A stretch of 64,000 nucleotides of DNA from the NCBI RefSeq assembly GCF_964204645.1, contig NC_134030.1:15686110-15750109 (forward strand), given 5' to 3'. The notes beneath the pieces were generated by a model, which did no database searches, had not been told where the DNA came from, and saw only the letters and a program-made list of their open reading frames with translations. Shown here one piece after another: positions 1-64,000 of this stretch. The position numbers were made by a program, and so were the translations under genes. Numbering within the stretch: the stretch's first letter is position 1; each line of letters starts with the position of its first letter. The stretch comes from Tubulanus polymorphus. Its lineage: Eukaryota > Animalia > Nemertea.

Positions 1-428
1 GGATCCGCCCCTGGAAATCACCACACTGCAGACATGTCCCTCTTCACCAGAACAGCGTTTCGATCACAGTCGTTTCTACGAAGAAGCAGCAAACCTCCGT
101 TGCGCCATCAATCGACGGGAAGCACCGTTAATGCACGGTTGCGAAACATCCGATTGCGAAATAGCAAGCAGCAATCGATGACATCCGATATTCGAAGTTA
201 ACAGTTTAACCAACTACATCTACATAAGCCTCGGCAAGATGACTTACTGCGTTCCGGATGATCTCTGGCGTCTATTGTTTCCGCTGCCACCATGTTATGA
301 TGTCCTCCGATATCAGGACTTGAAATATATTCGACTGTCAGAGCGTCAGATAACAAAAACACATGACAAGAACGACCGCCATACTTGGAACTACTTTTAT
401 TGATGTATATATACACAATCATATCACA
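1..428 (-). mobile_element. 5' end of Gypsy LTR retrotransposon (136 bp LTR 293-428, PBS 281-292), running off the left edge
   Basis: 293-428 is the reverse complement of 52499-52634 (TG...CA). On - it is followed directly by the PBS TGGTGGCAGCGG and preceded by CTGTT. Confidence 0.9.
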
Positions 429-1454
429 AACAGTACAAATAGCTAGAAAATGCAACGATAGTGCATTGTCAATTAAAGCAAGTGTACATTGGTTGTTTAG
501 GTTTTTCGTTGGGAAAATTAATGTTTAATCATTATTTAAATATCCGAGGCGAGCTTTTCCAGGAATTTATAAAGTTGAGCTTTACACAAGGAATTTTTTG
601 TAGTCCGATATCCGTGATTACCTCTGGCGTGGAGAGCGTAAAACCAACCGTAGAGTCAAATATTTTACCAAAAATTTCTATGATTGATAAAAAGATTGAG
701 TGATAACATGCAAACAGTATTATCTGAATTCCACTCCATTTCAAACTCATCATCTTTACACAAACTCGTTGAACAGTTCAAAATCGCGTGGCTTGAATTA
801 TTACGATAACTAAAATTAGGGACCAAAATACTTGCTCATCTGCACTGGCTACCAATTTAACAAGGGATTGAATTTGAGTGTTTGATATTGTAACAATACC
901 ATACTGAATTATGGTTTCAGTTTCTACTTTTTGATTGAACATTTATATCACATATTGGGTCATTTTTACCAGCATATATGGAATAACCTATCCATATATC
1001 ATTTTCAATTTTATACACTCTGACTTTTGAGATGTCATTCAATCAATGCATTTATATGCGGTCGTCGCTTTCAATAGCCACCACGGACTGGCTCCTTATT
1101 ACCTCCTTGGCGGCTCCTTATTACCTCCTTGGCGATACGTTGGCGGACGATCCCACACGTTTCTTGCTCCAGCCCTAGAATGCGCAATTATAGTCGTCAT
1201 GAACACCCGATTTGAATTTAAATTCAAAAGACTCCTAAAAACACACCTGTTTACTCGATTACTCTATAGCGCCTTTGAACATTTATATGCAAGAATCAGT
1301 GAAATTGGCGCTTTATCAGTTGTATTCATCATTCAAACCCACAATTCTCCTATCTTATGAATATGGAGACCCATCCTCGTAAGAAAATGAATAAATAGGC
1401 TATGTTGCGTTCATATCATTTGATATGAGGTTACGTGTCATCTTTAATTGAAAT
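429..1454 (-). repeat. Inverted, diverged partial copy of the ~1.5 kb interspersed repeat at 56449-57980
   Basis: Aligns by eye in reverse complement to ~56450-57440; no credible ORF. Confidence 0.85.
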
Positions 1455-1735
1455 GTGGTGATTTCAATTTAAGATGACACGTGGCCTCAGTAATTGGAAA
1501 TTGTGGCTTTCATACCAGAGGGCGAGAGGGCGAGACACCTCTCATCACAGCTAGGCACTAGCGAGAACGGTTATTAGCGCGTTTGCTATTACTGTAGTAC
1601 AGTGATTGCGAAAGCAACCATGCTCGGATAGATAGATGTAGCGAGGCTTGGACGAGAACGGTTGATTGCGTGTTTGTTATATACAAGGGGAAGTAATCCC
1701 CACTCATCACCACAAGTAATTTTTTTTTCTTATAA

Positions 1736-4700
1736 ATGGGAGAGAGTGAACAACACACAGAACAAATTGATGTTAATGAAAATCAATATTATTGTACATA
1801 TTGTAAAAAATACATTGATAAATCTCATAAAGCACGTCATGAAAAAACTGCAAATCATATAAAAAATGTTATAGATTTTGAAACTCCAGAAAATTCAAGT
1901 GAAAGAAAAGAACGATTAGATGATATGAAAAAAAACGAAATAAAATGTGAAGTTTGTAATGAATTTATAGTAAAACGGAATTATAAAAGACATCTCGAAT
2001 CACAAAGACACCATCATAATTTGAGTAATAATGTTTTAGGAATAGATTATTTCGATGATAAACCTCAACAAGTAAAAAAACCAACTTCAAAAACTAAATC
2101 CATTTCAAATAAACATTACATGGAAAATGTTAGAAATTATATCGATTCACTAGAAATAAGATACAATTAAAATTTTAGAAACATTACATAGTAAAATTGG
2201 TCCTGCAGCCATTATAATTTAGATTTTTTAAAGGTACAAAAATAGAAGATAATAGTAAATTTAATGAAATAATGGGAAAATATTAGATTTGATAACAGAT
2301 GTTGAATATCCAAAAATTAGCATCTCTGGAAAAGTAAGTCAGAAGAGAAAATGGATTATAATATTCAAACACTCTCTGAAGAAATAATTTCAAAAACACA
2401 AATAAAAGAGAAGTTAGAAAAAATATTTAATGAATTTAAACGTCATATTGAAGAAAGATATTTTGAGGGTTCTGGTTTAAGATTGAATGAAATTATATTT
2501 TTAGATTTAAATGTTTATAATACAAAAATGAATAAAACATCAAAAAGTAAAACAATGTTTAAAAATGATTCAAACTTTACTACAGAAAAGGATATTAAAG
2601 CATCAAGTTATATAAAATAACCATTTAGAACAAAAGCAGTAATAAATGTTCAAAATGAAGATAATACATGTTTTCTATGGTCAATTATTAGTTGCTTACA
2701 CCCAACAGAAGATATTACGCATAGATTTAGAATAACAAATTACCGGAAATATGAAACATTATATGAAATTGATCAATATCCAGTAACTATAAAGATGATT
2801 CCTAAAATAGAACAAGTTAATAATTTAAAAATAAATGTATTTGAATTAATGCAATTACCAAAGACAAAAGGTGAAAATATTAAAGATTATACATTAGAAG
2901 CTTTATATTTAACAGAATATTATGATGATGAAAATGCTATAGATTTGTTATATTACAAAAAAGATGAAAATGAACATTATATGTGGTTAAAACAAATTGA
3001 TTTATTCTTTAGAACAGAAAGTGATCATCATCGTAAAATTTATCTATGTAGAAAATGTTTTTCTAAATTTATGACTGAGAATACATTATTAAAACATAAA
3101 GAATTATGTGATAATAAAGATTTTTGTAAATTAATAATGCCAACTAAAAAAGATTGTAAGTTGAAATTTACTTATCATAAATTTAAGAATATTGTTCCAT
3201 TTGTAATTTATGGGGATTTTGAATCGTTGAATTAAGAATTAACTGATCAAGATAGAAAAGAAATATATAACAAAAAGCAATTTTTAAAATCAATGGATAA
3301 AGGAAATGAATTAAATGAAGACATAAATCAAGACCCACCAATCATAAACACAATTTAAAAAGTTCATCAAAGAGCTGCTGCTTATGGAATTTACATAAAA
3401 TCAAATTATCCCGAATTATATGAAAGTCAATATATTTCTTTTAGAGGTGAAAATGTAGTTAATGATTTTTGTAATAAAATAATTCAATTAGAAAGTGATT
3501 TTGCAGAATTATTAAACAAAAATAAAGGAATAGTTGTGACAAAAGAAGATGAAATTGATGTTAATCATGCAACTCATTGTTGTTATTGTGAAAAACGTTT
3601 TTATTCATTTGATAAAAAAGTTAGAGATCATGATCATTTAAATTCAAAATACCGCGGAGCTGCTCATGAAGATTGTAATTTACAAGCTAAGAAAGTTAAT
3701 TTCGTACCAATATTATTTCATAATTTATCAGGCTATGATACCCATCTATTTATAAAACAATTATCGGGAAAATTGGGCGCAATTAATCAAGATATAGAAG
3801 AATATAATGCTATGAATGGCGCAAATGTAAGAAAATATGATTTTAAACTATTAGCTAAGACATCTGAAAATTATATTTCATTTCATTTTGTTTGCATTTG
3901 ATTTTTGGATTCTTATAGATTTCTAGCAAGTTCATTAGATAATTTAGCAAAAGGTTTAGTTGATAATGATTTTATAATAACTCAACATTATTATCCAAAT
4001 GAACAAGATTTTGAATTATTGAGATATAAAGGCGCAATTCCTTATTCATTTTATAAAACGCATGATGATTTTAATGTAACAGAATTATCAAAAGAACAAT
4101 TTTATGATCAATTAAAAGAGGAGTATGTGAAAGATGAAGTGTTTAATAGAACATTAAATATTTGGAATCACTTTAAGATAAAAAATCATGGTAAATTAGT
4201 AGAATTATGTTTAAAATCAGATGTTATGATATTGGCTGATAAATTTAGAGAAGTTAATTTGAATCATTTTAATGTTGATCCTTGTTATTGTTATTCAAGT
4301 CCTGGTTTAACTTGGCAATGTGGTTTAAAATATACAAACGTAGAATTAGATTTATTAAAAGAACCAGACATGGCTTTATTATTTGAAAAATCAATTAGAG
4401 GTGGAATTAGTTTTAATTTAAGGCATACAGAAAAAGATTTAACTGAAGAAGTTAGAGATTTATTTGAAATATATAATCCATCAGATTATGTTTATGATTT
4501 ATCAACTGAAGATGGAACATTTAACTGTGGATTTCCATTAATAGCGGTCAATACTGACGCCTACATACTAAAAATCAAGACAAATGACATAACAAAAGAC
4601 TTAAAAACATTAAAAGATCATTTTGATTTCAGCAATTATCCCAAAGATCATGAACTATTTAGCAATGATAATAAAAAGATTCCTGGTAAGTTTAAAGATG

Positions 4701-5008
4701 AATTAGGGGGTGATGAAATGATTGAATTTGTTGGGATAAGAAGTAAAATGTATAGTTATAGAACAAAAGATCATGAAGCTAAAAAGTTAAAAGGAATAAC
4801 AAAACATGTGATTGATAAACATATAGAATTTCAAGATTATATAAAGTGTTTATATAACTCATTTGTAATGAAACATAAAATGAATTGTTTAAGATCAGAA
4901 GATTACGAGATGTACATTAATGAAGTTGAAAAAACTAGTTTAAATCCATTCGATGATAAAAGATATATTTTAGGTGATGGAATAAAAACATTACCTTATG
5001 GTTATTAA
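1736..5008 (+). pseudogene. polB: Protein-primed family B DNA polymerase, copy 1 (N-terminal Zn fingers, endonuclease VII-like domain, exonuclease; motifs A/B deleted)
   Basis: Fragments with VPFVIYGDFES, CCYCEK..VRDHDH..YRGAAH..CN, FHNLSGYD, DSYRFL, PGKFKDE, PFDDKRY; several stops and frameshifts. Confidence 0.92.
4412..4552 (+). other. C-terminal remnant of an intein (blocks F/G) at the pol-c site of pPolB copy 1
   Basis: YVYDLSTEDGTFNCGFPLIAVN|TD: block F VYDL, terminal Asn, +1 Thr of motif C. Absent from copy 2. Confidence 0.8.
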
Positions 5009-5071
5009 AACATAAAATCAAGATCATCATACTCGAAATCACTACTGGTTTCTTCATTTTTATTTAATTGT

Positions 5072-6314
5072 TTAGGTTCTTCCATTTAATTTTTTTTCAT
5101 TTAAATAAAGTTCTATATTGTACTTTATTTCATCTCGCTCTCTTTGTTTCTTTTTGTTTGTTAATTCATCAAATGGAATTATAATATCGATGTTTAAAAG
5201 ATTTACAATCTTATTTAAAAAGAATTCATAATTAATTGAATCTGTTATTCTATTATCCACATAATATCTTAATATTTTTTTGAATGTTTCTTTTATATTT
5301 TCCATATCTTCTTCTGTTAATTTAGGTTTTTTTTATAGTAATCGTTAAATAATAGATATAAATACATTTTCTTTTCTTGTGTGTTAAATGTTGACGGAAT
5401 AATTGTTTTTATTATATCTTTTTTAGTTATTTCACCATTTTTATTTTCTATCATTTTCATTTTTTCAAGCCATTGCTAATATTCTGGTGTATGATCTTCC
5501 ATAGAAAATATCTTTAAAATTTCATCTAGATATTTTAATTTTGGTTCTAAAGGAATATCTCTAGTTTTTTCATCACCCCATAAATTTTTTTTGCCATCCA
5601 CATTCATTAAAAAATAACACAGGACCTTCTTGGCTTAAGTGCCCATAAATACATTGTTTTTCTATCATATCTTGGTAATAGATCTTCATTAAGTTCTTGG
5701 TATTTACTTACGTTTTCTTTATGTTTTATTGTTCTATTATGTAGATTTAAATTACTTGGTGTAATAATCAATTTACAATATTTACAATAATATGTTTTTC
5801 TTACTAATTCATTATATTGTTTTTCCAACTTTTAAGTGTTTCTTCATTATCTGGTAACGTTTTCTCATATTTCATTTTTTCTAATATATTATTTTTTCTT
5901 TCATTGAATTCAGTTTCAAATTTATTAGAAATTTTATGTATATGTACTTTACGAAATTGAAGATTCTCCCAATCTTCTATATTTCCAGGGCTATATTTTA
6001 TTCGACAAGGCTCACAGAAATAATCTTTTATATTACCCTTATCATAGAATAAGAAAGGTCTTTTCCAAATAATTTCAGATTCAACTTCAACAGAATTACT
6101 ATTACTTTCATTACTATCAACATTAACCGTTGCGTCATTAATTTTACACTTCTCTAAATGTTTTTTAACATGATTTCTTGAGAATAATTTATTACAATTT
6201 GGGCAGTTTAGTTTAGGGGGCTTATAATTTTTATCATGTTTTTTTCATATGTCGAGCCATATTACTTTTTCTTAGAAGTTCACCACAAATTTCACATGGT
6301 ATCTTCTCATCCAT
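5072..6314 (-). pseudogene. Degraded zinc-finger-rich Polinton accessory gene(s)
   Basis: TAAATG start at 6314 (MDEKIPCEIC), later YCKYCK..NLHNRTIKH; broken by stops and frameshifts. Confidence 0.6.
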
Positions 6315-6383
6315 TTATTAAGGAAAAATTTTATTAAAATTAATTTTTAGTGATGAGAGGTAATATTTTTGTTCTATAAATAA

Positions 6384-6970
6384 TGGGTTGATTTAAAGAA
6401 TATAGAATATTTGTTGATTCTAGAAGACTTAAAAATTATAAATCACATAATTTATTAGTACAATTAGATAGAGAATTTAATAATTGTGTAGATTAAAAAT
6501 TAGTAAATATTAGTTTATGTAACTCATTTTACAATATATCGAATAAAACTGTTGAACATAGAGCCTTTTTAATTTTTAATAAAAATAAAAATGAATGGGC
6601 CTATATATATTTAAAACCAGGGTTATATATTTTAGATACATTGGCACAAGAAATTAATAGAAAAGCCTGGCACAAGTCAGGTAATAATTCCGGGTTTAAT
6701 ATTAGATTTTTAAAAAGTGAGAGTTCTAACAAAATAAAGGTAAGGTTGGCTGATATTGAAAATCATAAATTTATGGTAAAAAAACCTATAGCTAAACTGT
6801 TAGGAATTCCTCCAGATAGATCTTTTACAAATATGTTAAAGAATGTTAAAGAATTTGGAACGCAAATAAATTATAATTTAGCTGAGTGTGATTTCAAACC
6901 ATGCATTCCTAAATTTAATAATTTTAGATTAGAAATTAGAAATCATAATGGATACTTAATTGATTTATAT
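6384..6970 (+). pseudogene. Second, internally deleted copy of the minor capsid (penton-like) gene
   Basis: Near-duplicate of parts of 11235-11885 (IFVDSRR, LKPGLY, FGTQINYNL); fused at ~6970 to pPolB copy 2 sequence. Confidence 0.8.
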
Positions 6971-6974
6971 GAGC

Positions 6975-9900
6975 TCACAGTGATAAAAGATATTATAAAG
7001 AACATTTAAAATCTAAAAGTCATATTAGAAATAAGAATAATGATATTTTAGGTGAAGATTATTTTGATAAAGATAATGATAAGAAACAGAAGACAATTAA
7101 AAGCATAAAAAATAAATTAAACAATAAAAGACCATACATGGAAGATGTAAGAAAATATATTAATTTATTGGATAATAAAATAGATATAGAGCTAACCGAA
7201 GCATTTAAAAGTGATATTGGTCCAGCAGCTATTGAGTTTAAATTTCATAAAGGAAAAACATTAGAAGAAAATAAAAAACATTTAGAAAATATGAAAGAAA
7301 TAATAAAAATAATTACAGATGTTGAATATCCTAAAATTAGTATATCTTCTAAAGTAAAGTTTATAAAATCTGAAGATAAACCAATATATAATATAAATTC
7401 TCATTCACAACATATTATATCTAAACAACTTATAGATGATAAATTAGATAAATGTTATAATGAAGTAAAATCTAAAATAGAAGAGAAATATTTTGAAGGA
7501 TCTTGTTTTATATTTGATAAAATAATATTTATGACTTTACATGTTTATAACACAAAATGTAATAAGTTAACTAAATCAAAACCAATTGATGAAAATAATG
7601 TATCATATTATAAAGAACCAGATATTGAAGCATCGAGTTATATTAAACTACCATTTAAAACTAATGCTGTAATAAATGTACAAAATGAAGATGATAAATG
7701 TTTTCTATGGGCTATAATAAGTTGTTTACACCCAACAGAAGATATTACACATAGTTTTAGATTAACTCATTATAAACCATTTGAAAATAATTATAAGATA
7801 GATAAGTATCCTGTTAGAATTAAAAACATCCCAAAAATAGAAAGAGATAATAATTTAAGAATAAATGTATTTGATTTAATCAAATTACCAAATACAAAAG
7901 GTAACAATATAAAACATTATACATTAGAACCTTTATATCTATCAAAAGATTATGATTCAAACGATGTTATAGATATACTATATTATGAGAATCATTATAT
8001 GTGGATTAAACAAATAGATTTATTTTTTAAATCAGAAAATGATCACCATAAAATATATCTTTGTAGAAAATGTTTACATAAATTCAGTAATGAAAGTACA
8101 TTATTAAATCATAAACAATTATGTGAAAATCATGATTATTGTAAATTAGTTTTACCAAATGAAAAGGATAAAATATTAGAATTCAAAAAATATGATTACA
8201 AAAATAAAGTACCATTTGTTATATATGGAGATTTTGAATCATTCAATAAAGAATTAACTGATCAAGATAGAAAAGAAATATATTATAAAAGAAAGAAATT
8301 AAATTCTAATGAAAATGATTATTCTGAAGAACCACCAAAAACAAATACTATTAAAAAGATTCATCAATCAGCTGCAGCTTTCGGGTTATATATTAAATCT
8401 GATTATCCAGAACTAAAGTGAAAGAAGTGATTGAAAGTGAATATTATCATTATAGAAATGAAAATGTTATCAATCATTTTTGTGACTTATTAATTGAATA
8501 TGAAATAAGATTTAGTAAATTATTGAATACAAATATAGAAATTATAATGACAGAAGAAGATAAAGAAGGATTTGCGTTTGCAGATAAATGTTATTATTGT
8601 GAAAAGATATCTAATTTTAGAGATAAAAAAGTAAGAGACCATGATCATTTGAACGGAAAGTTTAGAGGCGCTGCACATTAGAATTGTAACTTACAAGCTA
8701 AGAAAATTAACTTTGTACCAGTTATATTTCATAATCTATCAGGATATGATGCACATTTATTCATCAAACAGTTATGTCATAAAATAGAAGAAATCAATAA
8801 TGAAATAGAAAGATTAAATTCAAATAGATCAAAAGATAAAATACCAACTTATAAATTTAGAATGTGAGCTAAAACATCTGAGAATTATATATCATTCCAA
8901 TTTGGTTGCCTAAGATTTATAGATTCATATAGATTTTTAAATAGTTCATTAGATAACTTATCAAAATCATTAGTTGATGATGAATTAAAAATATTAAAAG
9001 AATATTACCCAAATAATGATGATTTTCAATTAATGAGATATAAAGGCGCAATTCCATATTCTTTCTATAAAAATCATAATGATTTCAATATAACTGAATT
9101 ATTAAAAGAACAATTCTATGATGAATTAAAAAATGAATATGTTAAAGATGAAGTATATAATAGAACATTGAATATTTGGAATCATTTCAAAATAGAAAAT
9201 CATGGGCAATTAGTAGATTTATATTTAAAATCAGATGTGTTATTATTAACCGATATATTCGAAAGGTTTAGAGATGTAAACCTAAAATATTTTAATATTG
9301 ATCCTTGTCATTGTTATTCATCACCAGGTTTAACATGGGATTGTGGATTAAAATTTACAGATATAAAAATGGATTTGTTAACAAATATAGATCAATTACT
9401 ATTATTTGAAAAATCTATAAGAGGAGGAGTTTCAGGTGTATTAGGTGATAGATATTTCAATGTAAATGATAACCCTGGATATAAGTTATTATATATAGAT
9501 GCAAATAATTTGTGTGGTTGGGCAATGATGGAACCACAACCTTATGGAGTATTTGAATTAACTGAAGTTTTACAGAATGAAAATAATGATAAATTTGATT
9601 GGAAGACAAGAATTCTAGATATTGCAGATGATTCAGATACTGGTTACTTCTTTGTTGTAGATTTAGAATATCCTGAACATATTAAATTTAAATCTAGAAA
9701 TCTAGCATACTGCCCCGAACATAAAACTGTAACTCATGAAGAATTATCAAATTACCAAAAAAGAATTAAACCCGAAAATCATATTCATACAGAAAAGTTA
9801 ATGGTAACTCAGGAAAATAAATATAATTATGTAGTACATTATAGAATGTTAAAGTTTTATTTGAATCAAGGAATGATTCTAAAAAAAGTACATAGATATA

Positions 9901-10834
9901 TTTCATTTAGTCAATCTAAGTGGTTAGAAAAATATATAGATTTTAACACCAAACAGAGAACTGAAGCTAAAACTGATTTCGAGAAAGATTTCTTCAAGTT
10001 AATGAATAATGCATTCTATGGTAAGACTTGTGAAAATATTAGAAATAGAAATGATATTGAGTTAGTTAGTAATGGTAAAAGAATTAGACATTTACAAACA
10101 TATCCTAAGTTCATTGGTAACAGAATATTTGATGAAAATTTAGCCGCAGTTAAAATGAGAAGAACATCAATGAAATTTAATAAACCAATCTATGTTGGCG
10201 CTTCAGTTTTAGAATTATCAAAATTACTAATGTATGAATTCTATTATAATGTATTACAACCACTTTTTGGAGAAAAACATATAGAAATATTATATTTTGA
10301 TACTCACAGTTACGTATTAAAGATAAAAACTGATAACATAACTGATGATTTAAAAACATTAAAACATGATTTCAGTAATTATCCTAAAAATCAAGAATTG
10401 TTTTGCAATGATAATAAAAAAGTTCCTGGTAAATTCAAAGATGAATTAGGTGGTGAAGAAATGATTGAATTCATTGGTATTAGATGTAAAATGTATAAAA
10501 CTAAATATATAAAACTAAAGAACATGAAGCTAAAAAGTTAAAAGGAATAACCAAAAGTGTAGTAGAAAAGAATATTCATTTCAAAGATTACATAAATTGT
10601 ATATTCAATGAAGAAGTTAGAAAACATAAAATGAGATGTTTAAGATCTGAAGATCATGAAATGTTTATTGAAGAAATTTAAAAGATAAGTCTAAACCCAT
10701 TTGATGATAAAAGATATATTTTAGATGATGGAATTCATACAGTTGCTTATGGATGTAATTTAGATGGATACTTAAAATTTAAAAGAGAAGAAACAAAAGA
10801 GAACGACATAATGAAAAGAATTCTAACGTGTTAA
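6975..10834 (+). pseudogene. polB: Protein-primed family B DNA polymerase, copy 2 (near full length, disrupted)
   Basis: Motif A YIDANNL, motif B KLMNNAFYGK, motif C YFDTHS (catalytic D replaced by H), Exo and endo VII-like motifs; stops near 8681 and 8866 and frameshifts. Confidence 0.95.
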
Positions 10835-10863
10835 TCAAATTTTAATAAAAATATGTTATTAAA

Positions 10864-11217
10864 ATGGAGAGTAAACAAGCGCACAGTGAGAAAAACAAAT
10901 CATTTCTAGATAGAATAAAAGATACTACAAATGTAAAATCTGTAGATTATAAATTCAAAAAGTTAACAGAATTAACAATTCATAAGAAATATCTAATTAC
11001 AAATATTGATACAGTTACTAATAACTATGGAGATAAATTAGTTATACACTTAGAATATGAAGGATTAAAAGGAAATACATATAAATTCAGAACATATTTG
11101 CCGGATAGATTTCATAGATTATCAAGTGAAGATCTAGAAGAATTATGTTCTGGAGATTTCTATTTCGTATACAAAGGTAAGAATTAAAAAGGGCACCATG
11201 AAATAGATTTCGAATAA
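10864..11217 (+). pseudogene. Small Polinton protein, possibly OB-fold ssDNA-binding; in-frame stop at 11187
   Basis: FKKLTEL..KYLITNI..T.NYGDKLVIHL..YLPDRF pattern next to polB; the frame continues 9 codons past the stop. Confidence 0.5.
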
Positions 11218-11234
11218 GAAAATGTGTAAAGTAA

Positions 11235-11885
11235 ATGGTAGAATTAAAAGAATACAGAATATTTGTTGATTCTAGAAGACTTACAAATTATAAATCACAT
11301 AATTTAATAGTTCAATTAGATAGAGAATTTAAGAATTAAATGGTTTTTTTATATTTAAAACCAGGATTATATAATTTAGATACATTAGCACAAGAAATTA
11401 ATAGAAAAGCTCGAGCTAAATTAGGAAGTGATTCCGGATTTAGTATTAGAATTTTAAAAAGTGATAGTTCTAATGAAATAAAGATTAGGTTAGCTAATGA
11501 CGAACAATTTAAATTTACAGTAAGAAAACCTTTAGGTAAACTGTTAGGAATTAACCCAGATATTGTTACAGCATACGCAGAAGGTAGATCAAACTTAATA
11601 CCTTTTACACATTTTTATATTTATTGCAATTTAATTGACCCAACAAAAACATTTGAAGCAACTAAAGATACAATTTGTAATTCTAGTATATTAAATATTT
11701 TACCATTAAAAAATGTTAAACAATTTGGAACGCAAATAAATTATAATTTAGCTGAATGTGATTTTAAACCTTGTATTCCACATTTCAATAATTTTAAATT
11801 AGAAATAAGAAATCATAATGGTTATTTAATTGATTTGAATAATTTTCCTGTGATATATGAATTAGTTATAAGATGTAGAGAGTAA
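11235..11885 (+). pseudogene. Minor capsid protein (penton-like, single jelly roll) with a deletion at ~11338
   Basis: MVELKEYRIFVDSRR start at 11235, then PGLY, FYIYCNLI, ILNILPL, G.LIDLNNFPVIYELVI pattern typical of Polinton minor capsids. Confidence 0.75.
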
Positions 11886-11901
11886 TTTTTTCACTATATA
11901 A

Positions 11902-12261
11902 ATGAATATAACTGTTGGACCGAGTATATGTTTTGGGTTTGATTTTAAACGTGAGAAAGAAATGAAATTTAACGTTAATGATGTAATTACACATATTAAA
12001 AATATTGCATTTTCTAATGAAACAACATTTGAGTATAAAACAACAATAGATAAAGAAACTTTAAATGTAGAAAAGATTACTAATTTAATTAGAGAATCTT
12101 TAAGATTTTATGAATTAGATGAAGATTTTATCATCGATGATATTAAAAAAATATTAATTGAAATATATACAAATGAAACTAGTAATGAAATAAATGTTGA
12201 ATTAATCATAAATAAGATAACTAAATATTTTGATGATAGTAATTTTTTGATAAATAAATGA
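11902..12261 (+). CDS. Polinton hypothetical protein
   Basis: Intact ORF with TAAATG start in a tightly packed gene run. Confidence 0.7.
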   Translation: MNITVGPSICFGFDFKREKEMKFNVNDVITHIKNIAFSNETTFEYKTTIDKETLNVEKITNLIRESLRFYELDEDFIIDDIKKILIEIYTNETSNEINVELIINKITKYFDDSNFLINK

Positions 12262-12479
12262 GTGATAATAAGTGGATAATAACTGGATTATATAATGGAG
12301 CATTACTATCAGTTGGAACTGTTGGTTATTCAATGGTATTAAAAAAAGTATTTAAAATGGGAAGTGTTAATGTTGATAGATTTGATATAAATGATATTTT
12401 AAAGTTAACATTAGCAATTACTTTATCTAATTTAACTATTGATTATTTGGAAAAACAAAAATATATTCCTCCCATATAA
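12258..12479 (+). CDS. Small hydrophobic Polinton protein
   Basis: 73 aa, two hydrophobic segments, TAAATG start, overlaps the previous stop. Confidence 0.7.
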   Translation: MSDNKWIITGLYNGALLSVGTVGYSMVLKKVFKMGSVNVDRFDINDILKLTLAITLSNLTIDYLEKQKYIPPI

Positions 12480-12926
12480 ATGCGTAATTATTTTACTAAA
12501 CAAATGGCTTCTGCAATTATAACTATTATAGGATCGGCAATTGTTAACGCTTTGGCATTTACTGGTGGTGGATATTTATTTAAACATATTGATAAAAATA
12601 GTTCATTAGGAGAACAAAGAAGACATAACTTAGCGTTAGAGAAATACAATAAAGCTGCAGAAGAATATAGAGAAAAGAGACAAAACTATATGGATTACAT
12701 CAATAAAGAATTATATGATCAGAAGATTTCACATAGAGATTTTCAATCAGTTGATGATGCAATGAGTTTATATAACGCGGTAACCAATAAAGAAAAATTT
12801 CATCTATACAAACCTAAATTATCAGATTATTATACCCCAAGTAAAGAACAACAGAAATATGAAATAATATGGATTTTAGGTGGAACTGTTATTGTTATAT
12901 TTGTTGCTTATAAATTTACTAATTAG
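12480..12926 (+). CDS. Polinton membrane/coiled-coil protein
   Basis: N-terminal hydrophobic helix (IIGSAIVNALAFTGGGYLF), coiled coil, C-terminal TM segment. Confidence 0.75.
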   Translation: MRNYFTKQMASAIITIIGSAIVNALAFTGGGYLFKHIDKNSSLGEQRRHNLALEKYNKAAEEYREKRQNYMDYINKELYDQKISHRDFQSVDDAMSLYNAVTNKEKFHLYKPKLSDYYTPSKEQQKYEIIWILGGTVIVIFVAYKFTN

Positions 12927-12944
12927 TAATTTTTTTCTAAATAA

Positions 12945-13370
12945 ATGGAAGATAATATTGATATTATTCCTCATGATATAAATAAAACTAAATTAAAAAT
13001 ATATTTAGAAAAACAAATATTAGAATTTGAAAGTGACTTAAAAGTTAAAAAGAAAAAATATCTAAAAAGTAGAATTATATATTATTTGATTATAAGTGGT
13101 TCGGTTACAATTAGTTCTGTAATAACATTTCTAGCAATATTCAGTCCATTAACACCTTTAGCTATATCAATTGGTGTGTTAGGATTAAGTTCAAGTGTTT
13201 TAACTGGTATAAGTTCAAAATAAAATATAAAAAGTAATAAAGACAAAATTAAAACTAATATAAAAGAAATTAATAAATTAAAGAACACACTAGATTGTAT
13301 CATAAGTTTAAATGGTCATATAACAGTTGAAGAACAAGATAAATTATTAAAAGAATTAATAAATTATTAA
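12945..13370 (+). pseudogene. Two-TM Polinton membrane protein with in-frame stop at 13223
   Basis: Hydrophobic hairpin; the frame stays open for 48 more codons after the stop. Confidence 0.65.
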
Positions 13371-13386
13371 TTTTTTAATTATATAA

Positions 13387-14775
13387 ATGGTAGATAGTTT
13401 TCCAAAAGCTTTCCAATATAATAAATCAATTAAATATAATATTCCAGCAATAGATTTTAATAAAGATATTGCATATAGAAATGAAGTTTTAGATTCATTA
13501 ACTAATTTAGAAATTTATGTTACTGAAACTAATAATTTTAATGCAAAGATGGAAAATATATTTCATGTATATTTAATTAATTTTAAAAAATTGAAAGATG
13601 AAAAACAATGGTTATTAAAATCTAATATGAAGTATTGGCAGAACCAATTAAATTTTGCTGTTTATTGTGCAACAACAGGTTGTGGAATTAGTTGGAATGA
13701 TCATTTGAATAATTCTAAATATAAATTAATTCAAAGTTTATTTAGATTTCATACATACTTTCAAATAAGAATAATATTAAATGAATTAGAGTGCGCTTTA
13801 CCAGGATTTAGGTATTTTAAAGAATTAGATAATAATATTAATTTATCAAAGTTTTATAGAATTTGTAATGAATTTAATATAGATATAAATAATTCTGATT
13901 TTAGAACAAAAATTGGAACAATAAGATCACTTCCTTGCCCTAAAAAGATTGCAGAATATTGTGCACTTCCCATACCATCTTATAGTTTTTATAATATCTA
14001 TAGTAATAAATTAGGTTATGGTAAAATAGAAACTAAGGATTTAGAAACATTAAATTTCAATAAATTACCGACATTTTATGATAATTTAAAACAAGAAAAC
14101 AATAATGGTTGGGTTTATTTCATTTTAGAAAATAATGAAGATTTTACAAAATCAGGTATACAAAGAATAAATCAATCTATTAGAACTTATTTGATATGTA
14201 TTCTAGGTGCACAAGTTGAAACAAGATCACCGATAATTGGAAATTTGAATACATCATTCGATACACAAAAACAATTTAAAGTTTTATTTGAAGATTCCAT
14301 ACATAATGATAAAAATAGATCGATTCCAGAAAACATTGTAAGATATCAAAATTATTTAGATAAATCACATATTAGATTAAATTATTGTATAGGCCCTAAT
14401 CTATTAATTATTTCTAATGATTTAGTATTAAAGATGGGAAATATAATTGGTTATAATAATCTAATTTAAACTGCAACAATAAATAATTCATTTGGATTGA
14501 ATGATATAAATAAAAAGATTATCACTGCTCCAAAATTAATGGAAGGTGAAAAAAATAAAAAACACATTCAATCAACTGAAACTAAAACTAATAATATTTA
14601 ATTAAATAATGATTCTAAAATAAAAGATTACAATACATCAGAAAATATTAAAACTGATAATATTCAACATGATATAATTAAAACTAATGATGATAATAAA
14701 TCCCATGAAAATGCTAAATTAGCTTTAACTTGTATAGGAATTGTAATCGGAGGAATATTATATTTTAAATTTTAA
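13387..14775 (+). pseudogene. Polinton protein of unknown function, probable C-terminal TM; premature stop at 14469
   Basis: 360 aa ORF (YWQNQLNFAVYCATTGCGIS), followed in frame by a tail ending in a hydrophobic segment. Confidence 0.65.
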
Positions 14776-14791
14776 TTTTTTTATTATGTAA

Positions 14792-16241
14792 ATGGATGTA
14801 GAAGGTGGAGAAGATATTGGAATGGATAATTTTGATGAACCTGGCATAACTGATGAACAACAACCTGAATTTAGTGAAACAAGTTTTAATGATGGTAATG
14901 AGCCAGAATATAATAATAATTTGAATATGCCTGATTATATTAAAAATGCAGAATCACAATTAAATCCTGAAAATTTAGACCCAGATTTAGTAACACAAGA
15001 TTTAGATAATTTAAACAAAATACCTAAATTAGAAGATTTAATTGAAAAATCTAAACTTAACATAAATGAAGACGTTGGACTTTTAGCAGATCAATTAAAA
15101 TTTTTAGATAATGGTAAATGTTATTATCGTTTGAAAGGTGATTATTATATTGATATCACTTATAAAAATAATAAAAAAAATATTAGCGGAATCAACTTTG
15201 AAAAGTTTAAAACCAGATAAAATTAAAATAATAAGTAATAGTAATGAAATAACTGATGTTACACAAAAAGAAATAGATGATAATATAGACGTATTTAAAC
15301 AAAGAATTAATGAATTATTTGAAATAATCAAAAAGAAATCAGAAACAGAAACAACTTCTGAACAGAATATAACTTCCAAAAATAGTAAACTTAAATCAAA
15401 TAAAGTTCCAATTGAAAACTTTTACCGAATGGATTACTTGATGCAACCGATCAAGAATTAGAAGATTTAGATATATTTTCTGATAAAGCAATTAGAGAAA
15501 CTATAAGTATAAGACTTGCATCTGATAAAATTGCGCATGATAAAAGTATAAGAGATTTTAAAATTAGAACTTTAGAAAAAGAATAAACTGATAAAAATAA
15601 AGAAATAGAACAATTAAAGTCTGATGTAGATCATCAAGTAATTGATGAAATAGAATATAGGCAAAAAGAATTACGTTTAGAAAAAGAAATTGATGATTTA
15701 GAATATAACATAGAATTACAAAAAGAAGAAATTAAATTATTATTAAAATCATATGATTATAATATTAATAGATTAAAAGTTATTTTTAAAGATTTGTTGT
15801 GAAAAACCAAATTCTGACATATCATTGAAAGATAGAATAAAATTGTTATTTAAATTAGAAGGAATAACAATTCTTTCAATTCTAACAGCTGTAACTATGT
15901 TATTCACAACAATTGGTTTAGCTATATCAAATGCTTTGAAATCTACTCCTACTCCCAATAAACCAGATAAACCCCCAGGTAATAATTCTATACAAGATAA
16001 AGTTAAAGATGGTTTAAAGAAATTAGCAAAATATTTATGGGAACTATCTAAAAAATCTGCTGCAGCTTTACCAGGAATTATTGCATCAATTGTTGGTTTT
16101 ATATTGACATCTGCAGGTAATATTCTTAACTTTGCTGCTGAACATATTATTTCATTTTTAATTACAGTTGTAAGTGCTATTATTTTTGGGTTAGTGAATA
16201 TGATATCAAAAAGATATCAAGAAAAAAATAATAAAAAATAA
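14792..16241 (+). pseudogene. Long acidic/coiled-coil Polinton protein with C-terminal TM helices, frameshifted
   Basis: Consecutive fragments 14792-15220, 15138-15461, 15825-16241 sharing one TAAATG start. Confidence 0.65.
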
Positions 16242-16266
16242 ATAATTAATTTTTTTTGTTAAATAA

Positions 16267-17514
16267 ATGAGTGGGAGTTATATAAGTCCTTCTAAGATTT
16301 CTAGAATATCTAATGCTATTAAAGCAGAAAGATCACATCATATAATTACTCATAATCCTTCAAATATTAATCCTGATGAAACTTTATATGTTAGAATTCC
16401 TAGATTAACACAAAATACTTTTTATGTTCCAAATAGTATTTATTTATCAGCTGATATAAAAGTAACTGGCCATGATAACAATTATGTTGTTGATAATGTT
16501 GGAAGGTATTTGATTAAAAAGTTAACAATAAAGATTGGTCCAGAAACAGTTTTCTCATTAGATGATTATAATTTATTTATGCATTATAAAGATTTATGGT
16601 TAACTATAGAAAATAGAAATAATATGATATTTCAGGGTATTCAATCGGAAAACCATAATAAATTAAGATCAGGAGCTAATGACGCAATAGTAACTCGTGC
16701 CACAGATAATTTGATTAAAAAGATTTATGGAAGCAAATATAAAATTCCATTAGACTTTGAATTGATAAATAATAATGCACCTTTATATAAATACGCAATT
16801 CGAGAAGATATTATATTTGAGATAACATTTGCTCCTGTAAATGAAATTGTATTATCTAGCGTTGTTAAAGATATGGGTTATACATTATCGAATATATGTT
16901 TAGAATATGACACAGTAACTAATGAAAATATTGCTAGCACAATTCAAACTCAATACAATCAAGGATTTTCATTATTATATGGTTATATTGATAAATTTAA
17001 AACTGTAACTATTAATGCAAATGATGAAATTATTAATGAGAATATTAACTTCCCAAGAAGATCTATTAAAGGTATATTAATATTTTTTACCATTGCAACA
17101 TATTCTAATGGCGCAATAAAGGTTGATAATTATTATAATCCTGAAATAACAAAAGTAGAAATAACTATCGAAGGAATAGCAAATAAAATATTTTGTCAAG
17201 GAATGAGAATGATTGATCAGTGGACAGAAATTAGAAAACATTTTATGAATGAAAAAGTAAAATCATTTGAAAATTGTAATATTGATCAAATTGATTATTA
17301 TACCGGTAATAAATATGCATTATGGTTAGATTTTAGAACAACAGAGGATAATTCATTACATGGTTCTGGAAAAAAATTACAGAACACTAAAGATGGAATA
17401 CAATTATTCGTGACAAAGAATAAAGGAAGCCTAAATTTCAAAATGCATATTTATATTATATCTGACGCGCAATTAAATATTGTAAATTCTCAATTAAATA
17501 GTGTTATGTATTAG
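16267..17514 (+). CDS. Major capsid protein (double jelly roll, Polinton type), intact
   Basis: 415 aa, beta-rich; size and position fit a Polinton MCP; NVGRYLIKKLTIKIG, KYKIPLDF, KYALWLDFR segments. Confidence 0.8.
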   Translation: MSGSYISPSKISRISNAIKAERSHHIITHNPSNINPDETLYVRIPRLTQNTFYVPNSIYLSADIKVTGHDNNYVVDNVGRYLIKKLTIKIGPETVFSLDDYNLFMHYKDLWLTIENRNNMIFQGIQSENHNKLRSGANDAIVTRATDNLIKKIYGSKYKIPLDFELINNNAPLYKYAIREDIIFEITFAPVNEIVLSSVVKDMGYTLSNICLEYDTVTNENIASTIQTQYNQGFSLLYGYIDKFKTVTINANDEIINENINFPRRSIKGILIFFTIATYSNGAIKVDNYYNPEITKVEITIEGIANKIFCQGMRMIDQWTEIRKHFMNEKVKSFENCNIDQIDYYTGNKYALWLDFRTTEDNSLHGSGKKLQNTKDGIQLFVTKNKGSLNFKMHIYIISDAQLNIVNSQLNSVMY

Positions 17515-17546
17515 AATTTTAACTTTAATAAAAATATATATAATAA

Positions 17547-18682
17547 ATGGAAGGTGGAATATATGAAATACAAACTCCAAGTGAAATGATATCAGATATA
17601 TATTATACATTACCTTATGATGAATACATGAAGTATTTTGGAAATTACTTTAATCAATTCAAATATAGAATAAGTAAAATAAAAGATAATATTGAAACTA
17701 AAATAGAAGATAAGAATGATATTGAATATAAAATAGAAGATGATATTGAATATAAAATAGAAGATAGTAATAATATGGAAACTAAAATAGAAGATGTAAC
17801 AGCATCTACATCTTATAATATACCCTCTACATATGATATTGAATCAAAAAAGATTATTATAATCCAAAATATTGTGATGTATGTAAGAAATATATATCAT
17901 ATAAAAATTGGGCATCACATAAGAAATCAAAGAAACATATAGAAAAAGAAAAGAATAATAATGATAATAATATATCAGTTAGTAATATAAAAGATAATGT
18001 TAACCCAATTGAAACTAATGATACCATAGATAATATAACAGATAATGTAATAAATAATGTTAACCCAATCGAAACTAATGATAATGATATAACAAATAAT
18101 GAAATAATTGATGATTCTAAAAAACATTGTAACATTTGTAATTTAGATATTTCTAAAAGTAATTGTTCTAAACATAAAAAATCTAAGGGGCACATAGAAA
18201 ATGAAAAAGAATTAATATGTGATTATTGTAATAAAGAAATTGAACCTGTTGATAAAATTACTCATTATAAATCAAAATTACATCTAATTAATGTTTATAA
18301 AAAAGTGGGTATGTTACCATTGTTAGATGAACCAAAGAAATATATCAAATATTTTAATCCTGAAACTAAAGAATATCATATATTCTTTAAGTTGTTATTT
18401 GATAAATTATTAGCTTATGCAGAAGATAATCCTGACCAAATATATAAATTAGCGTATAATGGACACCTAGATTTATTTAATTTATTAAATGATTTTGAAT
18501 TTGATTTTGATGGTGATAATTCTAATGATTACTTTGAAAAATTAAGAGTAAAAGCTGGATTAAGTGATGATGAACGTAGAATGAAGGATGAAATAGAATT
18601 AATAAATATGCCAAAGACTTTTGATGAATTTGATATAAACAAAGATGATTTTATAAATGTATTAGAAACAAAATTAGAATAA
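17547..18682 (+). pseudogene. Low-complexity multi-zinc-finger Polinton protein, frameshifted
   Basis: IE(T/Y)KIED repeats; C-x2-C...H-x5-H fingers across ~17860-18290. Confidence 0.6.
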
Positions 18683-18726
18683 TTATTATAAAACTATTTA
18701 TATATCTATAAAAATATTTATATATC

Positions 18727-18984
18727 TATGCACTAGACGTATGAGTATGAAAGTAAGAACCCAAGAATCCTTGCCAAGAAATATAAATTATAAACATAAA
18801 TTATAAACATAAATTATAAACATAAATTATAAACATAGTTTTAATATATAATTTATTCATTATTATACATTTCATTTAATAATTCATATTTCTATGGACT
18901 AGACGTACGTTAGAATCCAAGATTCTTGCCAAGAAAGAAAAAAGGTAAGAATCTTACTTTCTTACTCGTACGTCTAGTACATAG
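18727..18984. repeat. ~33 bp inverted repeat plus short AT tandem repeat between convergent gene blocks
   Basis: CTATGCACTAGACGTATGAGTATGAAAGTAAGA versus its reverse complement at ~18951-18984; third partial copy at ~18891; ATAAATTATAAAC x4. Confidence 0.75.
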
Positions 18985-18994
18985 AAATATAAAT

Positions 18995-19630
18995 TAGTTT
19001 CTATAATATTCCAAATTATAAATAGTTATTTTATAAATTTATATTCATAGGGAAATTGAAGTCTCAGTAATAATTTTGAACCTTTATTATTCTTTAATTT
19101 ATTCATATATTCATCATAATTCAGTAGGTATAATTTGATTTTCTTCCAATGATTGTTGCATAGATTTTCTATCTTTGTTATAAAATAAAACTAGAAATCT
19201 TATATTCTCCCTAAAGTCTTTAACAATTGAATTATATTTTTGATTTAAAACCCATGTTGTTATCCCAAAATGTCTCCCAGAGAAAGCTAAGTAACTCACT
19301 TTCTCTCACTTTTGAATCATGTAAATTTGCGCAATCATCTACAATGAATAATGTATTTGATCCTTTATAAGTATCAATTGCTATTTTAATACAATTATCT
19401 AAATTTTCTTTTACTGTTTTAGGATCTGATATAATAAACTTTTTCATCTTAACTATATCTCTATTGTATGTTTTATTCATTTCATAAGTAGGACAGAATA
19501 ATATTATATTATCAAAATGATTCTTATAAATAATTTCTAACAAATCTAATATGAAATGTGTTTTACCACAGTTTGTTACTCCAGTAACTAACATATTATG
19601 AGGTTCAAATATAAATAAATCTTTATTCAT
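18995..19630 (-). pseudogene. FtsK/A32-like genome packaging ATPase, frameshifted
   Basis: Walker A GVTNCGKT, Walker B FIVDD, GRHFGITTWVLNQ motif in the second frame. Confidence 0.9.
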
Positions 19631-20714
19631 TTATTCTTTTAATTTTACTAGATAAAATCCATTCATTAAATTTATCATCGTATCCTTTATATTTCACCAA
19701 AGAATACTTTTTTCCTTTAAGAGTTTTTGTTTTCAATACTTTTTCTATTTTGTATTCTATTTCATCTGGATTTGGTACAAGTGATAATTCTTGTTCATAG
19801 AAATAACCTAATATTTCTTCATCTTTTAGATCTTCTAGTTTATAAACAAAAGGTTTAGTAAATATTATCTTTTTAATCTTAAATATTTCTTCAGTAAAAT
19901 TTGGGGTATAACCTTTATAAAAGGTTTTTCTATATTTAGATATTCTGACGTGTTGTCCAATTTTGAATCTAGGTTCACCGAAATCATGTGTAACAAACGC
20001 TCCATATAGATTATTCCAAACTATTTCCGAATTATCTTCTTTTCTAGCTTGTATAGGTTTCATATTTATAGAACTATGTTTAGAATTATTATAACCTTTC
20101 ACTAAATCATCTAATACATCGATATAAATATATGTTTCATTAGCAGTAAAATATTTCCACATTCTAGTTTTCAATGTTTTATTAAATCTTTCTATAATAG
20201 ATGCTTTTTTATCTGAGTGTGTTGAAAAATAATCTACATCGTTATCAGATAATAGTTTTTTGAAATGTTTGTTATAAAATTCCTTACCTTCATCAAATTG
20301 TATCTTATCTGGAATAGCTTCTTTAAATATAGATTTAAAAGCATTTGTCACTTCTATACCAGTTCTATTTTTGATTGGAATTGACCATGCGTATCGACTG
20401 AATATGTCTATAACATTCAGTATCCAGAAATATCCTTTGTTGTATTCTTCTAAGTTCTTCATGTCAATTAAATCTGCTTGCCATTGTTGATCGATATATG
20501 AAACCATAACTTTTCTTGTTAAATAAGTTTTATCCATTTTCTTGTGAATTCGATATGTTGGTTGATTTTGTAACAATGATTTCAATTCACTATATTTTAT
20601 ATTACCATTTTCATTATCAGATTTAATTTCATTCCATAATTCTGAAACGTTAGAATATGATACTTCACTTTCTGGGTTATAATATAAATCTCTTAAATAT
20701 TGTTCTTTTTTCAT
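19623..20714 (-). CDS. Retroviral-like (rve) integrase with C-terminal chromodomain, intact
   Basis: WQADLIDM, IDIFSRYAW, QFDEGKEF, KASIIERFNKTLK (DDE); chromo YKIEKVL..LVKYKGY..NEW. Confidence 0.95.
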   Translation of the reverse strand: MKKEQYLRDLYYNPESEVSYSNVSELWNEIKSDNENGNIKYSELKSLLQNQPTYRIHKKMDKTYLTRKVMVSYIDQQWQADLIDMKNLEEYNKGYFWILNVIDIFSRYAWSIPIKNRTGIEVTNAFKSIFKEAIPDKIQFDEGKEFYNKHFKKLLSDNDVDYFSTHSDKKASIIERFNKTLKTRMWKYFTANETYIYIDVLDDLVKGYNNSKHSSINMKPIQARKEDNSEIVWNNLYGAFVTHDFGEPRFKIGQHVRISKYRKTFYKGYTPNFTEEIFKIKKIIFTKPFVYKLEDLKDEEILGYFYEQELSLVPNPDEIEYKIEKVLKTKTLKGKKYSLVKYKGYDDKFNEWILSSKIKRINE

Positions 20715-20719
20715 CTTCT

Positions 20720-21090
20720 TTTAATCCATTAATAATAATCTTGGGTTATTTTCAATGGTTTTAGGATTTGACTTATTTTCTGGTATAATAGGTTTATTGT
20801 CATTGGAATCATCTTTATCATTAGATTTGAATTTTGATTTATATATTACACCGGATAATATAATAACTGTTACTAATCCAATTGTAATATATAATTTATA
20901 ATTGCTTCCAGCATTAGAAGAATCAGATGGATTATTATTTGAATCAATATCAGATAAAGTCTGTGATTCATTTATATCAGTTAATTTCTTTTTCTTAGCT
21001 TTTTTTTAATTCTGAAGATCTTTTACCTAATTCTCTTGCCCATTTAATTTGTTTCTCGGATCTAGCCTTTTTCTTAACTCCATCACTCAT
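20720..21090 (-). pseudogene. Small Polinton protein with a TM segment, frameshifted
   Basis: TAAATG start at 21090, basic N-terminus, LYITIGLVTVIIISGVI; boundaries approximate. Confidence 0.5.
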
Positions 21091-21691
21091 TTATTTTAGT
21101 TAATTTTTGTTCTGATTCATTTTCTGTTTCGACGTTTGGTTGTAGTACAGCGTCATCTGTTTCGTTCTTACCTGATTTATATTCCATAGGCTTGATGTTC
21201 GAAAATGTTATGACACCAGTAGAAATTAATGTCATAACCGATCCTAATTGAAATGAAGCATATCCAACCCATTTTTGTAATTCAGTCATAACTAAGTAGT
21301 CATTTTTCAAATCACTATATAATTTATTTTCATCATCAATTGGTATTAACTGGTTACATAACTTAGAATAACATTTGACAATACCATCTGAAATAGAATC
21401 ATTTATTCGGGATAATCTTGCCTCTTCATAAATCTTAAAATATTCTATTACTTTATCTGGTTTCATAACATCTAATTCTTGAAAAGTAATAGTCTTAGTT
21501 AAAAACTCTTTAGTTTTTCCACCGGCAATCAATAGTTCTAGATGATGCTCACAATATAAATAGTATTCATAATCTATATTACAATTAACTTGAGCACAAT
21601 TAGTTACAACTGTATCTTTATTATCACTTATACTCAAATCATCTAATGTCTTTTCAATATCAATACTATTCTTATTAGATTTCTTTGACAT
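21083..21691 (-). CDS. Polinton hypothetical protein
   Basis: Intact 202 aa ORF with TAAATG start. Confidence 0.7.
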   Translation of the reverse strand: MSKKSNKNSIDIEKTLDDLSISDNKDTVVTNCAQVNCNIDYEYYLYCEHHLELLIAGGKTKEFLTKTITFQELDVMKPDKVIEYFKIYEEARLSRINDSISDGIVKCYSKLCNQLIPIDDENKLYSDLKNDYLVMTELQKWVGYASFQLGSVMTLISTGVITFSNIKPMEYKSGKNETDDAVLQPNVETENESEQKLTKINE

Positions 21692-21940
21692 TTATATTAG
21701 AGAAAAAAAGCAAACAAATATTATAAGTATTCTTCAAATGATACTAGCTAGTTAAAGCTAAAGAATTATAGTATTGACTACTGATACTAGCTATTTGAAT
21801 TTAAAGAATTTCTATTTGAATCTATTCAAAATATAAAGTATTCTCTTTTTGAAAAGAAAATATTAAAAATATAATAGAATTCACTAGCTAGTTGAAGTTA
21901 TTGTTTTTTTAGGAGCAGTAATTATAACTGTCCAGATAAG

Positions 21941-22621
21941 TCATTTCGGATCCTTGATATCAAATTCCTCAACGTATTGTTCATTATTTGGATCATTGTT
22001 CCATTGATCAATAAATTTCTTTGCCTTTGTTAACTGTTCTAAATATAACTGTAAATCTAGTTTATTAGATTTAATTATGTTTTCCTTCTTTTCTAAAGGT
22101 CTTAGATTCTTCCAATTCCAAATAAGTTTTTTATTGTATTCATCATTCATGTTAAATTTAGAAATCGGCAACACGTGATCAATATGGTAATAATCCCCAT
22201 AATTATCTATATTCATTTTATCATCGAATTGAAATATAATCCATGATTTGAGAAATTCATCTGAACAACCCAATAGATTAGATAGTGTTTCTGAATGTGT
22301 TTCTTTGTTGAATAATTGTGTTAATCTAGATCTTAAGCATTGTTTCAATCTAAAATTAAGATCTGTTTGATATCTTTCTCTCATAAATTCTGTCATATAA
22401 TCATTATAAGCTTCTCTATTATCTTCTCGGTATTGTTTGGTATATAGTTTAAAACAAGTTTTACAGCAATATTGAAAACCACCTTTGCTAATCTTACGCT
22501 TACTAAATTCTGTTAAAGCTAATTTATCTAATTCACATTTAGAACACTTCTTGTAATATATATTTATAACACCACCAGTGTTATTTGTAATATTGATAGT
22601 TTGTGGTTGTTCTGGTTCCAT
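21941..22621 (-). CDS. HNH-family endonuclease with N-terminal Cys4 zinc finger, intact
   Basis: CSKC..EF..CKTC; YHIDHVLP..WKNLRPL..ENIIKSNK, a pattern seen in NCLDV and phage HNH proteins. Confidence 0.75.
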   Translation of the reverse strand: MEPEQPQTINITNNTGGVINIYYKKCSKCELDKLALTEFSKRKISKGGFQYCCKTCFKLYTKQYREDNREAYNDYMTEFMRERYQTDLNFRLKQCLRSRLTQLFNKETHSETLSNLLGCSDEFLKSWIIFQFDDKMNIDNYGDYYHIDHVLPISKFNMNDEYNKKLIWNWKNLRPLEKKENIIKSNKLDLQLYLEQLTKAKKFIDQWNNDPNNEQYVEEFDIKDPK

Positions 22622-22749
22622 TTATTATACGTATTTTTTTTTACTAATTACTTGGTTAATAATTTTAGAATCCTCTTCCATTTCTTCGACCAACGTCATC
22701 CTTTTTCATTGCTCGCTGCTTTCGATAAGTTAGTTTCGATTCCTTGATA

Positions 22750-23425
22750 TCTAAATAATACCACTGGGCAAAACCGCTCTTATAGGAGCGTTTTTGCTTA
22801 ATGCACATGCGCTAATCATAATTATATATTCATTCTGTAAATTCTGTAAAATAGAAACAACACACGCGTTACATGCGTCACATGCGGCCATTGATGTCCG
22901 GTTTTGCTTAATGCACATGTGTTAATCATAATAGAAACAACCGACATGAAATATCTAAATAATACCACTGGGCAAACCGCTCTTATAGGAGCGTTTTTAC
23001 TTAATGCGCATGCGTTAATCATAATTATATATTCATTCTGTAAATTCTGTAAAATAGAAACGACCGACATAAAATATCAAAACGTGTTCGCATTAGGCAA
23101 AACCGCTCTTATAGGAGCGTTTTTCCTTAATGCGCATGCGTTAATCATAATTATATATTCATTCTGTAAAATAGAAACAACTGAACATAGAAAATTCAAA
23201 CGCATGTGCACTAGGCAAAACCGCTCTTATAGGAGCGTTTTTGCTTAATGCGCATGCGCTAATCCTAATAATATATTCATTCTGAATAGAAACGACCGAA
23301 CATATAAAATTCAAACGCATGTGTACTAGGCAAAACCGCTCTTATAGGAGCGTTTTTGATCAATGCGCATGCGCTAATCCTAATTATATATTCATTCTGA
23401 ATAGAAACGACCGAACATAAAAATT
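22750..23425. repeat. ~115-125 bp tandem repeats, each with a 30 bp imperfect palindrome
   Basis: GCAAAACCGCTCTTATAGGAGCGTTTTTGC-like cores at ~22768, 22972, 23097, 23215, 23330, each followed by a TGCGCATGCG-like motif. Confidence 0.9.
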
Positions 23426-26154
23426 CACCAATCAGATTTACACAATACATTATACAAGTATGTTCGATCGTTGTATTGACAAAATTTATAGTTTCAACTA
23501 ATACATTATTAGGGTTTTCTGTTTCTTCACAGAAAACCCTATTGAAATTCGCGTGATTATTATTATTTTTTTTCCCTTTTCCACATAGTTTTTGTTAAAA
23601 GTGTAAAGGCTTCCTTACCTTACCGCTGTCGCCGATACAATCCGTATGATGTCCTTCAGCTCACTTCAATCTCCAGATACTGCATGGGAATTTTGATAAA
23701 TCCACGTTATAAAGGCACTGTCGAGCCGTAAACATCAGAAATTTGGCTCCATTCAATTAGTAGCCATGTTGTGTTTTCATACCGATATTTCTCTCTTCTT
23801 TTCGAGGAAGAGCTATCGAATAATTCCCTCTCTTCTTCACAATCAATTTCAAAGTCAATTTTATGAATTAATTGCTCAGCGGTTCCGAGTCCAAGAGTTT
23901 ACGAGTCCGGCGTTCGCGTGTCTGACAGGTTTACGGGCATTTGTTTGTTACCTCTTTAATATTTTTGATTTCTTGTTATTCCGGTTATTTTATTTAAGTA
24001 TATTGCTGATCAGTTCATGTAACCAAAAGCGTCAATAAACAGACTTTGAATTGATCAAGTTTAAATCAAGGTCGTTGAGTCGCGGAAGGCTACTTTAGAA
24101 TTACGTTCGTCTTCGTCTCGCAAAAACCGTAATGTTTCCAATGTCTCCGTTTTTAACGCATGCGCATGATGTATGTGTTGGGGAAATTCTCTAAGTCCAG
24201 AAAACAGTCGAGTGCGCAGGCGTCACTACATGTCAGAACTTCAATAACATGTGAATGGCTACCAGCGTCACTGTAGTTTCTCTTAGGTTCGAATCCCAAA
24301 TAATTTTGATCTTAATTCAAATTTTGACGACCCAGTGTCGCTAGTTAATCTGTTTGCAGTGCCATTGAGTTCGAATCCCGAATATGTTATAGAAAAATAC
24401 TTGCACGGAATTTTTTTTTTCAAGTACGAAAATTCCAGCTTACTGCATCCGGTTGTCCCAAAAATAGAAATGATCCTCTGACAAAATACGAAGAATGCCT
24501 CATCATCCAGTTCACAATTGCGAATTAAAATTAGTCAAAAAAGCATAACTCACGCCTTACATCTATGGAAAGGTCCCAAATCGATTGAACAACAAGAGAA
24601 AACTTAATATATGCTTATATACGTATATGATACGAATGGAATAAATTTATTTGGATAATTCACTTGTTTGTGTAAATATGATATACAAGATTATCAAGAC
24701 ATTAGGCCTACAGAGTCAACAATTATGGTTTACCAAACAAGTTTTTAGTGGTAACAATTAAACCACTGCCTCTAGGAAGTCATGAAGAAAGCACCCTTCC
24801 CACGTTTTAGTTCCCAGGTACTCGCCCCATGACTACCACAATAGCAGTGAAATAACAATTACCTCATATACATACATCAAAGTAAAAACAGTACACCAAA
24901 GATGTATATACAAAAACCATGGATAGATCTGTGTAATAATAGAAGTATAAATAATATATTGCAGTGAAAACAGTATACCTTTCATAAGATGTACATATAA
25001 AAACAATGAATAGATCTTTAATAATACATGTATAAATAATATATCACAGTGAAAACAGTACACCAAAGATGTAAATATAAAAACAATGAATAGATCTTTA
25101 ATCATACATGTATAAATAATATATCACAGTGAAAACAGTACACCAAAGATGTAAATATAAAAACAATAGATATATCTGTAATGATACATGTATAAATAAT
25201 ATATCACAGTGAAAACAGTACACCAAAGATGTAAATATAAAAACAATAGATATATCTGTAATGATACATGTATAAATAATATATCACAGTGAAAACAGTA
25301 CACCAAAGATGTAAATATAAAAACAATAGATATATCTGTAATTGTTGGGAGAGTTCTCGGTCCAACACCACGGGGTTTCGGGCTCACTCCACTGACAGGC
25401 GATGGGAGTGAGGAAGCGAGCGAGGAGGACTGTATAGGTTCTCGGACAGAAGCAAAGCAAAGGCCGGGCAGAAGCAGAAGCCAGGCGGGTCGACAAGGCA
25501 GAAGCAAAGCCAGGCGGGTCACCAGACAGAAGCAAATTTAGCGAGTCGGCCAGAGTCACGTTCCCTGGTTGAAGCAGCAAGGCAGAGTCGTCGTCCTGTC
25601 CCTTGAAGCAGCCGTTCCTTTCGTCATGAAATGACTAACTTTAAGACTTTCTTCAGACTATAGCGATTTATTTAGCGGAGAGATGTGTACAGTCAGGCTT
25701 GCATAGATGAACTGATTTTACAGGATATTTGTTGCGGCTTTTATACAAAATCAGGCTGGGAACTAATTATGATTACAATCTGTTGAGAATGTTACAAACT
25801 GTCAAAATGTTACTATAAAAAGGATTAAAATATACAAACGAGAGAACAGGCACAGTCTTAAACTAGTTAGAAACAAAATAATACACGTGTTATAGATTAT
25901 GAAACGCGAGTTCACACGGGATCTCGGTGGTAACCAGGTCCACGCGCACTATAGCCATCTGGCTTTGATGAACTGTTGTAACGGTTACAACATCCTCCCG
26001 CGCCAAAGTCCGGTATAGTCCAAATACGGTAAATCACGAAAATACACGAACACGCGTAATTGTTCTTTCACGAAAACATTGATAATCGGCGGCGAATAGA
26101 TGATCGGTCCAACATCGAGAGTTCGCAATAAGATGTCGGCGTGTCGCAAACAGT

Positions 26155-29100
26155 TCAGGCATCGAGTCGACAAACTTTCGTCGCTGGTCGCCTGTAGACT
26201 CCGCTTGTCGTCTTGAGTTCCACTGAGCGGACATGTCCATCGCTTCCGGGGTGGACATCGATGATACGTCCGAGCGGCCACTGACCACGTGGCAGGTTGT
26301 CATCGGCGAGTAGTACCACATCGTCGATTTGTAGGTCTCGGCTTGCGGTCTTCCATTTGGTTCGCTGGACAAGTGTCGGCAGATATTCCCGCGTGGAGCG
26401 AGCCCAGTACTGATTAGTGAGTGCCTGGGCCTGTCGCCATCGTTTTCTGGCGTTCAAATCATCAGCGTCAAACACTCCGGGTGGTAGGTTCGGGTTCGTC
26501 TTGCCGAGTAGAAAATGGCTCGGTGTTATCGCCTCCGGTTCGTCGTGGCTGGAGTTGACGTACGTCAGTGGCCTAGAATTCACGACGGCTTCGACTTCGG
26601 TAAACACGGTGTGCAGCACTTCATCGGTGACAATTTGTTTTCCCAGGACCACTTTCAAGTTTCTTTTAACGGACTGGACCAGACGTTCCCAAACTCCACC
26701 CATATGGCTAGCGGCAGGTGGGTTGAAATACCACTGGATGTGATCTTGTGACGTTGCATCGGCGATTTTCGTCTGGTTCAGCTTCGTCAACTGGTCTCGA
26801 AGTTCCTTCTCGCCACCAGTAAAATTGGTCCCATTGTCCGAGTAGATTCTCTTTGGTTTTCCGCGTCTAGCGATGAATCGCCTAAGTGCCATTATGAAGC
26901 TGTCCGTGTCTAATGAGTACGCAACTTCCAAGTGCACAGCTCTGGTGGCCAGACACGTAACCAGCAGCCCGTATCTTTTCTCCGTCTTACGGAACTTTCT
27001 CACTTGGAGCGGTCCGAAGTAGTCGATACCGACACTGCTGAACGGGCTCGCGGTGTCGAATCTGGCAGCAGGTAGGTCGGCCATTATCGGCGGCTGTGGC
27101 TTCGCTCTTCTTTTAATGCAGTAAGCGCATCGGCGAACGAGTTTCTTCACGGTCGAACGACATTCGGGGATCCAGAACTTCTGCCGGATTTCGTTCATCG
27201 TTACTGCTAGACCACCGTGGAACATTTGGTGGTGATAGTGGTGGATGATTAGTCTCGTCACTTCGTGGTTCTTCGGCAGCAGTATCGGATGTTTCGCGGC
27301 TTCTGCGATCGGTGCGTTTTTTAAGCGACCACCAACTCTCAAGACACCGTTCTCATCAAGCTTCGGAGTTAGCGGCAGTATCTTGCTAGTTCTCGAGATT
27401 GGTCGGTGGCTTCGTAAATCAGCTATTTCCTCGCCGTACGCTGCTTCTTGTGCCGCTTTGAAAATCAGCATTTCCGCCTCTTCGAGCTCTGAAACTTTCA
27501 GCGGCTCGGTGTTCGCGACGTCTCGCTTCATCAGGATCGACTTAGCCCTGACTACTGTCGCGACGACTCGTTTGTATTTCATCCACGAGGACCATCTAGC
27601 AGGGTCTGGAAGCGTGGTTGACACTTCTGCGACGGACAGTGTGTTGACTTTCTTAACTTCGGGATCGTCTTGCAGCATTGAGTCGACTAGCTTCGACTTC
27701 GGCCAGTTTGTGTCATCAAGTTTGAGGAATTCAGGTCCTTCTAGCCAGACGCTGGACTTGAGTTCTGTGACGGTGGCACCTCTCGACACGATGTCAGCTG
27801 GGTTCAGACTTCCTGGGATGTGTCGCCATTGGTTTGGATGCGAGGAGTCGTGGATTTCAGCTACCCGATTGGCGATGAAGATGTGGAATCGTTTCGTTTC
27901 ATTTGCGATATACTTCAGCACAATTTCGCTGTCCGACCAGAATATCGTCTCATCGATTACATAGCTGATTTCTTTGCGAATGGTGTCGGCTAGTCTCACG
28001 GCCAGGACTGCTGCTTGCATCTCTAACCTAACTATTGATAGTTTCTTCAGCGGGGCGACGCGACATCTGCTCATGACGAATGCGACTCGGACGTTGCCAT
28101 CAGCGTGTTGCGTGCGAAGGTAAGCCACGGCACCGAAGGCTTTATCGGATGCGTCACAGAAGACATGTAGTTGTCGCCCGGTCGACGGCACATCTGGTGC
28201 TCGGTAACATCTCGGAATTTTCAGCATCTCAAGTTTGATCAATTCTTTGAGCCAGATCTGCCAATTTTCTAGGTCCCCACCAGTTAGTTCATCGTTCCAG
28301 TCGAGTTTTTGACACCAAAGACGTTGCATCAGGATTTTCGCCTTAACTGTGAATGGTGCAGCAATGCCAAACGGGTCAAAAACTGATGAAACTTTGCTTA
28401 GCACTCCCCGTTTGGTAGCCGGCGTCATTGCTTCTCGGACCTTGAAACCAATCGTGTCTGACTCTGGATCCCATATCACCCCGAGGGTACGTTCAGCGGG
28501 TAGCTGGTCGGCCATCAAATCGATCGACTGGCAGCTGACTTCGGATGGTGGTAATGCTTGCAGGACTTCACGACTGTTGCTCGTCCATTTCGTCAGTCTG
28601 AATCCACCACGTTTCACCAGCATCGTTACATCTTTTGCGCGTTGAATAGCTTTGGCGGTCGAATTTTCGGACTTCAGAAAATCGTCCATGTAGAAATGTT
28701 TTCTAATGGCTGCGGCGGTTTCTGCGTCTACTTCTGATTCATTGTCTTCTGCTGTCTTTCTTAAGACGTAATTCGCCATGGCTGGAGAACACCGGGCGCC
28801 GAAGATTGTGACTTGCATTTCGTAGACGTCTGGCGGTCTCGTGGTATCTAAGTCTCTCCACAGAAAACTGAGGGCTGGTCGGTCCTCTTCTCGAACTTTT
28901 ACTTGGTGATACATCTGCTCGATATCGGCCGTTATAGCAATCGGCTCTTCTCTGAATCTTAGCAGGATTCCTGGTAGGCTTTGGAGCAGATCTGGGCCGG
29001 TTATGAGTTGGTTATTCAGTGACACTCCCTGGTAAGTGGCAGCAGCGTCAAATACTACTCTGATCTTCTTCTAGTTTGGGTTTACGACGGCGTGATGCGG

Positions 29101-31889
29101 CAAATACCATCTCTTCTTCTGGTTAGAGGCAGCTTCAAGTGGCGTAAGTTTACAGGCGTAGCCATCGGCGATGTAAGCTGCGAATGTCTGCTTATATGCT
29201 TCTGCTTTCACCGGGTCACGAATCAAGGACTTCTCGGTCGTTTCTAATCGGCGGTAGGCCATAGGGCGATTATTCGGTAACTGCACGTCGTCGTTCTTCC
29301 ACAGTAGGCTCGTCTCGTATCTGTCACCGAGACATCTCGTTCTCTCTCGCAGGATCTTATCGGCTCTGATATCTTCTCGGGATTCGGCTACGGGCTTGTC
29401 GTACTTCGTTCCGAAAGACTCCGTTGACCACCATGCATCAAGCGTCTCGTGGATATTATCGGTCGACTTCCCGAGGCACAATACGTTTCTTTCAGTCGTC
29501 TGTTCGGTATTCGCCATATTGCCGGTAACGGACCAGCCAAAATCGGTTCTTACGGCAATCGGTCGGCCGGGCCCTGCTGTTCTGACTTCGTGCTGGATGA
29601 TGGCTTCGATGACGTTGGCTCCCAGCAGAACTTCTACTTGCCCGGATGACGTTTCTGGTATACAAATGTCACTGAAGTAGTTTTCGATTATCGTTTTCTT
29701 TATCTTCGGCATCGAAACGTTCAATCTGGGTACAGCCCACGCCTCGTTGACTTCTATGACGTTGTTGACGGCTTCGGGTCCGAGCGGTTTGATTTTCATC
29801 TTGAATTTAAGCGTCTTGTACCGTTCACCGTCATTTTCGACATTGCTCAACTTCAGAAATTTTCTTTCGCCGCTGATACCGAGTCGATCAACAAGTCTGC
29901 TACAGCACAGTGACGTTTGTGCGCCTGAGTCGAGCAGCGCATAGGTATCTTGGTGCTGACCTCCGTCGCCATAAAGTCTGACTGGAACGACTTGCAGTAT
30001 GGCGTTTGACACGTTATGCTTCTGGCGGCTAGTAGTGTTGATTTCGGCTTCAGTCTCGTAGTATTCTTGGTTGTTGACGGATGATTCATCTGATAGACAC
30101 ACTGCAGCGACTTCTCTCTTCGGGTACACTCGTTGACTCCCGTGTAGCAGGGGGTGATGTTTCCCCTTGCAGTTTGGCTGGGTACACGTTTTCTTGCCAG
30201 GACAGAATCTCACACGATGACCTTCTCCCAAGCAGCAGAAACATCTCTTTGACACTGCAATGTACGCTGATCTCTCGTTGACAGACTTCAGCTTAAACGT
30301 TCGACATACAGCGAGCTTATGGTCTTCGTTGCAGAGTGGACATTTAGCTTGATTCTGGGTCGTGAACATCGATCTAGTATTCGGTCGTGGTCGGTCGAAA
30401 CTTCGAGTTTCTCTTGTTTCAGTCCGCGTGGCTGGACAGTTCAATGATATCTTCACTTGCTGCGTCAACCATCTACTCAAGTCAGACAGGTTTGGGCGGC
30501 GTGGTTCAATCTCAAATACTTTCTTGCCCCATTCACGGTTGAGTTCTGGCGGTAGCTTCATTACGATTCGGCGAAGATTCTCTACGCTTGCTAGGTCACC
30601 CTGATAGCCGAGATTCTCAAGGGTCGTCACGGCACAGTGAAGGCTAGCTTGAAATCTTTCGAGCGGTCCTGCATCACAATTCTTCAGCGGGGGCTGTGTG
30701 AAAACTTTCTTGAGGCACGCTTTCACGACGTCTTCTTCTCGGCCGAATCTTTCTTCGAGTGATCTCAGAGCTTGGTGATATAGTCGACCTTCGTACATCA
30801 TACCGGCAATCGTCTGCTGTGCGACACCGGTCACGGCTGACTGCAAGTGCGTGATTTTCTCTGTGTTTGTAAGATCTGGTTGGTCGTCGATCAGCGCCTT
30901 AAACAAACCATACCATTTCGGCCAATCGCTTGGATCACCGTCAAACTTGTGCAAATGTATCTTCGGTACGGACTTTGAGAATAGATGGTTCGATCTTCTG
31001 CTTTGATTGGTTGGTTGGTTTCGGTTCGGCTGATATTCGGGTTGATACGACATGGACCAGTCAGGCGGCGGTATAACGGGCTGCATCGGCGGCAGAGTTC
31101 TATCGGGCTGTGACATCGGCAGGATTCTATCGGGCTGTGACATCGGCATGATTCTATCGGTCTGCGACATCGGCAGGATTCTATCGGGCTGCGACATCGG
31201 CAGGATTCTATCGGGCTGCGACATCGGCAGGATTCTATCGAGCTGCGACATCGGCAGGATTCTATCGGGCTGCGACATCGGCAGGATTCTATCGGGCTGC
31301 GACATCGGCAGGATTCTATCGGGCTGCGGCATAGGCAGGATTTCGTCGTCGAAGTCACGTAGGCGATCAGCGTTTAAGACATCTGCGTCTTGGAGGCTGG
31401 CTTCTAGCGCGGCGGCGTCGGCTTCGTCTTGAGCCTGGGCTAGCTTGGCTTGACGAGTGAGTTCATCTTGTTGACGTTCTATTTCGAGGCGACGTCTCAG
31501 TTGTTTTACTTCAAGGGCCTTCTTCTGCGCACGTACGGTGGTTGCTCGTGACGCCGCTGACGAGGCCTTTGACATGACGGATGAGGCGTCGTCAGCTCTT
31601 GACTGCAGATAGGTCTTAATGCTAGCGACCATCTGTGTGTGCGTCTCTTCGATTTCGGTGACGTATTTCTCTGCGGCGGCTGTCTCGTTTCATCGTTGAG
31701 GCTATCGACGTACGTGTCGTTGGCTATCGCGACATTTTCTAAGGCGTCTGCTAACTTCTGGACCAGCGACACCAACTGGGTTCGGCTGCCTCGAACTTCG
31801 ATCAGCGTGGTCACTTGGTTGCAGATCCGGGTAAACGTTGCTTTTCTGCAGCCTCGGGTGGTCTTCAGTTTTCTGCTTTCTTCGGTCAT
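26155..31889 (-). pseudogene. BEL/Pao gag-pol polyprotein (Gag, Cys-His knuckles, protease, RT, RNase H, integrase) with one frameshift and one stop
   Basis: ALLDSGA protease, YLPHHAV, FYMDD RT, FCDAS RNase H, GIDYFGP/SDNGTNF integrase; frameshift near 31690, in-frame TAG at 29071-29073. Confidence 0.95.
31090..31342 (-). repeat. 27 bp coding tandem repeat (ILPMSQPDR)n in Gag
   Basis: About 9-10 in-frame units. Confidence 0.95.
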
Positions 31890-32760
31890 CTTCGTTGTCT
31901 TCTATCCGGTTCGAGGGACCAGTAAATGTTGGGAGAGTTCTCGGTCCAACACCACGGGGTTTCGGGCTCACTCCACTGACAGGCGATGGGAGTGAGGAAG
32001 CGAGCGAGGAGGACTGTATAGGTTCTCGGACAGAAGCAAAGCAAAGGCCGGGCAGAAGCAGAAGCCAGGCGGGTCGACAAGGCAGAAGCAAAGCCAGGCG
32101 GGTCACCAGACAGAAGCAAATTTAGCGAGTCGGCCAGAGTCACGTTCCCTGGTTGAAGCAGCAAGGCAGAGTCGTCGTCCTGTCCCTTGAAGCAGCCGTT
32201 CCTTTCGTCATGAAATGACTAACTTTAAGACTTTCTTCAGACTATAGCGATTTATTTAGCGGAGAGATGTGTACAGTCAGGCTTGCATAGATGAACTGAT
32301 TTTACAGGATATTTGTTGCGGCTTTTATACAAAATCAGGCTGGGAACTAATTATGATTACAATCTGTTGAGAATGTTACAAACTGTCAAAATGTTACTAT
32401 AAAAAGGATTAAAATATACAAACGAGAGAACAGGCACAGTCTTAAACTAGTTAGAAACAAAATAATACACGTGTTATAGATTATGAAACGCGAGTTCACA
32501 CGGGATCTCGGTGGTAACCAGGTCCACGCGCACTATAGCCATCTGGCTTTGATGAACTGTTGTAACGGTTACAACAGTAATGATACATGTATAAATAATA
32601 TATCACAGTGAAAACAGTACACCAAAGATGTAAATATAAAAACAATAGATATATCTGTAATGATACATGTATAAATAATATATCACAGTGAAAACAGTAC
32701 ACCAAAGATGTAAATATAAAAACAATGAATATTCTGTAATAATACATGTATAGATAATAT

Positions 32761-33748
32761 TAGTTGTCGAATAAACACTATTATCCGTGTAAACTGTAGA
32801 TAAATGAAGAAATCCCACACTTCGAATTTAAAATTATACGATCAAATTTATTATTATGAAACCACAACGTTTCGGCTGTTGACTAACAGCCATCATCAGG
32901 TGGAATGACCAGATATACAAGTAACAAAGCATATAAACTCACAGGATCTAAAATAAAAGCAGTGTGTCAAAACTAAAGATTAACAGACCAAGCAATAAAA
33001 CATCAAGGGGTACCGTGGAAACCACAGCAATTCTAAACAGTTCAGAGTAAAAACAAATTATGTAACTAAGTGAAGTGGACTGAAGAGGGTGGCGATAACA
33101 GAGTGACACATAGTGACATCAACCCAAATCTAATTAAGAGTTGATGTGTCTGGATAATAATTTTGGTTATGTGGAGAAAAACCAGTATCTAAATTAGTAG
33201 ATAAATAGGATTTCGAAAGTTTACATATTAGGGCTGATTCCACTATGTGTCTCTTATGAATATCTTTACAAGGATAAATAAGTTTCGAATTGTGAAAGTC
33301 AAATTGGTGATTGGTTGTAAAGACATGATTTGCTATTCCACTCTCAGGCTTTTGGTTGCGGATATCTATTTTGTGTTCTTTAGTACGCTGACTGAGATTG
33401 CGTCCCGTTTCGCCGATGTACATCATATTACAGTCTTTACATGGTATCTTATAGACCCCGGACTCAATTAGCTCACTGTTTGGTTTATTCTTGGTTAAAA
33501 CATTAGTGAGTTGGTTATTATACTGAAAGACTAATCTAGTGTCGATGGTGCTTAATGTGGATTTAAAGCGTTCCAAAGTAGGTAAATACGGGATTATAAT
33601 ATTCTTTTGAGCTCTGCGTTTTGTGGTCAGGTCGTTACTTCCAATGAATTGTTACGTGAAATTTGGTTGAGCGAAAACAATTTTTTTCGAACAAATGTTT
33701 GAATGAACACAATTCTGTTCGATTGAACGAAACACTTAATACTTTCAC
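32761..33748 (-). mobile_element. 5'-truncated Penelope-like element (GIY-YIG endonuclease, ORF 33130-33576, plus 3' region)
   Basis: SGVYKIPCKDC..YIGETGRNL..R..EH motif; apparent ~11 bp duplication ATAGATAATAT at the junctions. Confidence 0.85.
32862..32903 (-). ncRNA. Minimal type I hammerhead ribozyme
   Basis: CCAC-CUGAUGA-U-GGCUGUUagucAACAGCC-GAAA-CGUU-GUGG: conserved core, 7 bp stem II, palindromic ACGU stem III. Confidence 0.88.
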
Positions 33749-34751
33749 ATAGATAATATATCACAGTCGAAACAGTACACCAAAGATGTAAATATAAAAC
33801 AATAGATAGATCTGTAATAATACATGTATAGATAATATATCACAGTGAAAACAGTACACCAAAGATGTAAATATAAAACAATAGATAGATCTGTAATAAT
33901 ACATGTATAGATAATATATCACAATATATAATATAAAAACAATAAATAGATCTGTAATAAATAATATCACACAATAAAAACAGTACACCAAGGATGTAAA
34001 TATAAAAACAATAGATAGATCTGTAATAAATAATATCACACAATAAAAACAGTACACCAAGGATGTAAATATAAAAACAATAGATAGATCTGTAATAAAT
34101 AATATCACACAATAAAAACAGTACACCAAGGATGTAAATATAAAAACAATAGATAGATTAATAACATAAATATAAATAATATATCACAGTGAAAACAGCA
34201 AAGGTGTAAACAATATGTAAAAATATCAAAAAAACAATAAATAGATCTGCAATAGATAATCTATTTAGGTGAAAAAAGTACACCAAAGATGTGAAAAAAT
34301 CACTCTTTGTAAGTCATAAGCACACAAAAAGCACCAGTAGGAAATCAGCGTGAATGATATTATATGCGTGCAAGAATATGTTTACCAGTGAATGTTAAGT
34401 ACATGTATATTAAGTTAAAACATGAATTTCATTACCTTTTCATATAAAGCTAAAAGAGATGAAGGTTAAAAAATTGAATATTAATTTTGATAATTTATAC
34501 AACACAGTGCCATGTAAAGCTAACAAAGATGAAAGTTTAGATTGTACAGCTATATATTAATTTCAATTGCTATATGGTATTACAATGTGATAGAATTCAA
34601 ATGCATAAGGAGGTTATATGTTTATAGGCGATGGGCAGAATAAGAAAAGGAATAAACCCACAACAAATGAAGATAAATCCACGAGACAAAAGAGATATAA
34701 GATGAATCCACAGATAAAAGAATGAAGATGAGTCCAGAAGCTAAAAGATAA

Positions 34752-36850
34752 GATATCTACTTTCACACAACAACTTACACTTACGCTCGATGAGATCTAC
34801 TTTCACATAACAACTCACGCTCGATTAGATCTACTATCACGTAACAACTCACGCTCGATGAGATCTACTTTCACACAACAACTTACACTTACGCTCGATG
34901 AGATCTACTTTCACATAACAACTCACGCTCGATGAGATCTAATTTCACACAACAACTTACACTTACGCTCGATGAGATCTACTTTCACACAACAACTTAC
35001 ACTTACGCTCGATGAGATCTACTTTCACGTAACAACTCACGCTCGATGAGATCTACTTTCACACAACAACTTACACTTACGCTCGATGAGATCTACTTTC
35101 ACATAACAACTCACGCTCGATGAGATCTACTTTCACACAACAACTTACACTTACGCTCGATGAGATCTACTTTCACGTAACAACTCACGCTCAATGAGAT
35201 CTACTTTCACACAACAACTTACGCTCGATGAGATCTACTTTCACACAACAACTTACACTTACGCTCGATGAGATCTACTTTCACACAACAACTTACACTT
35301 ACGCTCGATGAGATCTACTTTCACGTAACAACTCACGCTCGATGAGATCTACTTTCACACAACAACTTACACTTACGCTCGATGAGATCTACTTTCACAT
35401 AACAACTCACGCTCGATTAGATCTACTTTCACACAACAACTTACACTTACGCTCGATGAGATCTACTTTCACATAACAACTCACGCTCGATGAGATCTAC
35501 TTTCACACAACAACTTACACTTACGCTCGATGAGATCTACTTTCACGTAACAACTCACGCTCAATGAGATCTACTTTCACACAACAACTTACACTTACGC
35601 TCGATGAGATCTACTTTCACACAACAACTTACACTTACGCTCGATGAGATCTACTTTCACATAACAACTCACGCTCGATGAGATCTACTTTCACACAACA
35701 ACTCACACTTACGCTCGATGAGATCTACTTTCACACAACAACTTACACTTACGCTCGATGAGATCTACTTTCACATAACAACTCACGCTCGATGAGATCT
35801 ACTTTCACACAACAACTTACACTTACGCTCGATGAGATCTACTTTCACGTAACAACTCACGCTCAATGAGATCTACTTTCACACAACAACTTACGCTCGA
35901 TGAGATCTACTTTCACACAACAACTTACACTTACGCTCGATGAGATCTACTTTCACACAACAACTTACACTTACGCTCGATGAGATCTACTTTCACGTAA
36001 CAACTCACGCTCGATGAGATCTACTTTCACACAACAACTTACACTTACGCTCGATGAGATCTACTTTCACATAACAACTCACGCTCGATTAGATCTACTT
36101 TCACACAACAACTTACACTTACGCTCGATGAGATCTACTTTCACATAACAACTCACGCTCGATGAGATCTACTTTCACACAACAACTTACACTTACGCTC
36201 GATGAGATCTACTTTCACACAACAACTTACACTTACGCTCGATGAGATCTACTTTCACATAACAACTCACGCTCGATGAGATCTACTTTCACACAACAAC
36301 TCACACTTACGCTCGATGAGATCTACTTTCACACAACAACTTACAGTTACGCTCGATGAGATCTACTTTCACGTAACAACTCACGCTCAATGAGATCTAC
36401 TTTCACATAACAACTCACGCTCGATGTGATCTACTTTCACACAACAACTTACACTTACGCTCGATGAGATCTACTTTCACGTAACAACTCACGCTCAATG
36501 AGATCTACTTTCACATAACAACTCACGCTCGATGAGATCTACTTTCACACAACAACTTACACTTACGCTCGATGAGATCTACTTTCACACAACAACTTAC
36601 AGTTACGCTCGATGAGATCTACTTTCACGTAACAACTCACGCTCAATGAGATCTACTTTCACATAACAACTCACGCTCGATGAGATCTACTTTCACACAA
36701 CAACTTACACTTACGCTCGATGAGATCTACTTTCACATAACAACTCACGCTCGATGAATCTACTTTCACATAACAACTCACGCTCGATGAGATCTACTTT
36801 CACATAACAACTTACGCTTGATGAGATCAACTACCACACAACAACTAACA
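34752..36850. repeat. Satellite array of interspersed 40 bp and 34 bp units
   Basis: GATGAGATCTACTTTCAC(A/G)(C/T)AACAACT(TACACT)(T/C)ACGCTC; homogeneous, no unique spacers. Confidence 0.97.
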
Positions 36851-37054
36851 CTCGGAAGGCATCCTCACCTAAAAATCTTAATAATGGACCCAATACCTTG
36901 AAATGCAAAAAAGGGAAATGAGTGACCGACTTGAAGACTTCCCTGGAAAGAGAGAGTTGCTACACTTTGAAAAAGTCACAGAGAAAGCACCCTTCCCACG
37001 TTTTAGTTCCCAGGTACTTGCTCCACAACTTTCTCAAAGCAAAATCTAAGGAAT

Positions 37055-40000
37055 TTACATGTTCGGGTCACAGGAAAGACAAAACCATTTCTCAGTCAAT
37101 GGTTCATCAGTCAAACCAACACATTTCCAGTGAAACCATTGGTCACATGTATCGCACCCAATTGAGTGATGTTTATTTTGGTTAGCGCTACAGTTCTGTT
37201 TGCATACAGGACATCTCCATTGTCTTTGAATTTTTGTTTCAGCTATAAATTCGGATGGACATTTCTCTTTCTTCTCTTTACAGACACTTTTGAGTTTTAG
37301 CTTTGCAATATTTTGTATACCAGGGGAGCCAAACGTATTCGTTAATTTCTCCAAATCATCTTCATTGTTACAATTATTTACCTCTGATATTTTTTGCGTG
37401 ATGTTCTTATTCCTAATCTTTGATGATTTTATTCTTTTGACTCTATTGAATTTATGTACAAGTTTAACATGTTTTTCTAAATGAGCTATACTAGGAAAAG
37501 ATAAATTTACGCCTGATGTCCAACATAATGCGCACATAACAAGATTTAAGTCATGGACAATAGATATATGCTTATCAAGCTCCGGACGACTTGAACAAAT
37601 ATAAGGGGATTTAGAATTATTTTTTATGCATAATGAACATAAAACTGTCTTAGTTGTATTGACAGGAACATTTTTATTTGTTTCTTTCAGGTCTGAAGTA
37701 ACCTCACGTGTTCTTATATCAACAGTTGAGTCTTCATTATCAATATCATCTATATTATCATTAGCTAAATAGGAGTTTTCATTTTTACGATTCACTTGCA
37801 ATTCATTTTCAGCTGGTTTATTAAGTAACCGTTCACTAATTACATTTTGGGACAACTCAATTTTTTCATCTAGCACTGTTTTTCCTAATTTATATAATGC
37901 ATCTGTGACAGTTTTATTAAATGAAACACCTCTTTTTGATAATCTTGTTCTTTTTCTACCACCATGTCGGTCACTCCAAGAAGCCTGGGGAAATGAAACA
38001 TTAGGACGATAGGGATCATAGACAACTGACTCCTCAGAAGATACTAAATCATATTTGCTGTCTTTAACAGCTCCACCAAGACGTCGGGGGCCAAGATTGT
38101 GAGGCTGCCGTTTGGCTAGTTTGCCTGAAAGAAGTCGAACCCCTAAATGGCTTTCATCATGTAAGATTTTCAATATCTTGCCTTCTTTTATAAATTCAAG
38201 CTCTTCACTTGTTGCTGAATGTGAAACAGCTTTCAATTCATCAATCAAATGACTAGTAAGAACTTGCCGAGGTGGATAATTGTTGACACCACTTTCAATT
38301 TTATGCGACAAGTAAGACGACAGCAGTTCATCAACTCTGTTTATTTTCTTGTTGTGAGCCATTAGGGCAAATAGATGTTTGCAGAAGTAAGGTTGTCCCT
38401 TCATAATGAATGCTTCGCAGCTACAAATACCCAGTTGAAGATTAACTATATGAGAATTATCTCCTATTTTCTCTTGTAATGCATCCGGAACCAAGGTGAA
38501 TAAATACTTAAAATAAAGTCTAGCAGCAAGTGAATCTAAGTCTCCAATATAACTGCGACATTTACTGATTATATCATAACTGTGTTCATTAGAGATCTGA
38601 TTAAAATCACAGGCGAGAAACTGACTACTTACAGGCGTACTTGATGGTAATCGATCTTCTAATATTTGAAGGTCATTATCATTAGTGACACTTTCAAAAA
38701 ATTGATCAGACAGTGGCTCATCTGACGTATCTTCGGACCCACATATATTTCTATTTGACTTTCTGCGAGGACTATTAAAAATACCCCATCCATTTCCATC
38801 AGAGGCAACCAAAAATCCACTCTTTAACAATTCAAGTGCTCTATCACAGGTTCCTCGCACAAATGTCTTCTTTCGTATAGTTCGAATCTTTTCTGAAGAT
38901 TTTTGGTAATTAAAATTGGCCGCTTTTAAATCATCATCAAATACATAACGGAGCATTTTTACTACAAAAATTGATATCAAACGATTGAGATGATTGCTGA
39001 AATATGTTGAATCTATATCTTTGAATTTTCGTTCAGTAACATTGTCTGTCATAAGAAGGGGATTATGACGTTCAGTAGCTATGGTGCGATATATCGGCTC
39101 AGCATTAAATATTTCTGACCATGTCTCAGATGAAAACCAATTTGTCTCGAGATAATTCATCAAATTTTTCTTTGAGTCATCACTTAGTAAGTTTGCAGGG
39201 ATATTATTCTTTATAAAATTGAGAAATTCATTAGCAAGGAAAGTGCGGGAAGGTTTATCCCATGAGCGCATAACACATTTAAATCCCGTCTCTAATGGCC
39301 TCATAAGCAATTTTAATTGTGAATCATCATTCAAAGTACGTCTAATGCACTGTAAAGCATGAAAATTACAGAGAACAGATAGCAAACCATTTAATGATGC
39401 AACCCTTTTAAGGGCAGTATCTTTGTCATGTTGTACACGAGGGGAAAGGGGTTGAATGAAAGAACATGGACGGATTGAGAAAAAACCACTGCCATCATTG
39501 TATATATAGAACTCTCTAGGATGTTGACAATCTATTCTTTGACAGGGTGTGTTAGCACATAAAATCTGAAGTGAGAGAGCATGCGAATCTGCATCATCAG
39601 AATTACTTACTGAAGCTGCTGCTATACGACCTTCGTTTAAACTATCAGTAAATGTAATAAAGCTGGTTTTGAATCTAACTGCATTGAAATCATGTTTAAC
39701 ATCCATTCCTATAACTGAACGGCCAAATTTTGATAGATATGAAAGATTTTTTTCAGGAGCTAATACAAAATGATAATTTCTTTTCAGACTCCGATCTCCC
39801 CTTTGAAATAAAATCACAGATTCCACTTCAGTCTCTAATAGTTTTTCAGTATTGCGCCAATCTGAGCCAACCAAAGGGATATCATCTTGGCTTCGCATAC
39901 TTTTTTTAACAGCCTCCCTATCGATATAACGCAATCGATCACTTACTTGCTTTAATGTATGATTTACTGAGGAGCTTTCTTCATTTTCATTTGACAAATG

Positions 40001-43000
40001 GACTTTCTGTTGATTGTTTGTAGCAGAAAGAACTTGTTTTGGAGTAGCTTTAAGTACAATTCGTTGTTGATCCCACTTATCTCTGGTTGCTAGGGATGGA
40101 CGTTTATTTGATTGTACAGGAACACTCTGATGATATTTACCATTATCGCAATGTTTATATATCTTCCATGTTGAAAGGTCATCATTGTATAAGACAAGCT
40201 TTATCTTCCAATTGCACACTAGATGAGGGTGATGAAGGCGTTTTGGTTGATCACTTAATCTTGCCTGGGCTGGTCGATCCTTTTTTGTTCTCAATTTATA
40301 ATTGTAGCAAATAACACAAAGTTTCCTACCATAGGTGTCTAAAACCCATTTTTTACTAGACGCAGATGTACAGTGCTCACAAATGTTAGGCAATTCTAAA
40401 TTCAGATGACAAGCAGTGCAGTTCATGGCTGTTATTGATCTATCTAAACCACTAAGTAATTCACCACATGCTGAGCGACAATCATTTGACTTAGATGAAC
40501 ATGTTATGATCATTTCAACAACTTTTTTCCCATGAGGTTTTTCATTGATTCCTGATATGAACTCATATTTTTCATCAAATCTGTGAGTTTTCCCCCATCC
40601 AGCCTTTTCCGTTACAGATACCTTCATAGCTGTTTGATTACCTGGATAAATAGCACGCACATTTTTGTCAAACATATAGACTTTTTTGGTGATATCAAAT
40701 GTAAATTTACTGAAGTGATTTTTGGTTTCAACACCAGTTTCTAATTCACCATCTTCTATCCACTGAATAGTAGTGAATTCTCGAATCCAATTACAAGCCT
40801 CTCCATTGTTCAAAAACTCATTGATTCTATCCATTGATTCCTTATCATCCTTACCAGCATCCGAGCATGGGAATGTTTTATGTAACTGCTTTCCCGTTTT
40901 CAAAGTGATTTTCAATTCTAATACGTGATTACTGTTTCTGCACCGATGATGAATTTTTGGTTTCCCTTTAATTAATTCGCTTAACTTGTCCAAACATTTT
41001 TCTTCCACTAAAGGGCTGCTTCTAGTAGTGCCTTGAGGTTTCTTGAGGTTAGCGTGCGTATACGATTCTTTTTTCCTCTTTGATACTGGTATTTCAAAGT
41101 CATCATCATCATTATCAGAGATTGTGATTATCTTAGTACCTTTCCTTTTCAGTTTAGATGCAAGACCATTCTCTCTTGGTATAACCGAAGAATCAGTTGA
41201 ATAAATATGACTTAACTGAATTGATTGTCCAATTATCCAGTCAATAAGAACTTTGCGTATAAAATGTGAATGTTTGCTTATGTCATGTAAATATCCAATT
41301 TTTGAAGATATAGGGCTGAAACTAGTAAGATTTGAAAATTCCTCAATATCCTGGGCCGCAAGACATCCTATGAGTACAGCAGATGGACCACAGACAGAAC
41401 TACATGTTTGAATAGGATAAAGAGGTGCACAAGATCTACCACAATTGACAAATCGGCGGCTTGCGTTATGATGTTCTGTATCATGGCAACAAAGAAGAGT
41501 GGGCAATGGGAGTTTAAAATTTGAACATAGCGCGTTGATATTAGCCACTAATGCTATTGGACAAGACCAGCCCAATGTGTCCAAATAAAAGAGCTTGTTG
41601 TTTACCTTATCATAAACTGCAAGGGCCCAATGATTAGCATTTTGAGCATTTAAAACAGAAACATTATCAATGCAGCCAACATGAAGGAAAAAGATCATTC
41701 TATCACATTGTTCAATAGAACCAAACCTTTTTAAAAGACGACCAGATATTGACAGGGAAAATGTCTGATTCATAACATCAGCAAACACACGAGGAGAGGT
41801 ATGATTAATCAAACTTGCAAAGGCGTGCATAATCGAACCTTCATACCATTTATCTAAATACATAGTTTGTAATTCATCAACTTGAGCACTATAATTTAAA
41901 AGTTGAATGAATTTGTCATCAGCCATTTTAGTTACACACTCAAAGAAATATTTCAAATTGTTAGCACTGTGGACAGTTTCAGTGTGAGGGTGGTTGGAGG
42001 GTTCAGAATCAAACCAGTCACATACTTTCTTAAATTCATTTTTCTTTGCTTTGACAGTAGTTAAGATATAAATAAACCTGTTTATCTCACCCAAACTAAA
42101 GCATCCATAATCGAGTTTTACATGCGCATGCCCTGCTCCGGTTGTCAGTCTATCTTGAAGTTGAGTTTTGATCTGGTTAAGCTGGTTTAAAGGTGGTGTG
42201 TATCTCGATTGATCTGCTTTCTTGCACTCCTCAGACGAACAAATAACAAAATCTACATTAGTTGATAATCTGGTTTCTGGAATATTGAAAGTTGAAAAAT
42301 ACTCTAGCCCATCACTTGTCTCATTACTTGTCGTATCTGCATTCATGTCGCTGGTTTCATCATCACTGATCATTATAATTTCCTCATAGCCACCACCGCT
42401 GAAACTTGAAAATAATTGCTATCATTATCAATCAGGGAGCTATTATTGTTACATGACCAATCAAATTGATATTTACCTGGATACAAAATTATAAGCTTCC
42501 TTATCCTTGCGCGTAGAATCCTGCTCTGTAGCATCTCTCAGCAGTTTTTCACTGAAATGAAATTCATATTCTTGCATTATTTACATTCATAATTCCTAAG
42601 ATTTACCAAGCAACAGCATGGTTACAGTAAAAGCACTTAAGTAGATTAACAAGAAGAAACTAAGGAGAGAATAATAATTTGTTTGAATAATTCATAGCAG
42701 CTGTTATGTATTGTACCTTATTCATATTGATAGAAGAAACAGTCATACATAATTTCTTAAAATTAACAATGTTTTTTTCTTTACCTCAGTACATGGTGAT
42801 CTATCACATGATCTAACAGTTCCATATCAGTTTCATAATGAAATCTGTTGCACCAACACTCCAGTTTCCTAGCAGGTTGATGAACGGCAGTACATGTATA
42901 TGTTGAAGTCTTCTCACCAACCCAAATAGCCTTCTTTAACTTCTCAACAGTTAAGCAATCATACCTGAAAAATTAGATTAAGGGCAAAATTTGCAGTGTA

Positions 43001-45144
43001 GAGACAGACATAACTTAGATTCTGAATTTATTTAGGTACCAGTATTATGTTTATTTACCTGTTTGTTGTTCTAAAATCAATGTTCTTCACTATTGTTGGT
43101 TTTCTCATATGTCGTCTACTGAGATGTTTCTTCTTTGATGGTTGAATATTTTTTGAGTCGTCAGTTGTCACGCGTGTAATTTTTCTGGTTCGTCTCCACG
43201 AGATGACTACACTCTCGGATTTTGGTTCAGCTGAAATCAATGAAAATTTGTTCTCAAGATACTTTTCCACGTTTCAACATAACTGAAAATGTCATATTAA
43301 GCATCTTTTTAAATGCTTACATAATGCTGGTTGAAAAGCACAAACACTCGAATAAGAATGTAGAAATTCATCAGTTACTTTCACAGGACGCGTGCAATTA
43401 GATAAGGGAGGATAATTGTAGTCATAGTCATCTACATCAAGTTGCTCCTCACACACTCGAATTGGTTCCCTTCAATTAAAAATCAAGAAATTAAACATTT
43501 ATCCGTGCAATAGAAATCATGTCACTTTGTGAAAAGGTTGATATCATAGAGTTCAACATTGCACTGACACCCTACCACTTGAAAATTTGCAAACAGGACT
43601 TTTTGAAGAATTTTCGAAAATAAAATGTGAAAATCAATATTCTGCCACCAAAACCTGCTAACACTACTGGACTGCTAATTAGCAAACTTGTTACTGGCTT
43701 TCTTTATGCATGTATGTGGCACAAAAATATTTGTGAGTTTTGATTTTTACTTTGTCGGTTCTACAGCCAACTATCGTCCAGCTTGTGGTGCCATCTCTGC
43801 GAGTAGCAAATTATTAACCCTGTAATTTAATTGGGGCCAATCTCTGGCCTGTATTTGGCCTAATTGGACGATGATCTGTTAGAATATATTACATATATTT
43901 TCAGTGATCTTAGACTTAGTATGTAAGTTTCCCATTATCGGTCGATGTCTACGAGATAGAACCTAATAATTGACAGTCAAAGAGGAGTCAGCTATCAACT
44001 TCCTAACTGGCTAACTTACGGTTTAATGTTTTCGAAGAGAGAAGCTGCCATCTTCTTGATACCAAGCCGACTGAAATGAAGTCCATCGGCGCACAAAAAG
44101 TCATTCAAATATTCATCGAAGTCATCATGACTGATGAATGTTGTAAAACCATAAACCTAAAACAGAAAATAAAATGCCATTATAAATTGGTGACAAGTCA
44201 TTTCAGCTTAAACATATCAAAGACATGAAATATATGCCAAAACAATCACAATTTACCTGGCAAAGTTCTTCAAGCAGCTGATTAGCTCTCCTGATCTCCA
44301 TATTCATTCGATCAATGAATGCCCGATGATCTCTTCGCTCCTTCGCCAAAACTACGTGCCTAGTCTCCCTCCTCAACAATATACCTATAAAACATACAAA
44401 AAATGAATTATATCAACAACAATAATTTTCAATTTTGCAACTAGTGAAAACTTAACAAAGCCTACCTGATACATAAATCTGGCAATGTGGATTGAATCTC
44501 CGGAGCCTGTTGAATAGGCACACCATCTCATCCCTCACATTCACTGGACTTCGGCCCTATAATGTTAATTTATATCAATTATCATCACTGAAAGTTAAGA
44601 AAAAGTTGCAATTAATGGCACTCTTTTTTTTTCTAAGTGTCTAATCAAGTGTTAACATTAGCCAAATCAAGTGTTCAAGACAAAAACAACACAATTTCTC
44701 ATTTAGTAAGAGTCAATAGATTTAAGACACTGAATATTCACTAACTTTATACCTTAAAGTTAGAAATGGGCCTACTACACTAATACAGTAAGCTCAATGT
44801 CATTACGGTATATTTATGTGAAAGAATGATAATCTACTAAGAAGCGTGCAATTATAAGCAGAAGAAACCTGAATAAGATTATTCGTGCCACCATGGATAA
44901 CAATGCAATCTGCACCCGAAACCAGTTGTCCAACACTCGAACCTGCTGCCTCCAGAATCTCCGCAACCGTGCTCCCCGACCGCCAGAACAAATTCTGCCA
45001 CTCCACTACATCGATTAGGGTTGATCCTCTCCGACTACAGCAACCAGCCATATACTTCAGCATACTATCGCTGAAAAAAAGAACAGACGGCGGCAACCCA
45101 GCACCAGGACTGGGAGCAGCTACCTTCCTAAAACTTAAAGACAT
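37055..45144 (-). CDS. Multi-domain MULE transposase, predicted 9 exons (~2183 aa): SGNH hydrolase - Zn finger - Ulp1-like protease - GATA finger - MULE DDE - SWIM - C2H2 - PHD
   Basis: Exons 45144-44869, 44556-44466, 44384-44257, 44156-44020, 43469-43321, 43230-43059, 42964-42785, 42551-42477, 42398-37055; all GT-AG, phase-compatible and open. The 1772 aa ORF itself is secure; the exon 4-5 join is the least certain. Confidence 0.8.
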
Positions 45145-45939
45145 GATTAATTATCAAAACAATACAATACAATAATACACCGAGAGAGAGGTGGAAATTG
45201 GATAGCAGGCTATCACTAATTTCTATCTTCTAGAATGAAACAGAAAGCCTAAGTAAAGGGACCTACAAACACGAAAAAAAAACTTGAGCACGAACTAGGG
45301 CTACGGGGACCACAAGTGCGTTTTAAAAAATTCTTCACCTAAAAGCTAAAAATAAACGTTAATTAGAATAAAAAGTATATAAAACTGACCGTATACGTAA
45401 TCTATATAAACACTTTGATGCGTATGTGTATGTAGATCTGAAGTATCGCGCTACCAATTGCTCGAAATTCGCTCAAAATGTAGCACGAAAAGCAGCTCTA
45501 AGTTACCGCAATAAGGGTGACCAAACAAACTGCGCATTCCCGCTGCAAAAGTTCACGCAGGTTCATTTCAGCAGCGTACTGACATGACCCACCATTTTGA
45601 AAAACTGACTTGTAGTGACGCCTGCCCACTCGACTGTTTTCTGGACTTAGAGAATTTCCCCAACACATACATCATGCGCATGCGTTAAAAACGGAGACAT
45701 TGGAAACATTACGGTTTTTGCCTTCGTCTCAGAGAGAAAACAAACGACAGAAAAGTATCAGGTGATTATCGATAGCCTACAACGGTACACACAGTTGACA
45801 AACAGTGTTAGGCCTGTGCCGGTTGGTGCGTACTGGGACTAAATATACTGGTTGGTCAGTTGGTTCGGTTGTGAAGTGTGGAAGCTAAGATTATAAGAAA
45901 GCCTACCGGTATTTATTTGTCTATAGGCCTATTATATAG

Positions 45940-46420
45940 AAGCCAATACCATTTTAAGTACGTAGTTGTTAACCGCACGTGACTGTACGGTGATCTCCAC
46001 AGGTTAACCGCGTACGTGAGGTCCCTACTAAGTTTATAATACCATACGTGAGTCCCTAGTAGCCAATACCATTTTAAGTACGAAATTGTAACGCGTACGT
46101 GACTGTACGGTGATATCCACAGGTTAACCGTACGTGAGTTCCCTAAAAACGCTGTACGTGAGTTCCTATAATCTGCAAACGCGCATGCGTAAAAGAATAG
46201 AGTTTGGGTTAGGTGAGGCTAGGCTATTTGTAAATCAAATTTCATCCACCCACCAGTTACGTTCTGTGGCACAGTGGGTAAATCACTGCACTACTACTGG
46301 ATTTTTTTTTCGTTTGGTTTCGAATCCCAATATTGCAAGTCCTAGCGTCAACGTACTCACATATAGCTAACCTGTAGAAATCACCGTACAGTCACGTACA
46401 GGTAACAACAGCGTTTTAAG
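45940..46420. repeat. Small element with direct and inverted subrepeats (MITE-like)
   Basis: GTGACTGTACGGTGAT..ACAGGTTA twice (~45979, ~46099) and inverted at ~46368-46400. Confidence 0.55.
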
Positions 46421-47449
46421 TATTAAGTGAGTACGACAAGCCTACCATGCCTATGTACTACAAACACAACTTTTTCCCTCTCGTTGGCCCTACAGTGATG
46501 TTACTATAACTGGTGCCATTATAATATGGATAGGATTTGGTCAGGACTAGCCTAAAGTCTAATTCAGTCTATGTACTAATTCACTCGATAGGCCTATTTT
46601 TAAAACAATACAGTGAAATATTCACACGCAGAAAGGCTAATTGATTTGAGCCATGTGATTAAGTTTGGCCAGGCCTTCTCTGACCTGCTGACATTAATAG
46701 TCAAACCAAAACGTTCATGTGGTCACGGCTTGTATTACCAGAAATCATTGTAGGCCTGTACATTTTGCTGTTCGTAGGTTTGGTATACCGATTTCTCCAT
46801 TCTTGACTGATAAGTGTACGGTACAGCTGTACGCATTATATAATTGTTCCAATGGGAATAGGGCCTATTGATTGGGCTTATTATTTCCTGCTTTAGAGTA
46901 CTGAAATAAACCTAATGTTCATTCAAATATCCAACATCGGTGAAAGTTTGATTAATACTGTATACATGTACTGTAGGTTTTCATGTTGTATGAATATTTT
47001 GCAGTTCAAATGGGTATGATGCTGATTCCAATGTCAAACGCATGAAGTTAGATGGTCAAGGACAGTCAACACCAAGATATCTCTCTTCGACCGATGTTGT
47101 ACCATAGAAGATCTGATTCTTTCAACTCAAGGAAAGTGATTCAACACAATCGACATAACACTGGAATAGGTTTGCAGTAACTAACCGTTCATTTCATTTA
47201 GTCCTATGTACTTTTTAGCCAATTTGGATTTGATTGTAATTGAAACTCTGGAAACTGTTAACAAAAGACAAGTTGAAAAAACACAAGTTATGCTTGATTC
47301 TCATGTTCAAATTTAATTCAAATTTATTTTATTACATCATATTTACAAAGCATATCATTGGTTCATACAGTAATAAAAATTAGGGCAGAACAAATATTAT
47401 TACAGAAACTCCAAAAAGGCAATGAATTTCTATGACTAAATGAACATTA

Positions 47450-48008
47450 TTTTTAGCCCACTTGGGACTTTAGTCCCAGCGGGCTATTGCGTTCACTTTT
47501 CGTCCGTCGTCCGTCCGTAGACGGAAATCAGTTATTTTAGGAAGTTTTGAAGACGCTTCAATGTAATGTCTTGATATTTGGGTTTCACATGTATCTACCC
47601 TAGACACATCTTCAGCTCAAAAACTGGCCCTGTCAGAATCAAGATGGCCGACTGGCAGCCATTGTTGTTCGCCAAAATCAACACTTTTTACACATTTTTG
47701 AACTTTTTGAGGGAAATTTTGAAGATGCTTTGATCAATTACCTTGATCTTTCCGATATATGTGAATGCCCCTGGGTCATCAGCATAACAAAAATTGGGAT
47801 ACGGACTCAAGATGGCCGTCCTATGACCTTTTTTAGTGCCCAAAAATGTCAATTTTGGCCCGAATTCTGAGTTTGCCATTTCTCATTGCAATTTGTGATG
47901 GGTATTCTTTGAAAAGGGATGTTTTATACCTTTGATACCTGAATTGTTAGATTGTTGAGCATTTGGAACCACTTCCCAAGTGGGCATGGTGTCCCTGGAC
48001 CCCTAGTT
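47450..48008 (+). mobile_element. Second non-autonomous DINE-1/HINE-like element
   Basis: 5' TTTTTAGCCCACTTGGGA + IR + GTCC microsatellite; 3' TCCCAAGTGGGC, small hairpin, CTAGTT. Confidence 0.8.
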
Positions 48009-48624
48009 CTAATAACTCAGATCAAGAGTGACTCTCCCGTTTATTAGGAAACACACGCAACTAGTGGAATAGGTTTGATTTACACACATGTTGCAGGTAT
48101 CAATTGTTTATCACTGTAGAATTTGTAATCCATAAAAGCCAAAATCAACATCAGCCGGAAACCCAGACCAAATCAATTCATAATTTATTGATTGAATCTA
48201 CACTACGATATATGTATTTATTCAAATATTTCAATAAAAACATTAACTTCTTAAATCTAATCTATTCTAAATCATAATACGTTCTTATCTGTGAATTCAC
48301 TCAATCTATCGGCTCAGCAGGTGCTTAAGATGAGTTCTTAATAGGACAGATCCATTTTTAAGGATGGTGATAATACAGTATCATGACGTTTGAATGCCAA
48401 AATAAGTGCCTGGTCAAATATATTAATATTTGTGATTGTACGTCCACGTATGTTCGGTTTCAAAGCTGAATCATATTTGACGTTTACACAGTGGTTGCAT
48501 ATTAGGTTCGAATCTGTCAATGCATTTTATTCTATGTATCGATATTTCAATTTACTACAATTCCCATCATTCTGAATGGCTTTACAGAAAACCCGTCATC
48601 GCTGCTTTGCAGCTATATTTTTAT

Positions 48625-49375
48625 TTATAATTCCAACCAGAACTTTTCAATTTCTGGATCATTGTCAAACATTTTTTCAATATCGTTTGAATATTTTACT
48701 ATATCAGAAAATGACAAACTTAAAAATTGGAATCTTTTATATGTAATTAATCTCCCTACACTTCTTAATTTTCTTTCATACCCAGCACTAATACCTATAT
48801 ATTTTTTAACCCAAGAAGTCCAAAAAATCCCCGCAGTTTGTTTATTAAACATTAAAAATCCCCTATTTAAACAATCCCCGAAAATGATATAATCCCATAA
48901 ATGCTTTGATTTTTTACATAACAAGGTTCTATAATTTTTTTTTCAATAAAACAGTTATTTCATTAAATGATGTTACACCTTCTATTTCTTTAAAACTTAC
49001 ATCTTTTTCATTTGATAATTTTGATTTTAAAAACTTATTTAACTCATTTCCGCTCATTTTCTTTTTAGTTTTTGTTCCTTTTAGTCTTAACAATATTTCT
49101 ACATTGGTTGTTGGTCTTTTCGGTAATGATGTTACGCTTGATTGCTTGTTTTCTATTATTTTTTCTAAAATTAATGTCATTTCTTGATGGTAATATAAAT
49201 GTTTTTTAACTTCTTCTAACGTTTCATCTTCTATATCGAAAGATTCTTTTACTTCAGTACCCATTTCGGGTGGTTCATCTTCCATTTCGGTTGGTTCATC
49301 TTCCATTTCGGTTGGTTCATCTTCCATTTCGGTTGTCCTCTGAGAATCAAGAGTACTTCTTGATACACACGACAT
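48625..49375 (-). pseudogene. Helical protein of unknown function (TEMEDEP repeats), frameshifted near an A-run at ~48935
   Basis: Adjacent ORFs 48929-49384 and 48625-48924; TAAAATG start at 49375. Confidence 0.6.
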
Positions 49376-50123
49376 TTTATTCAACTAAAAGATACCAGCG
49401 GTAGAACAGGAACCGCGATATTAAATGATATAAATATTTTCAAGTCTATCGTTTCTAATTATTATAACTTATCATAGTTCAAGTTATTATCTATCTAACG
49501 TAAAATAGAATTAACTGTATGAAGTTGTAGTTGTCAAAAGCACTTAAAGGTTTCATATTTAATAGCCCCAATAACTACAAAAAAACAGTACTTACATTTA
49601 GATTTATAATTGTAAACTATAAACTCCTAATTTCGTTTCGATAGATAGAATATCCTGAGCACAATGTTACAGCGTCTGTTCATTTCCGGGGCGATTTCTA
49701 GAATGAATTTCCGTCGTTGATTATTACACGTCATCTGGTTCCGGTACACCTTTCTAGAATATTCTACACGTTTCTGATTATGACATGTCATCTCTATTCA
49801 GAGTTCCAGCACACCTTTCTAGAATTTTCTCTACACGTTTGCAATAATGATTCATATGTCTCGGCGTCATAGTAACAGCTGTAACAGCTGTGAATTTATA
49901 GATTTATTCAATCGTTCATTACATGAAATGTATATAGGTTCAAATAGAATCATGTTCTAGTATAAACAGCTATGCATTATTTCAATCACACTTTACTAAC
50001 ACTTTTAATGTTTAAAATCTAACTCACACAAATATGAATATTGAAATAATGTTGTAAATATATACTTTTTATATTGAATAATCTGTCAATTTAAATGTTA
50101 TTCATATATATGATTATTTTAAG

Positions 50124-50527
50124 AGTAATAGGGGTAATGGGCTTTCATATCAAAGGTTGAATGGTCGAGTTCATTAAAAACAAATATTAAAAGTAATTTA
50201 AAACTATAATATATTTTCATAACCGTGTGTATTTCAGTTGAATAATAGAATTATTATTATTATTTGAATATATTTGATTATATGAATTTGTGTATTGTAA
50301 ATAAATCAATTGGTCGCGGAGCGAAGCGGTAGCGAAGTGGAGCGACCAATTGATTTAATATAATATGCTTTTTAAATTATTGATATCTTAGAATAAATAT
50401 TTAGTTATAATATAAAATGCACACGGTTATGAAAATATATTATAGTTTTAAATTACTTTTAATGTTTTGTTTTTTAATGAGCTCGACCGTTCGACCTTTG
50501 GTATGAAAGCCCATTAACCCTATTACT
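50124..50527. repeat. 404 bp foldback (AGTAAT...ATTACT) with central hairpin
   Basis: Arms ~50124-50232 and ~50419-50527; inner stem AAATCAATTGGTCGC/GCGACCAATTGATTT. Confidence 0.9.
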
Positions 50528-52634
50528 GATACACAAAAGGCACCTATACTTATGACAGACGCAAGTATGAAGGGACTCGGAGCTAGCCTTTTACAAGAGG
50601 AAGACGGATCCAAATTACTTAAACCCGTGGCTTACGGTTCGAAGACTTTGTCTCAGTCGGAGAAGAACTACGCGTGTATCGAGCGCGAACTCCTTGCAAT
50701 TGTCTTCGGAGTGCAGAAGTTTCATACATTCCTGTACGGCAGACCATTCAGAGTCATAACAGACCATAAGCCCCTAGTAATGATAACTCAAAAAAGTCTA
50801 ACGAGTGCTCCACCACGATTACAGCGAATGCTCCTCAAGGATACAACATGAATTTAGAATACAGGCCAGGAAAAGAAATGACTCTTGCAGACACGTTGTC
50901 AAGACTGCCTAACGTCAAAAATCAGGAGCAAATCGAACTAGACATAAGAGTAGACTTTGTCAGGTTCACCTCAGAGAAGATCGTACAAGTGAGACACGAT
51001 ACAGCCGCCGATGCTGTACTCTGCAAATTGATGGACGTCATACTCACTGGCTGGCCGCGGTCCATCAAAGAACTACCCAAAGAACTCAGACCGTATTGGA
51101 GTGTTCGTGACGAACTTTCAGTCGAAAACGGAATTATTTTGAAGGCAGCAAGAATTGTAATGCCAATGATACTGAGAGACGAGATGCTAAGAAAACTGCA
51201 TTACGGACATATGGGCATAGAAAAGACCAGACTACGGGCCAGAGACTCAGTATACTGGCCAGGCATCACTAGAGATATCGAAAACGTAGTAAAAAACTGC
51301 CGAGAATGCCCAAAACATCTAGCATCGCAGCCGCAACAGCCATTGATTCTCCAGGAAATACCTGGAAGGCCTTGGGAAATGGTTGGAACGGATCTCTACG
51401 AGTTGCACAACGTTAATTGGCTGATTCTCGTAGACTATTATAGTAAGTTTCCTGTCGTTAGGAAACTTCCCTGTCCAAGTCCCAGCAAGTTAGTTGTTAG
51501 TGCAACAAAGCAGGTGTTCGCCGAATACGGTGTACCAACTGAGGTTAGATCAGATAACGGACCTCATTTCGACAGCAAGGAATATAAATGTTTTGCCAGC
51601 GAATGGGGATTCTCGCATCATACCAGCTCGCCAAGATATCCGAGATCGAATGGTATGGTTGAACGCACCATTCGTACTGTGAAAACGTTGCTGAAGAAAG
51701 CAAAACAAACCAATCAAGATCCTGACCTGGTGTTACTGGCATTGAGAGCAACGCCAATTGATAGTAAGTTACCAAGTCCAGGTGAATTGTTAACCGGACA
51801 CAAGCTGGCGACACACCTCCCCGCGAAAATAATCAACATTGACCCAGACCGGGATGATGTACGCAATCGCTTGTTAGATCGACAACAGATGATGAAAAAA
51901 CACCACTATAAGCATGCCCACCAGCTGAAACCACCATCAATTGGAGACAGGATCACATACCAGAAAGAAACTGGCGGATCATGGCTACCAGGAACGGTTA
52001 TACAAAAAACACCAAAGCCACGATCATACGTCGTCCAAGATGATAACAACCAGCGTAGGTTCCGAAGAAATCAAGTTCACATCAGACCAGTTGGTGGAAT
52101 GCAACAAGACAAGACTAAGAGCAAATCTGTCCTCTTTGCTCCTGAGCTTGTCGAGACACAACCTAGCAGACCCATCATTGGCCCCAAAACAAACCATACA
52201 ACTAGGTCAGGTCGGGTCTCAAAACAACCCCAACGATTAGATCTGTAATACAAATATTAAATCTACAAATATTAAATCTACAAACGTTAAATCTACAAAC
52301 AGTAATTAAACTTTAGAAATATTAGTTATACTATATAGTTATACCATAATTATTATGTTAGATTAGTTCAGATTCTGTAATTCAATTTATTATAGCCTAA
52401 CTGAGATACTTCTTAGGGTTTTTAAGTAGATATAGGATTATAGCTCAAAGTAAAAAGTAATTAGTTTTTTGTTACGGTTCCTTTCTTAAGAAAGGGCGTG
52501 TGATATGATTGTGTATATATACATCAATAAAAGTAGTTCCAAGTATGGCGGTCGTTCTTGTCATGTGTTTTTGTTATCTGACGCTCTGACAGTCGAATAT
52601 ATTTCAAGTCCTGATATCGGAGGACATCATAACA
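50528..52634 (+). mobile_element. 3' half of Gypsy LTR retrotransposon (RNase H, integrase, PPT, 3' LTR 52499-52634)
   Basis: TDAS..GLGA, ERELLAIVFG, TDHKPL, ADTLSR, HHCC, SDNGPHF, SNGMVER; frameshift ~50845; PPT AAGAAAGGGCG; CTGTT after the LTR. Confidence 0.95.
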
Positions 52635-52969
52635 CTGTTAGCCGCAAAAAGATTTCATCCTCTATTACAGGAATTAAGGGTACAACTCTGGGACCAGTTA
52701 GTTTAAATTAACCATTATGCAATATGATGCATGACCAAATACAATGTCAATATGAAAAAGATCCACTATGTACACATTTGAAATTTCAAACCAAGTTTAA
52801 TCATTAGAAAATTACGACACAACGTTCGATCTCTCACTAGAGATCATCCTTTTGAATTTGTATAGAGTGAGTTTCGTATCGTATTATCGTATTATCAATT
52901 CTCCGCATTTGGTGTGACTAAAGTTATTTTAGCAATGAAGTTGTGATTGTCATTATAAATGTTAACTAT

Positions 52970-53520
52970 CCACTGGCAAACTTACTAACTTTTGGCAACT
53001 GACCTTAGATCGTGGAATGGTCTCAGGTGGCCTGCTGATCCACTCTTTATTTTTACTACTAAGGAAATATACATTATAAGAAGTAAAAAGTATATTAAAG
53101 TACTAGGCCCTATTTATCCTTATCGCAATAATTTGTGTACGTATGATTGAAAAACGATATTCCATCGAGTTTTATGGTACTTATGATTATTGTGTTTAAA
53201 ATCAATAATAAGCAACCTTCCACTGATACGAAGCGGCCTAAGTTTACATCCTACCATAATTTTCCTCGAAACTCTCAGCATTATTTCAAGGGTCGGTCTT
53301 ATATGGAGAAAATATATGAAGGACATGTTCACAGGCCAAACGTGGCCAAAAATCTACCCCGAAATTTCAAATTTTACAAGTAATGATAATATACTTCATG
53401 CTTTTGGTGCAGAAAAAATGCATATCCACAAATTGCAAATTGTGTTTTCAAAGTAAACGATTGAGTGTGGAATTGTTTCGAATTCAGGGTTCTCCCATTA
53501 ACTCTCCGGTATTTTACAAT
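52970..53520 (+). repeat. Direct diverged copy of 57450-57980
   Basis: CACTGG(C/T)AAACTTACTAACTTTTGGCAACTGACC onward aligns between the two. Confidence 0.85.
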
Positions 53521-56448
53521 TGTTTCAATGCTCCAGAGCACTATGCACTATGCACAGGGTCTCAGTGCCTTAGATTTCTAAGTACAGCCTATTGGCTCGC
53601 ACTGTATCCCTCGGAACCAACATCATGTATAAATATTTTAAAGAAAATTTGAAATAAAATTGTATCGATTATCATTTATATTGTATGTACGGTTTACGAA
53701 AAATGATCTCATTATGAGTTTTCCGGTTTGCTCGGCTACCCGTACTGGCGGGGTAGTCTAGAGAGGCTAATGAAAACTCCGGTTTGCTGAACCACCCCTC
53801 TTTGCGGGGATGCGGTATGATGTTTGATCTGACAGTTTCAAGTGGTTAATGGCTGTTTCAAGTGCTTACAACGATGCTTATTACTTCGTGGTACATGGTG
53901 GTTTAAAAAAAGATTTCATAATAATACGCTCACCGCGTGGGCTTCGTAGAAAGACCACTGCCTGTGGCCTTCCCAAATTTTAATTGTCCTGTCCGATTTG
54001 GTTTCATCCAATTGAGAGACTGCCTTTTCCAGTTAGGGCATTTTTGGATCACGTCACTCCAGGAAATGACTTAACGCTTTTGGGCCCCTTCGTCGGTTCC
54101 ACATGTTTCATTTGAGCTATAGACCACAATGGTGACACCATGATGGTCAGTAACTGACCAATTGAGATATCCCTGAGTCTGACCACTTGACTTCGAATTT
54201 CGGAAATTTATCATGTAATGTTTGTTTTCAAACCTCTAGGGAATCATCATTGCAAATTCATCACTGACCATCACTGACCACCAATGACCAATTCAAACTT
54301 CTCGAATATGAAAACGATATACCGCGTTATGGTGTCAAACTAGAAAAGATTCGCCATTGAAAATTCATAAATTGACCATCAATGACCACCACTGACCAAT
54401 TGAAACTTCTTGAAAGAACGATATACCGGTACCGCTTTTGGTGTGAAACTAGAAAGGATTCGCCATTAAAATTCATAAATTGACCATCACTGACCACCAG
54501 CGAAACTTCTCAAATATCGTGGTCGAATTCGAAAGTGCTTGTCGTCGTATTGCTATTTCTAGAAACCAGCAGAAAGTTTTGCTACTGTTTTTGAATGGCG
54601 TTGACATGATGGAAATTTATTACCCATAAATGGGTTACACATCTGGATCACAGCACCTCACTTGCCGCAGTGCGTTATTTTCACTGCATAGTAATGCTAA
54701 TACATAAACTTTTTTACTACTTGACTCGAATCATCTGAACAGTACTGCGTTTGAAAACTCAACGAATAGAAAATGTTTGCGGGATGCGCCTACAAATAAG
54801 TTATAATAAGATTAATTAATCGATGCATGAAAAACAATTAAATCACAAGGTGACTAACACCCGTCTTTCAACCAATCTGCGCGATACCAATTAATTAAAT
54901 CATTAAACGCATTGGGTTCCTAATATTTGAAATCATGTGATACAATAGTTGTTATTTAGACTTGGCCACTTTCATTTCAGAAAACCGCGTACTAGACCAG
55001 TGGTCACCGAGGCATTAACCATTCCTTCAAGTTTTGAAAATTCGATGGTAACGCGGATTCTTCGCCTCTAAAAACTGTTTCGTTAATAGTTGTCTTTATA
55101 TTAAAAGTGTTCATAGGAATTGAAATTTGGAGCGATATCAGTCACAGCTGTAACCCTTTTTCATTGTCAGTTCTTTTTTGGAATTCAAGTAGATTAGTGA
55201 AAATATCAATGATGAAGTTCACTTATTATATCAAGTACCGTTTTTACTGTCGCATGCGAGTCGAAACAAAAAGATCTATCCAACTGCATATGTTCAGGTA
55301 TAACCTGTGATATCCTTCAGTATGTTATGAATATCTTTAAAAATTTGTGTTCTAGTATAATACCCGAAGGTTTAACTATCGGACACATAAAAGATTCGCC
55401 ATAATCAAAGTTTTTAAGAAAATCTTTCTTCGAGAAAGAAAGATCTTTAAAAGAACGATTGGCGTCAAACTAATCCATAATGGACTGTTGTGAATTTATT
55501 GAATAATCCACCTGAGAAATTTTAAGATTTCGAAGCGAAATTTATTCATATAAATCAAAAATACATAAATAACTTGTTGTTATTTGCGGGTCTCATGAAA
55601 CACTTTCGTGCGCTCTTTTTAAATCTAAAATAGCATAAATACATGCGTGTTTCGTTATAAACAAGGTTAAATTCCAAACGCACATGAAATATGGAGCCTG
55701 TATCTCACACGATATACACATCTTGAATATTCTCTAACTACGTAGGCCCTTTCCAAATGGGAATTGTTCAGTTTTTTAACGGCCGACATTCAGAGGCACC
55801 TAAAAAACCGGTTGTATAGCACTTGAGATTTTCAGTGTAGGGCACATCTCACATCGACTCGGCTCGCGGTCGGTGGTTTAATGGGAACACATCTGGTTGT
55901 TACTAGTTTAACAGTTGACGAATTCAGAAAACTTTTTTCAAATGTCTTTGATAACTTTTTAAACATAGTATTCCTCTTAATTACATTTCGCTGATTCCAT
56001 AGATATTTTTTCATGAAAATTGCTCCAGTTATAACGGATTTAAACATACATGTAAAATGATTATTTTTAAAATATTCAATTTTCTCCGATTTTGAAGAAA
56101 TTCTGACACAATATCATCTCCACTCGACACATGATTTTACTTCGGCGCCTTTGAAGGGAGTGTCACTTGTTGTTGAGTTCATATTTAGTCAATAAAGAAG
56201 ATATGCCTGATTCCTTTTTAGAATTTAGATTTCGACGGATATCATCAAATTACTAGAAAGGGACAGCAGCTTTCGGTCATCCGCAAAAAAATACCTAAAA
56301 TGCTCTCCTAGGGTTATGGAAAAACATGTCACGAAACATACGGAAAATCCTTTGTTTGGTAGACTGAAATTATTGAACTCTTAAATAGCAACCTTCAGAG
56401 AAACAAAAACATAAGAATATATTCTCGCCCACCCTTTAAAAAAACAAC

Positions 56449-57980
56449 GTGATTTCAATTGAAGATGACACGTAGCCTCATATCAAATGATATGAACGCA
56501 ACAGAGCCTATTCATTCTCTTTACGAGGATGGGTCTCCACATTAATAGGATACGATACGAGATTCGTGGGTACGAATGATGAATACAACTGATAAAGCGC
56601 CAATTTCACTGATTCTTGCACATAAAGGTGTTTTAGAGTAATCTAGTTAACAGGTGTGTTTTAGGAGTATTTTGAATTTAAACTCAAATCGGGGTTCATG
56701 ACGAATATTGAGCATTCTAGGGCTGGAGCAAGAAACGTGTGGGATCGTCCGCCAATGGTATCACCAAAGAAATAATAAGGAGCCAGTCCGTGGTGGCTAT
56801 TGAAAGCGACGACATGTGAATGCATTGATTGAATGACATCTCAAAAGTCAGATTTTGTAAAATTGAAGATGATATATGGATAGGTTATTCAATATATACT
56901 GGTAAAAATGATGCCCAATATGTGATATAAATGTTCAATTAAAAAGTAGAAACCGAATCCATACTTCAGTCTGATATTGTTATAACATCAAACACTCAAA
57001 TTTAATCCTTTGTTAGATTGGTAGCCAGTGTAGATGAGCAAGAATAGTGGTCCCTAATTTTAATGTGGACTGTTCAACAAGTTGGAGTTTGTGAAGAGAT
57101 GAATGAGTTTAAAATGGAGTGGAATTTAGATAATACTGTTTGAATGTCTATTACTCAATCTTTTTATTGATCATAAAAAATTGTGGTAAAATATTTGACT
57201 CTAGGGTTGGTTTTAGAGTGTATCTCTCCACGCCAGAGGTAATCACGGATATTGGACTACACAAAATTCCTTGTGTACAGCTCAACTTTTTAAATCCCTG
57301 GAAAAGCTCGCCACGGATATATCTCAGTAATGATTAATTTTCCCACAAATTATCCCCTTCGAAAAACCTAAACAACCAATGTACGCTTGCTCTAACTTTG
57401 CCAATGCACTATTGTTACCTTTTCTAGCTATTTGCACTAGCTGTTTGTCGCACTGGTAAACTTACTAACTTTTGGCAACTGACCTTAGATCGTGGAATGG
57501 TCTCAGGTGGCCTGCTGATCCACTCTTTATTTATACTACTAAAGAAATATACAGTATAAGACGTAAAAAGTATATGAACATATTATTTATCTTTATATCG
57601 CGATAATTCGTGTACGTATGATTGAAAAACGATATTCTATCGAATCTCATGGTACTTATGATTATTGTGTATTAGCAACCCTCCACGGATACGAAGCAGC
57701 CTAAGTTTACGTCCTACCAAAATTATCCTCGGAACTCTCAGCATTATTTCAAGGGTCGGTCTTAGAAAATATACGAAGGACGTGTGTTCACAGGTTAACG
57801 AGGCCAAAAATCTTCCCCAAAATTTCAAATTTTTACAAGCAAAGATAATATACTTCATGCTTTTGGTGCAGAAAAAAATACATGTCCACAAAATGCAAAT
57901 TGTGTTTTCAAAGTAAACGATTGAGTGTGGAATTGTTTCCAATTCAAGGTTTTCCCATTAATACTCCGGTTTTTTCAATA
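56449..57980 (+). repeat. Uninterrupted copy of the ~1.5 kb repeat whose other copy is split by the Gypsy element
   Basis: First ~1 kb matches revcomp 429-1454; last ~0.5 kb matches 52970-53520. Confidence 0.85.
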
Positions 57981-59330
57981 AGATAAGTCAAACTATTGTT
58001 GTGATGGCCAGTTGAATACTTCATCATTATATTGAAAGATATGTTATACTTAATGCATCTTTTCTTAGGCCTTAGCTTTCTCTATTGGTTAGCGTTGTGA
58101 TCACTCAAAATTAACCATAAGTTTGAATTCTCACTGATCTACTACATCTCTATAACAAAAATATATTTCATATCAGGCAATTAGCTTTGATCTGTGGTCA
58201 GTGGACAGCAGCTACGAAACATTTAAAACTACTACATTATCATTCCATCTATTCATGTATATGTAATATGATATGATATCTTCTTTGTTCAGTTTAAAAG
58301 TCTTGATCGTAAAAGTTTGACAAGTCTCGCATGTTGGTACCGATACGTACGTTCACGCGAGTGAAATGTGCACGTTACAGGCTCAAATGCGCACGTTACA
58401 ATTACAAATGGAAACGTTGTTCGTTCAAAACCCTACGTAAAAATCTTATGCATTTTAGCGGAATTTCAAAGTTAGCTCGCTACATACAACAAAAATCGGA
58501 CAAGACTTTTTCAAGCGACACATTTAAATGTAAGAGCTAGTAGTACCAACGAAGGATTCACCAAACATATAAATTACTTATGGGGGTTCTGGTTAGCACT
58601 GGTAACTGGTCAGTACTGGTCAAGCATTGGTCAGTTAAACAATTTTTAGATTAATGCCCACATCATATCTAGTTATTTGACACCAAACAACTTAATTGTT
58701 TGCAAACAAATAATTTACTATATGGTCAGTATACTGGTCATGCATTGGTCAGTTAAAAGACCATGGTCCACGCCACATTTGTTACCAAACATGATTGGAT
58801 TGTGTCGTTTCGAAAATTTATCTGTTGGGCAATTTGTGGTCAGCCCTGGTTCGTTAGGTTCTTATTTTGCGGGCATTTTATCTCGAACCACCGAAAGACC
58901 GAATCACTAATTAATTCACCAGATCGTTAATTGCTGAAAATGAAGATTAGTGTTTAACTAATAGTCATTGTCTGAACAAAGTGTCTCTGGTATGGGTCCT
59001 ATGGAATCATGTCCTTAACTGTACACCGTACTGTATATTTGTACTGTATCTTTTTATGTTCACTACTACTGTAATTGACTATGATGTTTTCAAGTGGTCT
59101 TAAGTACCGCTAATAGCCGAAAGTCGTTGATTTATGTGAAATTTACATACAGCGCCACCCGTTGATAGTAAAACTAACCCGAGCAATACGGGTGTTAAAT
59201 AGATACGCTAGCAAACCGGCATTCTCATAATGATCTATCTATCAATAAGACAAGTTACACTATTGTTATGATCAGATGGCCAATTGAATACTTCTTCATT
59301 ATATAAGGATTGTTATACGGGTGTTAAATA

Positions 59331-59672
59331 CGCCATCCTCCATCTGCAGGGACTCGAACCTGATGGCATCGCTACACTCAGCCACGGCACGAACCCCTGC
59401 ATCAGTAGGCCGGGTGCGCAGGTACATGCGTAGCTTTCCGAACGAAAACTGGCGGCACCAATCAGATTGCTCGTTGTATAATCGTTGAGGCAAATTTCAA
59501 GGAAGAACTATAAATGGGAAAAACCGGGCTAAAATAAAACGGGATTTCTGATTGGCTAAAAATCACATCATCTGAACTGCGCATGTATCTGCTCACACGG
59601 TCGATTATGGCAGGGTTTCGTGCCGTGGCAATCTCGATGCCATCAGGTTCGAATCCCTGCCGGGGGAGGATG
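59331..59672. mobile_element. MITE with ~100 bp imperfect TIRs and TA duplication
   Basis: CATCCTCC..GCAGGGACTCGAACCTGATGGCATCG and its reverse complement; empty-site copy of the flanks at ~59187-59233. Confidence 0.8.
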
Positions 59673-60087
59673 TAGATACACTAGCAAACCGGCATTCTCA
59701 TAATGATGCGTCCGGGCGCGTGGCTTTGATAATGGACGGAGCCACTCCATTATCTAGCTAGGTCAGCAAATAGCTCGGATATTTTCGGAACAATCCTAAT
59801 ATTGTGTCCTGTCACTTAGTGGCGCTGATGTTTGTTTCCACGACGACTCGGTGTACACAAGTATTCAGCCCTACATACGCAGCGGATCTGGTTTAAGGGG
59901 AAACTTAGAGCGTAGAAACTACAATTCGATACGAAAGCTGAAAAATCTATTTGAGAGAATTGATAAATATGGTGAGTACAGATTAATCAACACTAATCTA
60001 ACATGTTTTGCATTGGAGGTGCGTTGCCGTTGTTGGATGGTGGAGGCAATAAATCAAAAGACATTTTTTAACAAGTAATCTGACCTA

Positions 60088-61804
60088 CCTAGTTAGTTAC
60101 CTAATCGTTGGTGGTAAGCTTTTTATAATCGGATGGGCATATACCAACGTTAGGGATGACAAGGACCAAAACACGGTTGAAAAAAGTAACACTTCAAAAA
60201 TATACTTTCTATCCACTTCAGTCCACAATTAATGGCTTAATTCACAAACTAACACAGGTACCTTTCGAAATAATCCAATTCTATGTATGTTTCGAGTAAT
60301 TAATCAACATTATTTTGAGAAATTAATTAATTTCCTTACAAATTTCGCCATTGGCCGCCATTTCTCTGTATTGCACATGTGGCATGATAAGCCAAGGGGA
60401 CCTACAAGGATTTAGATAAAACTTTCAAGACGAAACGACAATTTTTATTTTTGATGGTTTTCCAACCTATATTTCAAATCTTCGTGTTTTCCATTATAAA
60501 TAATGAAATAATAAATTCTGGTAAAAGAAAAATGTGAATTAGTGTTGATTTCTTAATATTTTTCAATTTCGTCGTTTCGCTTCGTTAGTTTGTGCTGTTG
60601 TCCTGGCCTCAGTCCACAGGTGCCAGCACCTCCAGTAATTTTCAAAATGGCAGCTGTTGACTCTACGGAAATTTACTCTCACTTTACGGCCGATTTGCAC
60701 ATGGATTAAGATCGTCAGGTGAGGTGTTATAGGTATCAGACAAACTACGAATCTGTTGTGTGTCGATTACAACAAAAATTTGACGGATATCTTAAGAGAC
60801 AATGAAATGCCAGGCAAATTACTCGTCAGTCAAATTGTCAGTCAAATTGGCTGACGAAGATTTCATACAAAAATGACCTTCCCATTCCTGACTGTGGTTT
60901 GTGAAAATATCCGATCGTGAAACTAAACCACAGACAGGTTACTGACTATGACCTACCTAGCTAGGCCTGAAAATCTATGAAGAGATGGGCCTACGTTGTG
61001 CATCTTTGTAGTCTGTATTTCTATATACCGGTATCTTCGTCAGCCAATTTGACTGACGAGTAATTTGCCTGGCATTTCATTGTCTCTTAAGATATCCGTC
61101 TAATTTTTGTTGTAATCGACGCACAACAGATTCGTAGTTTGTCGGATACCTATAACACCTCACCTGACGATCTTAATCCATGTGCAAATCGGCTGTAAAG
61201 TGAGAGTAAATTTCCGTCGAGTCAACAGCTGCCATTTTGAAAATTACTGGAGGTGCTGGAACCTGTGGACTGAGGCCAGGTCAACAGCACAAACTAACGA
61301 AGCGAAATGACGAAATTGAATGAATTAAGTAATCAACACTAATAATTCACATTTTTCTTCATCCAGAATTTATTATTTCATTGTTTATCATGGAAAGCAC
61401 GAAAGTTTGAAATACATGTTAGAAAACAATCAAAAATAAAAATTGTCGTTTCGTCTTGGAAGTTGTAGGCTACAATCCTTGTAGGTCACCTTGTCTATCA
61501 TGCCACATGTATGCAATACACAGAAATGGCGGCCAATGGCGAAATTTGTGGAGAAATTAATTAATTTCTCAAAATAATGTTGATTAATCATTCGAAACAT
61601 ACATAGAATTGGATTATTTCGAAAGGTAGCCTACCTGTGTTAGTTTGTGAATTAAGCCATTAATTGTGGACTGAAATGAATAGAAAGTATATTTTTGTAG
61701 TGTTACTTTTTTCAACCGTGTTTTGGTCCTTGTCATCCCTAACGTTGGTATAAGCCCATCCGATTATAAAAAGCTTACCATCAACGATTAGGTAACTAAC
61801 TAGG
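60088..61804. mobile_element. Foldback element with ~775 bp inverted arms
   Basis: ~60088-60862 is the near reverse complement of ~61033-61804; ~170 bp spacer; no ORF. Confidence 0.88.
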
Positions 61805-62055
61805 GGTAGTCTAACCTGACTGTTGTTTAGTTACATGATCAAATATTTTCGGTCATCCTTATTACCGAGATTTTTCGGCGTATTTTACCGAGATGAACTG
61901 AGATGAAATGAAATATAGGCCTAACATATTTATTTATTCCTTATCGATTTTAACACTTGAAATCATATAATAGGCCTATCAGTAATAAATGCCTGCTGGA
62001 GTCATATTTTACATATTTTGTCGGATATTTTTGTAGAAAAATAACTTTGAACTTT

Positions 62056-64000
62056 TGTCACCCTGATATAATTTGCATATTTCATAATCATATAGATCTA
62101 CAATGTCATATCGAACAGTTCATAACATTTCATAGCTCTACTACATATTAATAATAATAATATAATATAACTTATGATTATAGTGTCAATATGTGCTTTA
62201 AGGTCGTAATCAACATGTGACATTACTCAACATGTTTTCACGATAATTAGCTATAGTCAGTGCTCATCGATAATTAATTAATGTCTCTCAAACATGTCAC
62301 TAGGTGTTTGTTTGTGAGTCCTGATGTCTACAACTTGTCTGACACCTAGTTCTCACATTATACTCATGATTCTGTATATAAAGACTATGTAAGGCTATGA
62401 TAATCATTCTCATTCCGGGATGCAATAAAGATTGTACATAGGCCTATAAGGTTTAACTGCCTTGTTGTTCCTGATGGATGGAATCCTGTACCGCTGGTGT
62501 AAATGCTAGTCACCCAGCCAGCTTGCCGATACAACAACCAGCCGGTTACACAAATTTAAGTCCTCGTGACTTGCACAAGTACAGATGAAGCTGTTAAACT
62601 ATTGGTTGTGACTGGAACGTTGACCTCACGAGAAGATCGTATTCAACTGCACCTGTGACGAGATGGCCGTACTGATCGTGAACATTGCTGCTGTTTCAGT
62701 GGATACAATGCAGTTGCTTCTTTGTCTCGAATTAGTGGTCAGATGAACATGATAGAAAATTATAGGAATTTGGATATAAGATACTACCGTACGATCAAAA
62801 AAGTTATCGCCGGTTTAAATAGTATGATTCACGATTCTTTTTTTCTAGGCATCTAGTTCCAATCAGCATAAATCAATTTTAGTTTCATTTCGTACTATAA
62901 GTATTAGAATACGGAACACTTCTCAGGGGATATGTCTAAGGTTAATTAGTCAAATTCATCTACTTACAGGACAATGCGTATCTATACTTTTTTCGCAACA
63001 AACTATTTCGACTATACTAAAGGTTTAATCAGCAATTTTCATTTTCGTAGGTTCATATTTTTTGTTTGTTAGTAGGCCCTATAACTAAAACATGAAGATG
63101 AATTGGTTGAATTTTTATGTGGACAAATATATAATCTCAGTTACACCTGGCCACTTATTTTGGATGATGATAATTTTTTCCTTTTGGTTGACAAGGGTAA
63201 CTGTATTTGTGTTGTGTCATTGCCTGAACTCTGCTCTGATGTCGAATGTTGCATGTTACTATCATTGTGTCACGAAGTTATTTCCAGTCAGTAATCGAAA
63301 GATCTTCAAAACAGAGAAATGCGTAGGCCTACTACTTGCAACTTGCATCACCAACTGATCTTCGGGACGCTATAACTACACAACACGTCGCTACTTCTGT
63401 TCGTCGCAGAACCAACCAGAATTCGGGGATCCTCTGCAGATCATTCAAAATCACAGTTAACGTATTATCGCATCGTCCGTAAATAACTACAACATGTGAC
63501 TCTTTCGTGAATGACTGAGAATCCGGCCGTTACTGTCCAGCGTTTGCACATTTTCGCGCGGTGAAAGTCAATCTTTCATGTTTTCGCGATGGAAGGAGTT
63601 TTGATGAACTTATAGTATCTGCGTTTTCCGCAAATTTGGAGGACCAAATTTAATTGGACAAGAGGGCATCTGTCACCCTGATATAATTTGCATATTTCAT
63701 AATCATATAGATCTACAATGTCATATCGAACAGTTCATAACATTTCATAGCTCTACTACATATTAATAATAATAATAATAATATAATATAACTTATGACT
63801 ATAGTGTCAATATGTGCTTTAAGGTCGTAATCAACATGTGACATTACTCAACATGTTTTCACGATACTTAGCTATAGTCAGTGCTCATCGATAATTAATT
63901 AATGTCTCTCAAACATGTCACTAGGTGTTTGTTTGTGAGTCCTGATGTCTACAACTTGTCTGACACCTAGTTCTCACATTATACTCATGATTCTGTATAT
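62056..64000 (+). mobile_element. Probable non-coding LTR element (TRIM-like) or tandem LTR duplication
   Basis: Near-identical direct repeats starting TGTCACCC at 62056 and 63671; the second is preceded by a purine tract and cut by the window edge. Confidence 0.6.

Follow-up and report, generated by a model that had tools for sequence, protein, structure and literature searches.

A poxvirus-type TAAATG start signal on the genes of an endogenous Polinton in the nemertean Tubulanus polymorphus

RESULTS

TAAATG marks the gene starts of an endogenous Polinton

Most genes of an endogenous Polinton in Tubulanus polymorphus carry a two-part start signal, a T- or A-rich core ∼12 to 17 nt upstream followed by TAAATG. 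The signal suggests that the element is probably transcribed by the RNA polymerase of a pox-type helper and leads a provirophage-like life. We analyzed a window of 64,000 nt (contig NC_134030.1, positions 15,686,110 to 15,750,109, forward strand); its features are listed in Table 1.

The element is a multi-copy, virus-like Polinton integrated in an animal genome. The Maverick/Polinton hallmarks are present, namely protein-primed PolB (two broken copies), an rve integrase, an A32 ATPase, and a double-jelly-roll capsid protein. The AlphaFold model of the last has a pLDDT of 84, and its Foldseek matches include the PBCV-1, iridovirus, and mavirus capsid proteins (best E value, 6e-17). The copy is broken and pieced together from two subfamily copies, with loose read ends at 6978, the 5′ edge of PolB copy B. 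No terminal inverted repeats or target site duplication were found in the window, where the copy is truncated, and no adenovirus-type cysteine protease, a trait of group 1 Mavericks/Polintons, was matched among the window ORFs or scanned clusters. Group 2 elements vary in content. As originally predicted, the element is far more AT rich than its surroundings (21 to 27% GC, ∼23% overall, versus 30 to 55% in the rest of the window); the predicted absence of introns is consistent with unbroken orthologous ORFs in two related loci, L001 and L003. The prediction of an intein failed: both PolB copies have an endonuclease-VII-type insert with no Hint/intein Pfam match and no HN[CST] end motif, and PolB of an intact relative, L070, shows endonuclease VII only.

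Table 1 Features of the Polinton in the window
Coordinates	Strand	Feature	Start signal	Evidence
1500..1735	.	Subterminal repeat region, subfamily A copy	Ends in putative T-core/TAAATG promoter of PolB copy A	Read depth and joints, multi-copy family
1736..5008	+	Protein-primed PolB copy A; disrupted by stops and frameshifts; zinc finger at N terminus, endonuclease-VII insert	TAAATG	
5072..6314	-	Broken gene; zinc fingers at N terminus, probable VLTF3-like domain at C terminus (5075-5332)	A/T core, TAAATG	
6383..7009	+	Conserved ∼250-aa gene, truncated first copy; putative minor capsid protein	Near-match	
6978..10834	+	Protein-primed PolB copy B; 5′-truncated, broken; endonuclease-VII insert		PF03175, E 3.6e-12; PF02945
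10864..11187	+	107-aa gene	A-rich core, TAAAATG	
11235..11885	+	Putative minor capsid gene, second copy; internal deletion	A-rich core, TAAATG	
11902..16241	+	Six conserved virion-module genes (starts 11902, 12258, 12504, 12945, 13387, 14792); several broken	T-core and TAAATG at five of six; near-match at 12504	
16267..17514	+	Major capsid protein, double jelly roll; intact	T-core, TAAATG	AlphaFold, Foldseek
17547..18682	+	Zinc-finger gene; frameshifted	A-core, TAAATG	
19026..19630	-	A32-like packaging ATPase; frameshifted	A-core, TAAATG	PF04665, E 3.3e-6
19623..20714	-	rve integrase with chromodomain; open	No TAAATG in this copy	PF00665, E 1.1e-9
20721..21691	-	Two conserved genes (starts 21090, 21691)	TAAATG at both	
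21941..22621	-	HNH/endonuclease-VII-type nuclease, a kind also in giant viruses	A-core, TAAATG	PHROG 1035, E 7e-16
22720..23450	.	Tandem ∼115-bp repeats, right end, multi-copy; probable subterminal region		

The original prediction listed 15 TAAATG and two TAAAATG sites, and the coordinates and strands of all of them proved correct. Two are not element gene starts: 12480 is a chance stop-start junction, with orthologues starting at the Met at 12504, and 49375 belongs to an unrelated small ORF 26 kb beyond the element. Among homology-checked starts, 14 of 18 are in TAAATG, compared with 43 of 839 other ATGs; the four exceptions are the integrase (whose L001 orthologue has TAAATG), the truncated first copy of the putative minor capsid gene, 10864 (TAAAATG), and 12504 (a near-match). 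Elsewhere in the window, TAAATG is absent from ORF starts (0/25). In a motif-blind test that took the first ATG of non-nested ORFs of ≥60 aa in region 1690-22700, TAAATG was found at 13/25 starts versus 43/839 other ATGs (Fisher's P = 2.5e-10; P = 2.5e-9 when the frequency of upstream TAA is taken as the reference). Neither AT content nor stop-start coupling explains TAAATG, and the observation is confirmed, more strongly than first claimed.

The signal is conserved among related loci

We grouped related loci by capsid identity without reference to the motif. TAAATG was present at 30/33 starts at 70 to 80% identity and at 26/35 at 49 to 60% (56/68 for all loci with capsids at least 49% identical), at 6/93 at 41 to 48%, and at 24/183 at 26 to 40%. 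Within the window clade (13 loci, window included), TAA precedes 64 of 87 starts and TAG and TGA none, against a null of 116/1785. Starts in this clade also differ from 152 internal TAAATG sites by a T at −12 (82% versus 30%) and a G at +4 (67% versus 20%). Eight of 10 back-to-back gene pairs have TAAATG on both strands. The tight spacing of such pairs was rejected as evidence, since short gaps are equally common in motif-negative elements (P = 0.15) and tight packing is therefore no argument.

That there is no promoter at all, and that TAAATG merely reflects AT richness, an A-rich translation context, and stop-start coupling, is very improbable and refuted as far as sequence goes, even for a tightly packed element of such low GC that does contain one true stop-start junction, at the listed site 12480. 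GC-matched loci still split, with TAAATG at 20/26 starts in positive loci versus 1/25 at 25 to 34% GC and at 23/30 versus 0/54 at 34 to 45% GC, although these labels (like the TATA labels below) were assigned post hoc and related loci are not independent. Neither TAG nor TGA stands ahead of any of the 111 starts in motif-positive loci, and TAA is the stop of the upstream gene in only 3 of 83 cases. Position −3 is T in 73/86 starts, whereas motif-negative elements have A or G in 130/166.

Upstream cores sit at a fixed distance from the start codon

T frequency peaks at −12 from the ATG, and 18 of 27 T-runs end 8 to 11 nt before it. The T-runs had been proposed as terminators. That role is contradicted by their position, which tracks the downstream ATG (SD, 5.9 nt) and not the upstream stop (SD, 36 nt); moreover, they precede 24 of 35 starts that have no co-oriented upstream gene, and of 51 gene ends with no start after them, just 15 have T5. 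The T-run is instead a putative promoter core whose spacing to the ATG is fixed, like that of vaccinia late promoters. Orthologues retain their core class: 5/5 capsid genes have a T-core and 4/4 ATPase genes an A-rich core.

In vaccinia virus, TAAATG overlaps the start codon at late promoters, with a conserved T ∼10 nt upstream; at intermediate promoters, an A-rich core precedes a T (PMC11980589). Compared with published vaccinia descriptions (PMC11980589, PMC5294985), the Polinton genes share TAAATG on the start codon, a T-rich core (the vaccinia peak is 9 to 10 nt upstream of the initiator T), and a second class with an A-rich core and then T. They match the poxvirus post-replicative pattern of a TAAAT(G) initiator over the start codon and a T-rich core ∼10 nt upstream at fixed spacing. 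Unlike in vaccinia virus, this putative promoter sits on a 20-kb integrated element without an RNA polymerase: no RNA polymerase subunit was found in the window or in the 24 of 33 clusters scanned from motif-positive loci, which are fragments.

Sister loci carry a TATA signal

In two sister loci, L017 and L019, TATA is found no more than 20 nt from 9/16 and 10/13 starts, respectively (backgrounds, 24/383 and 14/317). It lies 4 to 19 nt upstream of the ATG (median, 8), with a similar core ahead of it. The late initiator of African swine fever virus (ASFV) is TATA, with a median leader of 9 nt (PMC7163114), and on this published description, the T-core and TATA of L017 and L019 resemble an asfarvirus late promoter. 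In the capsid tree, both loci are nested among TAAATG rows (96/90), and three to four label changes are needed. An asfarvirus helper, which had also been considered for the window element, does not fit, because its clade has TAAATG on the ATG and the ASFV late initiator is TATA (PMC7163114).

A probable VLTF3-like gene

The broken gene at 5072..6314 probably encodes a VLTF3-like late factor. Its C-terminal domain matches Pfam PF04947 with an E value of 3.8e-5, under the cutoff, and scores 0.95 in Atlas, with 30/30 matches in the VLTF3 set. The top fold match is a bat poxvirus late factor, a weak hit (E = 0.37) from a poor model, and none of the solved structures matches this piece. Orthologues have CxxC pairs upstream of the region; the intact orthologues P0293 and P0294 have no PF04947 match, nor did profile comparison recover VLTF3. 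VLTF3-like genes are also present in the TAAATG-negative loci L017 and L019, and neither VLTF3 nor nuclease cargo discriminates TAAATG elements. VLTF3 also occurs in viruses that use host Pol II. A zinc-ribbon gene in another locus, L037, gave an Atlas lead for VLTF3 (0.85 to 0.86) and no Pfam match.

DISCUSSION

Which polymerase reads the signal?

The original prediction went from a pox-late initiator to helper-driven transcription. Its core held up in all the sequence tests and is supported by the spacing, the conservation across the clade, the TATA switch in sisters, and the probable VLTF3-like gene; the intein, the terminators, site 49375, and the asfarvirus helper did not stand. Counting against the core are the shortness and AT richness of the motif and its absence at the integrase start of this copy. 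Together, the pox-type and asfar-type signals make it likely that these elements rely on a large cytoplasmic DNA virus co-infecting the cell.

We propose that the helper would be a co-infecting pox-type cytoplasmic virus, whose RNA polymerase would read the T- or A-core plus TAAATG and start transcription at the AAA within TAAATG. A nontemplated poly(A) leader would then arise by polymerase slippage, giving mRNAs that read (A)n-AUG-G; this would account for a T at −3, a poor Kozak base that would not be transcribed, along with G at +4. Genes with an A-core (zinc-finger genes, ATPase) may form an intermediate-like class and those with a T-core (capsid, virion module) a late-like class. The VLTF3-like protein may tune or capture the late machinery of the helper, and integrated copies would be largely silent until a helper infects the cell.

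Alternatively, the element could run an autonomous nuclear program, in which its own VLTF3-like and zinc-finger proteins steer host Pol II to a compact, near-leaderless promoter and the likeness to poxviruses reflects shared ancestry of late transcription signals rather than helper use. The probable VLTF3-like gene in the element and its sisters, the integrase, which indicates that the element reaches the nucleus, and the expression of coral polintovirus genes with no helper reported (PMC11131425) all agree with such a program. We nevertheless regard it as unlikely. An initiator on the start codon would leave a leader of 2 to 3 nt unless the polymerase slips, and slippage at TAAAT/TAAAN has been described for pox and yeast plasmid polymerases (PMC6211774). 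A canonical TBP-TFIIB-Pol II complex needs more room than a core-initiator spacing of ∼10 nt allows, as argued for ASFV (PMC7163114), and such a program would leave unexplained the correspondence between two initiator types and the two known orders of Pokkesviricetes.

It is quite unlikely that the helper is not a poxvirus relative, being instead another large DNA virus whose promoters are unmapped or a cytoplasmic linear element with a pox-derived polymerase. The yeast elements pGKL1/2 show that the latter exists: like the Polinton, they are protein-primed PolB elements with a TAAAN-type initiator, read in their case by a pox-related polymerase (PMC6211774). Unlike the window element, pGKL1/2 encode the polymerase on a partner plasmid and need an ATNTGA box 20 to 40 nt upstream (PMC6211774), and the position matrix has no such peak. 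The Polinton carries a capsid gene and an integrase; to our knowledge, pGKL1/2 have neither. Another large virus is hinted at by the HNH gene, whose sole virus-named homologue comes from a mimivirus (37%; "putative nuclease [Niemeyer virus]"), and by a kinase cargo gene in L003 that has no virus-named close relative in a homologue search. One giant-virus bin, G001, has a single matching promoter; it was rejected as a helper type, having no genome-wide TAAATG excess (296 versus 346 in the control). The reviewed mimivirus, CroV, iridovirus, and asfarvirus motifs differ from T-core/TAAATG (PMC5294985). Neither the capsid nor the VLTF3-like protein had relatives in viral_contigs, and the promoter pattern gave nine single matches there, eight of them in loci with at most one TAAATG start.

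Relation to known systems

With Mavericks/Polintons (Polintoviricetes, "adintoviruses"; PMC8502044, PMC10748475), the window element shares PolB, an integrase with chromodomain, the A32 ATPase, the double-jelly-roll capsid, and many integrated copies; it differs in its pox-type promoters and probable VLTF3-like gene and in the lack of a cysteine protease and of TIR/TSD in this copy. The word "promoter" has no matches in the main text of either paper, and our literature search found no paper describing these Polinton promoters. As in mavirus and the Cafeteria provirophages, whose endogenous mavirus-like elements reportedly differ in promoter motif according to helper and in GC and motif between lineages (bioRxiv 2025.10.09.676808), a small capsid-encoding virus is integrated and its genes share one helper-type late promoter. 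Unlike mavirus, it has an animal host, a capsid of the Polinton rather than the virophage lineage, and a pox-type rather than a CroV-type motif. Polinton-like viruses have been found in entomopoxvirus occlusion bodies (Barth et al. 2024, PMC11296320), likewise tying Polinton-like elements to poxviruses in animals; there the link is physical presence in occlusion bodies, and here it comes from promoters. That study has no promoter analysis (no matches for promoter, motif, or TAAAT).

The mode of expression of animal Polintons, and their standing as viruses, transposons, or virophages, are long-open questions. A helper-type promoter on nearly every gene opens them to tests by 5′ end mapping and with a 30-bp reporter, and promoter type offers a simple sorting of Polintons by likely helper. 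It also predicts pox-like viruses in animal groups from which we know of none. More tentatively, with a chance we put slightly short of even, an entire branch of animal Polintons may consist of virophages of Pokkesviricetes that bear the late promoter of their helper and, with each change of helper, exchanged a pox-type (TAAATG) for an asfar-type (TATA) initiator or the reverse. If so, Polinton promoters would be a record of pox-like and asfar-like viruses still to be discovered in aquatic invertebrates, and endogenous Polintons may serve as an inherited antiviral defense.

Composition and copy number of the Polinton

The Polinton spans positions 1500 to 23500 of the window, and its genes are as AT-rich as the original prediction held (21 to 27% GC, against 30 to 55% in the rest of the window). 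It encodes a protein-primed PolB, an A32 ATPase, an rve integrase with a chromodomain, and a double-jelly-roll capsid protein. The retroelements on its flanks and its capsid homologues, among them one named from the clam Mactra (38% identity), point to an animal host. The PolB insert, earlier read as an intein, is instead of the endonuclease-VII type; some Polinton polymerases have been described with nuclease inserts of this kind (PMC10748475). The NCLDV-type HNH gene is confirmed, with homologues in giant viruses.

The element is a broken composite of two subfamily copies. A subfamily A piece, made up of PolB, a reverse-strand zinc-finger gene, and part of a probable minor-capsid gene, adjoins a subfamily B copy with a 5′-truncated PolB. 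Among genomic reads under the same species label (run X7, 1,934 Mb), 737 have loose ends at 6978 and 65 join 6834 to 11590. Copy B was mostly covered ∼400 to 850 deep, mainly at 90 to 99% identity, and thus belongs to a many-copy family, of roughly a hundred copies or more for an assumed genome of 0.3 to 2 Gb. A repeat search of the window found no TIR or target-site duplication for this truncated composite. Within 1500 to 1745, the reads reveal sister copies whose tandem repeats vary and take in the promoter core in front of PolB; read depth is maximal at 1710 to 1743.

TAAATG at gene starts in the window and in related elements

All 17 sites listed for the proposed poxvirus-late-like TAAATG are present. 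Two are not gene starts of the element: 12480 is a chance stop-start junction, with orthologues starting at 12504, and the unrelated TAAAATG at 49375 lies outside the element, in an area of small ORFs (48625 to 50527). The predicted enrichment was borne out by a motif-blind count, with TAAATG at 13 of 25 ORF starts versus 43 of 839 other ATGs (p = 2.5e-10). Homology-checked starts in the element have it in 14 of 18 cases, and ORF starts elsewhere in the window in 0 of 25.

Capsid-based searches gave 83 related loci, binned by capsid identity to the window alone. TAAATG stands at 30/33 starts at 70 to 80% identity, 26/35 at 49 to 60%, 6/93 at 41 to 48%, and 24/183 at 26 to 40%. In the window clade, counted without the near-duplicates L002, L010, L012, and L014, 64 of 87 starts are preceded by TAA and none by TAG or TGA; for the null, the first ATG in short non-genes, the TAA count is 116 of 1,785. 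The motif stands at 19/24 starts in seven distant loci selected as positive and at 1/161 in 22 loci selected as negative, but these sets were chosen after the identity-bin counts were known and the loci share ancestry, so their p-values overstate. That there is no promoter at all is highly improbable: a GC-matched contrast of positive and negative loci stays (20/26 versus 1/25 and 23/30 versus 0/54), and only 3 of 83 TAA triplets double as the stop codon of the preceding gene. Of 10 back-to-back pairs with a positive gap, 8 carry TAAATG on both strands; a further three pairs overlap and are probably miscalled. Gap length did not differ between positive and negative elements (p = 0.15).

A two-part motif resembling vaccinia promoters

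We profiled 83 TAAATG starts against 152 internal TAAATG. T peaks at −12 from the ATG (82% of starts versus 30% internally) and is raised across −15 to −12, A is raised at −18 to −16 and occupies −4 in 81% of starts, and G follows at +4 in 67% versus 20%. In 18 of 27 co-oriented cases, the T-runs, originally taken for terminators, end 8 to 11 nt ahead of the ATG; the SD of this distance is 5.9 nt, against 36 nt for the distance to the upstream stop. T-runs are also found ahead of 24 of 35 starts without an upstream neighbour. The runs are therefore promoter cores rather than terminators.

Core type is kept between orthologues in two classes. T-cores precede the capsid gene (5/5 orthologues) and most virion-module genes, and A-cores followed by T precede the ATPase gene (4/4 A-rich), zinc-finger genes, and the probable minor-capsid gene; two small genes have swapped type between the window and the related locus L003. 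Vaccinia late promoters have TAAATG across the start codon and a conserved T at the tenth base upstream, and intermediate promoters an A-rich core and then T (PMC11980589, PMC5294985). Compared with these published descriptions rather than with a computed matrix, the element's T peak, 9 bases upstream of the initiator T, is within one base of vaccinia's.

An ASFV-like signal in sister lineages

L017 and L019 (47 to 49% GC) lack TAAATG at starts. Their TATA pattern, spotted by eye and counted afterwards, lies ≤20 nt from 9/16 L017 starts (background, 24/383) and 10/13 L019 starts (background, 14/317), behind an AA(A/T)TTTC core; it recurs in L016 (3/3), L020 (5/5), and L053 (3/10). At 4 to 19 nt from the ATG (median, 8; n = 19), this TATA sits too near to be a Pol II TATA box; in initiator and leader length it agrees with late promoters of ASFV (TATA, median 9-nt leader [PMC7163114]); an ASFV-like late promoter is also found in pacmanvirus (PMC11788076). 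The GC-rich loci L026, L049, and L050 have neither motif. AT-rich Polintons of another capsid clade (L023, L024, L028, L036, and L082) often start in T(A)3-5-ATG, sometimes behind a T-run, a pattern that may represent a third type of promoter or mere A-rich translation context.

A capsid tree of the window and 33 of the 83 loci, without near-duplicates and short matches, places the window in an 11-row all-TAAATG clade (support, 100/98) and groups L017/L019 with the TAAATG rows L037/L040 (96/90) and L033 (96/92). The TAAATG label needs 3 to 4 changes, at least 2 of them forced by well-supported branches. Endogenous mavirus-like elements are reported, at second hand, to have helper motifs that differ by lineage.

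Cargo genes and the transcribing polymerase

The element's broken, probably VLTF3-like gene is listed below with other features of the window.

Features of the window
Feature	Position	Strand	Basis
Broken gene, probable VLTF3-like end	6314-5072	-	Pox_VLTF3 match, Atlas VLTF3 clusters
LTR retrotransposon	25338-32221		Identical ~300-bp repeats at 25338 and 31922
1787-aa open frame, C-terminal PHD finger	37055-42418	-	Pfam; transposase-like by eye
Two small AT-rich ORFs	48625-49384; 50124-50527	- (first)	Beside ~400-bp inverted repeat
Nested inverted repeats, ~1.7 kb	60088-61804

The end of the broken gene matches Pox_VLTF3 below the cut-off (E = 3.8e-5) and Atlas VLTF3 clusters at 0.95. A fold search with a poor model of this piece ranked a bat poxvirus late factor first (E = 0.37). 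Its intact orthologues P0293 and P0294 have CxxC pairs ahead of the VLTF3-like domain; searched against PF04947 they gave no match, and comparing shallow profiles with other VLTF3 proteins yielded nothing. The gene is probably VLTF3-like. Such genes also occur in L017/L019 and, as VLTF-like genes, in some related viruses (PMC8502044). A zinc-ribbon gene of the distant TAAATG-type element L037 (4141-4746) has a weak Atlas likeness to VLTF3. Two TAAATG-type Polintons carry deoxynucleoside kinase genes (L003:10340-10981 and L007:2898-3380), too unlike to cluster together.

Scans of the window and of 24 of 33 gene clusters from positive loci turned up no RNA-polymerase subunit; the polymerase must therefore be supplied from elsewhere. 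The element's genes would probably be transcribed by a pox-type helper polymerase. Host Pol II directed by the element's own factor is unlikely, and a helper other than pox-type is less likely again; coral polintoviruses express their genes without any reported helper (PMC11131425), which counts against generalising the helper reading. A pox-type polymerase would slip on the AAA of the initiator and add an A leader, giving a usable mRNA despite the overlap with the ATG, as vaccinia and yeast-plasmid polymerases do on AAA (PMC6211774). Such slippage would account for T at −3 (73/86 positive starts; A or G in 130/166 starts of negative elements) together with the strong G at +4. L087, a giant-virus bin region with topoisomerase II and Rpb5, matches the bipartite promoter exactly once and has TAAATG at 3/8 starts; its bin has no genome-wide TAAATG excess.

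Elsewhere in the window, the retrotransposon is a recent insertion, which by its motifs would be of the BEL/Pao type. The PHD finger is the sole Pfam match of the long open frame, the two small ORFs have none, and the nested repeats are probably a fold-back or MITE-like element.

Relation to known systems

Promoter mimicry is already known for protist virophages. Entomopoxvirus occlusion bodies are known to contain Polinton-like viruses (PMC11296320); the text of that report gave no match for promoter, motif, or TAAAT, and its supplements may be relevant to the claim. No title or abstract among those searched, mostly outside subscription journals, describes promoters of the pox or asfar type for animal Polintons. 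The spacing analysis, the survey of the clade, the asfar-type switch, and the VLTF3-like gene are new to this work. Polintons of the L017/L019 type, which combine the T-core/TATA signal with a VLTF3-like gene, deserve separate study.

Follow-up and report, generated by a model that had tools for sequence, protein, structure and literature searches.

The Mimivirus DNA polymerase B (PolB) intein, a pol-c allele (Ogata et al. 2005, PMC549080; this and the other PMC sources are cited from excerpts), lies in motif C at YGD/TDS (slashes mark junctions), is 351 amino acids long, begins with Ser, ends with Asn followed by Thr, and carries a LAGLIDADG domain. Simple homing between even less distant polymerases was already thought implausible in that work, and an insect iridovirus intein recorded there offers a precedent for animal-infecting viruses. 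Inteins in eukaryotic nuclear DNA have likewise been linked to viral donors (Green et al. 2018, PMC5784728; Anaeramoeba, PMC10710043); the hosts named in these excerpts are fungi, algae and some protists alongside large DNA viruses (PMC5784728), with Anaeramoeba and some algae added (PMC10710043), and neither an animal nor a Polinton is among them. Multicellular organisms have been described as lacking inteins (PMC5874633), and inteins as mostly confined to prokaryotes and unicellular eukaryotes (PMC7765530). Animal Hedgehog proteins share the Hint fold (PMC7765530) with the intein described here, but their Hint domains have no nuclease, are not inserted into another protein, and show no empty alleles.

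In animal Polintons, HNH and VSR nuclease domains are known as inserts in the polymerase pPolB2 (Jeong et al. 2023, PMC10748475), and nuclease inserts in Polinton polymerases have been suggested, speculatively, to be intein invasions (Krupovic et al. 2024, PMC11161782; preprint PMC11071308). In the available text of PMC10748475 and PMC8502044 the word "intein" occurs zero times, the former also being without Hint or LAGLIDADG, and the excerpts of PMC12220804, PMC5718144, PMC13768754 and PMC3671162 use it in general terms only. No description of a Hint-type intein in a Polinton was found in the literature searched, supplements and subscription journals lying outside the search.

Here we analyzed a 64,000-nucleotide stretch of DNA (the window) with a decayed Polinton whose polymerase retains what sequence comparison confirms as an intein end, and we compared it with intact relatives. 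The Polinton intein (333–354 residues where whole) shares with that of Mimivirus its insertion site, the first Ser, last Asn and following Thr, and the LAGLIDADG domain. The Mimivirus host protein, however, is a Pol-delta-like enzyme, whereas the Polinton intein resides in a protein-primed polymerase of a chromosomally integrated element present in many copies, and its C-terminal block is shorter, in a form shared with one group of viral inteins. Both its insertion between the Asp and Thr of motif C and its kinship with other inteins there place it in the pol-c allele under the site definition of PMC549080. The archaeal homing inteins TliVMA (7qsu, 7qss), PI-PkoII (2cw7) and PI-PfuI (1dq3) have the same predicted fold, a Hint domain around a two-motif LAGLIDADG domain, but are only 12–19% identical and sit in other host proteins or other domains of life. 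The pPolB2 inserts are likewise nuclease domains within a polymerase; here, in contrast, a Hint domain with all splice-junction residues is seated in motif C. We regard the allele as one already known among inteins, but residing here in a host protein of a new kind and, likely, in a new kingdom.

The Polinton Locus and Its Two Polymerase Copies

The decayed Polinton occupies ~1,700 to 22,700 of the window, and the Polinton/Maverick gene set is present: protein-primed PolB (in two copies), a retroviral-type integrase with a chromodomain, a packaging ATPase and a capsid-like gene, the capsid match being weak. The annotated features are as follows.

1980..5008, forward strand: polymerase copy 1 (protein-primed PolB), with in-frame stops at 3233-3235, 3356-3358 and 3899-3901 and a deletion
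4410..4412, forward strand: deletion junction, pre-motif A polymerase joined in frame to the intein tail, ~590 codons gone
4412..4552, forward strand: last 47 codons of the intein by sequence comparison (last endonuclease-domain strand, linker, C-terminal Hint strands with blocks F and G, final Asn at 4550-4552)
4553..4555, forward strand: Thr of polymerase motif C, first residue after the intein, +1 nucleophile position
6391..6966, forward strand: partial duplicate of 11243-11836, in three pieces of 82–94% identity with internal gaps
6973..10752, forward strand: polymerase copy 2, intein-free and broken (Pfam DNA_pol_B_2, E 3.6e-12)
10299..10304, forward strand: empty intein insertion site in copy 2, Asp/Thr codon boundary 10301/10302
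16267..17514, forward strand: Polinton gene resembling a major capsid protein (weak Pfam Capsid_N match, E 0.025)
19232..19630, reverse strand: packaging ATPase fragment (Pfam Pox_A32, E 3.3e-6)
19623..20720, reverse strand: retroviral-type integrase with chromodomain (Pfam rve, E 1.1e-9; Chromo, E 8.1e-5)
25338..32576, reverse strand: BEL/Pao retrotransposon outside the Polinton (Pfam Peptidase_A17, E 2e-51; DUF5641; DUF1759), terminal repeats 99.8% alike

At the DNA level, copies 1 and 2 align over 1980-4408/6992-9431 at 72% and over 4551-5001/10300-10752 at 77%. The break from 4408/9431 to 4551/10300 bears out the observation of the sequence-only reading that a 47-residue segment of copy 1, ending right before the motif C Thr, has no counterpart in copy 2. 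Neither polymerase gene can work: copy 1 is dead given the ~590 missing codons and the in-frame stops, and copy 2 is in several split frames with the second Asp of motif C missing. The duplicate at 6391-6966 bridges the copy 1 block and the start of the copy 2 block, from which we infer that the locus probably combines two subfamilies, one with and one without the intein, brought next to each other by recombination or insertion. No long terminal inverted repeats were present among the 25 longest inverted pairs in 1-26000, and the element looks truncated and rearranged.

Several other features of the locus were noted. Copy 1 carries an endonuclease VII-like insert at 3359-3901 (Pfam E 5.7e-4), found too in the relatives P0004, P0006 and P0013, which may be the known pPolB2 insert of HNH type. 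Immediately to the left of the Polinton gene set, 1426-1489 contains a 29-bp hairpin with a 6-nt loop; at 18707-19003, where the two gene blocks converge, there are nested inverted repeats (52 nt at 85% and 30 nt at 93%), and a free-standing 226-residue frame with a weak HNH match (21941-22621, reverse strand; E 0.063) lies near the right end of the Polinton. Further along, an unbroken 1,787-codon frame (37055-42418, reverse strand), in which Pfam recognises only a C-terminal PHD finger, is probably a transposon gene.

The BEL/Pao element is a recent insertion, as its near-identical terminal repeats indicate. Given that BEL/Pao is described as a metazoan subclass (PMC3118150), we took this neighbor as a marker, and the host of the Polinton is likely an animal.

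The 47-Residue Segment

The same reading had taken the segment for the C-terminal tail of an intein at the pol-c site, and this interpretation held. Alone, the segment is 68% identical to the intein ends of both P0002 (a polymerase carrying the complete intein, described below) and P0001. Together with the next 66 residues it aligns to P0002 without gaps (74/113 identities, 65%; E 4e-49), and the 47 residues by themselves map gap-free onto residues 312-358 of the modelled intein of P0196. The block F Asp is present, VYD being invariant in the 8 rows of the alignment, and copy 2 yielded no counterpart to the segment (best E 0.10).

Searched with a profile of 65 distinct viral-type PolB inteins without Polinton rows (from the 77 of 89 loci with both ends found), the 1,822 peptides from all six frames of the window gave the segment as the sole match (E 1.6e-7, the runner-up at 0.31); it scored 33.4 bits against at most 10.5 in 2,000 shuffles, 1,448 of which scored. 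This test is not fully independent and leans in favor of a match, because the patterns used to gather the loci derived from an alignment that included the segment. The proposed Hint/intein search on the 47 residues divided: the PolB-intein profile matched, but the segment alone gave no intein match in Pfam, NCBIfam or PDB sequence searches. The Atlas search gave an unlabelled cluster (0.91), with LAGLIDADG and PolB clusters below 0.9, which we treat as leads only.

On the P0002 scale, 591 residues are gone from the window copy: 284 belong to the polymerase and take in motifs A and B, and the other 307 belong to the 354-residue intein, as had been supposed in the claim that an in-frame deletion removed motifs A/B and the N-terminal part of the intein. 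The block A nucleophile, block B Thr/His and LAGLIDADG motifs went with it, leaving a remnant and not a working intein. Taken together, these sequence comparisons confirm that 4412-4552 encodes the C-terminal end of an intein, inserted in a Polinton polymerase at motif C (the pol-c site). Two other ideas were rejected: a Hedgehog-type Hint domain, given the nuclease and empty alleles of the relatives, and selection for the in-frame junction, given the three upstream stops in copy 1 and the one-third of deletions that keep frame by chance.

Intact Relatives with the Whole Intein

Of 14 candidates in a protein search with the segment, one matched: P0001, whose sequence continues upstream as a LAGLIDADG-like domain. 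A search from P0001 returned five matches among 546 candidates, including P0002. Metagenome records supplied most of the relatives. This 1,693-residue Polinton-type polymerase contains a 354-residue insert between the Asp and Thr of motif C (YGD/S...N/TDS), as expected of the pol-c site assigned earlier, with Ser first, Asn last, Thr next and two LAGLIDADG motifs (Pfam DNA_pol_B_2, E 5e-17; LAGLIDADG_3, E 6e-7; Intein_splicing, E 5e-7). P0002 and its relatives support the claim that a Polinton lineage carries a PolB intein: complete YxD/S...N/TD inteins with a LAGLIDADG domain were recovered, and ordinary polymerase sequence in place of the segment did not occur in full-length sisters.

The Pfam Intein_splicing cut-off was passed by P0195, with P0002-P0006 falling under it, and among the five complete Polinton-clade carriers compared with TIGR01445, P0003, P0004 and P0196 scored above the cut-off and P0002 and P0195 just below; P0002, P0004-6 and P0195-7 were above that of LAGLIDADG_3. 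All eight complete Polinton-clade inteins checked displayed Ser1, VTxDHS, two LAGLIDADG-type motifs with Asp, the block F Asp and a final Asn followed by Thr. After the intein, copy 1 and P0001 read TDA and the other carriers TDS.

A structural model of P0196 (pLDDT 94) matched the nuclease-bearing archaeal TliVMA intein (7qsu; Foldseek E 8e-18), so the insert of the relatives has, as modelled, a Hint fold. Against viral models, its best named matches were PolB inteins of a phycodnavirus, Pandoravirus and Megavirus (26–33% identity). One further Polinton-type polymerase with a complete intein, P0197, is filed under a genome bin of Candidatus Thiodiazotropha ex Ctena. This bacterium is presumably a clam gill symbiont, and host clam DNA contaminating the symbiont bin is a possible source.

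Intein Copies in Reads with the Same Species Label

Four sequencing runs, all from one study, matched part of the window, the best holding 33% of its words. In X5, which comprises raw genomic reads with the same species label (1.9 Gb, 12% of the run), depth was ~175 on the intein tail against 287 upstream and 354 downstream. At 50–60% of the flanks, this depth indicates that about half of similar copies carry the tail, a rough figure given clipping and divergence. At the deletion junction, 233 reads match the window up to 4411 and then diverge from it, and 95 join it at 4410 or 4412, coming from other upstream DNA; therefore, most copies are without this deletion. None of the contig pieces listed spans the window's own junction, and a complete intein of this organism was not seen in X5, the reads showing only other DNA preceding the tail. 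Among the tail variants in the best 40 of 71 rows, 17 of 24 fell at third codon positions (p 2e-4, with linked variants not independent), which suggests that selection acts on the frame of the intein tail.

The Penultimate Residue

The sequence-only reading had also remarked that the penultimate residue of the segment is Val and not the usual His. Val is indeed there, and neither block F nor block G has a His; however, a non-His residue is common at this position. Of 127 non-redundant full-length inteins, 82 have His, 38 Lys, six Ser, one Ala and none Val (45/127 non-His), making Val a weak sign of decay, and natural inteins lacking the penultimate His have been noted before (PMC5874633). In X5, ~63 of 99 reads across the codon carry the letters of the window, with 30 more clipped just before it. 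As so many reads share these letters, Val marks a subfamily, not private decay of the window copy.

Spread, Phylogeny and Donor

A third search yielded 202 matches among 2,044 candidates, and of 112 proteins classified at least 15 have Polinton-type flanks. A first, rapid tree (57 rows: three fragments and 54 of the 127 inteins) placed the segment with P0001 and P0002 in a Polinton clade of eight rows, supported at 99. In a more careful tree, unrooted and drawn with a midpoint root, from which the segment, P0001, P0122 and the long-branched L001 were dropped and to which ten rows were added, 15 Polinton-clade rows form one branch (100/99), 11 with flanks classified as Polinton-type and four with flanks too short. 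Adjoining this clade are P0097 (83/81) and then giant-virus-type and two T4-like polymerase inteins (88/81) with the same short form of block F/G. Trees built from the flanking polymerase sequence largely recover three lineages in common with the intein tree; empty alleles fall within two of these and need two changes. What the Polintons carry is a full LAGLIDADG intein, present in many copies and spread over three deep Polinton lineages.

Other searches gave little from Polintons. P0001 was the only protein with Polinton flanks among the 150 best representatives, a metagenome scan with the whole of P0002 gave no relatives among 597 pattern matches, and a degenerate DNA pattern had no matches in viral contigs. 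In a second metagenome scan, none of the best 80 of 120 relatives, ranked against a giant-virus intein, had Polinton-type flanks. Loci L002-L004 were dropped, having no intein end. Among the viral-type polymerases, P0038-P0048 carry at least two related inteins, with a motif B-like site (…KxSAN/S) occupied besides motif C, and the T4-like-looking P0049, P0087 and P0124 contain the same intein group as giant-virus polymerases, which hints at exchange between phages and giant viruses.

The donor had been proposed to be a co-infecting nucleocytoplasmic large DNA virus. A giant virus is a likely source, judging by the neighboring branch and by the diversity of these inteins in RNA-primed-type PolB (138 of 149 classified matches), on which we relied because the tree is unrooted; the proposal stands less firmly given this rooting, the modest support of the sister row, and the presence of the same intein group in T4-like phages.

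Alternative Explanations

It is scarcely conceivable that the segment belongs to the polymerase proper or resembles an intein by chance, P0002 and P0013 having already refuted this. The silence of Pfam, NCBIfam and PDB on the segment alone would fit such a look-alike, but it is opposed by the alignment to P0002, 65% identical and gap-free through the intein end and motif C, by the absence of the segment from copy 2 and from P0013, and by the profile and shuffle results. It is also quite improbable that the host is not an animal, or that animal DNA has been joined in this scaffold to a Polinton from a protist or symbiont, with the deletion perhaps an assembly error. The 33% of window words in the best run and the lack of a listed contig piece across the junction leave some room for this. 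However, the BEL/Pao element lies only ~2.6 kb from the last Polinton gene, genomic reads of the same species label cover the region at a depth above 100 from 1.9 Gb, and the Polinton has decayed in the manner of a chromosomal copy. Even a wrong junction would leave the intein claim intact, because the tail is continuous with downstream polymerase sequence in both reads and contigs.

More serious, if still unlikely, is the prospect that the intein family is real but that the Val-bearing subfamily of this host cannot splice and has been passively amplified by helper Polintons. The absence of Val at this position from all 127 full-length relatives, a tail without His in block F or G, and the TDA of copy 1 and P0001 in place of TDS would agree with such a loss, whereas the third-position bias of the tail variants (17/24 listed), the many reads sharing the codon letters of the window (~63/99, with the 30 clipped just before), and the occurrence of Phe or Leu at the position in four of 149 viral-type matches (P0125, P0129, P0146, P0172) speak against it. 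We give a similarly low standing to a donor other than a giant virus, be it a phage, archaeal-virus or cellular PolB, or to transfer from Polintons to viruses. The T4-like phage polymerases P0049 and P0087 (typed by sequence reading) in the neighboring branch, the 83/81 support of P0097 and the midpoint root favor that idea; against it, the neighboring branch is mostly of giant-virus-type polymerases, some from contigs labelled GVMAG, the RNA-primed-type PolB pool is far more diverse than the single Polinton clade, and the Atlas neighbors are mostly Nucleocytoviricota clusters, all below 0.9.

Predicted Splicing and Homing

We consider it probable that the segment is the leftover of an intein that interrupts motif C in intact Polinton relatives, one predicted to be self-splicing and likely spreading through cleavage of copies that lack it, the host being likely an animal. 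Splicing would follow the standard course through Ser1, the Thr/His of block B, the terminal Asn and the Thr after it, and the polymerase would depend on it, since the two Asp residues of motif C lie on either side of the insert. Where two Polinton genomes meet in one nucleus, the nuclease may cut the empty site and repair would then copy the intein in. Of 31 cluster members examined, nine have intein motifs and one, P0013, spans the empty site; it is 99.4% identical to the carrier P0003 over 310 residues, which fits homing and also precise loss. Long co-descent together with a very recent gain or loss is the pattern that would be expected of a homing cycle, and precise loss also fits. The Polintons may have received the intein once, long ago, from the pool of viral PolB inteins, a giant virus being the most likely donor; co-descent with gains and losses would have followed, and the window copy is a dead, deleted member of the intein-bearing family. 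We advance more tentatively, as a proposition slightly less likely than not, that the intein is active today in animal Polintons, such that it would splice in animal cells without the usual penultimate His, its nuclease would convert intein-free copies as a protein-level homing drive, and its origin would lie in an old giant-virus transfer.

The window locus itself is a fossil, and its interest lies in the intein family revealed by it. The natural Lys, Ser and Val variants of block G offer a ready set for studying splicing without His. Through this intein, splicing as a gate on Polinton replication in animal cells and homing among endogenous copies become testable. If the interpretation is correct, a conserved, nuclease-bearing intein in many copies in animal Polintons would end the reported absence of inteins from animals, though in a virus-like element and not a host gene, and it would show directly, at the sequence level, that Polintons and large DNA viruses have exchanged material between two distant classes of polymerase.
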